Part shown: positions 1 to 61,496 of the stretch, piece by piece
How the letters are laid out: each line of letters starts with the position of its first letter
How positions within the stretch are numbered: position 1 is the first letter of the stretch
The notes under the pieces: generated by a model
Databases searched by the model: none
The model's input: the letters and a program-made list of their open reading frames with translations, nothing else
What the model was told of the DNA's origin: nothing
Assembly: GCA_001724265.1 (NCBI GenBank)
Contig: MEDY01000161.1
Span: 62,001-123,496, forward strand
Direction of reading: 5' to 3'
Length of the DNA: 61,496 bases
From: Rhizaria sp. SCN 62-66
Lineage: Eukaryota
Position numbers and translations under genes: made by a program

Positions 1-33
1 CAGCAGCCGCTCTCGCGTCGCGACCCCAGTCAT

Positions 34-210
34 CGCGGCAGTGGGCAACATGCTGTACACATGCGCAGGCCGACTTTTCTTGTCGACACCGGAGGGGTTT
101 GTATCCGGCAGGTTGCTCCTAGCCGGAGCAGCGGTAAGCGCAACCTGCCGGATCAACCCCCTCCGGTGTCGATAAGAAAAGTCGGCCTGCGCCTGTTGCC
201 CACTGTCGCG
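34..210 (+). other. Long imperfect inverted repeat / RNA hairpin (pre-miRNA- or hpRNA-like candidate)
   Basis: 34-50 pairs with 194-210, and 63-116 pairs with 140-192. Two departures from perfect complementarity are G-U wobble-compatible on the + strand; there is also one mismatch and one bulge. Loop is 117-139. The repeat is seen directly; RNA function is inferred. Confidence 0.6.
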
Positions 211-819
211 TTGGTGACGAAGACGATGACGAAGACGATGAAGACGGCGATGATGGTGGCAGTGGCGGCGACGACGGTGATGATGGAGACGAGGAGGACC
301 ACGGCAACGGTGGCGACGACGATGAGGACAATGTGTGACATAATCACCACTGTGACGGTCGCTGTCAGTCAGTCGGTCCGTCATTTCAGATATAGAGTTT
401 TGGTCAGCCCAATGATTGTTTAAACTTGCAAAGTATGATATACTCGAATTCGATGTCATATTTTGTATTGTGTTGAATAATTGGGTTATTAGAGAAGATA
501 CGAGCCTAGATTGGAATGTTATTGTTTGTACATACCCTACATATACCCCTTTTTTATATTAATTATTAACTAATGTTACACGTGGGCACTGAATCATTAC
601 CAAACTACAGCAAGGATAATTATAGTCGTAGCCAACAAACTAAGTAGTAAGACATGGACACACACACGGGGCGTATCAGTGGACAAAGAGGCTTTTAAAA
701 CAAGCAGGGAAGCAAGCAAACTCCGCCCTAACACCCGCCTATTCAAGATAAGAACAGTTATACAGAAGGCGCTACATGTACATTTCGCGGCTCAGAGAGT
801 GTGCAGGATTTCCATGTTC

Positions 820-3314
820 TCAGAGTCCCATCTCGTTCTTGCAGCGCGCGAGCATAGTGCGAATATCCGTGAACGAAGGCCGCAGATCGGGCTGCATGAA
901 GCAGCGGCCGAGCATGGTAAGGAAGAGCGGTGAGAGTACCCGTGAGGCGGTCGTGCCGCCGCCCGCGCTGCGGCCCGCCAGCTCGTCCGCTGTGGGCACC
1001 TTGAGACGCGTGCCGCTCTTGCCGACGGCGTCGACGAGCTCAGCCACGGTGTAGCCCTGGAACGGCTCCTGGCGCGCGGTGAGCTCCCAGCACAGTACGC
1101 CAAACGAGTACACGTCCGAGGCCTTGGTGGGCGTCGCGCCCAGCAGCACCTCGGGCGCGGACCACGCGGTTAGGAAGCGGTGGCCCAACATGACTTCGGC
1201 GAAGGTCTTGACGGACTTGACGCCGACGTCACAAACCTTGATGCTCATGTTTTCGTCCAGCAGCACGTTGCGCGACTTAAGGTGCACATGGATCTGCCCG
1301 CGCGCGTGCAGCGCCTCCATCGCAGTCGCGACTTCGCTCGCCACACGCACGATCGTCGCCGGGGAGAGGTCCTTGGCCGTTTGGCGCAGCAGGTCGAACA
1401 GGGAGCGGCGCGCAACGTACTCCGACACCGCGTACACGTGGTTGCCCTGTGAGGCAGAATAGACCAGAGTAAGACAGAGAGAGCAAGAGTGAGATAACAT
1501 GTACTCACAAAGGTTTGAGAAGATGAAACAGTGAAGTGATCAAACTATAGACAACAGACAGAAATATATATGCAAAGACGGACCTGTCGCGCAACGCCGA
1601 TGAAGCGCACGATGTGCGAGTGCGCGATGCGGGACTTTTCGTCGAGCTCGACGGCAAGCTCCTCAACCGAAATGGCACGCATGCCCTCGAGGCGGAAGCG
1701 CTTGACGAGCACGCGCTGGTCATCCATCACGCCCACGGCTGTGGTCCACACGCCCGTGTCGCAGAGGATCTGCTGCGCGCCGCCGCTACCGCCGTTAGCC
1801 GCGGTCGCGGCCGCAGCAGCTGCGGCCGCCGCGGAACCGCCCTCGGCCTGCGCGGTAGCCGTCGCCGCGGCAGCCGCGGCGGAGGCAAAGAAGGCGCGCG
1901 GCAGCACGAGGCGGTCCAGGTCGATGCGCTGCGTGGTGGCGGCCGAGCTGAGCGCAGAGGGCTGCAGGAAATGGCTGTTGCCGCGGCCGCCGCCCGCGGG
2001 GGCGGAGATCTGCGCCGAGTTGTAGCGCGCCGCCGCGTCGCTGGCGCTGCCGGCGTCGGCCAGCAGCGGCACCGAGCCCGCCGCACCGGCGCCGTCGCCG
2101 CCGTACTTGCTGCCGCCGGCGCCGGGGGCGCGGAGGTCGATGCCGTCGCGGCCGACCGAGAGCAGCGGCGCGCCGGAGGCCGGGAGCGCGGTCAGCGCGC
2201 CGTAGCCGTCGGCCGAGAAGTTGAGGTTGCCCGCGGCGGCGGCGGCCAGGTCTGCGCTCGAAGCCGAGTCCGGCAGCGAGGGCACCTCGGTGGCGGGGTC
2301 GACACTGATCTCGTCGCCGATGAGCAGGATGCCAATGAGCGCCCAGTCAAGCAACAGCAGCAGCGGGAGAAATTCAGAGACGGCGAGGATCGACACGATC
2401 GTGATGCCCAGCAGGTTCGTCGCCAGACTCTGCTGCCACTCATACGTGATCGACAGGATGAAGACGACGCCGCGCACTAGGCGCGCCGCGGACCACACGG
2501 CGAAGACGACGGTGATCTTGTACACCAGCTCGCGCGCGAGCGGAGACGCCAGCGCGGCGTTGCGGAGGATGCGGAAGGCAAAGACGGCCGCCACGGCCAG
2601 CGCGCAGAGCGGGAAAAAGGTGTTGACGATGGCGCATGACCACTGGATGTAGTCGGACATGGACTCGTCGAAGACGTCCTCCTTGATCGCGAGCAGGAAG
2701 TAGAGGATGAAGACGATGACGTACTGCAGGAACGTCAGGGCGAAGAAGCACAGCCAGGCGATGGAGCGAAAGCGCACGCGCGAGCGCACAATGCGCTGCG
2801 CGTGGGAGAAGACGTACGTCTCGAGCCAGGTGAGGAAGATGATGACGTAGATGGAGATGGTGCACTGTTCGGGCAGCGTGAAGAGCACGGCCTGCAGCGG
2901 GTACCACATCTTGTTCGTGCGGCCGACAAGGCTGAACATCGACAGCACGGCAAAGCCCAGTGTGCGGACGGCGAGGTGGCCCGACACGGCGCGGAAGAGC
3001 ACCTTCTCCGTCACGGCCTGGGTGGAGAACTGATTGATCTTGATGTTGCGGTACACCGAGAGCACGAAGAAGACGGCGTAGACCGTGGCCAGGAAGTACA
3101 GCGTGACGCCGAGACGGTCCAGGTCAAAAACGCGGTACGACGGGGCGACCCTGCCCACGCCTGAGTCGGCCGCGGCCTCGGCGAGCGCCGGGAGCACGAC
3201 GGACGCGGCCGAGGAGGCGAGCGACGACACAGTCGCCGCCATGGACGACACCGCAGCCTCCGTGTGCGAAGACACGGACGCCGCCAGCGCGCCGAAACGG
3301 GAAGAAAACGGCAT
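820..3314 (-). CDS. 7TM (THH1/TOM1/GPR137-like) receptor domain fused to a TKL-type pseudokinase, ~785 aa; exons 3314-1584, 1446-820
   Basis: About seven hydrophobic helices in the N-terminal half. A 137-bp GTCCGT..CAG intron (1447-1583) joins ..GVARQ to GNHVYAVSEY in frame. Kinase motifs: VLVK, HVHLKSRN, DVG, WSAPE, SDVYSFG, RPSF. Ends in TGA. Confidence 0.85.
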
Positions 3315-4197
3315 AAGCGGGGGGCGGCGCGCGAGGGCGACAGGGCGGCCGGAGAGGCGGGGGAGCGAGCGGGCGAGCGAGTGAGGCTGCTAGTGGCGTA
3401 CGTGACGAACAGTGAGACGAGGTCACAAAATCCGGACTCAGAAGGGGTAGAGGAGCTGAACAGAGGTAGTAGCAAAAGGGGTAGCCGTAAGAGTACATTT
3501 AAAGCATATGTGTCGGGCCATGGCTGCAGCAGTGAACAGAGAGTGTCGGTTTCGTAGGGGATTATGAAGGAGCGCAACGCGAGTGCACGATCACCGAACT
3601 AGCCTGCTCTTGAAGAAGGTTTTTGACAAACTTCCACAAGTACTATAAACCGTGATTTTTCACTGAATAGAGAATAGACAGCGTAAATTCTGAAACCAAC
3701 GTTTGTAGTGTTCTTGACGCAGAAATGCAAGAGAACAACTCCGAATCACTGAGGGCTACGTGGCACCCGTCCCCTCCAAGCTTGTGGCGAGGATGACAGA
3801 ACAGCGTGATGAACAGGTTCCTTTGCCACTTCCCACGCTCGCGTGTTTGCAATATGAGACGATATTCACTTCTTTCGAGTTATTTCATGTCATTTGGTGT
3901 ATTGCTGCATATACAGTCTCATGTCTCACCTTCAAACACGACTTGCACTTTTGCATTCTCCATGTGTCTCCCAACCCCTCGCATTGTTTAGCGTTTCTGG
4001 GCGATTGTACAGACGACCCGTTTTGCGTCACCGATACAGACTTAGCCGAGGCTTTTTTGTGCTTTGTTTCGTTCTTAGTAGTGGTTTTCTCCCTTCCCGA
4101 GCGCTTTCCCGCGCGCACCGACCCCTTCAGCTGACAGTCGCGACACGTCGTTTGAGCTGCTTGCTTCCTCGCGTCCGGCGCCTGAGCGTAGACCGCC

Positions 4198-7100
4198 ATG
4201 TCATGCTGTAGCGGCCGCTCCCTCTGCGGAGGTGACGAGAACACAAAAGTACGTGTTGCACTAGTTTTTAGTGCCTAGTACCTCTATTGTCCTCTATAAA
4301 TCTCCTATACCGTGCACCCTACTTGCTTGAACGTCTCTCACAACCCCACTTTCTCTCTTGATGCCCATATCTCCCTTTCGTGTCAACTGTCAATCACTCA
4401 GCTCGGCATTTTGAAGTCATCCCACTTTGCGATGTTCTTCGACAATGTAGAGCTCCGCGCCCTGGCCAAGGCCTGCACGCTTCAGGTTTGCCATCCCTTC
4501 TTCATACCCGTTTCCCTTGCCGCATATCTCTCATTGCCTCTGCTCTTCATTCGCTTTTCTCACTCTCTCATAATGACATTTTTATGCCTCTCCTCTTGTC
4601 GATGTAATATTGCGCTGCGTCCTGCGCAGACGTACCGCCAGGGCGACATCATCTTCCTCGAGGGCGAGCGCGTCAAGCACGTCCACTACCTCACGCGCGG
4701 CTCCGTCCGCATCCTGCCGCCCGAGGCCTTCGTCACGCCCACAGTCGCGCCCATCCACCCTTCTGCGTCGATGGTGGCCGACAGCAGCCAGCTCGCCGCG
4801 GCCGTGTCCGCCGCGGCGCACGAAGTCGTCACGCGCGCGCGCGCCGCGTCCGCCGCCGCTTTCGCGCTGGCCGATATCAACGTCTCCGGCTCCTCCGTCT
4901 CGGGCTTCTCGGGCTCGGGCGTCGGCGGCAGCAGCAGCAACCTCGCCCACGGCGTCCCAACGACGACGACGGCGACGACGACGACTGCGACTCCGACTCC
5001 GTTGCACGGCGGCGGCCACCTCGGCGGCGGCCACCTCGGCGGCGACGGCATGCTGTCCCCGTCGCTCTCGCTGCTCGGCGCGCACCACACCGCCGCCCTC
5101 GACGGCGACGTCCCCGCCGCCTCCGGTGCGGCTGTGACCGGCGCGGCCGTGACCGGCGCGGCCGTGACCGGCGCGGCCGGGGCTGCGATCGCGCTGCTCC
5201 CCGTGGCCGAGGAGACGCCCTCGCTGGCCGACTCGCTCTCGGACTGCCGCGTCTCGCCCTCCTCAACACAACAACAACAGCAACAGCAGCAGCAGCAGGA
5301 GCAGCTCCCCGCGTCGGGCTCTGGCGTGGGCCCGAGCGCGCGCAACCGCGTGGCTTCGCCGGCACACTTGCAGCCCCAGACGCGGACTGCGGTGCCTGTG
5401 CCCGGCGCCGCGTGTGCCGCCGCCGGCGAGAACCCGCCGTCGCCGGTGGCCGTGGGCGACATGAGAGCGCAGGTGCTGCAGCTGCAGCCCGCGCCGCTGC
5501 TGCTCAGCTCTGGGCCCAGCCCCACGGCCGCGGTCGCCGCTGCGAACGACGCGCCAACAGTGACGACCTCTTCGGGGTCAGACGCGCTGCTCGCGGACTC
5601 AACCTCGGCGACTCCCTCGGCCTCGGCCTCGGCGTCCGCGTCGGCCTCTTTGGCGACCCCGTACGACGGCGACCTGAGCTTGGCGACACAGAGACCGGCC
5701 ATCCTGGGGGTCACGACCGCGTCCGCGACGACGACGACGATGACGACGACGGCGTCGACGCCGGGGACAGCCCGTGACCACGCGAGCTTCGTCTCGTCTC
5801 TGTCCTCGTTGACGACGACCACGATGGGCGCGAACGCCGCCGCGGCAACGGCTGCCAACAACAACGCCGACAGCATTTCCAGACCGGGCGTCGCGGGCAG
5901 CGCCGTTCCAGCCGCGCTCTTCCCCGCCTCGGCCTCGGCCTCGGCCTCGGCCTCCGCCTCCGCCGCGGGCGCCGGCAGCGCCGGCGCTGCGGGCGGCTCG
6001 GCTGCGCGATCCCGCGGCGCCTCTCTGGACGGCTCCGACACCGAGTTCCGGTTCAACTTCACGGCCGACTCGGAGCGCGACACGTTCTTCGACACGCAGC
6101 CCGACACGCCGCGCGGCAGCAACAGCGTCAACTCGCAGTCGGGCGGCGCCGGCGGGGCCACGCCGGGCGGCACGGGCCGTGGCGTTGCGCTTAGCATCTC
6201 GCTCGCCACCAACGGCGGCCACGGCCACGGCCACGGCCACGGCCTCGGCCACCACGGCGCGCGTGGCGCCCACCTTAACACCGCGGCGGGCTCGAGCTCC
6301 GCGGCGGGCGCGCGACCCGCTGGTGGCAGCGCGGTGAGCGACGCGCCGCTGGGGCTCGCGCGCTGGGGCCTGATGCCCGAGACGCGCCAGCGCGTGGCAC
6401 CGTTGCCCGCCATCCCGCCGCCCTCGCCGCAGCACTCCGCCGGCGCCGGGGCCGGCGGCGTGAGCGGCGCGGCGCTGGCGGCGCCCCCGGGCACCCCGGC
6501 CAAGGCCCGGCTGAGCTCGCGGCCTGTGTCGCCCGCCTCGGCCTCCACCTCGGTCTTCGCCTCGGGCTTACTCAACAACAACGAGCACTCCGCCCCGCTG
6601 GCCTCGCCGCTCTCGCTGCACTCCCCGGCGTCCCCGTCCGCCGCCGCTCCCGCGTCTGCAGTGGGCCCGATGGTGGCGGGCGCGGTGACTGTGGCGCTTC
6701 ACGATGGCAAGAAGCCGGCATGCACGTCCAACGATGCCGCGCACTTGGCGCACATCGCAGCGCAGCAACAGCAGCAACAGCAGCAACAGCAGAGTCGGCA
6801 GCACCAGTACCAGCTGCCCTCGGCTAGCGCCGCGCCTGCCCCCACGAACAATACCGCCGGGGCCCACAGCCACGCCGCGTCGCCCGCCAGCGCCGGCGCG
6901 AGCGCTGCGGGCGCTTCGAGCGCTGCGCTGGTGAGCCCCGGGATGCAGCTGCTGGCGCTGAACGTGCCCTTCGCGGCCACGCTGCACGCCGGCGCGCCGC
7001 TGGGCTGCGACAAGCTCGACGCGCTGACGTTGTCCAAGGCGCAGGCGCACGCCATGGGGCAGATGCAGCGCAAACAGCGCATCATGGCGCCAAAACGTGG

Positions 7101-10100
7101 CGCCGCAGACAGCTCCAGCATCGAGGCGCTCGTCACCGCGGTCAATGCCCAGCGCACTGGCGCCTGCGACGACGTGGGCAACGCCGCTGGCGCTGCCGCT
7201 GCGGGCAATGCGGGCTGCGCCAACCCGGGGGCGAACGCGAGCGCGGTCGGCGCAGATGCGGCGGCCGGCGCTACGACGCTGCCCGTGTCGTCTTCGTTCA
7301 ACCACGCCGGCGTCATCGCCACCGGGCCGGACCCGTCGGTCGCCACCGCCTCGGGGGCCTCGGCCGCGCAGGACGCCGACGCCAAGGGCCCGCCGCGGTT
7401 TCAGGCCTACGGGCTGTCGCTGTGGGGGAACCAGTCCCGCCGCCGCTGCACCGCCGTGGTGACCTCGCCGTCGTGCCAGCTGCTCTCTCTGTCTGGCCCC
7501 GAGTCGGCTACCTTCCTCACGCGCTTCCCCGAGCGCCTCGCCGCGCTGGTCGCGTGCTGGGGCGTGAACCTTGCGCCCACGCTCAACCACGTTACGCTGT
7601 TCCGCACCGCGATGCTGCCCGACGAGACGGTCACCGCGCTGGGGCTCTCGGCGCGGCTGTGCGCGTATCCGCGCGACTCGGTCATCTTCAACGAAGGCGA
7701 TTTCAGCGAGGAAGGCAACGCCATGTACGTCGTCGCTAAGGGTTGCGTGCGCGCCGTGAGCTACCAAGTCGATTCCGCGGGCGTCACGCGCGAGAACATC
7801 CTCAACACCTTCAACCCGGGTTCGTGCTTTGGTGAAATCGCGCTCGCGGTGCGCATCCCGCGTACGGCTACGTGCGTCACCTCGGCCGACTCTCTGCTGC
7901 TGCGCATCGACCAGGACGTCTTCGAGCGCTTTCTCGACGCTGCGCCCGGCGCGCAGTCGCTTGCCCTGCGCCAGGCGCTCGGCTCGCTCGTTACAAGCCG
8001 TATCACGTCCGCATTCCGCAAGTACAAGGTGCCGTTCTTCACGGCGATCCCTGACGCCGAGTTCCCTAGTCTGGCCTCGCTGTGCTCGCTCGAATGCGTG
8101 CCCGCGGGCACTTACATTCAGCGCAAGGGCTGCATGGCCGAGCGCTTCGTGATGCTTGCCGACGGCATCGTGCAGGTCACTTCGGACGAAAGCGCGTCGG
8201 CGAGTTCGCCCACGGCGGCTGTCTCGCCCACACCGTCCTCGGCGGCACCTGCTACTGCGAACAACAACAGCAACACCGGCAGTGCAAGCGCCAACCAGCA
8301 ACAGGAACAGCCACAGCAGCACAATAACTCGAACTCGGACAGCGCCTGCGACGCGTCCTGCGTGCCGGTCACTGCGAGCGCGCACGGCCGCGACCACGAA
8401 GACGTCGCGCTGGGCCACGAGCCCGGGCGCCCGGTCGACGTCAACGCCTACGCGGCCGCGGCGGCGTCCTTCGTCGAGGCTGCGACGCACCTTTGCGTGA
8501 ACCCCGACTGCTCCGAGAGCCACGCCGGCTCCGCACGCGGCGCCTCGGCATCGACCTCGTGCGCCGCGGGCACGGATACTGCACCGGCGCCGCCCGTGCG
8601 CTCGGCTTCGTCGACCGTGTCCAGCCGTGGCAGCGGCGCCGGAGACGCTGGGGTCCCCGGAAGTCAAGAGTTCCACGACATGCACGCCGCCGCCGCCGCC
8701 GCCGCCGCTGCCACAGCTGCGAACGCTAGCGCTGGTGCTGGTGCGGGCCAGCCCGCGCCGTCGCCGTCGCCCCGCTCGACACGCCTGCCGTCGTCGTCGT
8801 CCTTCTCGCGCAATTCTTCCTCTTCCTCCGCGTCCTCGTCCTCGTCTTCCTCCGCCACCGCCTCCGCCTCGGCCGCGGTGGCGATGACGGGCGCGCCCGC
8901 GGGGTCATCCTCCTTCGGTGGCGGCGCGGGCGTGCCCATTGCGCTCGTCGCCGAGTCCCCAGCCTCGGCCTCCGCGCGCCTGCTCCACAGCGGCCACAGC
9001 GGCCACGGCAGCCACGGCCACGGCCCGGGGCCCGGGCCCGCGCCGTCGGTCGTACCGCCCGGGGCCAAGAGCAACGTCAAGCGCGGGTCCACCTACATGC
9101 GTTCGCGGGCGATCCCGTCCTCAACTGCCGCTGCAGCGGCCGCGGCGACGGCGGCCCCGAACGCGGAGAGCGGGGGCATCACGTCCAACGGCTCCGTCGG
9201 CGCTGGAGCCGGCGCGGCGGGCGGCGGCGCGCCGTCGGCGCTGCGGCCCGCGATGTCCGTGCCGGTGCTCAATGCCGGCAGCACCGCGCGCGGCGCTGCG
9301 GGCACCAACGCCACGGGCTCTACTGCGACGTCGACGGACACTGGTACGAGCAAGGGCAAGAAGAGCAAGGACTCCGCCGCTGCCTCGTCGACCGCGCCCA
9401 AGTCGGGTGCCGCCGCGGGTAAGAAGACATGCTCAACTTGCAAGGCCTCAACTGCGTCCTGCACTTGCCCTGTAGTTACCTCTACCGCCGGTGCTGCGTC
9501 TGCGGCGATCGGCCTGGCGTCCACGACAGCTGCCAGCGGCGGCGCTGGAGCTAGCGGCGCGACCCCGGGCTTGCGCGTGTCGCTCACCACGGCCGCCAAC
9601 GCCGCCAGCGCCGCGCCTGGCACGAGCAACGGCGCGGGCGCTGGTGGCGCTGGTGCCGGCGCGAGCAGCGGCGGCGCGGTGACGAGCTACGGCGAGATGG
9701 GCGCGGGGTCTTACTTCGGCGAGGGCTCGCTGCTCAAGGAGCTCGTGTCCGACTGCGATGTCATCGCCACCACACCCTGCGTGCTACTCTCGCTTACGCA
9801 GGAAAACTTCAACGCGTTCCTCACCGCGTGTCCCGAAGCGGCGCACGACCTCGTGGTGCAGCTCGAGCAGCACACGTTGCCACTGGCGGACCTGCTGGCC
9901 ACACCTCAGGGCCTGTCACTCTTCAAACAGTTCTTGATGCGCGAGTACTCGTCTGAGAACGTCGACTTCTGGTCCGCCGTCTCCAGCTTCAAGATGCTCG
10001 CCGAGACGGCGTCGCCTGCCGAGGTGCTCGCGTGCGCGATCTTCATCATCCGCGACTTTATCGCGCCTCAGGCTGAGCACCTTATCTCGCTCCCGCGCGC

Positions 10101-11088
10101 CGTGCAGCTGGGCCTCATGGCGCAGGTTGCCGCTGGCATCGCGCCGCAGCAGCCGCCCGCCGGCCGCGCCGCGCAGTACCAATTCGGCGGCGACGGCTAC
10201 AGCTATGGTGCGGGCGACGGCGACGGCGATGGGACGACTCGGCCGCTGCAAGGACTGGAGGAGCTCAACCGGCGCGTAGACGAGGACCCCTCGGCGATCG
10301 CGCGCTTCTTGGCCAACAACGACCACATCGCGCACTACTCGACCACGATCTCGGCATTCACCGGCGTGCCCGTGCTGTTCCCTCACGCTCAGCTCTCGGC
10401 GCCCGAGCTTGTTCCCGGCGCACGCTCCGCCGCTCACGGTCATCACGGCGGCCATGGCGGCGGCGGGCTCATGATGCAGACGGCGACTGCGACCGCGGAG
10501 CAGGCGGCCGTCAAGGCGCAGATGCAGCGTCCGCTGCTCTTCGACGACTTCCGTCGCATCTTTGACGGCGTGCAAAAGCAGGTGTACGAACTCATGGTGC
10601 ACTCGGCCTTCTGGCGCTTCAAGCGCTCTGCACTCTTTGACCGCTTCCTGGAGGGCGTCAACGAAGGGCTCGTCGCGCGCCGCGTGCGTGGGGGCGAGAA
10701 CACAGTCACCACGCCCCGCAACGCCGCTGCGGCCGCCGCGCTTGCCGCGGGCGCTGCCACGGCGGCCGCGCTTGGCGGCGGCTCCGGCCCCAGCTCTGTC
10801 TCAGGCTCCGGCTCCGGCCCGGGCGCTGGCGCGGGTGGCGCCGCGGCCGCGCTCTCCAGCATGGGCAGCAGCAACGCAAACCTGGTCGCGATGACCACCG
10901 GCGGTCCCGTGCTGACAGCGAATGAGCGCAGCGTGAGCCGCGCGTCGTCGATGCTTAACATGGGCGGCGGCGCCGTGCTGTCTCCTCCGTCGACGATGCG
11001 CTCCGCGAACACGGGGCTTGGTAACGGGCTCGGCGGGGGCCGAACTGGGTCGAGCAACTCGCTCTACATCGAAATGACGCAGATGTAA
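4198..11088 (+). CDS. Protein with three cyclic-nucleotide-binding (CNB) domains and a C-terminal RGS domain, ~2197 aa; exons 4198-4248, 4402-4485, 4630-11088
   Basis: Start MSCCSGRSLC; GT..AG introns keep the frame. CNB motifs: YRQGDIIFLEGE..HYLTRGSV; IFNEGD..MYVVAKG..FGEIAL..PRTAT; and VPAGTYIQRKG..YFGEGSLL. RGS motifs: LFKQFLMREYSSENVDFW and FDGVQKQVYELM..FWRFKRS. Ends in TAA. Confidence 0.88.
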
Positions 11089-11637
11089 TTAATTCAATGA
11101 GATGTATTTTTTTGTTAATTTTTGTTGTATTTCATTTTACACCCTTTTAAACATCTATGTAAAACAACCTCACTGCGAACTTTTTCAGTGCGCGGGATTA
11201 AGTAATGTTCTGTTTTCGTCGTTTTTGCGTTCATATTTGTTGATGTTGTTGTAGTCTCATCGTACAACGGTGGCTGCAGCAGCGTTGCAATGAGCGTGAT
11301 GTAAATTTGTCTGAATCAAGCCACTATTTTGTCGTCATTTGATCGCACTGTGACAATTTTTTTCCTTACTGTCTCAAAGTGAAGATGGACCTGGTAACAT
11401 AGTTGTTGATTACATGATTCCCGATTCATTTTTATCTGCGTTTGTCGATTCAGCTTGCCATATTTAATAGTTACATGTCCCCTTAATTACTGTCTTGGAA
11501 ATCCGGTCTTGTTGGCTCTTGTTTTTTACCGTCCATGCGGCGGCTTTAGTTTTTGTCGTTGCAAAGAATTTACATTAACGTTCGATAAAAGCATACAGAT
11601 ACTTGCAGATATTAACAGAGAAATACTTGACACAAAG

Positions 11638-14600
11638 TCATTCCTTTTTCGCATTCGTTGCAACTCCTTTAGTCCCGTCCAAATGAACGTAGTACAGAGG
11701 CAGCTTCTTGCCATTTTCAATGTCATCCGCTGTCACACCCTCCTCACCTTTGTTGATTTGCTACTTCGTCAAAGGCTTCTCCTGTGTAATTTCTTGCTTA
11801 ACGTAGGCATGTGTCGACATGATTACAATATCGACGTCGATCTCGTCACCCTTCGGCAATCCCAGTGTAATCCCCAACAAACGCTTGAACTCTTGAACCT
11901 TTTTGTAAACGCGCCCAGGGAAAAAAGAATGCATATTGCCGATTGTGAATTGGATTAGAGCGAGGCGGGGCTTCTTGATTCTCTCACCAGGGATAGGCTC
12001 CTTGATAAACCCATGGGGATGATCAATAAAGTATGAGTCAAAGTCAGGATGAGTTGGGGACAATGCATCAAGACGCCAGGTTAAACGCGCTAGAGCAGAG
12101 TGACCTGCGTCCTCACGTACATCACCGGAAAAAGATCGAAGGGAGCACAGCGAGTCTGCAACAAGACGATATGGTGTGTCGTCACCATCGAAAGTTGCCA
12201 CGTTGACGTTGCGTTGCTGATGCTTCTTTGGATAGCGGCGCAAGTACGACATATCGATAGGAGGACGAGTAACTTCGCCGTAGGCGTCCCGAGGTACGTA
12301 CTGCTCCACATGTGCCATCTGAAGCAACATAAAGACATCCCCCTTGGGACGATTTGGAAGCAAAAACATAAGATCGAGCAGGTTGCCAGAGTATCCAAAC
12401 GAGCAAAGGCGGTCAAATAAAGCCGTCGCAGCCTCATCGCTTGTCCATTCAAGGCCACAGTTACTGAGATATTTGACATAAACAAGCACTTTTGCAGTCA
12501 TCTTCTCGATGTCATGCTTAGTTGTTGTTATCTTGCACTTTTTGATCCACTGCGGAAGCGCCGTCTCGGGTTTTGGCATACTGTGATCAGCCCTGCTCGT
12601 AACGATGTAGTGTGAATTCATGAAAAAAATACCATCACCTGAATACATTTTGTCCGCTAAACCCTCCCGAAAACAAACATACCGTAGCTTGTCGAAAACG
12701 TGTTGGTCAACACGGTTAATCAGGCGCTCCAAAGCTTGTTCTGCTCCCAGGAAAGTGGAAACTCCATATGCAGGGTTTTCCGCATTACTGGCATGTTCAG
12801 CTTTCAAGGCTACATGAAAGCTCCCAGCGAACAATTTGACAAGTTTATCAACTTTGGGTAAATCTGCCAAACGCTTCTTGCCTAAGAGGCGAAGTCCTTC
12901 GTCGATCTCTTCATATGTCCACGCATATGACCATAGATCAATAACATTTCCGTCCTTAGGAAAGTCTTCAACACCCTTGCTGATGTTCCTATAATGTCGT
13001 ACATCAGGAGATGTTGCAATTACACTTGTCGCAATATAGCTCTCATGGTAAAGAGGCAGAATATCACCCTCATTGGGATCAAAGAGGTACACAGTGTTCT
13101 GCTTGCGTAACCATCTCTTAGCATCGTCTGGCTTCAGCGTCATCACCGTGTCGCTGTTGTGCGCGTACAGATAGACCCCGTCGCCTGCATTATGACAAAG
13201 TACGTCCATCCCGAGCTCAAAACGTGCGACGTACCAAAGCAAGTTAAGCATCACAGTCTTGCCAGTACCAGGCGGGCCGCGAACTAAACATGTGTTCGCA
13301 AGCCCGTACTATTTTGCCCGACGTGCGCACAGCTGAGACAACAGAAGATTGTACAAATTAGTATGCGACTTGCGCAGCATCAATAAAGAAAGACCCTGGT
13401 TACCAGGAAGAAATTTGCCACCAAAAGGAAAGCTCGCTTTGGTATTGGGTTTGTCAAGAAGCATTGGAGCGGCGAGAGTATGGAAGAGATCAGACTCAAC
13501 CTCGTCCCATTTTATTGAAGCATGGGCTGCAAGGAACGCAGTGAAATTGGCTTGGATGCCAGCACCAGCCATCTTCATTGCGTCACCCAAGGAAGGCATA
13601 TACCTCCGGAGCTTGTTTTCCACTTCTGCAACATGAATCGCCGCTAGCTCCAGCTGAATCTGTGCCGCCTTCTTGTTTGCGGGATGCTCGTTTAAGTGCA
13701 TCTTTAGCTGTAGGTGATCGCGCGCAGCTTGAGCTGACATTAGGTCACGCTCGATAGAAGCGACCTCAAGCTTTTGAAATACGACGCCGCGGTTCGCAAT
13801 CGCATTCTCGACTGTGCGTTCAGCCGTCGCCAACCTAGACGCGGCATTACTGAGCTTAGAATCATGTGCGACCTCGTCTCTGTCTTCGGGTGACACAGCA
13901 TTTTGGGCTTGATTCGCGACGTTATAAGCTCCACGGGCCTCCTCGCAATCGACTCGAGCAATTGCAATATCAAAGTCAGCAGACTTCAGGTTGAACTCAG
14001 CTTCAGCAACATGATACTCGGCTGTGGTCTAGTTATAGGTAGCTTTAGCTCGCGACAACAATTGTTCAGTGTCAGGAGAGAAGAGAGCCGCAACGTCGTT
14101 TGGTGCCTTCGCGGAAACGATCTGAGCACGACGCTTTGCCTCCGTAGCGTCAGCCATCACCGCCGCCGCCTCCTTGACTGCAGCTTTAAGCTCATCCATC
14201 TGCTGCTTAGCCTCTTCCTTCGCCAACTCGGCCTCTTCCTTCGCCAACGCAGCCTTAGCTATATCGAGATTAGCTTGAGCAACTGCCACTTTTCGCTCAG
14301 CATTCGCGGTCTAAGCAGCAACGCGGTCGCGTTCAACTTCCGTGGCGGGGGGTGTTGACGTCATAACAAGCGTGGAATCAGCCGCATCGAGCAACTTTTG
14401 ATAGTGTGTAACAAGTAACCACCGCCTCTCGATTATCCTTTTGGCAGACGCAATACCTGACTGATACCGCGCGCGATAATCCCCAGCGATGCAAGCCAGC
14501 GCGGGAAGGACCACCGAGGGAGCAAGGAGGTCCGCCATGGGAAGGGGCTTGGAGTCGAGGAGAGTAGGGGGGGTTAGAGCAGAGGAAACGCCGACGGCGA

Positions 14601-14781
14601 CAGCGGACGCCCGACCGTCAGCGGTGCGAAGGGTGTCGACCGAGCCAAAATGGGGGCTACTAGGGACGGCGGAGCAGCTGGAACTTGCAAGCGAAGATGC
14701 GCAGGACATGTGTGCGGCAAGGCCTAGCCGTTCATTATCAGACGACTGCAGCTCAGCGGAGAGCGGCCTTGAGGGTCTCAT
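11638..14781 (-). CDS. Crinkler/RHS-type effector-like protein (coiled-coil + P-loop NTPase + REase-like C-terminus), ~1047 aa, with four in-frame TAG codons; start uncertain (frame open to 15087)
   Basis: Four track ORFs (14311-15087, 14029-14289, 13309-13896, 11761-13254) share one frame and are separated only by single TAGs. Motifs: Walker A GPPGTGKT at 13278-13255, Walker-B-like VYLFD, ATSPD..Y, WTYEEI, then PTHPDFD..LIQFTIGNMH resembling a CR-REase. The frame continues past the last TAG to TGA at 11638-11640. Confidence 0.75.
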
Positions 14782-15505
14782 TGTGACGAGCGGTGCCAAG
14801 GAACCTTCTGGAAAGTTTGTGAATAAAAAGGGAAGCAGGAGCGTAGCTGTGGGATATGACGTAAAAAAAATTAGGTATGAAACTAATAAGTCTATGATGT
14901 CAGTCGTCACGTTTGTCAATCTAGCGTTGCCGTAGTCCACTACATGCACTATTCGATGACGGCTCCGACATGAGATCACTTGTGGGGCCTGCGGACCCGA
15001 ACCAGCGAGCGAGAAGTTAGGCCGGTTTTGACCGACGGACAGGACTGTGAGCGACTGTGGTGACCATGTGAGCAACTGCTGGCTCATACGTTTACGAGGA
15101 GGTTAGCACAGCAGATTCTACGCGATAGCTGAATGCAGGAGAAGAAATATCACGAATTTACGTGGCCGCATATATGCGGATTTGTGCATGTACTTCTATT
15201 CCCCTATTCGCAAAGTCCTGAGGCAAACATGTCGTCTGCTTCTGCCCTCAGGGGCATGAGTAAGGCCCACTCGTGGCTGATTCCGACCAAGACAAATACG
15301 CACTTAGTGATCGCTACAGGGGGTATTATTAAGCGTCATAGTGTATTTAGTGCATATAACCAGAATAGCTATATTTCTCTTCCTAACTTCATTTTTATCA
15401 CATCTAACTCCTGCCCTCTCTGTCAACTCTCTTTGGACCCTCCACATTGCTCTTCCTAAAAGGTCATGGCGTTCCCTGCAGACTGCAATGAGTGCGCACA
15501 AAACC

Positions 15506-16000
15506 TCACTTGCGACGTAGAGACTTGTTCAGTGCCTCTTTGAGCTCCGCGTCAGTGATGCCGAGCATCTTGCTGAACCCCTTGATCACGAAGTGCGCCG
15601 GCATGGACTTGAACGCGAAGAGCATCGCCTGCATGCGCGACATCATCTTGGCGGCCGAAACTCCCTCGCGGCGAACATCGACTCTGCCCACGTCATTCAA
15701 GCAGCCCGCTAGTGTGCAGAGAAAGTCATGTTGGCGCAGCCGAGCGCGATATGACTTGAGGACGGTGAGGTCGAGTGGCCAGAGCAGGGACGTCCCGTGG
15801 GCAGGAACGTAAAGTAGCGTCACGTCGTTGTGATAACACAACTTGCGGAACAACGCTCTGAGGTGGCTGCGAGCGAAGTCGCAGACGAGCACATGGTACA
15901 GTTCTTGTAGCGGCCCACAAGCGTTGCGTCGCGCAGGAGCTGCACGTGCTCAGTGAATGACTCGCCGGTCGACATGGAGCTGCTGTTCACCTGAACAATT
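15506..16000 (-). mobile_element. Decayed pogo/Tigger-like DDE_1 transposase fragment
   Basis: LVCDFARSH..LLYVPAHGTSLLWPLDLTVLKSYR matches the DDE_1 pattern (LxxDxxxxH..P.xxTSxLQPLD). An upstream piece, NSSSMSTGESFTEHVQLL, lies in another frame (frameshift near 15900). No TIRs recognised. Confidence 0.65.
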
Positions 16001-16009
16001 ACGGCAAGT

Positions 16010-16620
16010 AAATTGCCGGAGCAAGGGGTCGAAGGCGGCGCTAAGGGCAAAGTCTGCAGCGTCTTCTTCACTACCTGGCGTAAAAACGCAATACAGGGCA
16101 TCGTACGCCGCAGTGCAAATGTCATCATCGATATCCTGCTAGGAAATGTCATCATCGATATCCTGCTAGGAAATGTCGTCATCGATATCCTGCGTGCCGC
16201 CCGCGTGGCGCTCGAGCGCAGCGCGCAGCACGGGCACGAAGCCAGAGACGAGTGAATACGGCACGGGCGGGGTGCACATCTGACAGAGCGTGGCAATTGC
16301 TTAGAACAACATCGTTTGACACTCCAACGTGACAGACATTTTTGTTCTTGCTTTTTTTGCTGAGAGTCCTGCGACAGCTGAACTGAGTAAGCGAGCAGTT
16401 TGGTTAGCGCGGCATGCCTGGTGGGGGCATCAAGTGCCGAGGATGAAGCAATCTCATTAATGAGTTTTAGTAGACGAAGCGAAAGTTGGTTATTCTGGCC
16501 TGCAAGAAAGCACATGCACAGGTTCCCGATTGTGTCGCTCCCAACAAGCACGGCACACCCAGCTTCGACGCTGAAGTTGCCCCCCTGGTGCGAGATTTGC
16601 TCAAACATCGCGACAACCAG
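16010..16620 (-). pseudogene. Possible degraded ARM/HEAT-like helical-repeat coding fragments
   Basis: Minus-strand pieces GFVPVLRAALERHAG..DDDICTAAYDALYCV and QLSLRLLKLINEIA..TRHAALTKLL look helical-repeat-like. They lie in different frames with an intervening TAA. Confidence 0.3.
16117..16193. repeat. 27-bp tandem repeat, ~2.9 copies (AAATGTCATCATCGATATCCTGCTAGG)
   Basis: Units start at 16117, 16144 and 16171; the third is truncated and has one substitution. Confidence 0.95.
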
Positions 16621-17459
16621 TTCAAGCCGCTCAGTAAAGTCTTGATCGCCCGTCAGGTTAAGAAATGCATTCAGTATACCAACAACGTTGGCTTCAGCCA
16701 GTGGGGCGACGTCAAAGACCTTCCGGACGATATTCCTGAGTTTACGGAGATCATCAAGATTAGTCGAGAGTTAGCTAACTGGAGCCAATGCGGCGTAATC
16801 CGTTGCAGCCACTTGTCATGGATGGGTTTCTCATCTTGATAATTGTAATGATGAATTCGAATCATTGGTCCGAATGCTTAAAAGGCCTGAATGACAGGTT
16901 TACAAGCCTTGGTAAGGTCAACAACAACACTAACGAGTCAGGAACATTCGTGGAATCACAGGAAATCACGACCACAAAGACGTTCAGAGAGCATACATGT
17001 GTGTTGTGTGTTTCCAAGATTTGATATCAACAACAGTTACACAAGTAATATAAACTGTATATCGTCATCTTCTTCTATATTATAAACTAACGCCCGTTTC
17101 ACAATGAATACGCGACATGGTTGAAGTGGAAAAAGCAGGGTTTACACGGTTTTGATTTCGACCACAAACTAGTAATAGTAAAGAGGAAGAAGAAAATAAT
17201 GTATGAACAGGATGCAACGGCTGTCCATACTCTTGGTTAGACCAGAGGGCGAGCCGTTTCTCCAAACTTCAGAGAGCTCTCGAGAGACATAGACATCGTC
17301 AAACGGAACTCTGATAGGATATGCGCAATCAACATTATTTTTTTAATTCTTTTATTAGTTTGTAATCTCAAGCAACTCCGGTTTATGCCATTAATTTCCT
17401 TCCTTTAGAGACCCCCAACAGAAGACAAGCAACAGGGTTGCAGACCGATCCTTTCCGAG

Positions 17460-20129
17460 ATGCTTGCCAATCCGCCCCAGGCTTCAACGGGTGCTGACCT
17501 GGCGTTTCCGCAGTCTCAACGTCCGCCATCTATGACCCTTAAGGTCCGTTGCTTTTTTCTCTTTCGCTCTAGGCTATATTCCATCTTTCATTGCTTTCAA
17601 CTGCTTGCTCGCTGCCATCGATCCCTCACGGGCATCTCCCTTGCACCACCATTCCCCATCACTATTTTTCCTGTTTAGGTTCACTGCCGCGAGATGCACA
17701 CGACGCTGCGCGTTGGCGGTGGCGAGCAGAACTTCAAATGGCTTGCCTTTGCGGTGCGCAACCTGTACGCGCAGCGGCACCCTGCGTATGATGTGGAGCA
17801 GTTCACTCCCGTGCTCGTCTGCGACAGCGAGCGTCGCCCTCTGTTCCCGCAATCAACAATCTGCGAGTGCGTCACCGACGGCGACGACGTCTTTGTTGAT
17901 CTTATTGGTCCTACTGCGTCGCTCAACGACGCAAACCGCGCGCGCGAGCGCAGTCTCTGGGAGCAGTATGCGCACAACCCTCCGTCGCACTTCAGCTCCA
18001 CGACGTTCTTCTTCGACGCCTCGGGCATGAGCGGGCTGCAGGGAGAGACCGTGGGTATTTTCGGCAACTTTAATGCTTGGTCCGTCCCAATCCCCATGCG
18101 CCCCATCGACAAGCACGTCTTCGAGCTCACGTTCGAGCTCCCCGTCGGCGCAGAGATCTGCTTCAAGTTCGTCCTCAACGACAAGCACGTCACTTCCACG
18201 CACTACCCCTTGATCCTGGACGAGAACGGTGTGCAGATGAACTACGTGCGCGTTAAGCTCCCGACCATTCCTTTGCTGGAGCCCGCGCAGAACGACCCCA
18301 CGCTGCTCGTCCCCGCGCCCGCGCTCACCGCCAACTCGTCCCGCATCGCGCGCGCCGCCGCCGTGAGCGCCGCCGCGGCGCTGCCGCCAGGGCTGGGCCC
18401 GCAGGCGCTGGCGCAGCTTGCCGTGTCCGCGCCCGACGTTGCGGCCGCGTTGCGCGGGCTCCCGCACAATGTCGACGCCGCGCCCGCCGTCGCCTTGGGC
18501 GTCGGCCTGCACCTCTCCTCCAAGGACTGGGGCGCCGCGGCGCACGCGGCCGTGGCTGAGCGCATCACGCGCAAGCCCGCATTCGCGCGCGCCGCCGCCG
18601 CGGTGCCCGCCAAGACGCTGTCGGTGCGCGTGACGGGCACGTTCGAGGGCGTGCAGCGGCTGAGCCTGGACATGCAGCGCCGACTGCTCGACTCGGACTG
18701 GACCAGCATTAACTGCCGCGACGTCGCGCGCGCGCCCGAGGAGCGCGAGGCTATCAAAGCCGTGCTGTGGGCGCACTCGGAGGAGCTGCGCCTGGCGTTC
18801 CGCTCCTACAGCTCGCTCGCGCCCGACTCGGACATCTCGCAGCTGTCCATCGTCACCTTCGCGCACGTCATGCACCTCTGCGGTGTCACGGACCCGCGCA
18901 TCTGCGCCGCCCGCTTGGAGCGCGTTGTAAACCCTGCGCTGATCGAGGAGGAGGAGACCCTGGCCGCCGCGGCCGCCGCGCGCCCGGGCGCCGTGCCGCT
19001 GCAGTCCCGCACGCTCGTCTCCGTGCGCCCCACCAAGGGCGACCCGTTCCATCCTGACACCCGCTTCGACCGCGCGGGCTTCTATTCGGCCATCATCCGC
19101 CTCGCCGCTGTCCAGCGCCCCGCGCTGCCGCCCTCGCAGGCGCTCGAAAGCTTCCTCACCGAGAACGTACTGCCCAACATCCTCCGCGCGGCCGCGGCGG
19201 CGCCCGCCAGCAACAGCGCCGCCGCGGCCGCCGCGGCCGCCGCCGCCGCTGCGGCTGCGGCAGCTGCGACAGGCGCCGCGGGCGCTGCGGCTGCGCCGGA
19301 GACCGACGTCTCACAGCGGATGCTGTCGCCTAAGGTGCAGAAGGTGTTTGCGCAGAACGCGCAGCGCCTGTGGTCGCTGTTCTCGCGCTTCGCCACCGTG
19401 CGCGAGCGTGGCGAAAGCAAGGGCACCGCCGCGCGCACCATCTCGTCCCGCGAGTACGAGGCCATCCTTCACGTACGTTTTGATGCAAGTTCACGCAAAC
19501 GTCAAATCAGCGTCATTGTCTTTTCACTCCTTTAGATCATATTTATTTTCTTCTTTTGTGTTCTCATCTTGCATTTGCATTTTCGATTTTTTTTTTTTTT
19601 TAAATATTTATAGGAATATAAGCTGTGCGACCAGTACCTCTCCCGCCGCCAGGCGCTGACGGCCTTCGCCCAGTCGGCCCGCGCTGCTGCCGCCGCCGCT
19701 GCCGCTGCTGCTGCGGGTGCCGCTGCGACGGCCGCCGCTACTGCCGCTGCGGCGACCCCCGGCGGCGTCACCGTGCCTGTGGCTGGTGCAGACCCCCAGT
19801 CGCTGACCACGCGCCCCACGCTCGCCACCGCCGCGGCCGCCAACGCCATCGCCGCTGCTGCCGCGTCCGCCGCGGCTGCCGCTGCCGACGCCGCCGCGAT
19901 GGCCTTCGCGGGCGGCCCCGCTGTGGCGTCCGCGGCCTCGGTCGCCGGCATGGACCTGAACCTCGAGGTGACGTATCCCGAGTTCCTTGAGGTCGTTGCC
20001 CGGTTCAGCGAGGCGCGCTTCCAGGGACCCAACCCGGCGCCGACGTCGCGCGCACACCTAGACTTGGCCGATAAGATCGAGCTCGCGCTGCAGCGCATGT
20101 TCCCCACCTCAGGCAGCCACGACATGTGA
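17460..20129 (+). CDS. Protein with an N-terminal ubiquitin-like region, a CBM48/AMPK-beta-like glycogen-binding domain and EF-hand-like C-terminal helices, ~797 aa; exons 17460-17543, 17679-19472, 19614-20129
   Basis: Phase-0 GT..AG introns. ETVGIFGNFNAWSVPIPM..FELTFELPVG..FKFVLND is CBM48-like. LNLEVTYPEFLEVVARF is EF-hand-like. Ends in TGA. Confidence 0.75.
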
Positions 20130-20491
20130 AGTGTGCAACAACTAAAAGAAGCAGTTTGATATTAGGATATAAACGTGTTTTTCTAATGACAGCCCGGCCA
20201 TGGGAGGTTAACACAACATTTTCACTTAAGTTAGAACATGTTGATGTTACTAGAAATGAAAAACAGAATTGACTGTTTTAACACTCAGCGTTGTAATTAC
20301 AAAGCATAATACAGTACAAACTTTTTTCACCCACACCCATCGATAGACGTTCTGTTTGTTGTTGTATTTCATAATCAATTTTCAATTTACGTTATGCACG
20401 TATCCAACCACAGCACAAGACGCTATTAATTGCTACGAAAACACGAGAAACAATGGAAAAGCCAGACCATACTCACATTCCCTCGTGCCAT

Positions 20492-22339
20492 TTACATTGC
20501 CGCGTGCGAGATATCATTACTGCCTCCAAAGATGTCCCCAAACAGCGTCTTCTCGCTTCTACTGCGGCGGCCCTCACGCATATTGAGACGACTGCCGCTG
20601 GCAGCTCCGGCGTCCGACGCAAGGCTGAACTCGCTCGCGCAGTAATACATCGCAGGTAGCAGCGTTAGCCCAGTAATCGTTATCGGGATTGACAGCAGAA
20701 GCGCCGTAAAGGCCTCACCGAGCACGCCGTAGGCGCTGTTATTGTTGATGCGCGAGCTGAAGCGGTGCAAGTAACCCTTCTCAGCCGCGCTGGCCATCAC
20801 GGCAACCGCGAGGACCTTGCCGAGGACAAAGCAGTCCCAGAACATGCCCGCCGTGAGATGGCAGCTGTCGGCGTCGGCCGTGAGCACGGACCGCAATCCG
20901 CGCGCAAGCCCACGCATCCAGGCCCACGCCGAGCCCAGCTGCCCTGCGCCCCCAGCGCCGTTAGCGGTGGCCGCAAGCAGGTCGCCAGCGCCCTGGATTG
21001 CGAGCCCGCGGAGTCCGTAGAGCGCGAAGGCCGCGGAGATGACTGTGAGCGCGAGGTAAAAGGCGCCCGTCGCGAAGTGCGCCGCGGCGGGCTTGGGCGC
21101 GGGGTGCGGCGCAACGCGGCGCGCGGCGAGGTACATGCTGAACGCGAAGGATAGACTCACAAACCAGGACAGACACTGGAAAAGGAGCAGGCCGCCGAGG
21201 AAAAGAGGCAGCTGACGCAGACCGTCGGACCACACTGGGCAGACGCGGGAAGTACGGTGATGCAACATCAAGATGAGCGTGATACCAGTTCAAAGCGAGC
21301 ACATGTTATCGTTTTTTTTTTTTTTTTAAAAAAAAGTCGGTATGTTTCTGTAATAATAAGTGTGGAACGAATTATCATGAAATAAATAGATTCTGTTTGT
21401 CTTGAGCCGCAGATACGTACTCCACGATGCCTTATGGCCGCTGCTTCCCTCATTCATCAACATGCCGCGACTCGCAACGCTGCCGTGGCTGCGGCCGCTT
21501 ATGCGCGCAGCGCAGCGGTCCTCCGCCCGCGCGACGCAGAGCCGGTAGAGGTAGCTGGCAACATGCGCCGTGCACATGACATCGCCTAGCACGAGCGACC
21601 ATAGCAGGAAGCGCGCCCCGGCGGTGTCGGTCAGACTGGCCCAGAGGGCTGCCCACGGCGACGGCGCCAGCGTACGCCACAGCCACGTCCACGCGCGCTG
21701 CGGCAGCGAGGCGGGCGCGAGGACCGCGGCGAGCTTACCGGGCAGCGGCAGCGGCGCCGTGGCGAGCCAGGAGAGCGTGTGCGGGAGGACGAGGAAGAGC
21801 GAGAGTAGCGCGAGGCCTAGGTACAGCCCCGTCAGCAGGTCGTTCTGGCTGCGGTCCGAGCCTGGAGCGCTGCCGTGGGCTGCAGCAAGGCGGGCAGAGG
21901 CGCGGCGCGAGGCGGGAAAAAGTGAGGACTGCGCGGGTGCGGGTGCGATGGAGCGGTTGGAGTCGCTGCCCATGTGCATGCTCGCGATGCCGCCGCTGGA
22001 GTTCTACCCGTCAGAGAAAAAGGAGAACGGGGCAATATCGCTGATCGAGGAAAAGCGCGGCAAAGAGAAATAGTCGGTAAAAAAGCCCTTGTTCTGCCGA
22101 GCTTGGTTGGCGGCGGCCGTAGCGGCGACGGCGGCGCGTGAGCGGGAGGCCGACGAGGGACGCGTGCGAATCGTGCCGCTGCTGCGCGGGGGCGACGGAG
22201 ATAGGCTACGCGGCGCCCGGCGAGCAGGGGACATGGAGCCTGACGCTTGCTGCGGTAGCGCCTTGGACTTAACGATGGCCGGGTGTGCGTCGGAGCGGCG
22301 CGCGCTCGTGCGGCGGCCGCGGACGTCAGACGTGGACAT
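20492..22339 (-). CDS. Multipass membrane protein of unknown function, ~553 aa; exons 22339-21421, 21234-20492; one in-frame TAG at 22004-22006
   Basis: ORFs 22004-22339 and 21326-21979 are in the same frame across a single TAG, with uniform GC-rich composition. GTACGT..CAG intron 21235-21420 restores the frame (W-M-W). Several hydrophobic helices. Ends in TAA. An alternative start exists at 21979. Confidence 0.65.
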
Positions 22340-22629
22340 CTCTGCATGCGCACAAAAGAGAAATCAGGAGATATGTATGGCTGACCAGATATTTTGAGAC
22401 ATGATATTTTTTGATCAACAAATATGCAACTTAAATTAATTGAAACAAACTTGAAGCAGCAATAATACTCGTATTATCCCCGAGAGGACGCTCTTTTGTT
22501 CAGGTTGGGATGCTGCTCAATCCCACCACAAAAGGCGACCGTGGAGCTGCGCTACCGAGGGCGCGAAGGGACAGGAAAAGTTTGTCATTTTTGAGCGCTT
22601 GTTGAGCGATTGTTGATCATTGAACAACG

Positions 22630-24791
22630 ATGTTGTCAAGGACCTCGAACAAACTTGCAGGGAGCTCTGCTTCCCTTATTTCTCATGCAATTCGGAACAT
22701 GTCTCGCTGCACTACTGGGCTTGTTTCCAGCGCCTCTGCCATTGCGCACACAAGCTCTGCTACTCGTTGCATGAGCACCACTGCTGTGCGCAACCCGAAG
22801 TACTCCACTGTCAACAAGGACGATATCGCTTTCTTTCAGTCTGTCCTTGGCGCCGACAATGTCCTCACCGATAAGGATGACATCGCGGTACGTATCCACA
22901 TGTATATCACCCCGTGCCTGCAGCTCCTTCAGCAAAATCAAATCTACACGCCATACTTTCCATTCGCACGCACGACAATTGAGCTAACTTCCGGATATAT
23001 TGTTGCCCCACATTAAAACTGTGATAATATGTGTTGAATCGTATCTTTTAGCCTTACAACAAGGAGTGGATGAACAAGTGGACTGGCAACGCACCCGTTG
23101 TGCTGCGCCCTGACACGACTGAGCAGGTCTCCAAGCTTCTGGCTCACTGCAACTCGCGCAGCATCGCTGTGGTTCCCCAGGGTGGCAACACCGGTCTTGT
23201 CGGCGGCTCTATCCCCGTCTTTGATGAAGTTGTGCTCTCGCTCTCGCGCATGAACCGCCCCGTCTCCTTCGATGAAGTGCAGGTACGTATCATAGTCTCC
23301 GACAAGAATCTTTACGAAGGAACTCCTCGCGTATTAATCGAAGATATGTCATCAGACGTTTGTTTCTGCTTTTGACCTGTTACTTTTTACGATTATGCAC
23401 GTCGTAATATTTTTCGTGTTTGTTGTTTGTACATGTACCTTCTTTGAACCTCGCTCAGGGCATCGCGACTGTCGAGGCGGGCATGATTCTCGAGAACCTT
23501 GACTCCTGGGCCGCGAGCAAGGGATTCACCGCGCCTCTTGACCTCGGCGCGAAGGGCACGTGCCAGATCGGCGGCAACGTCTCCACCCACGCCGGCGGGC
23601 TGCGCTTCGTGCGTTACGGCTCTCTGCACGGCACCGTGCTGGGTCTCGAAGCTGTGCTTGCGGACGGGCGCATCATCGACGTGCTGACGTCGCTGCGCAA
23701 AGACAACACCGGCTACGACCTTAAGCAGCTCTTTATTGGCAGCGAGGGCACTCTCGGCGTCATCACGAAGGTCTCCATTCTCTGCCCCGCCAAGCCCAAG
23801 GCCGTTGACGTACGTCACTTATTCATGTCAATGCTGATCTCATTTTGATAACGGGTAGCATGATAACGGTAATTTTGCATGCCTCATTACACGCAAAGTT
23901 TTTGCGATGTGATGAATTTTTGTCAACATCTCACGCAATCATGACTATTTGTTTTGCTCTCGTGATATTTTATCACGGCTTCATGTTCAGGTGTTGTACC
24001 TGGGTATGCAGTCGTACGAGCGCGTGATTGAAGTCATGCGCATGGCCCGCGAGCACCTTCAGGAGATCATTTCGGCGACCGAGTTCACGGACTCGCTCGC
24101 GCTGCAGCTCGTCCAGAAGCACATCCCCGGCGCCAAGTCGCCTCTCGAGGCTTCAATTGCTGATGGAGCCGCGACTGCGCACAAGTTCTACATGCTGATT
24201 GAGACCGCGGGCGGGTCACGCGAGCACAACCGCGCCAAGATCGAGTCCTTCCTGGAGGCGCTGTTCGCCAAGTACGGCGATGAAGTCGACGGCACGATGG
24301 CCGAGAGCGAGTCACAGGCCAAGGGGCTGTGGAAGCTGCGTGAGGGCGTACCCGAGTCCGCGGGCAAGGAGGGCTACGTGTACAAGTACGACATCTCGCT
24401 GCCCGTGGCGCAGATGTACGAGTTTGTCGAGAAGACGCGCGACCGCCTGCAGGGGCTCGATGCCCTCTCGATGGGTTACGGTCACCTGGGCGACGGCAAC
24501 CTGCACCTCAACATCGTGACGCCGCGGAAGAGCGACGAAGTGCTCGCGCGCATCGAGCCGTGGCTGTTCCAGGAGCTCAAGGCCGTGCGCGGCTCTGTCT
24601 CGGCCGAGCACGGGCTGGGCCAGGCCAAGAACAGGTTCATGGCATACTCCAAGACCGATGAGAGCATTGCGCTGATGCACCAGATCCGCGCCCTGATGGA
24701 CCCCAAGGGCATTCTCAACCCCTACAAGGTGACGTCGGACGACGGCTACGAGGGCCTTGAGGGCAAGACTTTCCCCCCCACCTCGCAGTGA
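22630..24791 (+). CDS. D2HGDH: Mitochondrial D-2-hydroxyglutarate dehydrogenase (FAD-linked; DLD2-like), ~546 aa; exons 22630-22887, 23052-23282, 23459-23809, 23991-24791
   Basis: Motifs [86 protein letters not shown]. Presequence-like N-terminus. Three GTACGT introns. Confidence 0.95.
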
Positions 24792-25106
24792 GCGACTGTG
24801 ACAGATCATTGCGCGTGCGTACGACTTAGTACAGCGGACCTTGTTTTTTATTTTGCGTCGAGTGAGTGAAATGGCTGGGCCTGCTTTTGTTGACAGTGTC
24901 AGACTGTGAGAACCCAAACTCAATTCTACACTTATGAATACACATTTGATTAAACTTAAGTCAACAACAGTTGAATTTTCAATTTTTTGAGTGATTATGG
25001 GAGCACTGTATTCTATTTTAACTTAACATTAATCACGTTTGTTCATGCATGATTCAACACCGACGAATGTAGCCACCCGCAGACACACACTTAGTGAGCA
25101 CATTCT

Positions 25107-28100
25107 TCATCGGTTGAGCTTACGTGTCCAGTCGTGCTTGTGCCAGACTGCCTTAAACGCCTCGAGCCGCGCAGCGCGGCCCCTAGCGTCCTCCCTGCGT
25201 GGTCGCAGGGCTTCAATGCTGTCCAGCTCCATGACGGCGCACAGCGTCTGCGCGCCGAAGCCGGCAGGGAACTGCGCGCGGTCCTCGATGATGTGGCCCA
25301 GCCCGGCGGCGAACGGGCCCGCGGTCGGCACGCGCACCGTCTCGTCGCCCTCGCTGTTCACGCCGCTGCCGCCGGCGTGGCCCTTGGGCGGGTCGGGCCC
25401 GAACTGGACGTGGAAGTAGGAGAATGCGGCAGAGGCGGGAAGCGTCTTGACGCCGCGCTGGGCCGTGTCAATCACGCCCTTGTGCGAAGCCCACTGCTCG
25501 TCCGAGTCGAGCAGCGCCTGCCGGAACACGCTCGGCGCGGCCAAGAAGTCGCGTCGCGGCACCGGCACGCACTCAATCACCGTGTGGTAGTCGCCGTCGC
25601 CGCCGCCGCTGCTCGCGTTGCTTGCCACAGCGTCCGCGTCACTGCCGCCGAACGCGCCGGCGCCGAAGATGCTGCGGCCGGTCACGGGCGCGCCGCCGCC
25701 GCCCGCCGCGCTAGCAAGCGAGCCGCCGTTGGCGCGGCGCTGCACCGTCTCGAAGAAGACCACGCCCTGCCCCAGCTTGCCGTAGGCCTTGGCGAGGAGC
25801 TTCTGGAAGTAGGCCACCTCCTCGGCCAGCTCAGCGTCGAACGCCGCCGCGGGGCCTGTGTGCTCGAGCGGCGCGATGAGGCAGTGGCCCGGGACGACCC
25901 AGCGCTGCGCGGGCAGCGCGAGGTATGCCTTGACGCCAACGCTCACCACCACGGGGTCAGACCAGTTGACGTTGTTGCCGCTGCCGCTGTTGTTGTTCGC
26001 CGCTAAGTAGCGCTGGTGGTCTTTGTTGAAGCCGGTGTAGTCGCCGACGGCGCGGCACAGAACGCAGCGCGCGCGGTGCGCGGCGGCCTTCTCCTGCGCC
26101 GCGAGCGCGCGGCCGCGGGCGCGGGCCTCGGCGTGCTGAGCCTCCTCTACCGTGCGCACGCGCGAGCCCGTGCCGGAGGGCCTGTGCGAGCGCGACAGGG
26201 TCGGGTCCGCAGCGCCGTTGTCGAGAGCGTCCCACTGGTCGTCCAGACTGCCCTCCAGACTGTGGGATGATATAAACAGAGAAAAGAAGAAGATAGAAAA
26301 TTGAGAGTATTGTGAGGTGCACAAAAATATGATACGAGAGTGATGAAAGCGTTTGCAGAGTCGTTCTGCGATTAACATGTGATTTGATGAGAGACGTACG
26401 CGAGTTTGTTCTTGGCGGCCGCGCGGAGCCAGGCGGCGTCGCTGAAGTCGTCGGTGCCGAGCCGCTCCTTGCGCACGAGGTCGGTCAGCGCGGTCGCGAG
26501 GGACACGGGCGCCGCACCAGCCGCCGCGGCGTCGGAGCCGAAGTACCCGCGCCGTTCGCCCTGCGCGGAGAGTGTGAGCACAGGAGATAGACAGATAAGG
26601 ATACAAGACATAATAAGTGAGCAAAGAGTGAAGAACAAAAGTTGATATGATTACAGTGAAATATGAGAGGATATATACAAGGAACAGAACGATGTTACGT
26701 ACGGTTTCCTTGTCGACAAGCTGCGCACGCGAGTTGCGCTGTCCGTGTGGCACGACGGCCACGCGGCTCAGCCCCTCCTGCGTAACGCCGCGCGCGCGCC
26801 CGCGCGAGTCGAGGCTGTCCAGCACGCGCGCGTCGCCCGCGAGCGCATCGTCGGCGGCCGCGCTGACCGCTGGCGCAGCCGTGACGGCGGCAGTGGCGGT
26901 GGCAGCGAGCGGGGCGGCGGCGGCGGTGGCAGCGGCGGTCGCGGCCTGTTCGACAAGCACCTGCAGTGCGTCAGCCTTGGCCTGAAGCTCCGCCGCGGCC
27001 GGGTCGCCGCGCAGGCGCGCCTTGAGCGCCTTGGCCACCGCGCGCGACACGCGCTCCGGCGACGGCGGCGCCACTGCAGCAGCAACAGCGGCGGCAGCAG
27101 GCTCGCCAGTGTAGGCCGATGCCAGCGCGGGCGGCGGCGCGTCGTCGCTCATCTCACTTACAGTCGCGTTCGCGCTTGCCTGAGCAGACGCGATGGCGGT
27201 GTTGGCGAGGGCGTTGGAGTTACTGGCGCGCGCGTGGGCGCCGGTGCCGAAGACGTCTCGATCCGGCGCCACGGCGGGTCCGCGCAGGCGTTCCCAGCGC
27301 TCGTTGGCGATCACGCGCTCGCGCAGAGCGGCCTCGGCGGCCAGCGCAGCGGCCTCTGCGGCGCTGGGACCCGCGGGGGCGGCGGGGGCAGAGATGCGGT
27401 CGCTGCCGCGCTCGTGCTCGCGCTGGCTGTCGCGGTCACGGTGGCTGTCGCGCTCGCGGTCACGGTCACTTGTGCGCTCACGGCCACTGTCACGGTCGCG
27501 GTCACGATTGCGATCATAGTCGCGGTCACGGTCACTACGGCCGCTGCGCTCACGGGCGCGCTCACGGTCGCGGTCATCACGATCAGTGCGGTCACGCGCA
27601 CGGTCGCCACCCCGTTGCTGCTCACGGTCATGATCACGGTCGTTGCCGCCGCCCGCGGCGCGGCGGGCCATCTTGTCCCGAACGCCTTCGTAAACGTCTT
27701 TCTCGGCGAGCCCCGAGAAGTGCGCGCTCTGCGCCGCGGCGGCCGCGCGCGGGGCCGCGGCCACGGTGCCGAAGACGCGCCCCGCCGCCGTGGCCAACGC
27801 GCCCGTCTGCTGCTGCTGGGGCTGGTGGGTAGTCTGCTGACTTGAGCCGTGGCTGAGGCCGTCGCGCTCCTGCTCCTGGGCGCGCTCGCGCTCGCGCCGC
27901 TGCAGCCGCGCGCGCCAGGACGCGCCACCGTCGCCCACCGTCCCCGACAACGACGATGACGACGATGAAGAGGAGGAGGACGATGCCGACGCAGTGGTGC
28001 CGTTGCTGCTGTTCATGACGCGGAGGCCTGCGACGAGCCCGGTCGAGGTGAGCATCTCGGTGCTCGGTCCGCGCGCGGCGGGGCGCGGCGCAGCGCCCGT

Positions 28101-28457
28101 GGCAGAAGACGAGGAGGCAAGCACGGTGGCCCCAAAGGAACGCCACTCGTCCCGGTCCTTCGCGGCAGCAGCAGCAGCAGATGCGGAGGCCGGAGCAGCA
28201 GATCCGGAGCCAGAGGCAGAGGCAGCGGGGGCCGTGGGAGCTGCTGCGGGAGCAGCGCCAGTCGTCACGGCCTTTCCGCCAATCTTGACCCCAGAGAACT
28301 ATATGCGCGGCACAAAGGTAGATGCGGCGGCGAAGGCAAGGCAACAGGGTGAGAAATGATGAACAGTGTGTGAGTCGTCGTGCGAACAATGACAAAAGAC
28401 GAGTTGTGAGTATGATTAATGAGACATGCGGACATAGACACACAAATCACGTACCAT
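25107..28457 (-). CDS. CWF19L2: CWF19-like protein 2 (CwfJ C-terminal domains; spliceosome-associated), ~970 aa; exons 28457-28455, 28298-26703, 26560-26400, 26259-25107
   Basis: CVLC, VVPGHCLIAPLEH, VVFFET, HTVIECVPVP, FRQALLDSDEQWASHK, YFHVQF, GLGHIIED, HDWTRKL. Three GTACGT introns give a continuous frame starting MFSGVK. Ends in TGA. Confidence 0.92.
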
Positions 28458-28981
28458 AAAGAGGATGCCTATCCCGCAAGTGTGCCTGTTGGTTCAGATC
28501 CAGTGTTCTAATGACTGGTGACGGAGAAAAGTCGAAGTCTTAGTGAGAGCGAAAGCACAGCAACGGTTAGGAGGAGAGGGGATGTGAGATACGGAGGATG
28601 AAAGAAGTAGAAGAGAAAACAAAATGAATACAACTCAGAAAAGCAAGGGTTCTAAGTTAAAACGCGCGATAATGTTTGATTGACGATCATTGTCGCGAGT
28701 TTGACATGTTTTTTAAGAGAGGTTGCGGGCTGCGCCCGCAGCTTCAGGAGAAGCTGGTGGCTAGATACATGAATGTGGCTATCTCTCGAGAGATTGATCG
28801 TCTATAGCTACAGCACTCCACTGTCACATACCATACTCACTTTTATTTATTTATCTCCATTTCTATTTCCATAGACTTCTTTTTTCATTTCGGGACAAAC
28901 ACCTACCGTGCGACTTCCCACCCTCGACCTCGCACCACCACCGCACTTTCCCGCCGCCGCGGTTCCCGGCTCCGCCCCGCG

Positions 28982-31900
28982 ATGTTTCGTCTGCGCACTC
29001 TCTCGCGCGGCTTTTCATTCCGCGCCGCGCTTTATGCACCCCCGCGCAGCCTGTTTTCTTCATACCGTGGTCGCCGTGACCCTTTCGACCCTGACTTCCC
29101 AACTACCCACGGTCACGGCCACAGCCACGCTTACGACGCTGACAGCGCTCACAATTCCTCTACTCAGTGGTCCGGCGAGTTTGCCGCCCCGCGCCGCGCC
29201 ACCCGCGCCCGCACTGAGCGCATACGGTACGCCGCGAAGCTCTCGGACAGCGACGAGGCGTTGCTGGAGCTAGCCGACGCTCTCGGCAGCGCCGGCGCCG
29301 CCCGCTCCGCGCGCGCCCGCCTCGGCCCTGCTCCCCAGTCCGCCGCCCGCGGCTCCTCGGCCTCCAGTGGTGCGGCGGAGGCGTGCGTGGACGTGGGCGC
29401 GGCGCCGCGGTACTGGGACAGCCTGCGCCGGCCCGCCTCGGCCGCGCCGGAGCAGGACCTGCAGACGCTCCTGGGCGGCGCCTCGCCTTACGCCGCCGCG
29501 CGCGCCAACAGCGCGTCGTCTGCGACCCCCGCGCTGGCCTCGGGGCCGGGCGCGGGGCTGGGCGCGCGGCGGGCCGCGGAGGCGCGGCTGGGCGCGGCGG
29601 CGTTAAAGCTGCTTCCGCGCGCGGAGCGGGCCAGACTCGAGGCCGAGTTCGCGATGGGGCTGCTGACCGAGGCGGAGCTGTACGAGGCCGCGGCAGACAC
29701 GGCCGCCGTGCTGGGGCTGCTCAAGGCCGACGGCGACGACGCGTACACGGCCTTTGCGACTGCGAACGCGGCCCACGGTCGCTCTGCCCACGGTCGCTCT
29801 CATGGCCACGGCAAGGGGGGCCCCGGCAAGGTGGGCGCAAAGGACTACGCGACGCACATTAACAACGCGCGCTGGGGTTCCGAGCTCCACCGCGACGACG
29901 GCGGCGACGGCGACAATTACGGCAGCGGCGACTCCAGCTCGCGCGCAAGTGGGCAGGACGACGCGGCGCTCGCGCTGCTCCTCGCGCGCGCCCGCGGCCA
30001 GAGCGCGCGAGGCCGCTCCAGCGCGGGCACTGGCGCGGGCACTGGCGCGGGCGGCAGCGCCAGCGGCTCCAGCGCGGGCGACGAGGCGGGCCGCTTCACG
30101 GCGTCCCAGTTTGGGCACCTGCTCTCGCTGGGCTACAGCGTGGCCGAGGTCGGCCAGCTCGAGACGCACATTGTCGCGGGGACGCGCGCCCGTGGGGGCG
30201 GCGGCGGCCACCTGATGGACCGCGACGGCGTCTTCGCGGCCGCCGTGGCGGGTGCGGCGGACGAGGAGGGCGAGCGCGCGCGCTCTCGTCTGGGCCGCGA
30301 CCGCTCGCACTACGCGGCGAGCACCTCAGCCGGCGGCGGCGGCGGCGCTGGCTCCGGCCCGCGGTCGAGTCTGAACCCCGGGTTTGACCCCGCGGCGGCG
30401 GCGCAGCACGACCGCGCGGCCGCGGCGGACTGGGCCGAGGCGGAGGCGGAGGCCGCGGCGGAGGCGACGCTGGCGGCGATGACCGACGCCGCGCGCGGGC
30501 TCGGGCTGGGCGCGCGCGAGCAGCGCCGCCTGCGCCGCGAGGCCGAGGCCATTCTGGAGCACCGGCGCGCGGAGCGGTGGCGGCAGCGCGCGCAGGCCGA
30601 CCGCGAGCACGAGGCGATGCTCCGGCAGCAGCAGCGGCAGCAACAGGCCTCCGCTGCAACCAACGTCGACGCGGACGCCAGCGGCCCCGACTCTGGCCCT
30701 GGCTCTGGCTCTGGCTCTGGCTCTAACTCTGGCTACTCCTCGGTCAAGAGCGGGCCGGGCGCGGACGGTCGCGAGGTGCGGTTGGCGACACTGACGGTGC
30801 ACGATGCTGAGACGGGCGAGCCTATCGCCGTGGAGCGCCCCGACCGCGTCACGCGCGCCGCCCACGCCCACGCTCACGCGGCCGGCTACGACCACCTCGG
30901 CGGCGGCGGCGGCGCGCAGCGCGGCGGACACGGCGCGCGCGGCGCGCGGGGAGCGGACTGGAGCGCCGCTGCCGCCGCGAGGGCGGGTGCCTGCGCCGGC
31001 CCGGTGACCGAGGCCGTGATTGTCGAGGCGGTCGTCGTCGACCGCAGCGCCGCGCACGCTGCTGCGGGAGCCGCGCACGGCGCCGACGTCAACAGCGAGT
31101 GGGCCGCCGCGGCCGCGCGCGTGGCCGCACTGCGCGCCTCGCGCCCGGGCCGCTTCGCCGCCACCACCGCGCAGACCCAGGCTGAGGCTTCGGCCACTGG
31201 CGCGGGTGCGGGCGCGGGCGCTGGCGCTGGTGCTGCGAGGCGTGTTGTGTCATCGCGGCTGCTGAGCAACCCTATAATGCGCACCACGCACTCGTTCGCT
31301 CACGCTGCCACACACCACGCCTCTCCGTCTTACTACAACACCGGTGCGCGTGCGTACTCGACTATGCTCAGCTCTCCCATCAGCCCCGCCGCCTACCACG
31401 GCTGCTCGCACACCCGCGCGGTGACCGTGTACGCGAGCGCGGGCTTCTCCTCGAAGCGGCAGCGCGATGCCGCCCAGCGCTGGCAGCAGACTCTGCTCTC
31501 CAAGCTCGCCGACTCCAACGGCGCCGACGCCAGCAGCGCGGACACCGCTGGCGATGTCGGCGCCGATTCGTCGTCTTCGATGACTGTGAGCAGCCTGGAC
31601 GTCGCGGACCTCCGCAAGGCCGCGCGCCGCACGCCGACCCCCGCGCCCAAGCCCAAGAAGGAGCCCGTGGCGGCGACCGCGAACACGTTTGGCAACGGCA
31701 ACACCAACCGGCGCGTGGCGCAGAACAGTCATGCCGCTGCCGCGGCCGCGTACGAGGCCGAGGAGGCCGCCATCGTGGCAGCCGCGATCGCCGCGGCCGA
31801 GGCCGACGACGCTGCCGCGGCCGCTACGGCGGCTTCGTCTGTCCGCGCGAGCGCCAGGCACGTCGCCGTCACGCACGCGGGTGATATTGACGCTGACGCT

Positions 31901-33007
31901 GACGGCGACGCCGACGGCGACGCGTACATGTCACGGCTGATGTCGGCGCTCGACGACGGGCTCCAGGAGGAGCAGCAGTCGCTACGTTCCGCCGCGCGCG
32001 CGGCCTCGGCCGCGCTGCGCGCCGCGGAAACGGCGTCCGCGCTTGCCGCCGCCAACAGCAACGCCGCTGAGGACGACGACGAAGGCTTGCTGGACGAGAT
32101 CGAGAGCGACTACGACTCCGAGTGGGAATCCGACCTCGACACAGAGTACTACGATGATGACCACAGCGACCACGATGTCGCCGCGGGCACTGGCTCTGCT
32201 GGCGCTAGCGCAAGCGCGGGCGCGACTGTGGGCGCGGACGCCAACGTTGCTCTCCGGCCCGGTGGGCCCAGTCCCGGCGGGCGCGTCAAGGGCCCCGTCG
32301 AGTACGTGGTGACGGAGCTGGACGGCGAGGATGGGCTGGGCCTGACGCTGATCAAGACAGACGTGGACGGCAAGGTCGGCTTCGTCAAGACGCGCTTCCG
32401 CACCCGCGCGCGCGACGTTGTGGCGCAGTCGGGCGGGCAGATCTACAAGACGCGCCTGCGCGACACGTACAAGCTGTTCGAGGACCAGGCGCGCGAGCGG
32501 CTCAGCGGCGGCGTGGTCGACGAGGTAATGGAGGAGCTGAACCAGAACCCCACGCCCAGCTTCGAGGAGCGCGTCATCGCGGCGCGCGGCGACGACAACC
32601 CTGTGCCGAAGATGACCGCGCGCGCGATTGGCGGCGAGGCCATCGCGAGCTTCGACCTGGACGAGAGCGACCTGGTCGAGCGCTTCATCCGCGGCTCCGG
32701 CCCCGGCGGACAGGCCGTCAACAAGACGCGCAACTGCGTTTTCCTGCAGCACACGCCCACGGGCACGATTGTCAAGTGCCACCAGACGCGCTCGCTGTTC
32801 GAGAACCGCATGATCGCGCGCAAGATCCTCAAGCGCAAGCTCGAAGACCTCAAGGTCGGCAAGGGCAGCTACCTGCAGCGCAAGGCCGCGCGCATCCGCA
32901 GGCGCAAGAACAGGCACCGCCGGCGCTACAACAGCAAGATGCGCGCTGCCGAGGAGGATGGACATGACGATGACGAGTCGTACGACGACCCGAGAAGCAA
33001 GCAGTGA
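28982..33007 (+). CDS. MTRFR: RF-1 (GGQ) domain protein of MTRFR/C12orf65 type with a ~1200-aa N-terminal extension, 1341 aa
   Basis: C-terminal LDESDLVERFIRGSGPGGQAVNKTRNCVFLQHTPTG.IVKCHQTRSL.ENR..AR followed by a basic tail; GGQ at 32705-32713. Arg-rich presequence-like start MFRLRTLSRGFSF. Confidence 0.8.
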   Translation: MFRLRTLSRGFSFRAALYAPPRSLFSSYRGRRDPFDPDFPTTHGHGHSHAYDADSAHNSSTQWSGEFAAPRRATRARTERIRYAAKLSDSDEALLELADALGSAGAARSARARLGPAPQSAARGSSASSGAAEACVDVGAAPRYWDSLRRPASAAPEQDLQTLLGGASPYAAARANSASSATPALASGPGAGLGARRAAEARLGAAALKLLPRAERARLEAEFAMGLLTEAELYEAAADTAAVLGLLKADGDDAYTAFATANAAHGRSAHGRSHGHGKGGPGKVGAKDYATHINNARWGSELHRDDGGDGDNYGSGDSSSRASGQDDAALALLLARARGQSARGRSSAGTGAGTGAGGSASGSSAGDEAGRFTASQFGHLLSLGYSVAEVGQLETHIVAGTRARGGGGGHLMDRDGVFAAAVAGAADEEGERARSRLGRDRSHYAASTSAGGGGGAGSGPRSSLNPGFDPAAAAQHDRAAAADWAEAEAEAAAEATLAAMTDAARGLGLGAREQRRLRREAEAILEHRRAERWRQRAQADREHEAMLRQQQRQQQASAATNVDADASGPDSGPGSGSGSGSNSGYSSVKSGPGADGREVRLATLTVHDAETGEPIAVERPDRVTRAAHAHAHAAGYDHLGGGGGAQRGGHGARGARGADWSAAAAARAGACAGPVTEAVIVEAVVVDRSAAHAAAGAAHGADVNSEWAAAAARVAALRASRPGRFAATTAQTQAEASATGAGAGAGAGAGAARRVVSSRLLSNPIMRTTHSFAHAATHHASPSYYNTGARAYSTMLSSPISPAAYHGCSHTRAVTVYASAGFSSKRQRDAAQRWQQTLLSKLADSNGADASSADTAGDVGADSSSSMTVSSLDVADLRKAARRTPTPAPKPKKEPVAATANTFGNGNTNRRVAQNSHAAAAAAYEAEEAAIVAAAIAAAEADDAAAAATAASSVRASARHVAVTHAGDIDADADGDADGDAYMSRLMSALDDGLQEEQQSLRSAARAASAALRAAETASALAAANSNAAEDDDEGLLDEIESDYDSEWESDLDTEYYDDDHSDHDVAAGTGSAGASASAGATVGADANVALRPGGPSPGGRVKGPVEYVVTELDGEDGLGLTLIKTDVDGKVGFVKTRFRTRARDVVAQSGGQIYKTRLRDTYKLFEDQARERLSGGVVDEVMEELNQNPTPSFEERVIAARGDDNPVPKMTARAIGGEAIASFDLDESDLVERFIRGSGPGGQAVNKTRNCVFLQHTPTGTIVKCHQTRSLFENRMIARKILKRKLEDLKVGKGSYLQRKAARIRRRKNRHRRRYNSKMRAAEEDGHDDDESYDDPRSKQ

Positions 33008-33546
33008 GCGAAACGCAGTGCGGGCAGTCCGTGAGACATAAGCGTCCACGTTGCGCGAAGAGTGATTTAGACAGCGTAGTGATGGGTGATAAAGAGATAT
33101 TTATTTATTTGTTCAAGAAACAGTTATTTGATACACAGTGCCGCTTTTAACTGCATTGTGCGCTTCACAGCGCTTTATTCATGTGCTTCTGTATCTGTTT
33201 AAGTTAATATACTCACTGCTCTTCGTGCGACCTACACAGTGACTTAGGTCATTGACTGACTATCACCTAGACCAGATTGCTACGCCCCCGAGACACCGAC
33301 AAATACGTTTCAGGCAAGTGTTTGCAGAAGAAAAGATAGTGGTTATTCGTTTCCCATTATTATCACTTGTGAATCTGCTTGTGCGTGACATAATATCTCT
33401 TTTAACATCTTGCCGCCCTGAGCTCATCCTCCGTTCCCCTTTCTATCTTTCTACGACCATTTACTCCGCCTTATTTTTTTCTGTAGCCTTTTAAACCTTG
33501 CTAAATATATAGATATCAATTCGAATCTCACATTGCACAACCTGCG

Positions 33547-35128
33547 ATGTCCTACAACTCTTCCGGCGGCTCCGCCGGCGGCCCTGCGTCCCCGCGCCGT
33601 TACTTCTACTGCGACCCCGCGCTGGTGACCTACCGCAGCGCCACCCCGGCCTTCTCGCGCACCGCCCGCGGCGCCTACGCGCACGACGCGCCCCCCGCGG
33701 GCACGTTTAACGGCTGCAGCTCGTTTGCGCCCGGCAGCACGGGGCCCGCGGCGACATCGCAGCAGAACATCCACACCCTTAAGGGCGGCAGCGGCGCCTA
33801 CAAGCACTTTAAGTTCGGCTTCATCTCGGGCACCAGGCACTACAGCGACTCAGAGGCGGCTATGCGCGGCCCTTACGGTACGTTTCTCTCTGCACACGAG
33901 ACCTGACACGGATAAGAGACTGTCGACCGTGCTTGCGCCCCATTCTCTTTTGCTCTCACCCACCCACATTGTTTGCTACTTGCTTGCTTGTTTACTCTTT
34001 GCTTTCTGCAGGCTGGACGAAGGAGCGCCAGGAGAAGATGGACCGCCGCGCGGAGGAGGAGACCGCGCGAGCGGGCGTGCGCGCCGCCGCCGCGGACGCG
34101 TCGCTGCAGGCCGCCAGCCTGGGCTACGGCGCCACCCGCGAGGACAGTCGCGCCTACCTGTACGTCGGTCGATGCGCGCACATCGTCACAGCACGAGAGA
34201 GTGATCACTTTTATGCCATCGCGGTGTTCTAACTATGCATTTATGTCATCATTTTCTCTCAACAGCTGTGTTCCACTCACATTCTTATGATTTGTTGCTT
34301 TCTCCCGTCTTATTTGCTCACTCGCTCTCAGCGCCATGGACCGCCCGCCTCGCCAGGCGCTCCCCCGCGCGCACACAACGTTTTACCGCACCTCCCGGGC
34401 CACCGGTGCCCCCCTGGACAACAGTGCGGCGGGCAGCCAGCACCTCAGCCTTGGCTTCGGCGGCGGCGGCAACTGCGGCGACTCCGGGAACGGCCGGTTC
34501 GTCACCACGGCGTCGATCCCCCCGCCCGCGCAGTCGGCGCCCTCCGCAGGCGACGCCGGCACCACGGCGCGCTTCCCCTTCTCCGCCACGGCCGGCGCCG
34601 GCGCTGCAGGCCGCTCGCAGCGGAGCCAGGTACGTGCGCTATATCACACAGCCTAAAATGGGGATCGAAATGATCAGAATTGTCTTAATGACGGTGTATT
34701 CTGTTTATATGTTTATATCTCACAAATCATTTGTTTTTCCTTGTGTTATTCTCATTTCTTTGCAATCGTTGTCTCAACGACTGACATCGCGACTGCGCGC
34801 GCAGGCGCTGGCGGCGGACCGCGTGGACGAGCGCCTGCTACAGCTGCCCGCAGCGACGGGCTACGGCGACCGCCACGGCGCGCACCCGCTGCACCTGCGG
34901 CGCCCGCTCGACAGCGACGACTTCGACGGCTGGGCCGCTGGCACGCACGGCACGGCCACCGCGCAGGCCGCTGACGCCGACGGGCTGGGCGCCACGGACC
35001 GCGCGCGCGCGCGGGCGCGGGCGCTGGGCGCGCAGATGAGGCCGGCGGGCATGAGCTCGGAACAGATTCACGTTGACGCCCCCATGCTGCGCTTCTCCAA
35101 GTCGGCGGGACGCGGCGGCGCACGGTGA
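33547..35128 (+). CDS. Uncharacterised protein, ~366 aa; exons 33547-33877, 34012-34159, 34332-34629, 34805-35128
   Basis: Four GC-rich blocks joined in frame by three GTACGT..CAG introns; ends in TGA. No family confidently recognised. Confidence 0.75.
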
Positions 35129-35698
35129 GAGAACTCTCGGGAGGCCGCGGTGAAGCGACCAGTAAGAGCGCAGTGAAAGAAGAGCGAAACGGCGAGAGAT
35201 CTGTGCTTGAGTGTGCGAACGGCACAGCAGCATGGATGCGCGGGTGTTTTCAACAAAAAGATTGAGACATGCGAGAGGGACAAAAACAAAGGACAGGTTT
35301 ATGAAGGCGCGCTCGATGCGACACTGACTTAAATGCGAATATTGACTTTGCAGAGAGCGATCAAGACTTTTACATATATATACAAAAGAACTTAAACAAT
35401 ATTATATTTGAACATCAGTTTGTTTCGCTGTCATCACACGCCGCGGGACTATCTTAAACGAAGAACCAGTGACGCGAGAGAAGTAGCAAGGCCTCTTGCA
35501 AAGGCGTAGGCGACGAGGTGTCATCATCTCCGGATCTCGCACGCCAGATTTGACTGCCTCGCTCGTGTTATTTTGCGGCTAAAATTTGCAAACGGACGGT
35601 ATTGACTTACATTCTTTCTATATTTTATTTTGTTTTGTTTGATTGGCAGCAGGAACAGGGTCGCGTTGGTCGCTGTTGTTTATCGACCCAACTTCGCC

Positions 35699-38080
35699 AT
35701 GCTTCCCATTCCCGCCGGCTCCGGCCGCTCGTCAGAGGCGAGCAAGAAGCCCAACGCCTTGGCGCAGATCACCGGCATTCTCACCATCATGCTCGTGATG
35801 ACAGGCGCTGCCTTCGTCATCATCAACGGCGGTCTCTCTGCTTCTACCACACCTGCGCTCGCCACTGCTCCTGAAACTGTCGCGTTCGCCTCTGCCGCCT
35901 CTAGCGTGTCTGCCGCGTCCGCTGCTGCCGGCCTCGCACCCGCCTTTGCGCCCGCCGCGTCGGCCTCGGCACTCGCGCCCCGCGGCGTTGGTTTCGCGAC
36001 CGCGGCTGTGGCCGAGAGCACCACTGTCTCGGTGTCCTTCTCCGAGCTCTTCCTCTCGTGGTGGGACGGTGTCCGTCGCCTGCAGCCGGGCTCCGCCGCC
36101 ACCGCGCTCACCAAGGGCGACTACGCCAGCCAGATCTACTCCGCGCCCGTCGCTTCCGTCCATGCGGCTAAAGCGGATTCCTCGAGAGCTGTTGACACTT
36201 CTGCTGCCGCTGCCGCTGCCGCTGCCGTTGCTTCGACTCCTGCCCCGTCAGGCCCGGTCGTCATCACGTCGGCAGCCGGCTCTGGCCCCGTGGCGGCGCC
36301 TTGGGTGCCGGTGCCGCCCTCTCTGCCGCCGCGCTCTGATCTGCTGTCGAACCAGGTCGCACGCCTGGGCGTCCCCGAGACCTACACTTACCGCACCGAC
36401 TTCACACCGCCCGCGAACCTGACCATGTTCCCGCTGCCCGCCGGCTGGACGCAGCCGCGCGCGCGCGCCGACCCCTTCCCCAAGTGGTTTGCCCCGGCCC
36501 CCGCGCCGCGCGCGCTGCCCGCTGCGGGCTCGGCCGGCGCCTACGGCGTCACCTCCGCGGCCCCGGGCGCCGCGGCCGCGCGCGTCTTCGCGCCGCTGGC
36601 CGTGGCGCCCGCGCCTGCGGACCCGTCGGCGGCAGAGCGGCGCGCGGCCGTGGTGGCCGAGGCCAAGTTCGCGTGGGAATCGTACGCCGCCAAGTGCTTC
36701 GGCAAGGACGAGCTGATCCCCACCACGGGCGGCTGCAAGGACTGGATGGGTGCAGCTCTCCAGATCATCGACGCGCTCTCGACGCTCCACCTCATGGGGC
36801 TGCACGCCGAGTTCAAGGCCGGCCGCGACTGGGTGGCGGCTAACCTGCGCTTCGACCGCTACACGCCGCAGGTGTCGTTCTTCGAGACGACGATCCGCAT
36901 TGTCGGCGGGCTGCTGTCGGCCTACGACATGACCGGCGACGTCATGTTCCTCGACAAGTGCGTCGACATCGGCTACCGGCTCACGGCCGCGTGGAACATC
37001 CCCGGGCTGCCGATGCCCAAGGCGCTAGTGTCGCTCATCAATGGCGCGACGTCGCAGCACTCGTGGTCACCGTCTCTGATCCTCTCCGAGATCGGCACCG
37101 TGCAGATGGAGTACTTCACGCTCACGGCGCTGACCGGCGACAACAGCTTCCACTCGCTCGCCGACGCCGTCTTCACCGAGCTGCGCAAGTCCGCGCCGCC
37201 TACGCCCGGATTATACCCGCTCAACGTTCGCGCGTCGGCGCCGATGTCGTACCAAGGCAACCGCGTGACGCTGGGCGGTCTCTCGGATTCGTTCTACGAG
37301 TACCTGCTCAAGATGTGGGTGCTCACGGGCCGCACGCAGGACAAGTACCGCGACATGTACGTCGAGTCGGCCGACGCGCTGATCAAGCATCTGTACATGG
37401 AGGCTGGCGGCGTGGGCTTTGTGACTGAACACCCGCCGCGCGGCGCCGGCGACCGCGAGTCGATGGAGCACCTGGCCTGCTTTGCGGGCGGCATGTTCGC
37501 CTACGGCGTGCACACGAACGCCGTGACGGATCCCGCGATGCGCGCGCGCCACATGCACGCCGCGCGCAAGATCACCGAGGGCTGCGTGCTGTCATACCTG
37601 GCGACGGAGACGGGCGTGGGCGCGGAGAACTTCTTCGTGAGCAACACCTCCGGCATCTCGACGCGCGACGGCCAGTACCACCTGCGGCCCGAGACGGTCG
37701 AGTCCGTCTTCTACCTCTGGCGCGTGACCAAGGAGCAGAAGTACCGCGACTGGGGCTACCGCATCTTTGAGGCGGTCAAGCGTAGCTGCCGCATCGAAGG
37801 CGGCTACGTCGGCCTCAGCTCTGTAGACCGCAACACCAAGGGCAACGCCATGGAGACCTTCCTGCTCGCTGAGACGTTTAAGTACCTGTTTCTGCTCTTC
37901 TCCGACGACGCCGCGCTGGACATCGACACCTGGGTACTCAACACTGAGGCGCATCCCGTGCGCGCGCGGCCCTGGGTCCAGTCCGAGGACCCCGCGCCGC
38001 ACATGGCCGCCGTCGCCGCGCGCCACGGCAACGCCAAGTACGTCGGCCCGCACCAGTTCACCTTCTCGCCCCTTCCCTGA
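35699..38080 (+). CDS. Class I alpha-1,2-mannosidase (GH47), type II membrane protein, ~793 aa
   Basis: N-terminal TM anchor and Ala/Pro-rich stem. Motifs IIDALSTL, SFFETTIRIVGGLLSAY, DSFYEYLLK, MEHLACF, YHLRPETVES, LAETFKYL, NTEAHP. Confidence 0.95.
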   Translation: MLPIPAGSGRSSEASKKPNALAQITGILTIMLVMTGAAFVIINGGLSASTTPALATAPETVAFASAASSVSAASAAAGLAPAFAPAASASALAPRGVGFATAAVAESTTVSVSFSELFLSWWDGVRRLQPGSAATALTKGDYASQIYSAPVASVHAAKADSSRAVDTSAAAAAAAAVASTPAPSGPVVITSAAGSGPVAAPWVPVPPSLPPRSDLLSNQVARLGVPETYTYRTDFTPPANLTMFPLPAGWTQPRARADPFPKWFAPAPAPRALPAAGSAGAYGVTSAAPGAAAARVFAPLAVAPAPADPSAAERRAAVVAEAKFAWESYAAKCFGKDELIPTTGGCKDWMGAALQIIDALSTLHLMGLHAEFKAGRDWVAANLRFDRYTPQVSFFETTIRIVGGLLSAYDMTGDVMFLDKCVDIGYRLTAAWNIPGLPMPKALVSLINGATSQHSWSPSLILSEIGTVQMEYFTLTALTGDNSFHSLADAVFTELRKSAPPTPGLYPLNVRASAPMSYQGNRVTLGGLSDSFYEYLLKMWVLTGRTQDKYRDMYVESADALIKHLYMEAGGVGFVTEHPPRGAGDRESMEHLACFAGGMFAYGVHTNAVTDPAMRARHMHAARKITEGCVLSYLATETGVGAENFFVSNTSGISTRDGQYHLRPETVESVFYLWRVTKEQKYRDWGYRIFEAVKRSCRIEGGYVGLSSVDRNTKGNAMETFLLAETFKYLFLLFSDDAALDIDTWVLNTEAHPVRARPWVQSEDPAPHMAAVAARHGNAKYVGPHQFTFSPLP

Positions 38081-39017
38081 GCGGGCGGCGCGGCGGGCGC
38101 GCGGTGAGCCACCGGTGGGCGTGCAGTCGCAGTGACTGGCTGAGTACTGGAGAGCAACTGAACTGTTAGGTTGAGAATAGTTCCATTTTAGTTCTATGCT
38201 TGTAGATATGAATTTCGGTTTGTTATTCTATATCGTACTACTTAATGTATATTGATCGAGTTCTATTTTATGTAGGTATTGTTTTTGTCCGAGGTGTGTG
38301 TACTTATGAAGTCCGTGTACGTTTGTGCGTAACTGTGTCTATGCTGTGTCTTGCGTGATGTGGTGAGCTGATGGGCTTACTATCACAGTCTTCCAGTCAC
38401 ATCCATTAGACACGCACAGTCACGTACAGACACATCACCACGCCAAGGCTGTTGTATTTACTTCCAGTTGTCTAAACTGTTTTCTGTTCTGTGGTGCAAA
38501 AGCGCAGGGCCAACAATGCCCATCTGTTACTGTCAACACCCTTTTTCGTTATCCCCATTCCTGAATTGTCACATTTTTTGTTACTCGACACGACAGCATC
38601 TGTGAAAGGAATCCCAACAAAATTGCAGCTCGTCTCTGTACGACGGACGGACTGTGCGCGACTTGTTTGTGCTGGGGTCGCTTTTGTTGTCGTGATTTGC
38701 GTTTTTCAACGATCGAGCTCTATTGCGAGCGCTCTCGGAGCGCAGTGTGCTCAGCTACTGTGGAAAAAAATACACATATATATGTTTCATTCAAGCCATA
38801 ATAGTTGTCATATCGGAAACACGATTTATTATTTCACGATCATAATGTAAAAATGATAGGAAACATGCATAATTCTTGCTTTACCTCAGACGTTTTTTTT
38901 TCGGTACTCCAGCCTCGGTTCGCTGCTGCGGAGGGCCGATCGACCGAGCGAGAAGAGGTGCGTCACGGCTGGGTGCCGATTGTGAAGAGTTTGATCATAC
39001 AGACATATTCAGAAAGA

Positions 39018-39924
39018 ATGAGGTACGTAAATAAGAAAAGAAAACTAACTTTTACTCTAGATATGCTGAATATTTTCTCTTCTGACGGTCAAACCAGTGT
39101 GTATTTTCTGTTGTCCGCCGCCGTTCTCACGCTTCCCCTTTGCTGTCCGTCCCACGCGCGCTCTCGCTGTTTCACCCTCCTACCCGCCCTTTAGTGCGGA
39201 GCAGCCTAAGACCCCGGGCACTGTGAACCAGTCCTACATGCGCCGCCGCCGCGAGCACACTCCACGCCCCGTGGAGGAGCGCAAGGCGGAGCGCATGGCC
39301 AAGAAGGTCGTCGTCAAGAAGGAAAAGTTCGTCCGCGCCGAGCGCATCGTGGCCAAGAGCCGCTTCGCGCTGGGCTCCGAGCTCCGCATCAAGCGTCACC
39401 GCAACGCGCCTAAGGCGCCCGTGGCGCCCGAGGGCACGCCTGTGCTTGTGGCCGTGCGCGTGCCCAGCCGCTACGGGCTCTCGCCCAAGGTGCAGGTGAT
39501 CCTCAACAAGCTCGGCCTGCGCACCGAGAACATGCTATCCTTCATCCCGCTGACGCCGCTCAACACGGCGATGATGCAGATCGTCGACCAGCACATCACC
39601 TGGGGCGTTCCCACGCACCGCATGCTCTCGGACCTCATCACCAAGCGCGGCTTCGCCAAGGTCAACGGCGGCCGCGTCGCGCTGAGCAACAACACCATGA
39701 TCGAGGCCGCGCTGGGCCAGTTCGGTGTCATCTGCCTCGAGGACATTGTGCACGAGATCTTCACCGCGGGCCCCAACATGGCGCGCGTCGTGTCGTACCT
39801 CTGGCCTTTCCGCCTCAACTCGCCCCCCGGCGGCTGGAAGGAGGTCCGCACCTCCTACGCTAAGGGCGGCGCGCTGGGCGACCGTAAGGGCGACATCAAC
39901 AAGCTCATCCGCTCCATGTGCTAA
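39018..39924 (+). CDS. RLP7: uL30-family ribosome biogenesis protein RLP7/RPL7L1-like, ~244 aa; exons 39018-39022, 39195-39924
   Basis: ITWGVP, LITKRG, LSNNTMIEAALG..GVICLEDIVHEI, LWPFRL, G.R..DINKLI (uL30 core). KFVRAERIVAK resembles Rlp7 more than cytosolic RPL7. Ends in TAA. Confidence 0.8.
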
Positions 39925-40582
39925 GCGCACAGCGTCAATCATAGCAAAAAAACAGCATATACTAGTAGCAGTTGCACATGCGAGACCAAGTGAGCACCAC
40001 AGTCGATCTGCGTGCGCGGCTGCAACATTATTACACCAAACCAATGCACTTTGGCGCTCACACTGGGCTCGCTGCTGCCTGTGATTTCCTTGCGACGCAT
40101 CCGTTTTTTTGACGAGCTATGTCTAATCTAAGCAAGCGGTCAATCTTGTTCGCTCTCGACTTACGAGTGATACGAACAGGTTGACGAGGAGGATAAGGCT
40201 GTCAGAGACTTGAGACAGTGTCATGGCCAGGGTTACAACACACAGAAGCCGGAGTGTGAGCGACAGAGATGCATTACTACGTTAGTATTCTCAATATTTC
40301 TTCATAATTGTCCACAACAAACAAACACAACAAATTATACGACAGAACTGAAAGGGCAGGACTGGCAACACAGTCGAGAGGGCTGCTTTTTCATTGCTAC
40401 CGATAGATAATGAACAATACACCTCTACAATTATTTTAATCAATACCAGTCATTAACTATTCATTTTGTATTTCCTCTTTTTGGCATGCTCGTGTGCCCC
40501 AGATTATGAAGGTAATCTGGCCCGTAAGTCGGACACTCGAGGTTGTTCTCTTTCGGCCGTAACGTTACACACTCGCGCTGAC

Positions 40583-41077
40583 TCATTGGGCCTGCTTCTC
40601 GCCCTCGCCCCCCGCGGCCGCAACAGGCTCCTCCGCGACGCTCTCGCGCAGCCAGCGCAGGTAGGGCGCGGAGCCGGCCTCGACGGGCAGCGCGATGAAC
40701 TCGGGGACCTGCGCCGGATGCACGCTCTTGACCGCGGCATACAACGCCTCGAGCCGCGTGCGCGTGGTCTTGATCATCAGCAGGCTCTCAGGGTCCTCTT
40801 CCACCGCGCCCTCCCAGCGGTACACCGAGGTGAGCCCCGGAAGCACGTTGACGCACGCGGCGAGGCGCGCAGTGACGACATGGCGCGCGATCGCTGGAGC
40901 CGCCGCGGGAGGCGCCGTCACATACACCACCACGGAGGGCGCGTCAGGGGCCACGACGCTCGGCGTGGCGGTAGACATGGAACGCAAAAAGACGGGGGTA
41001 AGTGTAGCAAGGCGCGACTAGGTGGTTTTGACGAGAGAGCGAGACAATGCGACTGAACGGCGAGACAACTGAAGCAT
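40583..41077 (-). CDS. CUTA: CutA1 divalent-cation tolerance protein with a predicted mitochondrial presequence containing an in-frame TAG (41018-41020), ~164 aa
   Basis: Core VVYVTAP..LAACVNVLPGLTSVYRWEG..E.LLMIKT..VKSVHP..VPE.IALP..YL.WL. In-frame upstream ATG at 41077 gives MLQLSRRSVALSRSLVKTT*SRLATLTPVFLRSMST. Under the standard code the start would be 40978. Confidence 0.9.
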
Positions 41078-41788
41078 GCACGAGCTTCTCGCGTTGAATC
41101 AAGCTGCATATTCCAAGGAAGACAAAGACAAATGAAGATGTCGTGAGATCAAACGGTTTATACAAAGTCTATATAACACATATCTCAGTATTCCATCTTG
41201 GGGTACCGAAATGGGTACACAAAGCGACTTGAATGTTCGAAAGTCGACATTGAATCTTCTCGCCTGAACCAAGACTAACAGAGCGTCTTGCACCACAAGA
41301 TCGAGTCATCAAGAGTAACAATAAGAGATTCGGATTGTTACATGAAAAATGTATGCTGAGATAGACGTATACAGCTACTGACGACCAGGATGGTATAGAT
41401 ATCGAGGTAAACATTAAGATAGACTTCTGTTCAAATGGCCTTTTGCACGCTGGGTTCGCGAAAAAGAGGATTGAAACGGACGGCTTGTGTTGTGGCAGTC
41501 AAAATCTGACCGACTGGAAGGCTCGACCCATTCCCCTCTCACGTGGGGGAAAACGAATTTGTTAGGATGAGCACAGATCTGTGGGTGATTTGGATTGATC
41601 GAAATTGATTCTTAAGTGTAGAGACAAATTAAATATGCTCTATTTAATGGAAAGCGCTTGCAGCGGATATTCATGTCGGATTCGATGTCGTGACACAACG
41701 ACTCTTTGCAAAGCACGTGCAAATCTTACACTGACTTTTCTTTTGTTTCACTTGAACCCGCTTTTGCTCGCAGTTTACCGCAGTTACA

Positions 41789-42511
41789 ATGGCTTCCATG
41801 GCATTCAAGGGTCGCTCTTGGGTCAAGAACGTTATTTCCGACCCTGGCGTACGTATCTACCCTACTATCCATGCATTTTTACATCATTTCCTCCTTGCCC
41901 CATCATGCCTAGTCCCCCTTGCTTCTCCATGTTAATATCATCTTAGCGCTGTTTGCGCACCACAGTTTGCAATTAAATTTCAAAAATCACTAGACTTAAT
42001 TAATTATCACCTTTTTGTCTGCTTTATTTTCATTTTTTCCATCATTTAACACGCACAATGCATGCTCTTCTTGCTTACTTCTGTTCCCACTCCTTGAATC
42101 TTCATACTCGTCTCACCACAGAACTACCCTCTCCTGGCTGCCAACTTCGTCGGCCTGACCATGCTCGTCGTCTTCGGCTCCCGCAAGATCTTCACCCACC
42201 CTGACAGCCGCGTGTCGATTGAGGAGCGCTCCATCTCGGACGTGACCCCGACCCGCGCTGAGGACGCCCAGACCTTCCGTAAGCACTCCGGCTTCTTCGG
42301 CACCGCGCTCGCGCCCCTGGCCGACGCGCTGCACTCGATCACGCTCTCGGGCCGCGGTCGCCGCGACGACTTCTGGCACAAGGCCAAGCTCAACACCCCC
42401 GTGCCCACTCCTCTGGAGCACACCAACTACTTCGAGGACGGCCTCTTCAAGGGCGCGCAGCCCGCCGTGACCCCCACCGGCGTCATGCACGCCAAGGACG
42501 ACACTGACTAA
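41789..42511 (+). CDS. NDUFA4: NDUFA4/B12D-family mitochondrial inner-membrane protein, ~149 aa; exons 41789-41848, 42122-42511
   Basis: The spliced sequence WVKNVISDPG/NYPLLAANFVGLTMLVVFGSRKIFTHPDSRV matches the family pattern DP..YPL-TM-R....PDV. Ends in TAA. Confidence 0.75.
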
Positions 42512-43290
42512 GTAATTTACACGTTTCGGAGAAAAAAGAAACAAAAAGAAATAACAACATACCAGTTCGATGGCGCACATTGTGGTCGCCATGGACTTGA
42601 ATTAGATAGATTACCTTAGCCAACCCCCCTAAAACCAAACTTATTCACTACTTAAAGTGATGTGACTTAAAGAAAACTCGTAACAATAGACAACTCTATT
42701 TTATTACTCCATTTATTCCTTTGTATTAGAGTCTGTTGTATTATGACTTGCTTATTATGCCACAGTAACAACACAATAAAGATAAATATAACTTTTCCGA
42801 TTATAAGCTTTGTTTTTACATCCTAAAATAACAACCTGACGTTGGCCATTCGCGTTGATCTTGAATAAACAACATCAGTACCGCACTAGTTGCCGAATTG
42901 ATAGCTGCGCATATAAAACACAGCATTAACACAACGACAGCGCGGCTTTTACTCCCCAGTCCAACAAGCCGCACGCGCACCGTTCCCCGTTATGGACTGT
43001 GATATGAGAGTGACCATACCGCCACCGACAGCATCAGCGTGGAGCACACGATCGCACAAACAGTCAAAAACGGGCAAAAACAGACCGCATACACGTCGGC
43101 ATATTCTCTCCTCCCAACTCCACCAAGCACCCCGTCTTATTAGCGCGCACTGTTCTCTTGCGAAATGCACTGACACAAAGAGACACAGTACTGCCTCACG
43201 CGAGAGCGCAAGCAACCAATCAGCGGTTACTGCAAGCACTGCAAACCTTTCGTTCACCTGTCCTGCGTTGGCCTTACGCGCGCTGCACGC

Positions 43291-44114
43291 TTACGCGGTG
43301 GCGCGGAACTTCTTGTTCGAGGTGACGAACGAGACGTTGGCGGGCGTCTCGGGCGCGGTCTCGCCGCGGAGCGACTTGCGGTACGCGATGCGCGAGTAGA
43401 TCTCGTCAACGATGTCGTTGGTGTCGGCGATGGTGGACAGACGCGCAGAGCCCAACTCAAGCTTCATCTCGCTCAGCACGGCGTCGATGACGCGGAACTT
43501 AAGGTTGAGGTCGGCGCCGAATGCCAGGGGGGCATCCTCGCTCACCGCGGGGAAAGCGCCTGCGGTGACGGGCACGGGCGCAAAGAGAGCCTCCATCGCG
43601 GCGCGCTGCTCGGTTGCGGCGGCGAGGTCGGCCTTGGCAGCCTCGAAGCGACGGCGGCGCTCGCCCTGAGTGCGGGAAGGGCGGCGGTAGTTGTTGGCGC
43701 GGCCGACGTACAAGGGAACGCGCGGGGACGCGGGCGCAGGAGCGTTGGCCGCGGAGGTCGCGACGCGGAACACAGTCTCGGCAACCTCCTCACGGGTCAT
43801 ATCCGGGAGGGGCGCGGTGGTGATCTTGACGCGGGGGAACGCGGTGGTGCGGGGCGCGGCGGTGGACTCTGTGGACCATGTGGAGAAGGAAAAAAAAGTG
43901 GTTTGCAGGAGCGTCATACAGTGAAGGACGAAGGAGAATAGCAAGGTGAGAAGGTGTCGTAAAAGGATAAGGTAGTGAAGTATATGATATTGAAGCATCA
44001 TGTGCTATGCAGCTGAGTTGACGTACCAAAGGCCTTAACAATGTTGACGACACCACTGGTGCGAGCGAACGCAACCTGGCGAAGGCCACGGGCTGCCTGG
44101 TTCCAAGACTGCAT
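43291..44114 (-). CDS. MRPL50: Mitochondrial ribosomal protein mL50-like, ~221 aa; exons 44114-44027, 43868-43291
   Basis: DLNLKFRVID..LELGSARLSTIADTNDIV..TPANVSF resembles the mL50 C-terminal domain. Presequence-like exon 1; GTACGT..CAG intron. Ends in TAA. Confidence 0.6.
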
Positions 44115-44522
44115 TAGTCTCCCCGAAAACCTATTGACAAAAGAAAAACAAGAGCAAAAAAAGATGAGCACGCAGTCTTATGCTATTCACACAGTGCTAA
44201 GGTCGTTTATGCCTACTCTCTTTAACGTCCTCACCAGCCGACTGACTGAGCAGCCCACTGACCGTGGGAGCAAGTCCGCCGTCGCCCACAGTCGCCATGT
44301 GGCGGTTGGCTTGATTGGCAACTGCACTCGAAGACGAGCTAAATTCAAGTCCAAACCATGCATGATAATTGTCCATAGGGTTAACGAAAAATAGGGTTAT
44401 ACATAAAGTAGTGAAAAAGCGGATTCCAATATTGTTTTTGTATTATAGACATATATATATCCAGTTAACGGCCCTTTCATGGGGTCCGAGTGCAAAGCAG
44501 GCGAAGTGTTTGTTCTTCCACT

Positions 44523-47123
44523 TCACTTCATGTCGAGCAGACGCTTGAACCAGTGCTGGTACTTGGGGTTGTCCTCCATGAGGCGCATAAGACCGATGCG
44601 GACCTTGCTGGCGACTTCCTCCTGCTTGCTGAGCTCGCCCGTGAGCTTCTCCTTGTCGACATTGACGCGGAGCTTGTTGCTCGCGGCGTCCTCGAACATC
44701 TTGCACTTCTTCTGCGCGACGAGGATGCTCTCCAGGTTCATCTGCTTCACAAAGAAAGCGTCGTCCAGCGCCGTGCGCAGCGTCGCGCGCGCGTCCTCGG
44801 CCTTGGTGTAGATGTCCTGCTGGCGGTGCAGCTCCTCGAGCAGGATTCCCGCCTGCTCCTCCTGGCGCGCGATCTCCAGCTCCACCTGCCGCGTCTCCTT
44901 GAGCTGCGCCTCAAGCTGGCCTTTGAGCGTCTGCGCCGCCTTGCGGATGCCCATTTGCGTCGCCTTCTCGGGGTCCTTGGCCTTGCCGGTGATGAGGTTG
45001 AGCGAGTTAAGCTGAATCGTCTCGCGCTTCGTGATGGCCAGCTCCATCTCCTGGATCATCTTCTCCTGCTGCCGCTGCAGCTGACCCAGCCGCAGCTTCA
45101 TGCGGTGGATCTCCTTCTTCATGCCCTGGATCTCTGGCTGCCCGTACTCGGGGTTCAGCGCCTCCTGCGTCTCGCGCGCGAGCTGGATCTTCTTCTCCCA
45201 GACCAGGATCTCCTTCTCGGCCTCGACGATCTGGTTCAGCACCTCATCCTTCTCCGCGCGCAGCTTCGCCACGGAGCCCTCGAGGTTGACGCTATCCAGC
45301 TCCAGGTCGCGCAGCCGCGCCCCAAATTCGCCCTCGGCGGTAAAGATGGCATTGCCGACGGTCGACTCCTGTGCGCAGTACTTGCTGATGAGCTCGTTGA
45401 CTTTGCGCATCGACGTGTGCAGGTGCCGCACTGCGCGCTGCAGGTCGCGCACGTCTTCGGTCTCGGCCTCGAGGCCCTGCCGCAGCCGCAGCCGCTTCTG
45501 CTGCAGCACGGTGTGGCGCGCGTCGAGCTCGCGCAGCGTGCCGCGCTCCTCCTCGGTGTCCTGGATCACGGCCACCAGCTCCGTCTGCGCCTTGACCCAC
45601 TGCTTCTGCTTCTCGCCGCTCTCACGTTCCAGACCAAGGATCTCCTTGCTCATCGAGTGGATCGTGGCTTCGAGCGGGCCCGTGTGCTCATCCTCGGCGC
45701 CCGCGTTGATCTTCTCCAGCTTCTTGTTGAGCCGCGCGATGTAGACCTGCTTCTTGTCGATCTTGTCATGGCGCTGGCGGATTTCGGCCTCGTACTTCTC
45801 GATCAGCTTGTCCTTGTTCTTAAGCTCTTCGTCGTAGGCCGTCAGCGTCGCGCGCAGCTCCTGGTTGTGCGCCTCGGTGTTGAGGGCGTCGACCTTAATG
45901 CGGGCCACCTCGTTCTCGATCTCGCCGATCTTGTTCTCCTTTTCGTGGATCTCCTTCTTGAGCTTCTGCGTCGCCTTGAACACGTTTTGCGCACTCTTCT
46001 CGATCGTCGTCTGCTTCCCGATGTTCTCCATGATCTGGTCATCCAGCCGCTGTTGCGCCTGCACCTGCTTCTCGTACTTGCTGTGCAGCTGATCGATATC
46101 GGCCTTAAGCTCGCGCTGCGCCGACAGCGCGTTGCGCAGCCGGGCGTCCGTCTCCGACAGCGCCGCGCGCAGCATGGCGTAACGCTCGCTGAGCCCGCGC
46201 CGTGTGGCGTCGAGCTGCTGCATCTGCGCGTCCAGGAAGCGGCACTCGGCCTCGGCGCGCGATACGAGCGCCTGCACTTTGTCGTTCTGCGCGCGCTGCT
46301 CTTCGGTGCGCGCGCGGAAGGCCCGCGCCGTGAGCTCGAGCGTGCGGAGCTTGTCCTGCAGCCCGTGCAGCGTGTCGCGCGCGGCCTGCAGCCCGGCGTC
46401 GCGGTTGCTCATCGCCGTGAGCGACGAGCGCCACTTCTGCATGTACTCGCGCTTCTCGGCCTCAATGAGGTCCAGCTCGGCCTGCGCCTCCTGCAGCGCC
46501 GCGCGCGCCTGCACCGTCTCCTCGCGCTGCGCGTCGGCCTGCGCCGAGTGCACGGCGGCCTGCTTCTGCAGCGTCTTAATCTGCGTCTGCAGCAGCGCGA
46601 TGCGCTCGTCCTGGCGCGCCTTGTCCAGCTCAAGCTTCTGCATGCTCTCCTCGGTGCCGTAGGCCGCGCGGCGCGTCACCATGATGTCAGACGCCAGGTT
46701 CGCGTTGTGCTCCTCGATCTGCCGCAGCATAAGCTTGACCTTGTCCAGCTCCTTCTGCGACTTCTCGCGGCGCGCCACAACGACGTCGCGCTCCTTGGAG
46801 AGCGTCTTGGCAACCTGCTCAGCCTCGGCGACCTGGCGCTCGCAAGCCTCGCGCTCCTGCACCACCGTCGTGAACTCCTCGTGCTTCGCCTCCAGACTCA
46901 TCTGCATCTTCGCCAGCGCCTGCTGGAAATTGTACAGCTCCACACCCTTCTCTTCGCGCTGCGCCTTGACGCGCTCCGCCGCGGCCGTGCGCTCGCGCAG
47001 CTCCAGGGTCACGCGTTCGTCGGCCTTAGTCAGCTGCGTGAACAGCGCGCGTTGGATGCGCTCCATCAGCGGGTGGTTGGGCGGCATCCAGCCGCCGGGC
47101 TCGCCACCTCCTTGATCAGCCAT
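44523..47123 (-). CDS. CCDC40: Axonemal 96-nm ruler protein CCDC40/FAP172, 866 aa, single exon
   Basis: PNHPLMERIQRAL, GVELYNFQQALA, ENE.ARIKVD, GPLEATI, ILVWEKKIQLARE, EIQGMKKEIHRMKLR..QL.RQQEKMIQEME.AITKRE; long coiled coil. Confidence 0.93.
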   Translation of the reverse strand: MADQGGGEPGGWMPPNHPLMERIQRALFTQLTKADERVTLELRERTAAAERVKAQREEKGVELYNFQQALAKMQMSLEAKHEEFTTVVQEREACERQVAEAEQVAKTLSKERDVVVARREKSQKELDKVKLMLRQIEEHNANLASDIMVTRRAAYGTEESMQKLELDKARQDERIALLQTQIKTLQKQAAVHSAQADAQREETVQARAALQEAQAELDLIEAEKREYMQKWRSSLTAMSNRDAGLQAARDTLHGLQDKLRTLELTARAFRARTEEQRAQNDKVQALVSRAEAECRFLDAQMQQLDATRRGLSERYAMLRAALSETDARLRNALSAQRELKADIDQLHSKYEKQVQAQQRLDDQIMENIGKQTTIEKSAQNVFKATQKLKKEIHEKENKIGEIENEVARIKVDALNTEAHNQELRATLTAYDEELKNKDKLIEKYEAEIRQRHDKIDKKQVYIARLNKKLEKINAGAEDEHTGPLEATIHSMSKEILGLERESGEKQKQWVKAQTELVAVIQDTEEERGTLRELDARHTVLQQKRLRLRQGLEAETEDVRDLQRAVRHLHTSMRKVNELISKYCAQESTVGNAIFTAEGEFGARLRDLELDSVNLEGSVAKLRAEKDEVLNQIVEAEKEILVWEKKIQLARETQEALNPEYGQPEIQGMKKEIHRMKLRLGQLQRQQEKMIQEMELAITKRETIQLNSLNLITGKAKDPEKATQMGIRKAAQTLKGQLEAQLKETRQVELEIARQEEQAGILLEELHRQQDIYTKAEDARATLRTALDDAFFVKQMNLESILVAQKKCKMFEDAASNKLRVNVDKEKLTGELSKQEEVASKVRIGLMRLMEDNPKYQHWFKRLLDMK

Positions 47124-47829
47124 ATTTACTACGTTCAGTAAGACTGTTCAAAACGCCCCTGCTTAAAGCGTCTCGGTTGTCGAGTGTTTAGAGGGGAGGT
47201 TAAGACCGAAAGGGGAAAGGGTATGTGGGGGTTGTGTGTTGTGTGGTGTCTTAGGAGAGCAAGGGAGTGGTTGAAGAGACAACAGTATATGATGTGAGTG
47301 AGTTTGCCTATGAAATGATGTCAAGTCGAGTCAAATGAACATCTTAGCGCGATACAGGCAGTGGTATGGATGCACAGCTTAGGACCTTGAACGGCTCCGA
47401 GTCGGGAGCAGCGGCACTCTGCTTCCCAGAGCTAAGGGGGTAGCTTTGAGGCATAAATGCCAGATTTAATTTTAATTTGATACGTGAATATACAATAAAA
47501 TAAAGCACGCCGCGAAATGACGGTCTCAGGGCCGTTTAGCAGACACGTTTTGGAAAGCGTTACTTCAAAGAGACGTTTTTTCTCGAGCCAAAGCAGGCGG
47601 GTCGAAAAAATCGAGCCAAATTGAATTTCAGCGAAAGCTCTTGCAAAAATGCCAATAACGCATTGAGACCAACATAAAACATAGTTATATTTATTGCTGT
47701 AATAGAAATCATACGCGCATACTGTTTTTTAAGTCAGTAACCGCGCGGCCTGCTTTCTGACTCCGCATGTTCTCATTGATTTCAGCTTGCTCGCTTGAGC
47801 TTGCCGTGACTTTTTACTGTTGGTGAAGT

Positions 47830-49340
47830 TCACTGCACGGTGCAGCAGCAGCCTTCCTCGCCAGACTTCTCAGCTGCACCCTTTCCGTTGCCCGCACCAT
47901 GCGCAGCGGCGTCGCTGCCTCCCTCATCAAGTAACGGCTCCCCGAGCGCGCCACCACGGCGGTTGCCACTCGCACCGACGCCGACGCCGCCGCGCCCGCC
48001 CGCGGCCTGCTGCTGGGCCGCGCGGGTCTCGGCCTCTGCGAGCCGCGCTTCGAGCTCGGCAACCTTAGTCTTGAGCCCATCGCTGGCCGCGGCCGCCGCG
48101 TGCTCGACGACGCGGACCTGCTTCTCGAGCTGCTTGATACGCTCGTCCTTCGCTGCGCCGCGCTCGCTCTCGCTGCGCACTTGCTGCGTCAAGTCGCCCT
48201 GCCGCTGCGCCAGCTCGCGCCGCTGCGCCTCCCATTCCTCGCCCGCCGCGCGCGCCTGCCGCTGCGCCTGCTCGCGCGCGCCCTCGGCCTCGGCCGCGCG
48301 CAGCCGCAGCGCGTCGACCTCAGCCCGCGCCGCGTCGGCCGCGCGCTGCAGCTCCGCCACCGTCTGCTCGTGCTGCTGCTGCGTCGCCATGGCGGCCGCC
48401 GCACCGCCCGCGCCCGCGCCGGCGCCGGACGCCGTCGCCGCGCCGCCCCCGCCGCGTTTGCGCGCGTCTGCAAGCTTCTTCTGCAGCGAACGCACCTGTC
48501 GCTGCAGCGCGGCCACGTCCGTCTCGGGCGCGGCGTCCGCGGCGGCGTAGGAGCCGACAGTGAGCACGGTGTCGGCGAAGGAGCCCACGCCGGGCAGCGC
48601 AGGGGCCTCGTCGGGGTCCCCGTCCGCGGCCGCAAAGGCGCCCGAGCCGTCGCCCGCGCTGTCCTGGTTGTAGCTGCGGCCCTGCTTGTTCGCGCCAGCG
48701 GCGCCGCCGCCGATCATGTTAAAGTGACCGCCCCCGCCGCCAAGAGTAAAGCTGCCGACGCCAGTGCTAGCGCCGAGGCCGGTGCCGGCGCTCTCGCGGC
48801 CGCGCAGCGCGGCGCCGAGCCCGGAGACGGAGCGCGGCGCGCTGCCTGCGCCGGAGCTGCTCGCGGCAGCGACGCCCCCGCCGCCGGTTTTGAGACTGCG
48901 GGCCAGCCCGGAGACGCCGTTGCCACTGCTAGCCGCGCTATTGTCGGCGCCGACCGTGGTGGACGAGCGCGCAATACTGACGGGAGCAGAGCGCTCTACA
49001 GTCATACTGGCGCTGCCGACAAGCTTCTTGCCGCCGCGTGCGACGGCGCCGTCGGGCAGCAGCAGCGCCGCCGTCGACGTGGTCTGCATGGCCTCGACGT
49101 CGTCGAGCGAGCCAGGACGCAGCCCGGCGGCGCCCCCCGCCGCCGCGGCGGCGCCGTCATCGACCTCGGCGCCGCTGATGTTGCCGACAATCGGCCGCAG
49201 CGCGGGCTTGGCGGCGCGCGCGCGCGCGCGGGCCATGGGGGCGCCCATCGCGACCGCAGGGGCACTGCCGTTGTTGTTGCCTGACTCGAGCAAAGCGTTC
49301 AGATCGTCGTCATCATCATTGGTAGCGTGTTTAGCAGGCT

Positions 49341-49374
<34 letters not shown>

Positions 49375-51555
49375 GTCAGCATCATGGGTCGGTAATTCTG
49401 CGATCTCTTTGTTGTCAGCTGACGCAGGAGAGTCGCCACCGTCCTTGCCCTTGTTGTCACTCGCATCGCCGTCCGCGTCGTTGCTCGTCTTGACCTCGGC
49501 CTCAGCGGTGGCTGCCTTGTCGTCCTCAGCCGCTGCAGCAGCAGGGACAGCGCTCTCAGCGTCAATCGCGGGCACCGCCTGCGTCGCCATGGCGGCCACC
49601 ATCGCGGGCGAGCCGGTGCCCGAAGTCGCGGCAACGGCGACGCCCCTGGCGGCGTCCGCGTACGCGCCGTCGATGCCGTCGAGCGGGATCTGCGTCATCA
49701 CCTCTCCGGGCTTGTACAGCGGCACGCGCGACGACGGCGGCGCGGCCCTGCTGCTCGCACCGGCGCCGGCAGCGGGGGCGCCGCCGCCGTTGCTCGCGGT
49801 CGTCCAGGGGCTGTAGCTGCCACCGCCGGCGCCGCCGTGGGGCGTGGCGGGCAGCGACCACTCGTTGCCCGGGCCGCCGGTGTAGAGCGAGAAGCCGTTG
49901 ACGAAGGGCGACGCGGCGCCGCTCTGCATGAGCGGCGTGCCGCGCGCCGAGCTCGTCGCCGCGGTCGCCAACGCCACCGTTTCGGACGCGGAGGGCGCGG
50001 CGGCCGCGGCGTCGAGGTAGAACTTGTAGTGCTCGAAGGGGTCGAAGGTCTCAACACTAGCCAGCGCGCCGTCGGCTGCAAAGCGCAGCACCGCCGCAGC
50101 GGCCTCTGCGTCGGCGGCCGCAGCGGCGGAGGCGGACATCGCCGGCATTGGCAGCGGCGCGGGCGCGAAGCCCTCCTTCTCGGCCGCACCGGCAGCCGCG
50201 GCGTCGCCCACGCTGTTGCTGCAGTGCGCGGCGTGGGCGTCGCCGGCGCTGTGGCCGTGCATGGCGAGTCCGAGCTGCCCCAGCGCGGCAATGGAGCCCT
50301 GCGCGGCGACGAGCTGCGCGGCGAGCGCGTCCTCGCGCTTCATGCGCGCCTCGATGAAAGCCAGCAGCGCGTCAGGCGCGCGGCCCGCGGCGCGGTCCTT
50401 CTCGCGCGCGTCCGCAAACGAAGGGTCGTCGCGTAAGTGCCGCACCAGCACCTCGGCGCAGTCAAACGCCTGCCGCAGCCGCGCCAGCGCGTAAGGCGTC
50501 GTGCCGGCGGGGATGTCCTGCGAGACGGTGCCTGGCTTGGCCGGGATGGGCACCGTGGTCGCGGCCGAGAGGTTGAGCTTTAGCGCCAGCTTGCGCGAGG
50601 CGTCGACGATAAGCCGCACAACGCCGCAGTCGCGCTGCATAATCGCGCAGTGCAGCGCCGTAAAGCCGCGCGCGTCGCCCGCGCTGGGCGGCGCGCCGGC
50701 CTGGAGCAGTACGCCGATGCACTGCAGCCAGCGCGCGCGCTCGGGGCCCGCGGCGCGGCAGTGGCGTACGGCAACGTGCAGCGGCGCCGAGCCGCGCGCG
50801 CACACCGTGGGCTTGCTCGTGCGCGCGTCGAGGTCAGCGCCCGCGGTGGCGAGCATGCGCAGCGAGCGCGCCGTGCCGAACTGCGCGGCGTAATGCGCCG
50901 CCGCGTAGCCGTTGTCGTCGCGCGCGTTGTGGTCCGCAAAGTTCGCCAGCAGCGCAGACAGGCAGTCGGGAGCCACGGCGGCCGCGGCCATAACGGCGTT
51001 GGCGCCGCGCGGCCACGGGATGGGCGCGTCCGGCGCGCCGGGCTCGATCGCGCGTTCTGTCGCGGCCATCGGGTCCGGCTTGTGCTGCTCATGTGCCAGC
51101 AGGGCCTCGAGCGTCGCCGTCGCGCGCGCAGCGCAGGCGACGAAGATGGGCGTCAGCGCGTAGCCGTTGCGCGCGTTAAGGTCGACACGTGTGGGGCCAA
51201 GCTCGAGCAGCATGCGCGCGCACTCCGCGGCGTTAGCAGTGGCCGCAGCGTGCAGCGGGGTCGTGCCCCGCGGCTGCAGGCCCAGCGTCGGGTGCTGCAG
51301 CGGCTGGCGCGTCGGCAGGTTCGGCGCCAGACCGGCGGCAAGCAGTGCAGTCAGCATTGCGGGCGACTTGTGGAAGCATGCCCAGTGCACGGGCGAGAAG
51401 GCGCCCGGCGGGAGCGTGTTGAGACGGCGGACATGACCCTCGCGCTGCGGCTTGGGGGCCGTGGTGATGAGTGAGAGAATACGCGTGATCGCGTCAGTGT
51501 CACCGGACTCGCAAACGCTCGCAAAGTCGGCAGCGGGGATGTTCACCAGCGACAT
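47830..51555 (-). CDS. Ankyrin-repeat protein with low-complexity linker, C-terminal coiled coil and Cys-rich CaaX-like end, ~1241 aa
   Basis: Ankyrin repeats SPVHWAC, GTTPLHAAA, TPIFVAC, GYAAAHYAA, SAPLHVAV, GFTALHCA, GTTPYALA. Ends EEGCCCTVQ-TGA. Start placed at MSLVNIP because upstream sequence is AT-richer. Confidence 0.85.
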
Positions 51556-52906
51556 CGGGGCGCAGTGCTGCGGGGCGGCGGCAAAATGGCTAAAACAGAA
51601 GGCGGCTGGTTTGAGCGGAGTGAAGAAAGCACGACGCGCGAAGTGAAGAGCGCGCTGTTCTGGTCCTAAGGGGTGCGGAATCAAAATATAAGCAAAAATG
51701 ACGAATATTAGAGCTTTTTTAGAACGTGTTTTATCCAAATCTAAACGTGCCTTCTCTGGTAGGCTTTTTTCAGCGCCAGCAAAGAAGCAAGAAGGATGTG
51801 CACGGTGCACGAATCTGAAGGCGACGTCGATTATTGTTTGGCATCCACAGCAGTATGAAGTTCGATTGTGTGACTAATGAGGTTTTAAATACGAGTTTAA
51901 TATGCTGACACCAGTCATGACATTTGCTTGTTACGAGTATACACAGTGCGACCACCTATATCCACGGGTCGGCTTTTGCGCGATCAGCTCGAGGCGCTTC
52001 GACAGCAGAAACCAAAGGAGAGTTACGTTTTTCAGCTATCATGCAAGTACATGAGTGTAGTGATGCTTTATTCTAGTGCCGATGCGTTATAATATAAGCA
52101 TTACGTTTTTGCATAATAATTTATGTTGGTGACTTCGATCAACAAGTTATAATGTGTTATATCTCATGAAATGTGGATTGAGTCGATCATGATTCACCAT
52201 CATGTTGACCATTTACAGGAGATAATCGAATAAAAACAGAAGTATGTTGTTGTGGAAACTTATAATCACGCATGTTGACACAATATTTTACACTTTTACA
52301 ACATCCTTTGCAATTATCACCTGTTTGTAGTTTGAAAAGCATGGTGTTTGACTCAAAATTATTTGTTTTCTTGGCACATTACTTGTTTTTAAATAACAGT
52401 GGTGTTGACTCTACGTGATGAAAAATAATTGGTTTTTATTCTAATCACTGCTTAAGTTATAGTGTATATCGCAAAATATTATTAATAACTCTATATCTTG
52501 CAAATACACTCTCATGTTCATTCTACGTTTCAATTGGTCTGTGCCCAATAAATGTAAACAGATTTTAACATACACTGAAGTTGTCAGGTTTATAACATAT
52601 ATTTTATTGTATTCTCATGTGCTGCGTACATTTTCTGATGGCATGAGCAGGTATATACGTAGTTTTATTGCAGTATCGCGCGGGGAATAGTCAACGCTCC
52701 ATGAGTTGAGAGTACACGCAGAGCTATGTTTCTCTTCACCAAGGAATTGATTCGTCAGGTCACCATACGCGTCTTATCGCGTAGTGTTTCAGTTATAGCC
52801 CTGGAATTCGTGCTGCCAGTTTGCTACAGCGCGTGGCCCTGGCTCATGGCGCGAGGCTGTGCAAAGTGTTGTGTGGTAAGTTTTGCAGTCGAATGTTGTC
52901 AGACAC

Positions 52907-53261
52907 TCAGTTCTGAGACTCGGCCATAGCCTTGATGCGCTGGGCGCCCTTGCGGCCATCATCGCGGCATGCCTCCATGAGCTGCTGCGCGCGGGCGCGG
53001 ATCTTGGCCTTCTGTGCGTGTGCAATGAAACAGAGGGAGGTGGTAGGTGCGAGGGAAGAGTTGGAGGTAGCGCGAATTAGTCAGAGATAATGATGGGTAC
53101 CAAAGGCAAGACAGAGATATCATATGAAAAATATGGCGTTGTACAGCAGAAATCGATTGAAATATGCGTCTTACCTCCTGAACAAGCTGGCTCTCGAGAA
53201 ACTCAGCAAGAGTAAGGTTGCCGTACTGCTGCACGAGTTGGTCGTCCGTAAGACCGGGCAT
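52907..53261 (-). CDS. 63-aa helical microprotein resembling the Survivin/Bir1/BORI C-terminal helix; exons 53261-53175, 53011-52907
   Basis: A GTAAG..CAG intron yields MPGLTDDQLVQQYGNLTLAEFLESQLVQEKAKIRARAQQLMEACRDDGRKGAQRIKAMAESQN-TGA. The family call is by remembered pattern only. Confidence 0.55.
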
Positions 53262-53762
53262 AATGCTACTAAAAGCGCAATTGGAAACGTATTATTAACA
53301 AGATAAGCGGTTACTTCAATGAAAAACAGTATACTAATGCTGGATTAAGATTTGACGATGAATTGACGCCACACAGTGAGATGAAACATCGACCACCTAG
53401 TAACAACTTTGCTCAACGGCTATCGCATCACATTTTCGCGAACCGACCGGGTCGCAACCCGTCACGCAGCACGACGTCGACAGAGCAGTTCCCCGAGGTC
53501 AACTTTGAGCGTGGATTTCGCATACTTCCATCGTAGATATACGGTTCTTAGCACACGTTCACGATACACGCATTTGTTTCGTTTTAGTTTTCAAAATTAC
53601 ATTTCGAGCCTCGCTCAGGACTCGTGGTATATCCCGCTTGAAGGTTGTACCATCCTAGTATCTCACTCTCTGCTTCTTTACTCTCTCACACCTCGATTTT
53701 CACACGCTAACATTGCTTTAAACCCGTACCACCACATTTTCTTCATACACACAGGAGTGAAG

Positions 53763-55945
53763 ATGGATGGTTATTCCTTCAAGTACGTCTCCCTCATTAA
53801 ACTCCTTTGCTGAGTCCGCTTCTGTTCCCCTTCCTCAGCCCCCTTCTCACCTCCATTACCCTCGCTCACTCTATCACACTGCGTTGCCCTACCCCAGCCC
53901 TTCCAAGGGCGCCGGCGCCGCCTCTGCGGGCGGCGGCAGTCTGTTGAACACGCTGCTGGCTCAGGACCAGCACCTGCAGTCGACAGGCAACTCGAGCTTC
54001 GCCTACAAGGCGCAGTCGCGCTCCGAGGTCCGCCGCCGCGCGCAGGCCGAGGCAGCGGCCCTCAGCGGCGGCGGTGCCACGCCCGTCTCCGGACTCGCCT
54101 CCCCCACTGGCCTTGCCTCGCCTATCCCCGCGGCGGCCGCGGCCTCTGCTGCCGCCGCAGGCGCTGCCGCGGGCGGCGCGCTGCCCTGGGAGGCCGCGGG
54201 CGTTGTCTTCGCCATGCCCGTCGGCCTAGTCTCTTACGACTCACTGGGCGCGGCCTCGAGCCTCGGCACGCGCAACCTCGTCATCGTGTCCGACGGCGAC
54301 GCCTCGGGCAACGGCGCCGCGGTTTCGCTGCTGGTGTACGACCAGGAGACGCAGCGCCAGGACCTCGCCGTCCCTCTCGCGCCCTCGTTCACGCCCGCAC
54401 CGCAGGTCCGTCACCACGAGATGTCGCGCGCATATGACAACAGATTAAAATGATATTTTATTGTCACGCCATTCAACTCATTTTATACTGCTTTTATTAA
54501 ATATTCTTTTATCAATGCACACCCCTGCTCACAACGCAATCAAATTCCGTCGTAACACTGTTCACTCTTTTAGGCCAACCACTACGTGAGCTTCCAGGAC
54601 GCGGCGCGCAACCTGTGGTGCGTGCAGTGCTTCACAGCCGAGGCGCAGCGCGCGCTGCTGATCCACATTGCGCTGGGCAAGTTTTACGCGCTCGCCTCTG
54701 CGGCCGCGGCGCCGGGCCCCGCCGCAGCGGCCGCACGGCCGCAGCTGCTGTCCGCGCTGGCGGGGTCCGTGGTCGCGCTGGATCTCACGCCCGCCCCCGC
54801 CGCGGCGGCCGGCAAGGCGGCCGGCAAGGCGGACAAGGACGCGCCCGTGGGCTCCGGCGACGCTGTCAAGGTGGGCTACTCGCTGCACGCGTTCGCGCAG
54901 TGCGCGCGCGGCGGCGTCACCGCGGCGGACCCCGCGGTCGTGCTGGGCCCCGCCGTCGAGGCCGTCGACCCCGCGGGCGCGAAGCTCAAGACGCTTGCGC
55001 TCGGCCGCGCCGGCGCCAAGGCGGACCGCGCGCTGGAACTGGGCCTGGCGGGCATGCGCCGGGGCGGCGCGCGCGTGGTCGTGGCAGCGGCGCCTCTCGC
55101 GCCCGCCGCGACCGCGGGCGCGGGCGCCGGAGCGACTGCGGGCGCGGCAGTGTACGTCGTCACGCTCGTCAAGGTCAAGCACGGCGCGCACGCCGCGGCC
55201 AACGACGACGACGCCGCTGAGGCAGCCACTCCCGTCGCTGCCGCCGCCGCCGCCGCCGCTGCCGCTGGCAATGCGGACGACGACGACGAAGACGGCGGCG
55301 CGCCGGCGGTGGGCGCGCTGCCCGAGCCCGAGTACGAGGCCGCGGACAACAGCAGCAGCACTCGGCGCGCGTCGCTGGCGCAGCGCATGGCGCGGCTGGG
55401 CGCGTCGCCGCTCGCGCCTATGATGCCCACCGCTCAGTCGCAGCAGGCCCAGGCCCAGGCCCAGGCGCAGGCGGCCGAGGACGACGACGACGACGACGGG
55501 GACGAGGCCGCCGCCGCCGCCGCCGCCGCGGTGCCGCGGGCCCTGCCTGGACTGGCCACTATTAAGGAGGCCGCCGCCGAGCCCGCTGCTGCTGCCGCTG
55601 CTGCTCCTGCGCCTGCCGCTGCTCCTGCCTCAGGCTTCTCCCCACAGCAGCCGCAGCCTCAGCAGCTGCAGCAGTCGCCGCAGCCGGGCCAGTACCCTGG
55701 CTACCCGCCCTACGGCATGCCCTACCCCTACCCCGCCCACGGTCACCCTGCCCACGGTCACCCCATGGGGCCCTACGGCTGGCCCATGCCCGTTGACCCC
55801 GCGACCGGTGCCCCGGTGACCGTGGGCGCCACGGGTGCCGCGGGCTCCGGCGTGAGCCAGAGCGCCTTCCAGCCCGTCGCGGACCAGGTCTCCGCACTGC
55901 ACAGTGCGCTCGTCACCAACGCGCCCAAGCTCTCCGTCTCCACAG

Positions 55946-55978
<33 letters not shown>

Positions 55979-57561
55979 CAGAGACGGGCGCACTGACCGG
56001 CGCGCTGACCGGCGCGCAGGTGCTTGCGGCGGTGGCGGCGCTCGTGCGCAGCCACGGCGAGCTGGCTACGCAGGCCTCGGCCGCCGAGGCCGCCGCGCAG
56101 GCCGCGGCCGCGCGGGCCGACACGGCGTCGTCGGGCGTGACGGCCAAGCTGCTGGCGCGCGACACGCAGATCGTGGAGCTGCAGAGCGAGAAGCTCGCGC
56201 TCACGGCGCGTCTCAACGAGCAGCTCATGAAGGTCTCCGAGCTCGAGTTCAAGATCGCGGTCCGCGAGCAGGAGACGCAGCGCGCCGCGCTCCTCGGCGC
56301 CGTCGCGGTCGCCCCCGCTGCTCCTGCCGCTGCGGCCGCGGCCCCCGCCGCGAGCGCCGAGTCCGAGGCCGCTGCGGCCGCGGCAGAGGCCCGCGCTGTA
56401 GCCGCCGAGGCGCGCGCTGCCGCGGCTGAGGCCCGCGCCGCCGCCGCCGAGGCCGCCGCGGCCGCCGCGGGCGAGCGCGTGACGAGCGTTACCGCCCGCG
56501 CGCGCGACCGTATCACTGCGCTCGAGACCCAGCTCGCCGCCGCCGCGGGCTCCGGCAGCGCCGGCAACAGTGCGGAGGCGGAGATCGCGGCGGCCAAGGG
56601 CGCGCTGCAGGACATCTACAAGCGCGTGGCCGAGAAGCTGGGCCAGAACTTCGCGGCCGCGGCCGAGGGCCCGGAGGCTGAGACCGTGGCCGCGGCGGCG
56701 CAGCTCGCGGCCGTCCACATCAAGCGCGCCGTACGCGAGGCCATGGAGGCCGCTGTGGAGCGCGCCAACGCCAGCGCCAACGCCAGCGCCAGCGCCAATA
56801 CGAGTGCTGAGGCTGCTGCTCCTGCTACTCCGGCTGCGGCTCCGGCTGCGGGTGCTCTGGCTGCGGGTGCTCTGGCTGCGGCTGCGGAGCCCGAGGCCGT
56901 CGCTGCTGCTCCTGCTGAGGCTGCTGTTGCTCCCGAGCCCGAGCCCGCGGCGGAGGCTGCCGTCGCTGCTGCTGAGGCCCCTGCTCCTGCTGCTGCTGCC
57001 GAGGCTCCCGAGCCCCTGGCTGATGCTGCTGCTGAGACTGAGGTGGAGACGGGCGACAAGAAGAAGGCCAAGAAGGGCAAGAAGGCCGCCGCCGCTGCTG
57101 CCGCGGCCGCCGCCGCCGAGACCGCTGTTGCAGCGGAGGCCGAGGCCGCCGCGCCCGCCAAGAAGTCGTCCAAGAAGAAGGCCGCCGCCGCTGCCGCCGC
57201 CGCCGCTGCTGCGGAGCCCGCCGCTGCGGCTGCGGTCTCGGCGCCTGAGCCCGCTGCGTCGTCGAGCCCCAGCGACGAGTATGTCATGGTCGACAACGCC
57301 GACACCTTCCCCGCCGCCGCCTCCGCCTCCGCGCCCACCGCGCCCGCCGCGCCCGCCGCGCCCGCCGCTGCCGTCGCCGCCGCCAGCGCGCCCGCGCGGT
57401 CGCCCGTCGCCAAGGGGTCACTGTTCGCCGACTCGGACGACGAGGACGACGGGGCGAAGGGTGCCGTCGCTGCCTCACCTGCGCCCGCGCCCGCGCCCGC
57501 GCCGGCAAAAGCCAAGCCCGCCAAGGGGTCGCTGTTCGCAGACAGCGACGACGACAATTGA
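53763..57561 (+). CDS. FKBP15: FKBP15/WAFL-like endosomal protein (WH1-like + degenerate FKBP + coiled coil + acidic LF tail), ~1171 aa; exons 53763-53782, 53898-54405, 54574-57561
   Basis: N-terminal YSFNPS..L..LL..DQ..GNSSFAY; QANHYVSFQD..RNLW; FKBP-like VGSGDAVKVGY and GLAGMRRGGARVV; C-terminal SLFADSDD twice. Ends in TGA. Confidence 0.75.
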
Positions 57562-58365
57562 GCACGCACTGCGCGAGGGCGCAAAGGTGCAAGCGACGCT
57601 TGAGCACTCCAGTGTTTCAATGTATAGATAATAGTCGTGACGCTTTGAAATGGCAGTCGACCTTAGTTTACTTGGGGTCTATTGTGCGACTTGAGGGCCA
57701 GTTGTGTCATCTTATTATGCTTTAACACTGTTTGATTATTGCTGTTTGATCATTGTTGTTCTTCAATAAACTTTGAATTTTAAAACAATTATCATTATTA
57801 TTTTTATTATTTTTATGCTGTCATTTTCTGATGTCTCGCAACTTTGTTGTTTCATATTTGTTTCATATTTACAGTAGGCTTATTTATTATTCACAAACGT
57901 GAGTCACGGCATGCCGCAGTTCTAAGACACATCGCAGACTCAAGCTTCATTATGCTTTTACCTGATTGCTACATTCATCATTTTTACGCGGCACCGTACG
58001 TGTCTGCTTCGATCCCCCGACAAAAGACAAAATACGTCTCCGTTAAAGATTTGAACTCTCGATCTAAATATCTAAATGATGCTCGTTCTTAGGCAAATGT
58101 GCGTATATTCATACCATATGTCTATGCGCAAACGTGCTTAAAATGTCATACGACTCAGTCAACTAAAATTACCAAAAACCAGGAGCTTTAAGTCGTACTA
58201 AGCATAACTCAAGAGAAATAGGGTGGATCAATAGCGGAGAGTGTGACAGCGCATTAGGGAGAAGCAGTTGAGAAAACACTTATTCATGACCCTAACTCGA
58301 TGGATAAGCACACGAAGACATAGCGCTTTAACTATGAACTTGAAGTTACTAATAACATGTTGCAC

Positions 58366-59940
58366 TTAGAGCTCGTCCTTGAGGCCCTTAGTGGCCGGAG
58401 CGGCGTCCTCAGCAGCATCGGTGGCAGCGGCCGCAGTGGCGGCGTCCTCATCGTCGTCGTCGTCCTCGCCTTCGGCGTCGGCGTCGGCGTCGGCATCGGT
58501 GCCGTCAGTTACGACGGTGTTCTCGTCGTACTTGACCGAGAGCTCGGCGCGCTGCTGCGGCGTGAGCACGTAGACTTCGTCGACGAGCAGGGCCTTGTCC
58601 AGCGACCAGACGCCGCCCTCGCCCAGCGTGCTCTCCTGCACGGCTAGCAGCTCCTTGACGCTGGAGCTGGCGCTAGCGGAGCCACCGGCGGCAGTGGCGG
58701 CCACGGCGGCGGCGGCCTCCTTGTCCTGCTTGCTCTTGGTCAGGTCCTCAGCGACCTCGCACTTGCCCGCAAGCACGTCATGCTCCATCTCGGCGTTGTG
58801 CGACCACCAGAGGCCGAGACCGAGGTAGCGCGCGCCGACCTTGGACTTGTGGGCCTGGAGCCAGAGTGCGGGGATGTAGATGCAGTCGCCCTTGCTGAGC
58901 ACGGCCTCGTGGAACACGACCTTCATCATGCCCGGGTGCAGCGTGGCGTCAACAGCGTCGACGTTGGTGTTGACGAACTCGCCCGTCACGGGGTCCTCGG
59001 TGTCGACGGTCACAAACTCATCCGTCGTCGCCGGGTTCAGCAGCGAGAAGGTCTGCGAGCCGTCGAGCACGCAGTGCATGGCCTCGGAGTGCTCGTGGTG
59101 CAGCACTGAGCGCGCGCCGCCGGAGTTGAGGTGCAGCACGGCGCGCGAGAAGGCGGGCGCAAGCGGCGCGCACTGCAGCGAGGTGGGCAGCACCACGTCG
59201 GCCTTGAGCGAGGGCAGCAAGTCCGACACGTAGATCGGCTCGGGCAGCTCGCCGGTCGCCGTGGGGATCGTGTAGGAAGCCACAAACTGCGAGAGCGTAG
59301 AGTTGATGGGCTCCGTCAGCAGCGCGAGTGTGCGGTTTTCCTTCTTGAAGGCCTCGACGTAGGACTCGATGGTGTCGGCACCGTGCGCGGCGGCGAGGTA
59401 CGCGTCGGTCCACTTGGTGAAGGCGGGCATCGAAGCCGCGCCGCCGCGGATAATCACGGCCGCGGACTCGCGCACATACTTGGCGAAGAAGTCCGCCGGT
59501 GCGGGGAACGCAGCGAGCTCGGGCACGGGGATCTTGAGGTTGGCCGACGCGAGGGGCTTCATGTGGCCCGCCCAGGCGCGGGCCTCGTTCTGGATCGCCT
59601 CGATCTCGGCCGCGTCCATCAGGTACTCATCCTCGCCCTCCAGTCCGCCCTGCTCCGCGAGCGCGTCGAGCAGCGCGTCGCCCTCGCCCTCAGGGTAGCC
59701 ATCGCCCTCGGTCTCGACGTCGGCCTCGGGGTCAGCGTCGTCGTCCTCGTCAGCATCCGCACCGGCAGCGTCGGCGGCGTCGGTGGCGGGCTTCTTCTCG
59801 TCGGGGGAGCCCTTGTCCGTCACGGTTCCGTCAGCAACAGCAGCCGCGGCGGCAGAGGCGTCAGCAGAGACGGACACACTCGCACTGGCGAGTAGCACGA
59901 CCAGCAAGGCCACAAGCGAGAGAATCGACTTGGCACGCAT
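58366..59940 (-). CDS. ER-lumenal JmjC/cupin-like domain protein with signal peptide and KDEL, ~524 aa
   Basis: MRAKSILSLVALLVVLLASA signal peptide; FFAKYVRE..VIIRG..PAFTKWTDAYL; SVLHHE; LSKGDCIYIPALW; ends KDEL-TAA. Confidence 0.85.
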   Translation of the reverse strand: MRAKSILSLVALLVVLLASASVSVSADASAAAAAVADGTVTDKGSPDEKKPATDAADAAGADADEDDDADPEADVETEGDGYPEGEGDALLDALAEQGGLEGEDEYLMDAAEIEAIQNEARAWAGHMKPLASANLKIPVPELAAFPAPADFFAKYVRESAAVIIRGGAASMPAFTKWTDAYLAAAHGADTIESYVEAFKKENRTLALLTEPINSTLSQFVASYTIPTATGELPEPIYVSDLLPSLKADVVLPTSLQCAPLAPAFSRAVLHLNSGGARSVLHHEHSEAMHCVLDGSQTFSLLNPATTDEFVTVDTEDPVTGEFVNTNVDAVDATLHPGMMKVVFHEAVLSKGDCIYIPALWLQAHKSKVGARYLGLGLWWSHNAEMEHDVLAGKCEVAEDLTKSKQDKEAAAAVAATAAGGSASASSSVKELLAVQESTLGEGGVWSLDKALLVDEVYVLTPQQRAELSVKYDENTVVTDGTDADADADAEGEDDDDDEDAATAAAATDAAEDAAPATKGLKDEL

Positions 59941-60610
59941 TCTTTCTGAGAGTGACGTCGCATTACAAACAGAGTATAATAAAATGGGTAAATAGGCGAA
60001 CACATGAGGTTACTTGCATGCACATTTCAGGCTATTATCTCACCAGACAATCTTACAATGACTCTGTTCTTACTTCCCCCAAGCAGGCCAACATCATGAA
60101 TCAGCCCCAAATTTGCAGAAGCGTCAGAAACAAGAATGTGTTGCGAGAGCCGGTCGCGAAGCTCAAGGTTCAGGTTCAGAGGGGGCCAAGACGCGCAGCT
60201 TTGGCCAGAGATACCAGTCGTGTCATCCGCCGTAACATCTGTATTTGACTGTTTAAACCGAAAATACAACGCCGAGTCTTCGGTTCTTTATTTGATTTGG
60301 CTCCGCGCGCTGATTGAACATCACTACTGTGGCCGTTTCGATCACTGACATTGTCTTCGTGGCCACTTTGAGTTTCTGTCCCTCCATAGCCACATCGAAA
60401 TCTTACACTTCAAGCTGTATTCTGTCGCACACCTACAAAACGCTCACCATTTTTACTTTCTATGCGTACACTCTGTTTCCCCTGACCTATCTAACAGAAA
60501 ACGCAGGTTTCACTCCTCTCTTGTGTTCCACCTCCTGACGTGCAACTTGCTACCAACCCGCGCACTCGCACCTTTAACACCTGTCCACAAAACAGCTCTT
60601 TTCTCTTGCG

Positions 60611-61496
60611 ATGTCTTCACACCCCGGCGCTGCGCCGCCGCCGCTCGCTGCACTAGGCTCCCCCTTGCCGCCCGGCTGGGAGCGCCTGACCGACAAGTGG
60701 GGGCGCATCTATTACGCCAACCATACAACAGGTGTTACCACGTGGGACCGTCCTGCGCCCGCCAGCGACACCGCACACAACAACGGTGCCAACGGCAATA
60801 CCGGTGACACGGCTGAGGTTGAGGGCGTGATGCCGAGAGACCCCCCGAGCCTGGCGCCGCCCTCGCTCCACGCCACGAACGCGCAGCAGGACCAGGAGGG
60901 CGCGCCCCACACGGCCCGCAGCGACGCGAGCGCCAGCAGCGCGCACACGCGCGCCAGCGCCGGCGCCAACACGGCGCGCGTGAGTCCCGCCGCGTCCCCG
61001 ACCCAGACCGCCGCGGCGGCCCCGCTCGCCGGCGCCGCTGCCGGCAAGGACGCCCCGCCTTCGTACGACTCGGCCGTCGTCGCCCCGGGGCCCAGCAGCG
61101 ACGCCGGCGCGGGCCCCGAGTTGTATCCCTACAATCCCCAGAGCGGCAACAACAACAACGCCGGCAGGAACGGTGGGGGCAGCAGCAGCCTGAGCGGTGG
61201 CGGCGGCATGATGGTGGAGCTGGACGGCACGCGCGGCTACGTGAGCGCGACCTCGATCCAGGTCACCGCGGCTTACGGCGGCGCCGGCGTCGGCTATGCG
61301 GGACCCTACCCCTCTTTGGACGCCACGCAGAGCGCCATGCTCGCTATGGCCAACGCGCAGCGGAACCAGGGCGCCGTGGCCGCGGGCCAATATGGCCCCG
61401 CCGCCGAGGTCACGGCGGCCTACGCGGGCAACCTCGCCGCGGCGGGCAACGGCCGCGGGCTCTTCAACCTGGCGCCAATGCAGGTCGCCGTGGGCC
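60611..61496 (+). CDS. WW-domain protein, 5' part (runs off the window)
   Basis: From ATG 60611: PLPPGWERLTDKWGRIYYANHTTGVTTWDRP is a canonical WW domain. The frame stays open to the window end and includes a PPSY motif. Confidence 0.85.
   Translation, partial: MSSHPGAAPPPLAALGSPLPPGWERLTDKWGRIYYANHTTGVTTWDRPAPASDTAHNNGANGNTGDTAEVEGVMPRDPPSLAPPSLHATNAQQDQEGAPHTARSDASASSAHTRASAGANTARVSPAASPTQTAAAAPLAGAAAGKDAPPSYDSAVVAPGPSSDAGAGPELYPYNPQSGNNNNAGRNGGGSSSLSGGGGMMVELDGTRGYVSATSIQVTAAYGGAGVGYAGPYPSLDATQSAMLAMANAQRNQGAVAAGQYGPAAEVTAAYAGNLAAAGNGRGLFNLAPMQVAVG

Follow-up and report, generated by a model that had tools for sequence, protein, structure and literature searches.

Given six in-frame TAG triplets in a 61,496-nt stretch of genomic DNA (contig MEDY01000161.1, hereafter the window), assigned in an earlier note to three unrelated genes, we asked whether UAG has ceased to act as a stop codon in the source organism, and which amino acid it might then specify. 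All six lie on the minus strand (14311, 14029, 13309, 11761, 22004 and 41018) in frame with the ORFs described, and the TAG-bearing frames of the window contain no TAA, TGA or frameshift, as had been reported. However, only the first four fall securely in genuine coding sequence, and only one of the three genes is secure.

A multi-copy NTPase family with in-frame TAGs

The four secure TAGs interrupt a 1,149-codon frame (11638-15087, minus strand) at residues 259, 353, 593 and 1109, and the frame holds no TAA or TGA. No homologue of near-full length was found for this frame, and a search for shorter homologues recovered a multi-copy family with a coiled coil and a STAND-like P-loop NTPase. The first ~204 codons of the frame are non-coding in relatives, with TGA and TAA in L001, L004 and L011 as well as frame shifts, and runs X2 and X12 carry a 2-nt insertion there. 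The main coding body (11638-14475, minus strand; GC3 0.52) comprises the coiled coil, the NTPase and a C-terminal region, and terminates in TGA (11638-11640).

All four TAGs lie within sequence homologous to other family members. The first (14311-14313, minus strand) stands immediately 3' of the conserved motif VERDRVAA, in a column occupied by AAG, ACG, TCG or TAG in paralogues, and the second (14029-14031, minus strand) is in the coiled-coil region. Eight codons after the third (13309-13311, minus strand), for which relatives have H, Q, R, S or G, begins the sequence LVRGPPGTGK. The fourth (11761-11763, minus strand) is followed in frame by a conserved C-terminal motif, DIxxGKKLP[LF][YF]Y, that also occurs in L001 and L002; a protein 76% identical to the window copy (P0006) ends at this fourth position. 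Introns were rejected as the cause of the family's TAGs because each TAG substitutes for one codon in paralogue alignments. None of the variants listed for runs X2 and X4 falls at the four window TAGs, although this is a weak point. RNA contigs of run X12 cover 13725-13878, 14670-14931 and 11203-11337, and none spans a TAG; run X16 gave almost no RNA contig cover of the window.

The Walker A motif, GPPGTGK[ST], is nearly invariant across the family, and a predicted model of moderate confidence (mean pLDDT 66.8) has an NB-ARC/NACHT-like fold, features that would place the protein among the STAND/AAA+ P-loop NTPases. Top Foldseek matches were CED-4 (E 4.2e-05) and NLRP7 (6.1e-04), with low TM-scores (0.27/0.41). 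Like Crinkler/RHS-type and STAND NTPase families, this one evolves rapidly, has multiple copies and is built around a P-loop NTPase core, and the nearest Atlas clusters (language-model neighbours, the only link to RHSP/Crinkler) include some with RHSP or Crinkler domains in 13-17% of members. Unlike those families, it reaches no Pfam family beyond the level of the Walker A motif (E up to 10), and none of 12 members matched the RHSP/Crinkler profiles (PF07999, PF20147) at E up to 10.

Upstream of the gene lies a repeated region (14476-16003, minus strand) whose DNA is 74-87% conserved with L001, L003, L004 and L011, with no single open frame in these relatives. Depth of coverage reaches its maximum inside it (15312-15712). 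Family copies have this ~1.5 kb repeat in common and adjoin a remnant of a DDE_1 transposase.

Stop codons were counted in nine distinct copies (6,483 codons), namely the window copy and eight metagenome loci, which may not come from the window's species. We left aside L010, a family fragment abutting MFS and amidohydrolase genes that may be a chimeric contig, and a GC-rich ORF with four in-frame TAGs (L002:3507-5015) that matches no Pfam family and whose N-terminus is implausible. The nine copies contained 32 in-frame TAGs and not one TAA or TGA, whereas their other two frames contained 72 TAG, 215 TAA and 431 TGA, TAG being the rarest off-frame stop triplet. Alignments by tblastn, which are independent of ORF calling, gave 17 TAG, 5 TGA and 5 TAA; eight of the ten TGA and TAA triplets lay at query residues <=83, in the non-coding upstream part, and the other two in L007.

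These counts were compared with simulations of unconstrained substitution under the observed spectrum (2,000 runs per pair). Between L001 and L002, seven new TAGs were observed against 5.05 expected, with no TAA (4.16 expected) and no TGA (2.10 expected); only 0.0005 of simulated runs lacked both (about 6.3 expected). For the remaining five pairs, this fraction was 0.001-0.027, and across pairs 3.6-6.3 TAA plus TGA were expected and none was observed. Indels between close paralogues were all frame-preserving (e.g., 12 runs between L001 and L002 and 10 between L006 and L008). Paralogues also have TAGs in common, at alignment columns 109 and 192 (three copies each), 148, 302, 716 and 1247, that at column 302 being found in copies 36-60% identical (L002, L005 and L011). 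In-frame TAGs thus arise about as fast as mutation without constraint would produce them, in a family that is itself weakly constrained (dN/dS 0.66-1.08 overall, 0.47-0.91 in the NTPase core) and from which selection still purges TAA, TGA and frameshifts. Two limits apply to reading UAG as a sense codon: all secure in-frame TAGs lie within this one near-neutrally evolving family, the only gene family in which UAG was found in coding sequence kept by selection, and some copies are damaged: L006/L007 has a TAA followed by a change of frame in its last third, P0007 and P0012 have ends that diverge from the family, and the X2 contig of the window copy lacks one nucleotide of a T5 run at 11900.

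Terminators, conserved genes and the remaining TAGs

The earlier note had also stated that no gene ends in TAG, which held for the 21 terminators now recognized in the window (14 TGA, 7 TAA). As TAG makes up 0.20 of the three stop triplets in intergenic DNA, its absence among 21 terminators has P ~0.009, albeit in a small sample. TAG-ended ORFs of high GC3 were each the antisense of a known gene, and the family copies themselves end in TGA or TAA.

The two other in-frame TAGs are less secure as coding triplets. A host-type gene has the TAG at 22004-22006 (minus strand) in frame, after an upstream ORF of 111 codons and ahead of its conserved C-terminal membrane part. Third-position GC is 0.75-0.8 on either side of this TAG, no GT donor for an intron around it was found, and an identical contig was found in run X4. 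However, the single homologue detected among 1.84 billion representatives covers residues 140-281 only, downstream of the TAG, so that the triplet lies upstream of the gene's only conserved part, and an ATG follows it by eight codons. The TAG at 41018-41020 (minus strand) precedes the ATG (40960) of a CutA1 gene (40583-40960) by 19 codons; the gene is complete from this ATG, with a Pfam CutA1 match over profile positions 1-98 of 99, and this TAG therefore probably belongs to the 5' UTR. An ATG at 41077, upstream of the TAG, would give CutA1 a presequence-like extension.

Candidate TAGs elsewhere were rejected. As terminators, TAG 1545 falls inside a GT..AG intron of a TKL-type kinase gene (1447-1583, minus strand), and TAG 19533 inside a 141-nt in-frame GT..AG intron of an AMPK1_CBM gene (19473-19613, plus strand), an intron that itself ends in TAG (19611); the terminator of the AMPK1_CBM gene is TGA (20127-20129). 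No read contigs joined across either intron were found. As coding triplets, TAGs upstream of 28982 and 51810 were dismissed on account of their low-GC, non-periodic flanks. The RF-1 domain protein encoded at 28982-33007 belongs to the organellar/bacterial class, and the eRF1 gene is absent from the window.

In conserved host genes, 12,597 codons include 414 CAG and not a single TAG. Judged by the ratios of other minor synonyms in the same genes (TTG/CTG 56/462; CAA/CAG 36/414), a Gln synonym at equilibrium would be expected to give tens of TAGs, and TAG is far rarer here than an ordinary minor synonym such as TTG, so that its earlier description as a minor synonymous codon is not supported. 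The proposed assignment to Gln is not supported either. Aligned codons across paralogues are mixed (CAG, GAG, TGG, AAG, TCG, CAC and others), as for any mutational neighbour in a near-neutral family, and no TAG falls on an invariant column. In the closest paralogues they are, besides TGG, CAG (at 3 columns), GAG (at 2), CCG, CAC, GAT, CGT, TCG, ACT, GCT and GCG. The slight plurality of Gln codons could also arise from C-to-T transitions alone, and Gln cannot be taken as established as the residue. If it were Gln, the code would equal NCBI table 15.

Because TAG ends no gene in the window and accumulates in the family, from which TAA and TGA are removed, we consider it probable that UAG is no longer a termination signal and is translated by ribosomes, with UAA and UGA remaining stops. 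This part of the original proposal is thus supported, both by the paralogues of the four-TAG gene and by the terminators. A tRNA whose anticodon is CUA could decode it, as could near-cognate tRNAs after loss of UAG recognition by eRF1; a search of the window and 11 metagenome loci found no tRNA, and Rfam gave no match. UAG is possibly a young or poorly decoded codon, in which case genes under strong selection on codon usage would avoid it completely.

Competing explanations

The closest competitor, plausible if clearly less probable than regular translation, is that UAG is effectively unassigned: eRF1 would read it poorly and, with no dedicated tRNA, near-cognate tRNAs would slowly supply varying residues, something that only fast-evolving genes of low expression could tolerate. 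This would accommodate a triplet that is absent both as a stop and from conserved codons yet neutral in the family, with no single amino acid favoured at its columns, although a copy with six TAGs (L002) would be made very inefficiently. The present data do not separate this possibility from a dedicated tRNA(CUA) of low abundance.

A standard code with the family's TAGs repaired in RNA appears unlikely. In filamentous ascomycetes, genes intact but for premature UAG codons are described as being restored stage-specifically by A-to-I editing (UAG to UGG, Trp) (PMC11156358, PMC10776026); U is preferred at position -1 and UAG is often targeted (PMC11156358), and Fusarium graminearum is reported to have 71 'pseudogenes' of this kind (PMC10776026). 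As in these accounts of Fusarium and Neurospora, the window gene has in-frame UAG, no other stop and an otherwise intact sequence, and editing would explain both the tolerance of TAG alone and its absence from conserved genes. However, where the edited UAG of those fungi is an ancestral UGG, TGG aligns in close paralogues at just two TAG columns of the family (123 and 348), most columns having other codons in the closest paralogues. Editing would also require 3-6 changes per mRNA and does not predict the lack of TAG terminators, the best named relatives of one host gene are stramenopiles rather than ascomycetes, and no RNA contig spans a TAG.

It is very improbable that the copies are dead pseudogenes whose TAGs arose by chance or by RIP-like, repeat-targeted C-to-T change on CAG-rich, GC-biased ancestors. 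Such decay could be read from a multi-copy family of GC3 0.52-0.6 in a host of GC3 about 0.85, from dN/dS near 1, from the frameshifts or TAA of some copies, and from CAG aligned to TAG at several columns. It is opposed by the missing TAA and TGA, by the frame-preserving indels, by TAGs aligned with codons that require a transversion (GAG, AAG, TCG), and by invariant Trp codons that are intact in all copies. The RIP indices of eight copies (TpA/ApT 0.56-0.72; (CpA+TpG)/(ApC+GpT) 1.18-1.32) are the opposite of RIP-like, taking thresholds of about 0.89 and 1.03, respectively.

Equally remote is the idea that the family is a mobile element or virus evolving mainly in another host in which TAG is sense, with recent, unexpressed insertions in a standard-code organism: the upstream repeat, the transposase remnant, a 1,034-nt piece missing from the X2 contig and a base composition unlike that of host genes would suit it, but searches of GTDB genomes and IMG/VR gave no relative, flanking GC-rich segments were duplicated along with the copies, family GC (0.48-0.56) is near that of host intergenic DNA (0.46), as that of resident genes under weak selection should be, and the terminators would be left unexplained.

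Host and relation to known UAG reassignments

The stramenopile relatives of the one host gene are a weak lead towards a stramenopile-like host, and no report judged relevant by its title was found on a nuclear code change in stramenopiles or activated sludge. The host is an uncultured GC-rich wastewater protist, and the long GC-rich genes and 137-141-nt GT..AG introns of the window contrast with the style of ciliate genomes.

If UAG is translated here, the change would be of a known kind, UAG-only reassignment, and would add a new lineage. UAG=Gln is described for Iotanema spirale (Fornicata), which keeps UAA and UGA for termination (PMC5304391), and as in that account UAG alone has changed in the window, being no terminator and tolerated in frame. 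There, however, UAG occurs in conserved genes with high likelihood for Gln, whereas here conserved genes have none and the family's TAG columns are mixed. The rhizarian exLh (Sainouroidea), with UAG=Leu, is reported to have 384 in-frame UAG in 71 conserved genes, rarest in highly expressed ones, from which its authors infer inefficient decoding (PMC5304391); it resembles the window in the UAG-only change and differs in this use of UAG in conserved genes, as well as in affinity, the window host gene pointing to stramenopiles. UAG is likewise decoupled from UAA in the ciliates Oligohymenophorea sp. PL0344 and phyllopharyngeans, where it is described as reassigned separately (PMC10553269, PMC11687900).

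Few lineages are known in which the nuclear code changed for UAG without UAA, and any further case is a test of how eRF1 and tRNAs can tell the two codons apart. There is also a practical consequence, in that standard-code gene callers fragment the family, with P0005, P0006, P0008, P0014 and P0015 starting or ending at TAGs. Translation of UAG, if true, would mean a codon free of termination yet almost unused, as codon-capture and ambiguous-intermediate models predict but as has rarely been observed. We tentatively suggest, as one possible scenario, an uncultured, possibly stramenopile protist early in UAG reassignment, in which UAG no longer terminates and is translated but has yet to enter conserved genes, and is seen only in the nearly neutral NTPase family as its tracer; if so, the organism would show stop-codon capture at a naturally occurring intermediate stage.

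Genes of the window and their TAG triplets

The window is a gene-dense eukaryotic stretch of long genes, mostly without introns, and the few introns present are GT..AG introns of 137-141 nt. Profile matches identified a TKL-type kinase, a cNMP-binding/RGS protein, a GH47 mannosidase, CwfJ, an ankyrin protein, uL30, CutA1, an FAD oxidase and a Cupin_8 protein. Several studies of bioreactors and wastewater have yielded metagenomes with almost identical DNA. Among named relatives, the GH47 domain scored highest against a diatom sequence (39% identity, 584 bits) and next against sequences of oomycetes (35%, 498 and 471 bits), versus roughly 360-390 bits for all others; these matches give only a lead towards a possible host affinity to stramenopiles. 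For uL30, opisthokont and plant sequences were closer than kinetoplastid ones. A 1,341-aa protein (28982-33007, + strand) has one Pfam match, at residues 1224-1320, to an RF-1 (peptidyl-tRNA hydrolase) domain, with an N-terminal extension unusually long for an RF-1 domain protein.

The absence of TAG among gene ends, claimed in the earlier note, was borne out: none of 21 terminators in the window was TAG (14 TGA, 7 TAA), which has a probability of ~0.009 given an intergenic TAG share of 0.20. TAGs at 1545 and 19533 were considered as terminators and rejected, both lying inside introns. A small gene at 42098-42511 (+), apparently missing from the earlier count, ends in TAA; its GC3 is 0.93 over the last 60 codons, and its B12D/MLRQ match is weak (E 0.0011).

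All six minus-strand, in-frame TAGs (14311, 14029, 13309, 11761, 22004 and 41018) were located where previously reported. The accompanying claim that they interrupt coding sequence stands for the four in 11638-15087 (-), which lie within true coding sequence, but probably not for 41018. The latter TAG is probably in a 5' UTR, because an end-to-end CutA1 match begins at an ATG 19 codons downstream. At 22004, third-position bias of the frame was coding-like on either side and a search for an intron donor found none; the gene has a single homologue among 1.84 billion representatives, and the part it covers, residues 140-281, comes after the TAG. In the 11638-15087 frame, the first ~204 codons are a conserved upstream region, either non-coding or separately spliced.

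A multi-copy NTPase family and its surroundings

The four-TAG gene (GC3 0.52) matched no family in a Pfam search. A search restricted to shorter proteins returned ten relatives, fragmented by gene callers that apply the standard code, and a metagenome scan gave 11 loci; with identical pairs merged (L001=L003, L006=L007) and L010 set aside, nine distinct copies were retained, including the window's. The protein combines a coiled coil and a C-terminal region with a P-loop, GPPGTGK[ST], that is nearly invariant. Its AlphaFold model (mean pLDDT 66.8) had CED-4 and NLR NTPases as best fold matches, with low TM-scores. Language-model neighbours include clusters partly annotated as RHSP or Crinkler; no family member matched the RHSP or Crinkler Pfam profiles.

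Several features adjoin the family copies. A family fragment with 92% identity to L001 (L010:1-3165) sits next to an opposite-strand MFS transporter gene and an Amidohydro_2 gene, and is possibly a chimeric metagenome contig. Downstream of two other copies is a GC-rich ORF, a candidate gene at most, open only with TAG read through (L002:3507-5015 (+), 4 TAGs; L003:3108-3878 (+), 2 TAGs; no TAA or TGA in either), with a coiled-coil-like C-terminal half and no match in a Pfam search. The ~1.5 kb upstream of the window's family gene (14476-16003) is matched at further family loci (L003:6216-7307, L004:478-981 and L011:1524-2573) with 74-87% DNA identity, is partly present inverted as well in L011, and may be a promoter, a first exon or a piece of some more extensive repeat. 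A DDE_1 (pogo/Tc5-like) transposase remnant (15509-15949, -; profile positions 77-146 of 177, E 6.2e-06) is truncated or dead, because an in-frame TGA precedes it. In the DNA run X2, one contig passes directly from 15351 to 16386, so that 1,034 nt of the window (15352-16385) are missing from it; depth at 15312-15712 was 151 in X2 and 84 in a second DNA run, X4, against roughly 3-30 nearby. The segment looks like a repeated element with insertion polymorphism. A 27-nt unit in three tandem copies (16117-16197) lies within a 262-codon ORF (15820-16608, -; GC3 0.59) that had no match in a Pfam search.

Stop triplets in the family

Across the 6,483 codons of the nine copies, the family frame holds 32 TAG but no TAA or TGA, versus 72 TAG, 215 TAA and 431 TGA in the other two frames. 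Since the counted ORFs had been delimited by TAA and TGA, stop counts were rechecked with ORF-independent tblastn alignments, which spanned the homologous body of each copy in a single frame. Of the 10 TAA or TGA triplets in these alignments, eight were at query residues no higher than 83, in the non-coding stretch upstream, and two in the last third of L007, where the frame also changes. Between close paralogues dS is about 0.18-0.30, and dN/dS, at 0.66-1.08 overall and 0.47-0.91 in the NTPase core, marks the family as only weakly constrained. When unconstrained substitution was simulated with each paralogue pair's own spectrum, the expected new stops for L001-L002 were 5.05 TAG, 4.16 TAA and 2.10 TGA, versus 7, 0 and 0 observed; both TAA and TGA were lacking in 0.0005 of simulated runs, and in 0.001-0.027 for the five other pairs. 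Independence holds for the two clusters of paralogues but not for the pairs. Indels between paralogues are without exception frame-preserving, several TAGs are common to paralogues (one such column in copies just 36-60% identical), and conserved coding sequence follows the TAG at 11761. Taken together, these results indicate that TAG acts as a free sense codon in the family, from which TAA, TGA and frameshifts are cleared.

Under a standard code, A-to-I editing of the fungal type, which turns UAG into UGG, would likewise leave TAG as the sole tolerated stop (PMC11156358, PMC10776026). We consider it improbable: close-paralogue codons opposite TAG were TGG at just 2 columns, alongside CAG (3 columns), GAG (2), AAG, TCG, CAC, CCG, GAT, CGT and others, and editing gives no reason for TAG to be missing among terminators. 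RNA contigs compared with the window cover none of the TAGs. That the family is an element evolving in another host seems more doubtful still; the nearby DDE_1 remnant and insertion polymorphism would fit, but no relative was found in IMG/VR and family composition is near the host's own neutral GC. Plain pseudogenes are contradicted by the shortfall of TAA and TGA against simulation and by the frame-keeping indels, even though some copies are damaged (L006/L007, the divergent ends of the database proteins P0007 and P0012, and an X2 contig with a 1-nt deletion in the T5 run at 11900). Pseudogenization by RIP-like mutation is contradicted by dinucleotide indices and by TAGs that need transversions.

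Absence of TAG from conserved host genes

The main difficulty for reading UAG as sense is that conserved host genes contain no TAG in 12,597 codons, versus 414 CAG, 36 CAA, 462 CTG and 56 TTG; an ordinary minor synonym would occur tens of times. This differs from the rhizarian exLh, for which hundreds of UAG are reported in conserved genes, along with avoidance of UAG by ribosomal-protein genes (PMC5304391). Strong codon-usage selection in host genes is evident from the coding GC3 of ~0.85 in the window, set against 0.46 for intergenic GC. Given such selection, a young or poorly decoded UAG could be kept out of codon-selected genes and yet drift freely in the weakly selected NTPase family.

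On balance, the window's organism probably does not use UAG as a stop, and this becomes quite probable when the variant in which UAG is unassigned and read by near-cognates is counted in. UAG-only codes are already known from Iotanema and exLh (PMC5304391) and are reported from some ciliates (PMC10553269, PMC11687900). If confirmed, the code described here would be one more case of this known type, possibly of new origin and at an early stage.

Follow-up and report, generated by a model that had tools for sequence, protein, structure and literature searches.

Reassignment of UAG alone in the nuclear code has been described for Iotanema spirale, in which UAG specifies Gln, and for the rhizarian exLh, in which it specifies Leu. 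In the parts of the study dealing with these lineages, coding sequences are interrupted by UAG only, and genuine terminators are restricted to UAA or UGA (56 and 15 cases in exLh) (PMC5304391). According to the same parts, the use of UAG varies strongly with gene class, UAG being the rarest Leu codon of exLh ribosomal protein genes and absent from half of them; in these organisms, it occurs in a large number of conserved genes (384 UAGs in 71 genes) and falls on hyperconserved Leu or Gln positions (PMC5304391). Furthermore, independent UAG-only reassignments to Leu or Gln were reported for phyllopharyngean ciliates from metagenome-derived genomes of uncultivated protists; in the sections considered here, suppressor tRNA genes were predicted, UAA was retained as stop and sense UAG was widespread (PMC11687900). 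A protein group of comparable architecture to the gene studied here is represented by the Crinkler-RHS-type (CR) proteins, which, in the sections considered, possess a conserved N-terminal header and variable C-termini, often composed of a P-loop NTPase and a restriction-endonuclease-fold domain (PMC5289972).

The stretch of DNA analyzed in this study (61,496 nucleotides, referred to as the window) harbors a gene whose reading frame contains TAG as its only in-frame stop. Based on comparison with its relatives, it is proposed that UAG is translated, possibly as Gln, in an unsampled eukaryote and that the gene belongs, in intact form, to a rare family of P-loop NTPases with multiple copies; a probability of about 0.6 is assigned to this interpretation.

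Reading frame and architecture of the gene

On the reverse strand, positions 14781..11638 translate as a single frame of 1047 codons with TGA at its end (11638..11640), and the complete reading frame (P0001, with X at the four TAGs) was supported by end-to-end alignment with relatives. In-frame stops are exclusively TAG (n = 4; codons 157, 251, 491 and 1007). A preceding sequence-only reading of the window had described a frame of about 1050 codons broken only by four TAGs with spacings of 282, 720 and 1548 nt, one of them located just before an intact Walker A motif. Translation of the region bore out all of these points, TAG 491 lying 11 codons ahead of the motif, and the peptides quoted in that reading (TANAERK, TTAEYHVAEAEFNLK, YGLANTCLVRGPPGTGKT and QINKGEEG...LPLYYVHLDG...KKE) were recovered. 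The gene region has a GC content of 50%, and the two other frames of the same strand contain 27 and 76 TAA+TGA codons, as compared to none in the gene frame; hence, the length of the open frame is far beyond chance. With TAG read through, no other frame at GC <0.58 in the window is as long, the next longest comprising 217 codons. A TAG-broken frame at 22636-23289 (reverse strand) was considered as a second such gene and rejected, as its translation is junk; moreover, no paralogue of the gene was found within the window. The open frame extends upstream to position 15102 with an in-frame ATG at 15087, and similarity to relatives begins at the ATG at 14781. The GC content at third codon positions (GC3) of the gene is 0.52 and resembles that of intergenic DNA, whereas host genes show values of 0.79-0.89.

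The N-terminal module (residues 1-102; 14476..14781, reverse strand) is rich in Ser and Ala and shares 67-73% protein identity with the family loci L002 and L004, in contrast to the gene bodies, which are only about 35% alike. Within this module, synonymous and non-synonymous differences to L002 are nearly equal (pS 0.147, pN 0.132), suggesting that the 5' end has been homogenized. The adjoining upstream stretch (14782..14979, reverse strand) resembles a 5'UTR and is likewise conserved with both loci; over 14979-14476, nucleotide identity amounts to 83% with L002 and 78% with L004. Read depth in three DNA runs showed 10-40x that of single-copy DNA at 14619..16025, a stretch spanning the first approximately 54 codons of the gene, the upstream region and a repeated element. 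A search for longer N-terminal modules yielded two exon-1-like fragments only. After residue 102, L002 and L004 contain a linker and an intron (GTACGT...TTCTAAC...ATAG, matching the host introns of the window in type), both of which are missing from the window copy, which could therefore be rearranged. As for repeats around 10800-17700, a search for terminal and inverted repeats returned only a 27-nt tandem repeat. A joint connecting 10851 with 16193 in run X1, by which the whole block would be deleted, was taken as an assembly join, since one of its sides comprises no more than 20 letters and the neighboring gene would be cut.

Downstream of the module, a long Ala/Glu/Lys/Gln-rich region (approximately residues 140-440; 13462..14364, reverse strand) has the sequence character of a coiled-coil-like helix, contains two of the four TAGs and gave weak matches to tropomyosin and flagellin helices. 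It is followed by a P-loop NTPase core (approximately residues 492-700; 12682..13308, reverse strand) with a Walker A motif GPPGTGKT (residues 502-509; 13255..13278, reverse strand), in which G502 to K508 are invariant in a five-sequence alignment, and with TVYLFDP (563-569) as a Walker-B-like motif. This core is the only confidently modelled part (pLDDT 73-89 for model residues 21-100). The model from the NTPase to the C-terminus is poor (pLDDT 55.8) and matched generic AAA+/STAND proteins at E values of at least 5e-4 and low TM-scores; weak Pfam matches to AAA and STAND were obtained as well. The C-terminal alpha/beta domain (residues 828-1006; 11764..12300, reverse strand; model pLDDT 64.6) features the near-invariant residues R903, D905, H911, F914, D915, Y917, R939, Q944 and T946. 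A search for its fold gave no match above noise, with nothing at E <=0.001 in Foldseek; the best Z score was 5.2, and the nuclease-fold chains Exo5 (Z 3.9) and a Cas4-family protein (Z 3.5) lie within noise. A profile search of PDB sequences returned nothing below E 0.3.

The family is rare (25 representatives among 1.84 billion) and was seen only in uncultured GC-rich eukaryotes, namely in bioreactor and wastewater runs and other metagenome assemblies. No relatives were found among 2.9 million viral contigs, and a viral origin was rejected on this basis. In the polyA RNA run X12, contigs were located on 13604-13878 and 14670-14931 at a depth of 3-4; depth was 0 in bins 11403 to 13412, and none of the contigs listed spans a TAG. 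Standard gene callers split the TAG-bearing genes of the family: the database entry P0007 corresponds to a 496-residue ORF of the window gene, and the relatives P0002 and P0030 are fragments starting just past a TAG. The proteins P0008, P0030 and P0031, encoded on contigs of 81-203 kb, share an end at ...QITAS, past which P0014 extends; this end is a candidate for a further TAG.

Stop codons across the gene family

In order to compare copies of the gene, as suggested by the sequence-only reading, nine distinct copies were counted (window, L001, L002, L003, L004, L006, L008, L009 and L010); L005 and L007 were left out as duplicates of L004 and L006, respectively. Across 5857 codons from several metagenomes, in-frame stops amount to 20 TAG, 0 TAA and 0 TGA, 16 of these TAGs residing within the compared spans of the eight non-window copies, whereas 202 TAA and 384 TGA occur in their two remaining frames. 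The resulting TAG frequency is approximately 3.4 per 1000 codons. It is only about a fifth of the base-composition prediction (20 vs. 93.9), which counts against translation of UAG. In an unselected count of the tblastn-covered codons of ten loci (6487 codons), 22 TAG, 1 TAA and 1 TGA were observed, and both the TAA and the TGA belong to L007, the only frameshifted copy. Seven of the eight distinct loci and the window copy are free of frameshifts, and L010 is represented by a 125-codon fragment. Hence, copies with all stop types and indels, named beforehand as evidence against recoding, were not encountered apart from L007.

Counts of TAA, TGA and TAG were then compared with the expectation under neutral decay in two trios of close copies. 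For L002/L003/L004 (612 columns), 7.2 TAA, 2.4 TGA and 11.0 TAG were expected, and 0, 0 and 8 were observed; for L006/L008/L009 (362 columns), 3.4, 1.9 and 5.3 were expected, and 0, 0 and 3 were observed. Pooled over both trios, TAA+TGA are absent as compared to 14.9 expected (Poisson P ~3e-7), and TAG occurs 11 times vs. 16.3 expected. The latter ratio (0.67) matches the dN/dS of the family, which ranges from 0.61 to 0.87 for close copies over the full aligned length at dS of approximately 0.2-0.3. These results show that selection in the family purges TAA, TGA and frameshifts, and that TAG is handled like an ordinary replacement. Diverged copies carry TAG in the same column in three cases (L001 and L003, L002 and L003, L003 and L010). 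Moreover, L003 and L004/L005 share a downstream flank of 81-96% identity and thus occupy a single genomic location, where they diverged from each other; they differ at seven TAG codons. TAG was reached from various codons (CAG, TGG, AAG, GAG and TTG), so that no single mutational process explains the TAGs. Repeat-induced point mutation was rejected as a cause, its indices being negative for the gene (TpA/ApT 0.71; (CA+TG)/(AC+GT) 1.29).

The recoding claim of the sequence-only reading was upheld in substance by these relatives, which indicate a tolerated or recoded TAG. The argument it put forward, namely that four out of four lesions are TAG, does not suffice for it: the TAG share of single-step nonsense paths in the window gene is 0.50, and since half of all one-step nonsense changes give TAG, the four-of-four result is not significant by itself (p ~0.06).

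Possible meaning of TAG and its absence from host genes

TAG 157 (14311..14313; this and the following TAGs on the reverse strand) is embedded in the conserved motif EVERDRVAA-X-TANAERK, at a position filled by ACC/ACG (Thr) or AAG (Lys) in relatives. At TAG 251 in the coiled-coil part (14029..14031), AAG or ACT is found in relatives, the local alignment being poor. TAG 491 (13309..13311) corresponds to CAC (His), CGC or GGC in relatives and to Gln in P0012, and TAG 1007 (11761..11763) lies in a variable linker. The tail following TAG 1007, GKKLPLYYVHLD, is conserved with P0014 (GKKLPFFYINMN). In a 282-letter variant contig from two public runs, which shows 15 differences, TAG 491 is retained and codons 490 and 492 are synonymously changed; this contig and extension from the family level suggest that the window copy is intact. 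The 21 TAGs listed have no nucleotide context in common (+4 base: A 8, C 6, T 5, G 2), nor was any 3'UTR similarity recognized by eye among the subfamilies represented by the window copy, L001 and L003/L004.

Codons aligned with TAG include CAG, AAG, GAG, TGG, TTG, CAC and GAT, among others. Accordingly, the Gln and Leu codons that the sequence-only reading had considered diagnostic are present (CAG, TTG) but mixed with the remaining ones. On the amino acid level, Q, W, E/K, H, D, M/L and T were observed, and no TAG occupies a highly conserved column; hence, no single meaning of TAG emerges. In a weighted BLOSUM62 vote based on the 14 of 20 sites with a close neighbor, Q scored 13.9, E 9.8 and K 8.0, which weakly points to Gln as the best-scoring residue. 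Neither the window nor L001-L010 contains a tRNA gene of any kind, suppressors included, and no Rfam matches were obtained in the window.

Host genes of the window were screened for TAG at their ends and within their frames. The 17 GC-rich genes terminate in TGA (11) or TAA (6) and never in TAG, albeit in a small sample. GC falls after each of these terminators, and the gene for uL30 aligns to solved chains through the penultimate residue ahead of its TAA. Two ORFs that seemingly end in TAG really end within introns, and two further genes in the flank of L010 end in TAA and TGA. Within the genes, 12,544 codons include no in-frame TAG, the rarest sense codons occurring 11-14 times; likewise, host frames of the 61-kb window cross a TAG at introns only. 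If the skew between family and host equalled that of other AT-rich rare codons (3.7- to 11.5-fold), approximately 4-13 host TAGs would be expected, and their absence counts against simple genome-wide recoding. A possible further case of in-frame TAG in another gene is located in the flank of L003, where a coiled-coil-like frame (L003:4131-5015), a candidate GC-rich gene of host type, has TAGs at 4497 and 4554. Spliceosomal introns of approximately 136-190 nt occur in the GC-rich genes of the window, which are thus unlike those of a ciliate macronuclear genome. Named homologues of the GH47 enzyme, among the 120 best matches listed, originate from plants, insects, slime moulds and a haptophyte and are 38-44% identical, and comparison of uL30 with solved ribosomes pointed to no particular lineage. 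The best of these reaching only 44%, the host appears to represent a lineage known from metagenomes only and lacking a close sequenced relative.

Interpretation and comparison with known systems

Based on these results, the locus would represent one gene encoding a 1047-residue protein composed of the Ser/Ala-rich module, the coiled coil, the Walker-A P-loop NTPase and the alpha/beta domain, and its family would be rare, multicopy and fast-evolving, the four TAGs not being lesions. The ribosome would most likely insert an amino acid at UAG, with Gln as a weak best guess, and continue to the TGA. We infer that UAG may be decoded by a tRNA with the anticodon CUA, or by near-cognate tRNAs combined with poor recognition of UAG by eRF1. 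So far, frequent TAG appears to be confined to this family, which is low in GC3 and weakly codon-adapted, and codon-optimized core genes appear to avoid it. A more specific proposal, which we regard as tentative, is that the lineage is at an early stage of UAG codon capture or decodes UAG in a family-specific manner: having left terminators and core genes, UAG would now be translated solely in one NTPase family that is multicopy, low in GC3 and selfish-looking, being gained and lost there like a replacement.

A related explanation, considered rather unlikely, is that readthrough of UAG is confined to this gene family, with UAG acting as a stop or forbidden codon in core genes; the readthrough would be brought about by a co-expressed suppressor tRNA or by an mRNA feature recoding every UAG in the manner of SECIS elements, which are mRNA features recoding UGA. 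The difference between zero TAGs in the host codons and the TAG frequency of the family fits this explanation, and the conserved 5' region (approximately 200 nt upstream and 300 nt coding, 78-83% nucleotide identity) could carry a common signal. However, the TAGs share no context, the subfamilies show no 3'UTR similarity by eye, and the explanation does not predict the absence of TAG from all 17 host terminators; we know of no family-specific UAG readthrough mechanism in eukaryotes. Alternatively, the TAG-bearing copies including that of the window may be ordinary pseudogenes whose lesions are all TAG by chance or mutational bias. Dead copies do exist (L007, frameshifted with TAA and TGA, and the fragment L010), and the p value of ~0.06 for the window gene, the high dN/dS (0.6-0.87), the intergenic-like GC3 and the missing linker and intron are all compatible with decay. 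In contrast, 20 TAGs without any TAA or TGA in the nine copies, the 14.9 missing TAA+TGA codons of the trios and the lack of frameshifts in seven of eight distinct loci and the window copy speak against it, as do the several mutation types leading into TAG and the abundance of TAA/TGA in other frames. Pseudogenes are therefore strongly disfavored at the family level and improbable as an overall explanation.

Insertion of foreign DNA into the GC-rich host, where it would remain untranslated, from a donor using TAG as sense codon (a virus, a symbiont or another eukaryote) is very improbable. The rarity of the family and the GC3 contrast to neighboring genes, observed in the window, L003, L004, L005 and L010, would be in line with such an origin. 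However, the intron of L002 and L004 is of the host type, L003 and L004/L005 diverged in place gaining only TAG, and no relative turned up among 2.9 million viral contigs. Correction of the TAGs by mRNA editing, either from UAG to UGG (A-to-I), as is known from some filamentous fungi, or from UAG to CAG, is assigned hardly any weight. The nearest relatives have TGG at the TAG columns 105 and 265 and CAG at columns 107, 401 and 1130, in agreement with editing, but most TAG columns lack W or Q in close relatives, and U-to-C editing would also rescue TAA and TGA, which are absent.

Translation of UAG in an intact multicopy family remains the preferred interpretation. UAG-only nuclear code changes are known from very few eukaryotes, and in those UAG is already used genome-wide. 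In the lineage described here, UAG appears to be gone from terminators and core genes, and a single fast-evolving family accepts it freely. If true, this would provide a natural intermediate in which routes of stop-codon capture could be tested, be it through a phase in which the codon is unassigned, a phase of ambiguous reading, or decoding specific to a gene class.

Regarding the protein, the CRN/RHS label of the sequence-only reading was not confirmed by Pfam: Crinkler, RHS_N and RHSP (PF07999) gave no match at E up to 1 for the protein and 15 family members, and header residues 1-101 alone had no match at E up to 0.01. The label is retained as a lead based on Atlas feature look-alikes, which include clusters (scores 0.94, 0.88 and 0.87) in which 13-17% of members have a Pfam domain of RHSP or Crinkler. 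Like the CR proteins as described in the sections considered, the family is multicopy, with a homogenized conserved 5' module, diverged bodies and a P-loop NTPase followed by an alpha/beta domain. Unlike these, it features a long coiled coil that separates the header from the NTPase; a nuclease fold was not recovered, and the family has no known link to a pathogen.

Regarding the code, the UAG-only pattern in an uncultivated eukaryote known from metagenomes is shared with the phyllopharyngean ciliates as characterized in the sections considered. Unlike in these, suppressor tRNAs are lacking from the window and L001-L010, and sense UAG is not widespread in the window. With Iotanema spirale and exLh, as far as the cited parts describe them, the locus has in common that in-frame stops are TAG only (20 of 20 in the family), that TAG does not serve as terminator (0 of 17 host genes) and that its use differs between gene classes. 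It differs from both in that TAG is found in one gene family and at variable positions, next to 17 TAG-free neighbors in a GC-rich genome.

The four-TAG frame and its host genome

On the minus strand, a single frame of 1047 codons running from 14781 to 11638 and closed by TGA was found to contain four in-frame stops, every one a TAG: codon 157 (14313-14311), codon 251 (14031-14029), codon 491 (13311-13309) and codon 1007 (11763-11761). The sequence-only reading had described such a frame of about 1050 codons, with TAG spacings of 282, 720 and 1548 nt, linker peptides between the TAGs and one TAG just ahead of an intact Walker A. All of this was reproduced, the Walker A GPPGTGKT (residues 502-509) lying 11 codons past the third TAG. 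Since TAA and TGA together occur zero times in this frame vs 27 and 76 times in the other frames of the same strand, it is coding, or was so until very recently. The region has a GC content of 50%. The all-TAG composition had been considered the strongest evidence for recoding. However, because TAG represents 0.50 of single-step nonsense changes in this gene, four TAGs out of four yield p ~0.06 and, taken alone, are weak evidence.

The window is eukaryotic and carries long, GC-rich genes (GC3 0.79-0.89), among them those for a cNMP-binding/RGS protein, a GH47 mannosidase, a CwfJ-like protein, an ankyrin protein, uL30 and a protein kinase. The GC3 of the target gene is 0.52, as in intergenic DNA. 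Metagenomic relatives of the GH47 protein reach 70-76% identity; because no named homologue exceeds 44% among the best 120 matches listed, the source organism is placed in an unsampled lineage. Public runs containing the target stretch are labelled as bioreactor or wastewater metagenomes.

In this genome, with a coding GC3 of ~0.85, the terminal stops of 17 host genes (of which orf53767 may instead belong to the following gene as an exon) comprise 11 TGA, 6 TAA and no TAG, with GC falling to 0.33-0.56 beyond each of them. The uL30 protein aligned with solved ribosomal proteins to its last residue but one, ahead of TAA. TAG usually accounts for 20-30% of terminators, and at such usage the probability of observing none in 17 is about 0.002-0.02. 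Apparent TAG terminators of the AMPK-CBM and protein kinase ORFs were rejected, as they are located inside spliceosomal introns (GTACGT...TTTATAG, ~19473-19613, plus strand, and GTCCGT...CACAG, ~1583-1448, minus strand, respectively); the real TGA ends are at 20129 and 820. In-frame TAG was likewise absent from the 12,544 host codons of the window, in which the least used sense codons appear 11-14 times, and host frames of the window run past a TAG only where an intron lies. The target gene uses other AT-rich rare codons 3.7- to 11.5-fold more often than host genes do, and by this analogy ~4-13 host TAGs would be expected. Their absence is notable but not absurd, and counts against a simple genome-wide reassignment.

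Two further frames of the window were recorded. A 1341-residue protein at 28982-33007 (plus strand) bears an RF-1 (peptidyl-tRNA hydrolase, GGQ-type) domain at its C-terminus only (residues 1224-1320) and is unusually long for a carrier of such a domain. At 44490-47147, about 870 GC-rich, low-complexity codons are open on both strands; a Pfam search gave no match, and the base pattern (GC1 0.68, GC2 0.33, GC3 0.91) makes the minus strand look like the real gene.

Stop codons across the gene family

Ten loci encoding relatives (L001-L010) came out of a single scan of metagenome contigs; their assemblies use three distinct contig-name prefixes. Eight are distinct, as L005 duplicates L004 and L007 overlaps L006 except for a repeat unit: both were assembled from a single locus, and one of them has one additional in-frame copy of a 21-nt unit (GCGGAGCTCAAAGATGCTAAG) within its coiled-coil part (L006:1150-1200 vs L007:80-150). 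In an unselected count of every codon under any tblastn alignment (6487 in total), in-frame stops numbered 22 TAG, 1 TAA and 1 TGA. The sole TAA (1526) and the sole TGA (1798) both belong to L007, the only frameshifted copy (L007:1519-1941, frameshift near 1520-1534). This one clearly decayed copy serves as an internal control for decay within the family. A count without duplicates, using each copy's main span and dropping the TAGs at L004:3691 and L008:1093 as well as all of L007, gave 20 TAG, 0 TAA and 0 TGA in 5857 codons of nine copies including that of the window; the other two frames of the same copies hold 202 TAA and 384 TGA. The comparison of stop types among family copies proposed beforehand thus returned TAG only, apart from L007.

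Observed stops were furthermore compared with those expected if the branches of two trios of closely related copies had accumulated substitutions neutrally. For L002, L003 and L004 (612 columns), 7.2 TAA, 2.4 TGA and 11.0 TAG were expected vs 0, 0 and 8 observed; for L006, L008 and L009 (362 columns), the values were 3.4, 1.9 and 5.3 vs 0, 0 and 3. Over both trios, 14.9 TAA plus TGA were expected and none was observed (Poisson P ~3e-7), whereas TAG reached 0.67 of its neutral expectation, matching the family dN/dS of 0.6-0.87. Because of these counts and this agreement, selection in the family purges TAA, TGA and frameshifts, whereas mutations to TAG are tolerated as much as a typical amino-acid replacement is.

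Diverged copies share TAG at the same column in three pairs (L001 and L003; L002 and L003; L003 and L010). Moreover, the TAG at codon 491 is retained in a contig, present in two runs, that differs at 15 of 282 letters, with synonymous changes in codons 490 and 492. The downstream flanks of L003 and L004/L005 are 81-96% identical, and the genes differ at 7 TAG codons; judged by these alignments, they diverged in place. In L003 and L004, the frame stays open for 34 codons beyond a TAG (at 3205 and 3691, respectively) up to a common TAA, and 27 of these 34 residues are identical; identity over the 140 nt starting immediately ahead of this TAA is 96%, vs ~85% in the coding region. Downstream of the family gene, L003:4131-5015 (plus strand) holds a GC-rich, coiled-coil-like frame that is coherent across TAGs at 4497 and 4554 (...REQEAQL-X-EKDARLQEQEARHQTQMQ-X-QEARLRA...). 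It may be a candidate host-type gene with in-frame TAG, for which neither a Pfam match nor a comparator was found.

In order to assign a residue, the sequence-only reading had pointed to codons alternating with TAG. These do include CAG, but mixed with AAG, GAG, TGG, TTG, CAC, GAT and others, mostly one-step neighbours of TAG at variable, mostly polar positions, and no single residue is implied. A similarity-weighted vote (14 of 20 sites) gave Gln 13.9, Glu 9.8 and Lys 8.0, suggesting a weak preference for Gln over Glu and Lys.

Protein architecture and the common 5' end

The protein comprises a Ser/Ala-rich N-terminal module (residues 1-102), a long coiled-coil-like region, a P-loop NTPase core and a C-terminal alpha/beta domain. 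Pfam returned weak Walker-A-type matches only, and 25 proteins were retrieved by exhaustive HMMER comparison with 1.84 billion representatives; the seven looked up by cluster all originate from metagenome or run assemblies. Structure prediction was confident for the NTPase core only, which weakly matched generic AAA+/STAND ATPases, and the C-terminal domain model had no structural match above noise. The proposed CRN/RHS label found an echo among ESM Atlas feature look-alikes and none in Pfam membership tests. It is a lead and not a membership, because only a minority of members in the look-alike clusters carry RHSP or Crinkler domains.

Public contigs aligned to 10800-16800, many of them 90-95% alike, cover the gene body at ~1-3x single-copy depth. 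In three DNA runs, 14619-16025, which spans the upstream region and the gene's initial ~54 codons, reaches 10-40x; this segment is a repeated element together with the family's common 5' end. A contig of run X2, one public sequencing run, joins 15351 to 16386, so that a different population lacks 1034 bp of the window, which makes this segment an insertion polymorphism. At 16117-16197, a 27-nt unit (AAATGTCATCATCGATATCCTGCTAGG) occurs in three tandem copies, two identical and one 85% alike. The N-terminal module plus ~200 nt upstream shows 78-83% nucleotide identity to L002 and L004, while the gene bodies are ~35% alike in protein. The near-equality of pS and pN within the module is what homogenisation of 5' ends by recombination would produce. 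Past residue 102, at the point that matches window 14476 (the junction of codons 102 and 103), a variable linker of low complexity and an intron (GTACGT...TTCTAAC...ATAG; L002:982-1287, L004:436-1005) are present in L002 and L004. Neither occurs in the window copy, whose module is fused directly to the remainder of the gene; a deletion or an intron-less copy could account for this joint.

Competing readings and known systems

The proposed reading, to which we assign a probability of about 0.6, is that this lineage translates UAG and that the family member in the window, 1047 residues long, is intact; outside this weakly codon-adapted family, TAG would not be abundant. The recoding idea draws its support from the family-level stop test and not from the four-of-four statistic with which it was introduced. 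Decoding of UAG limited to the family would fit the absence of TAG from host genes. It is nevertheless unlikely, as it leaves the lack of TAG terminators unexplained and has no visible signal; a search for a common nucleotide context around the TAGs found none.

That the TAG-bearing copies are ordinary pseudogenes is improbable: the stop counts rule this out at family level. For the window copy itself, the missing linker and intron leave some doubt. An origin as foreign DNA from a donor using TAG as sense is less probable again, being contradicted by the host-type intron of the relatives and by copies diverging in place. RNA editing of the TAGs is the most doubtful of these alternatives and conflicts with the mixture of residues that relatives show at these positions. 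Repeat-induced point mutation was rejected on its indices.

Regarding the protein, modular, multicopy organisation and an NTPase recall the CR (Crinkler-RHS-type) proteins described in PMC5289972, from which the target differs in its negative Pfam membership tests. The Crinkler-like protein treated in PMC12957317 is of a different, ADP-ribosyltransferase type and has no bearing here. Regarding the code, UAG-only nuclear reassignment is described in PMC5304391 for Iotanema spirale (Gln) and the rhizarian exLh (Leu), both with UAA or UGA terminators only and with UAG rare in ribosomal protein genes, and PMC11687900 adds phyllopharyngean ciliates. The present case resembles these systems in its UAG-only pattern and the lack of TAG terminators. 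The frame with four TAGs is a real observation and UAG-only recoding is known in kind; the difference, judged from 61 kb, is that sense-TAG is here confined to one gene family, at variable positions.
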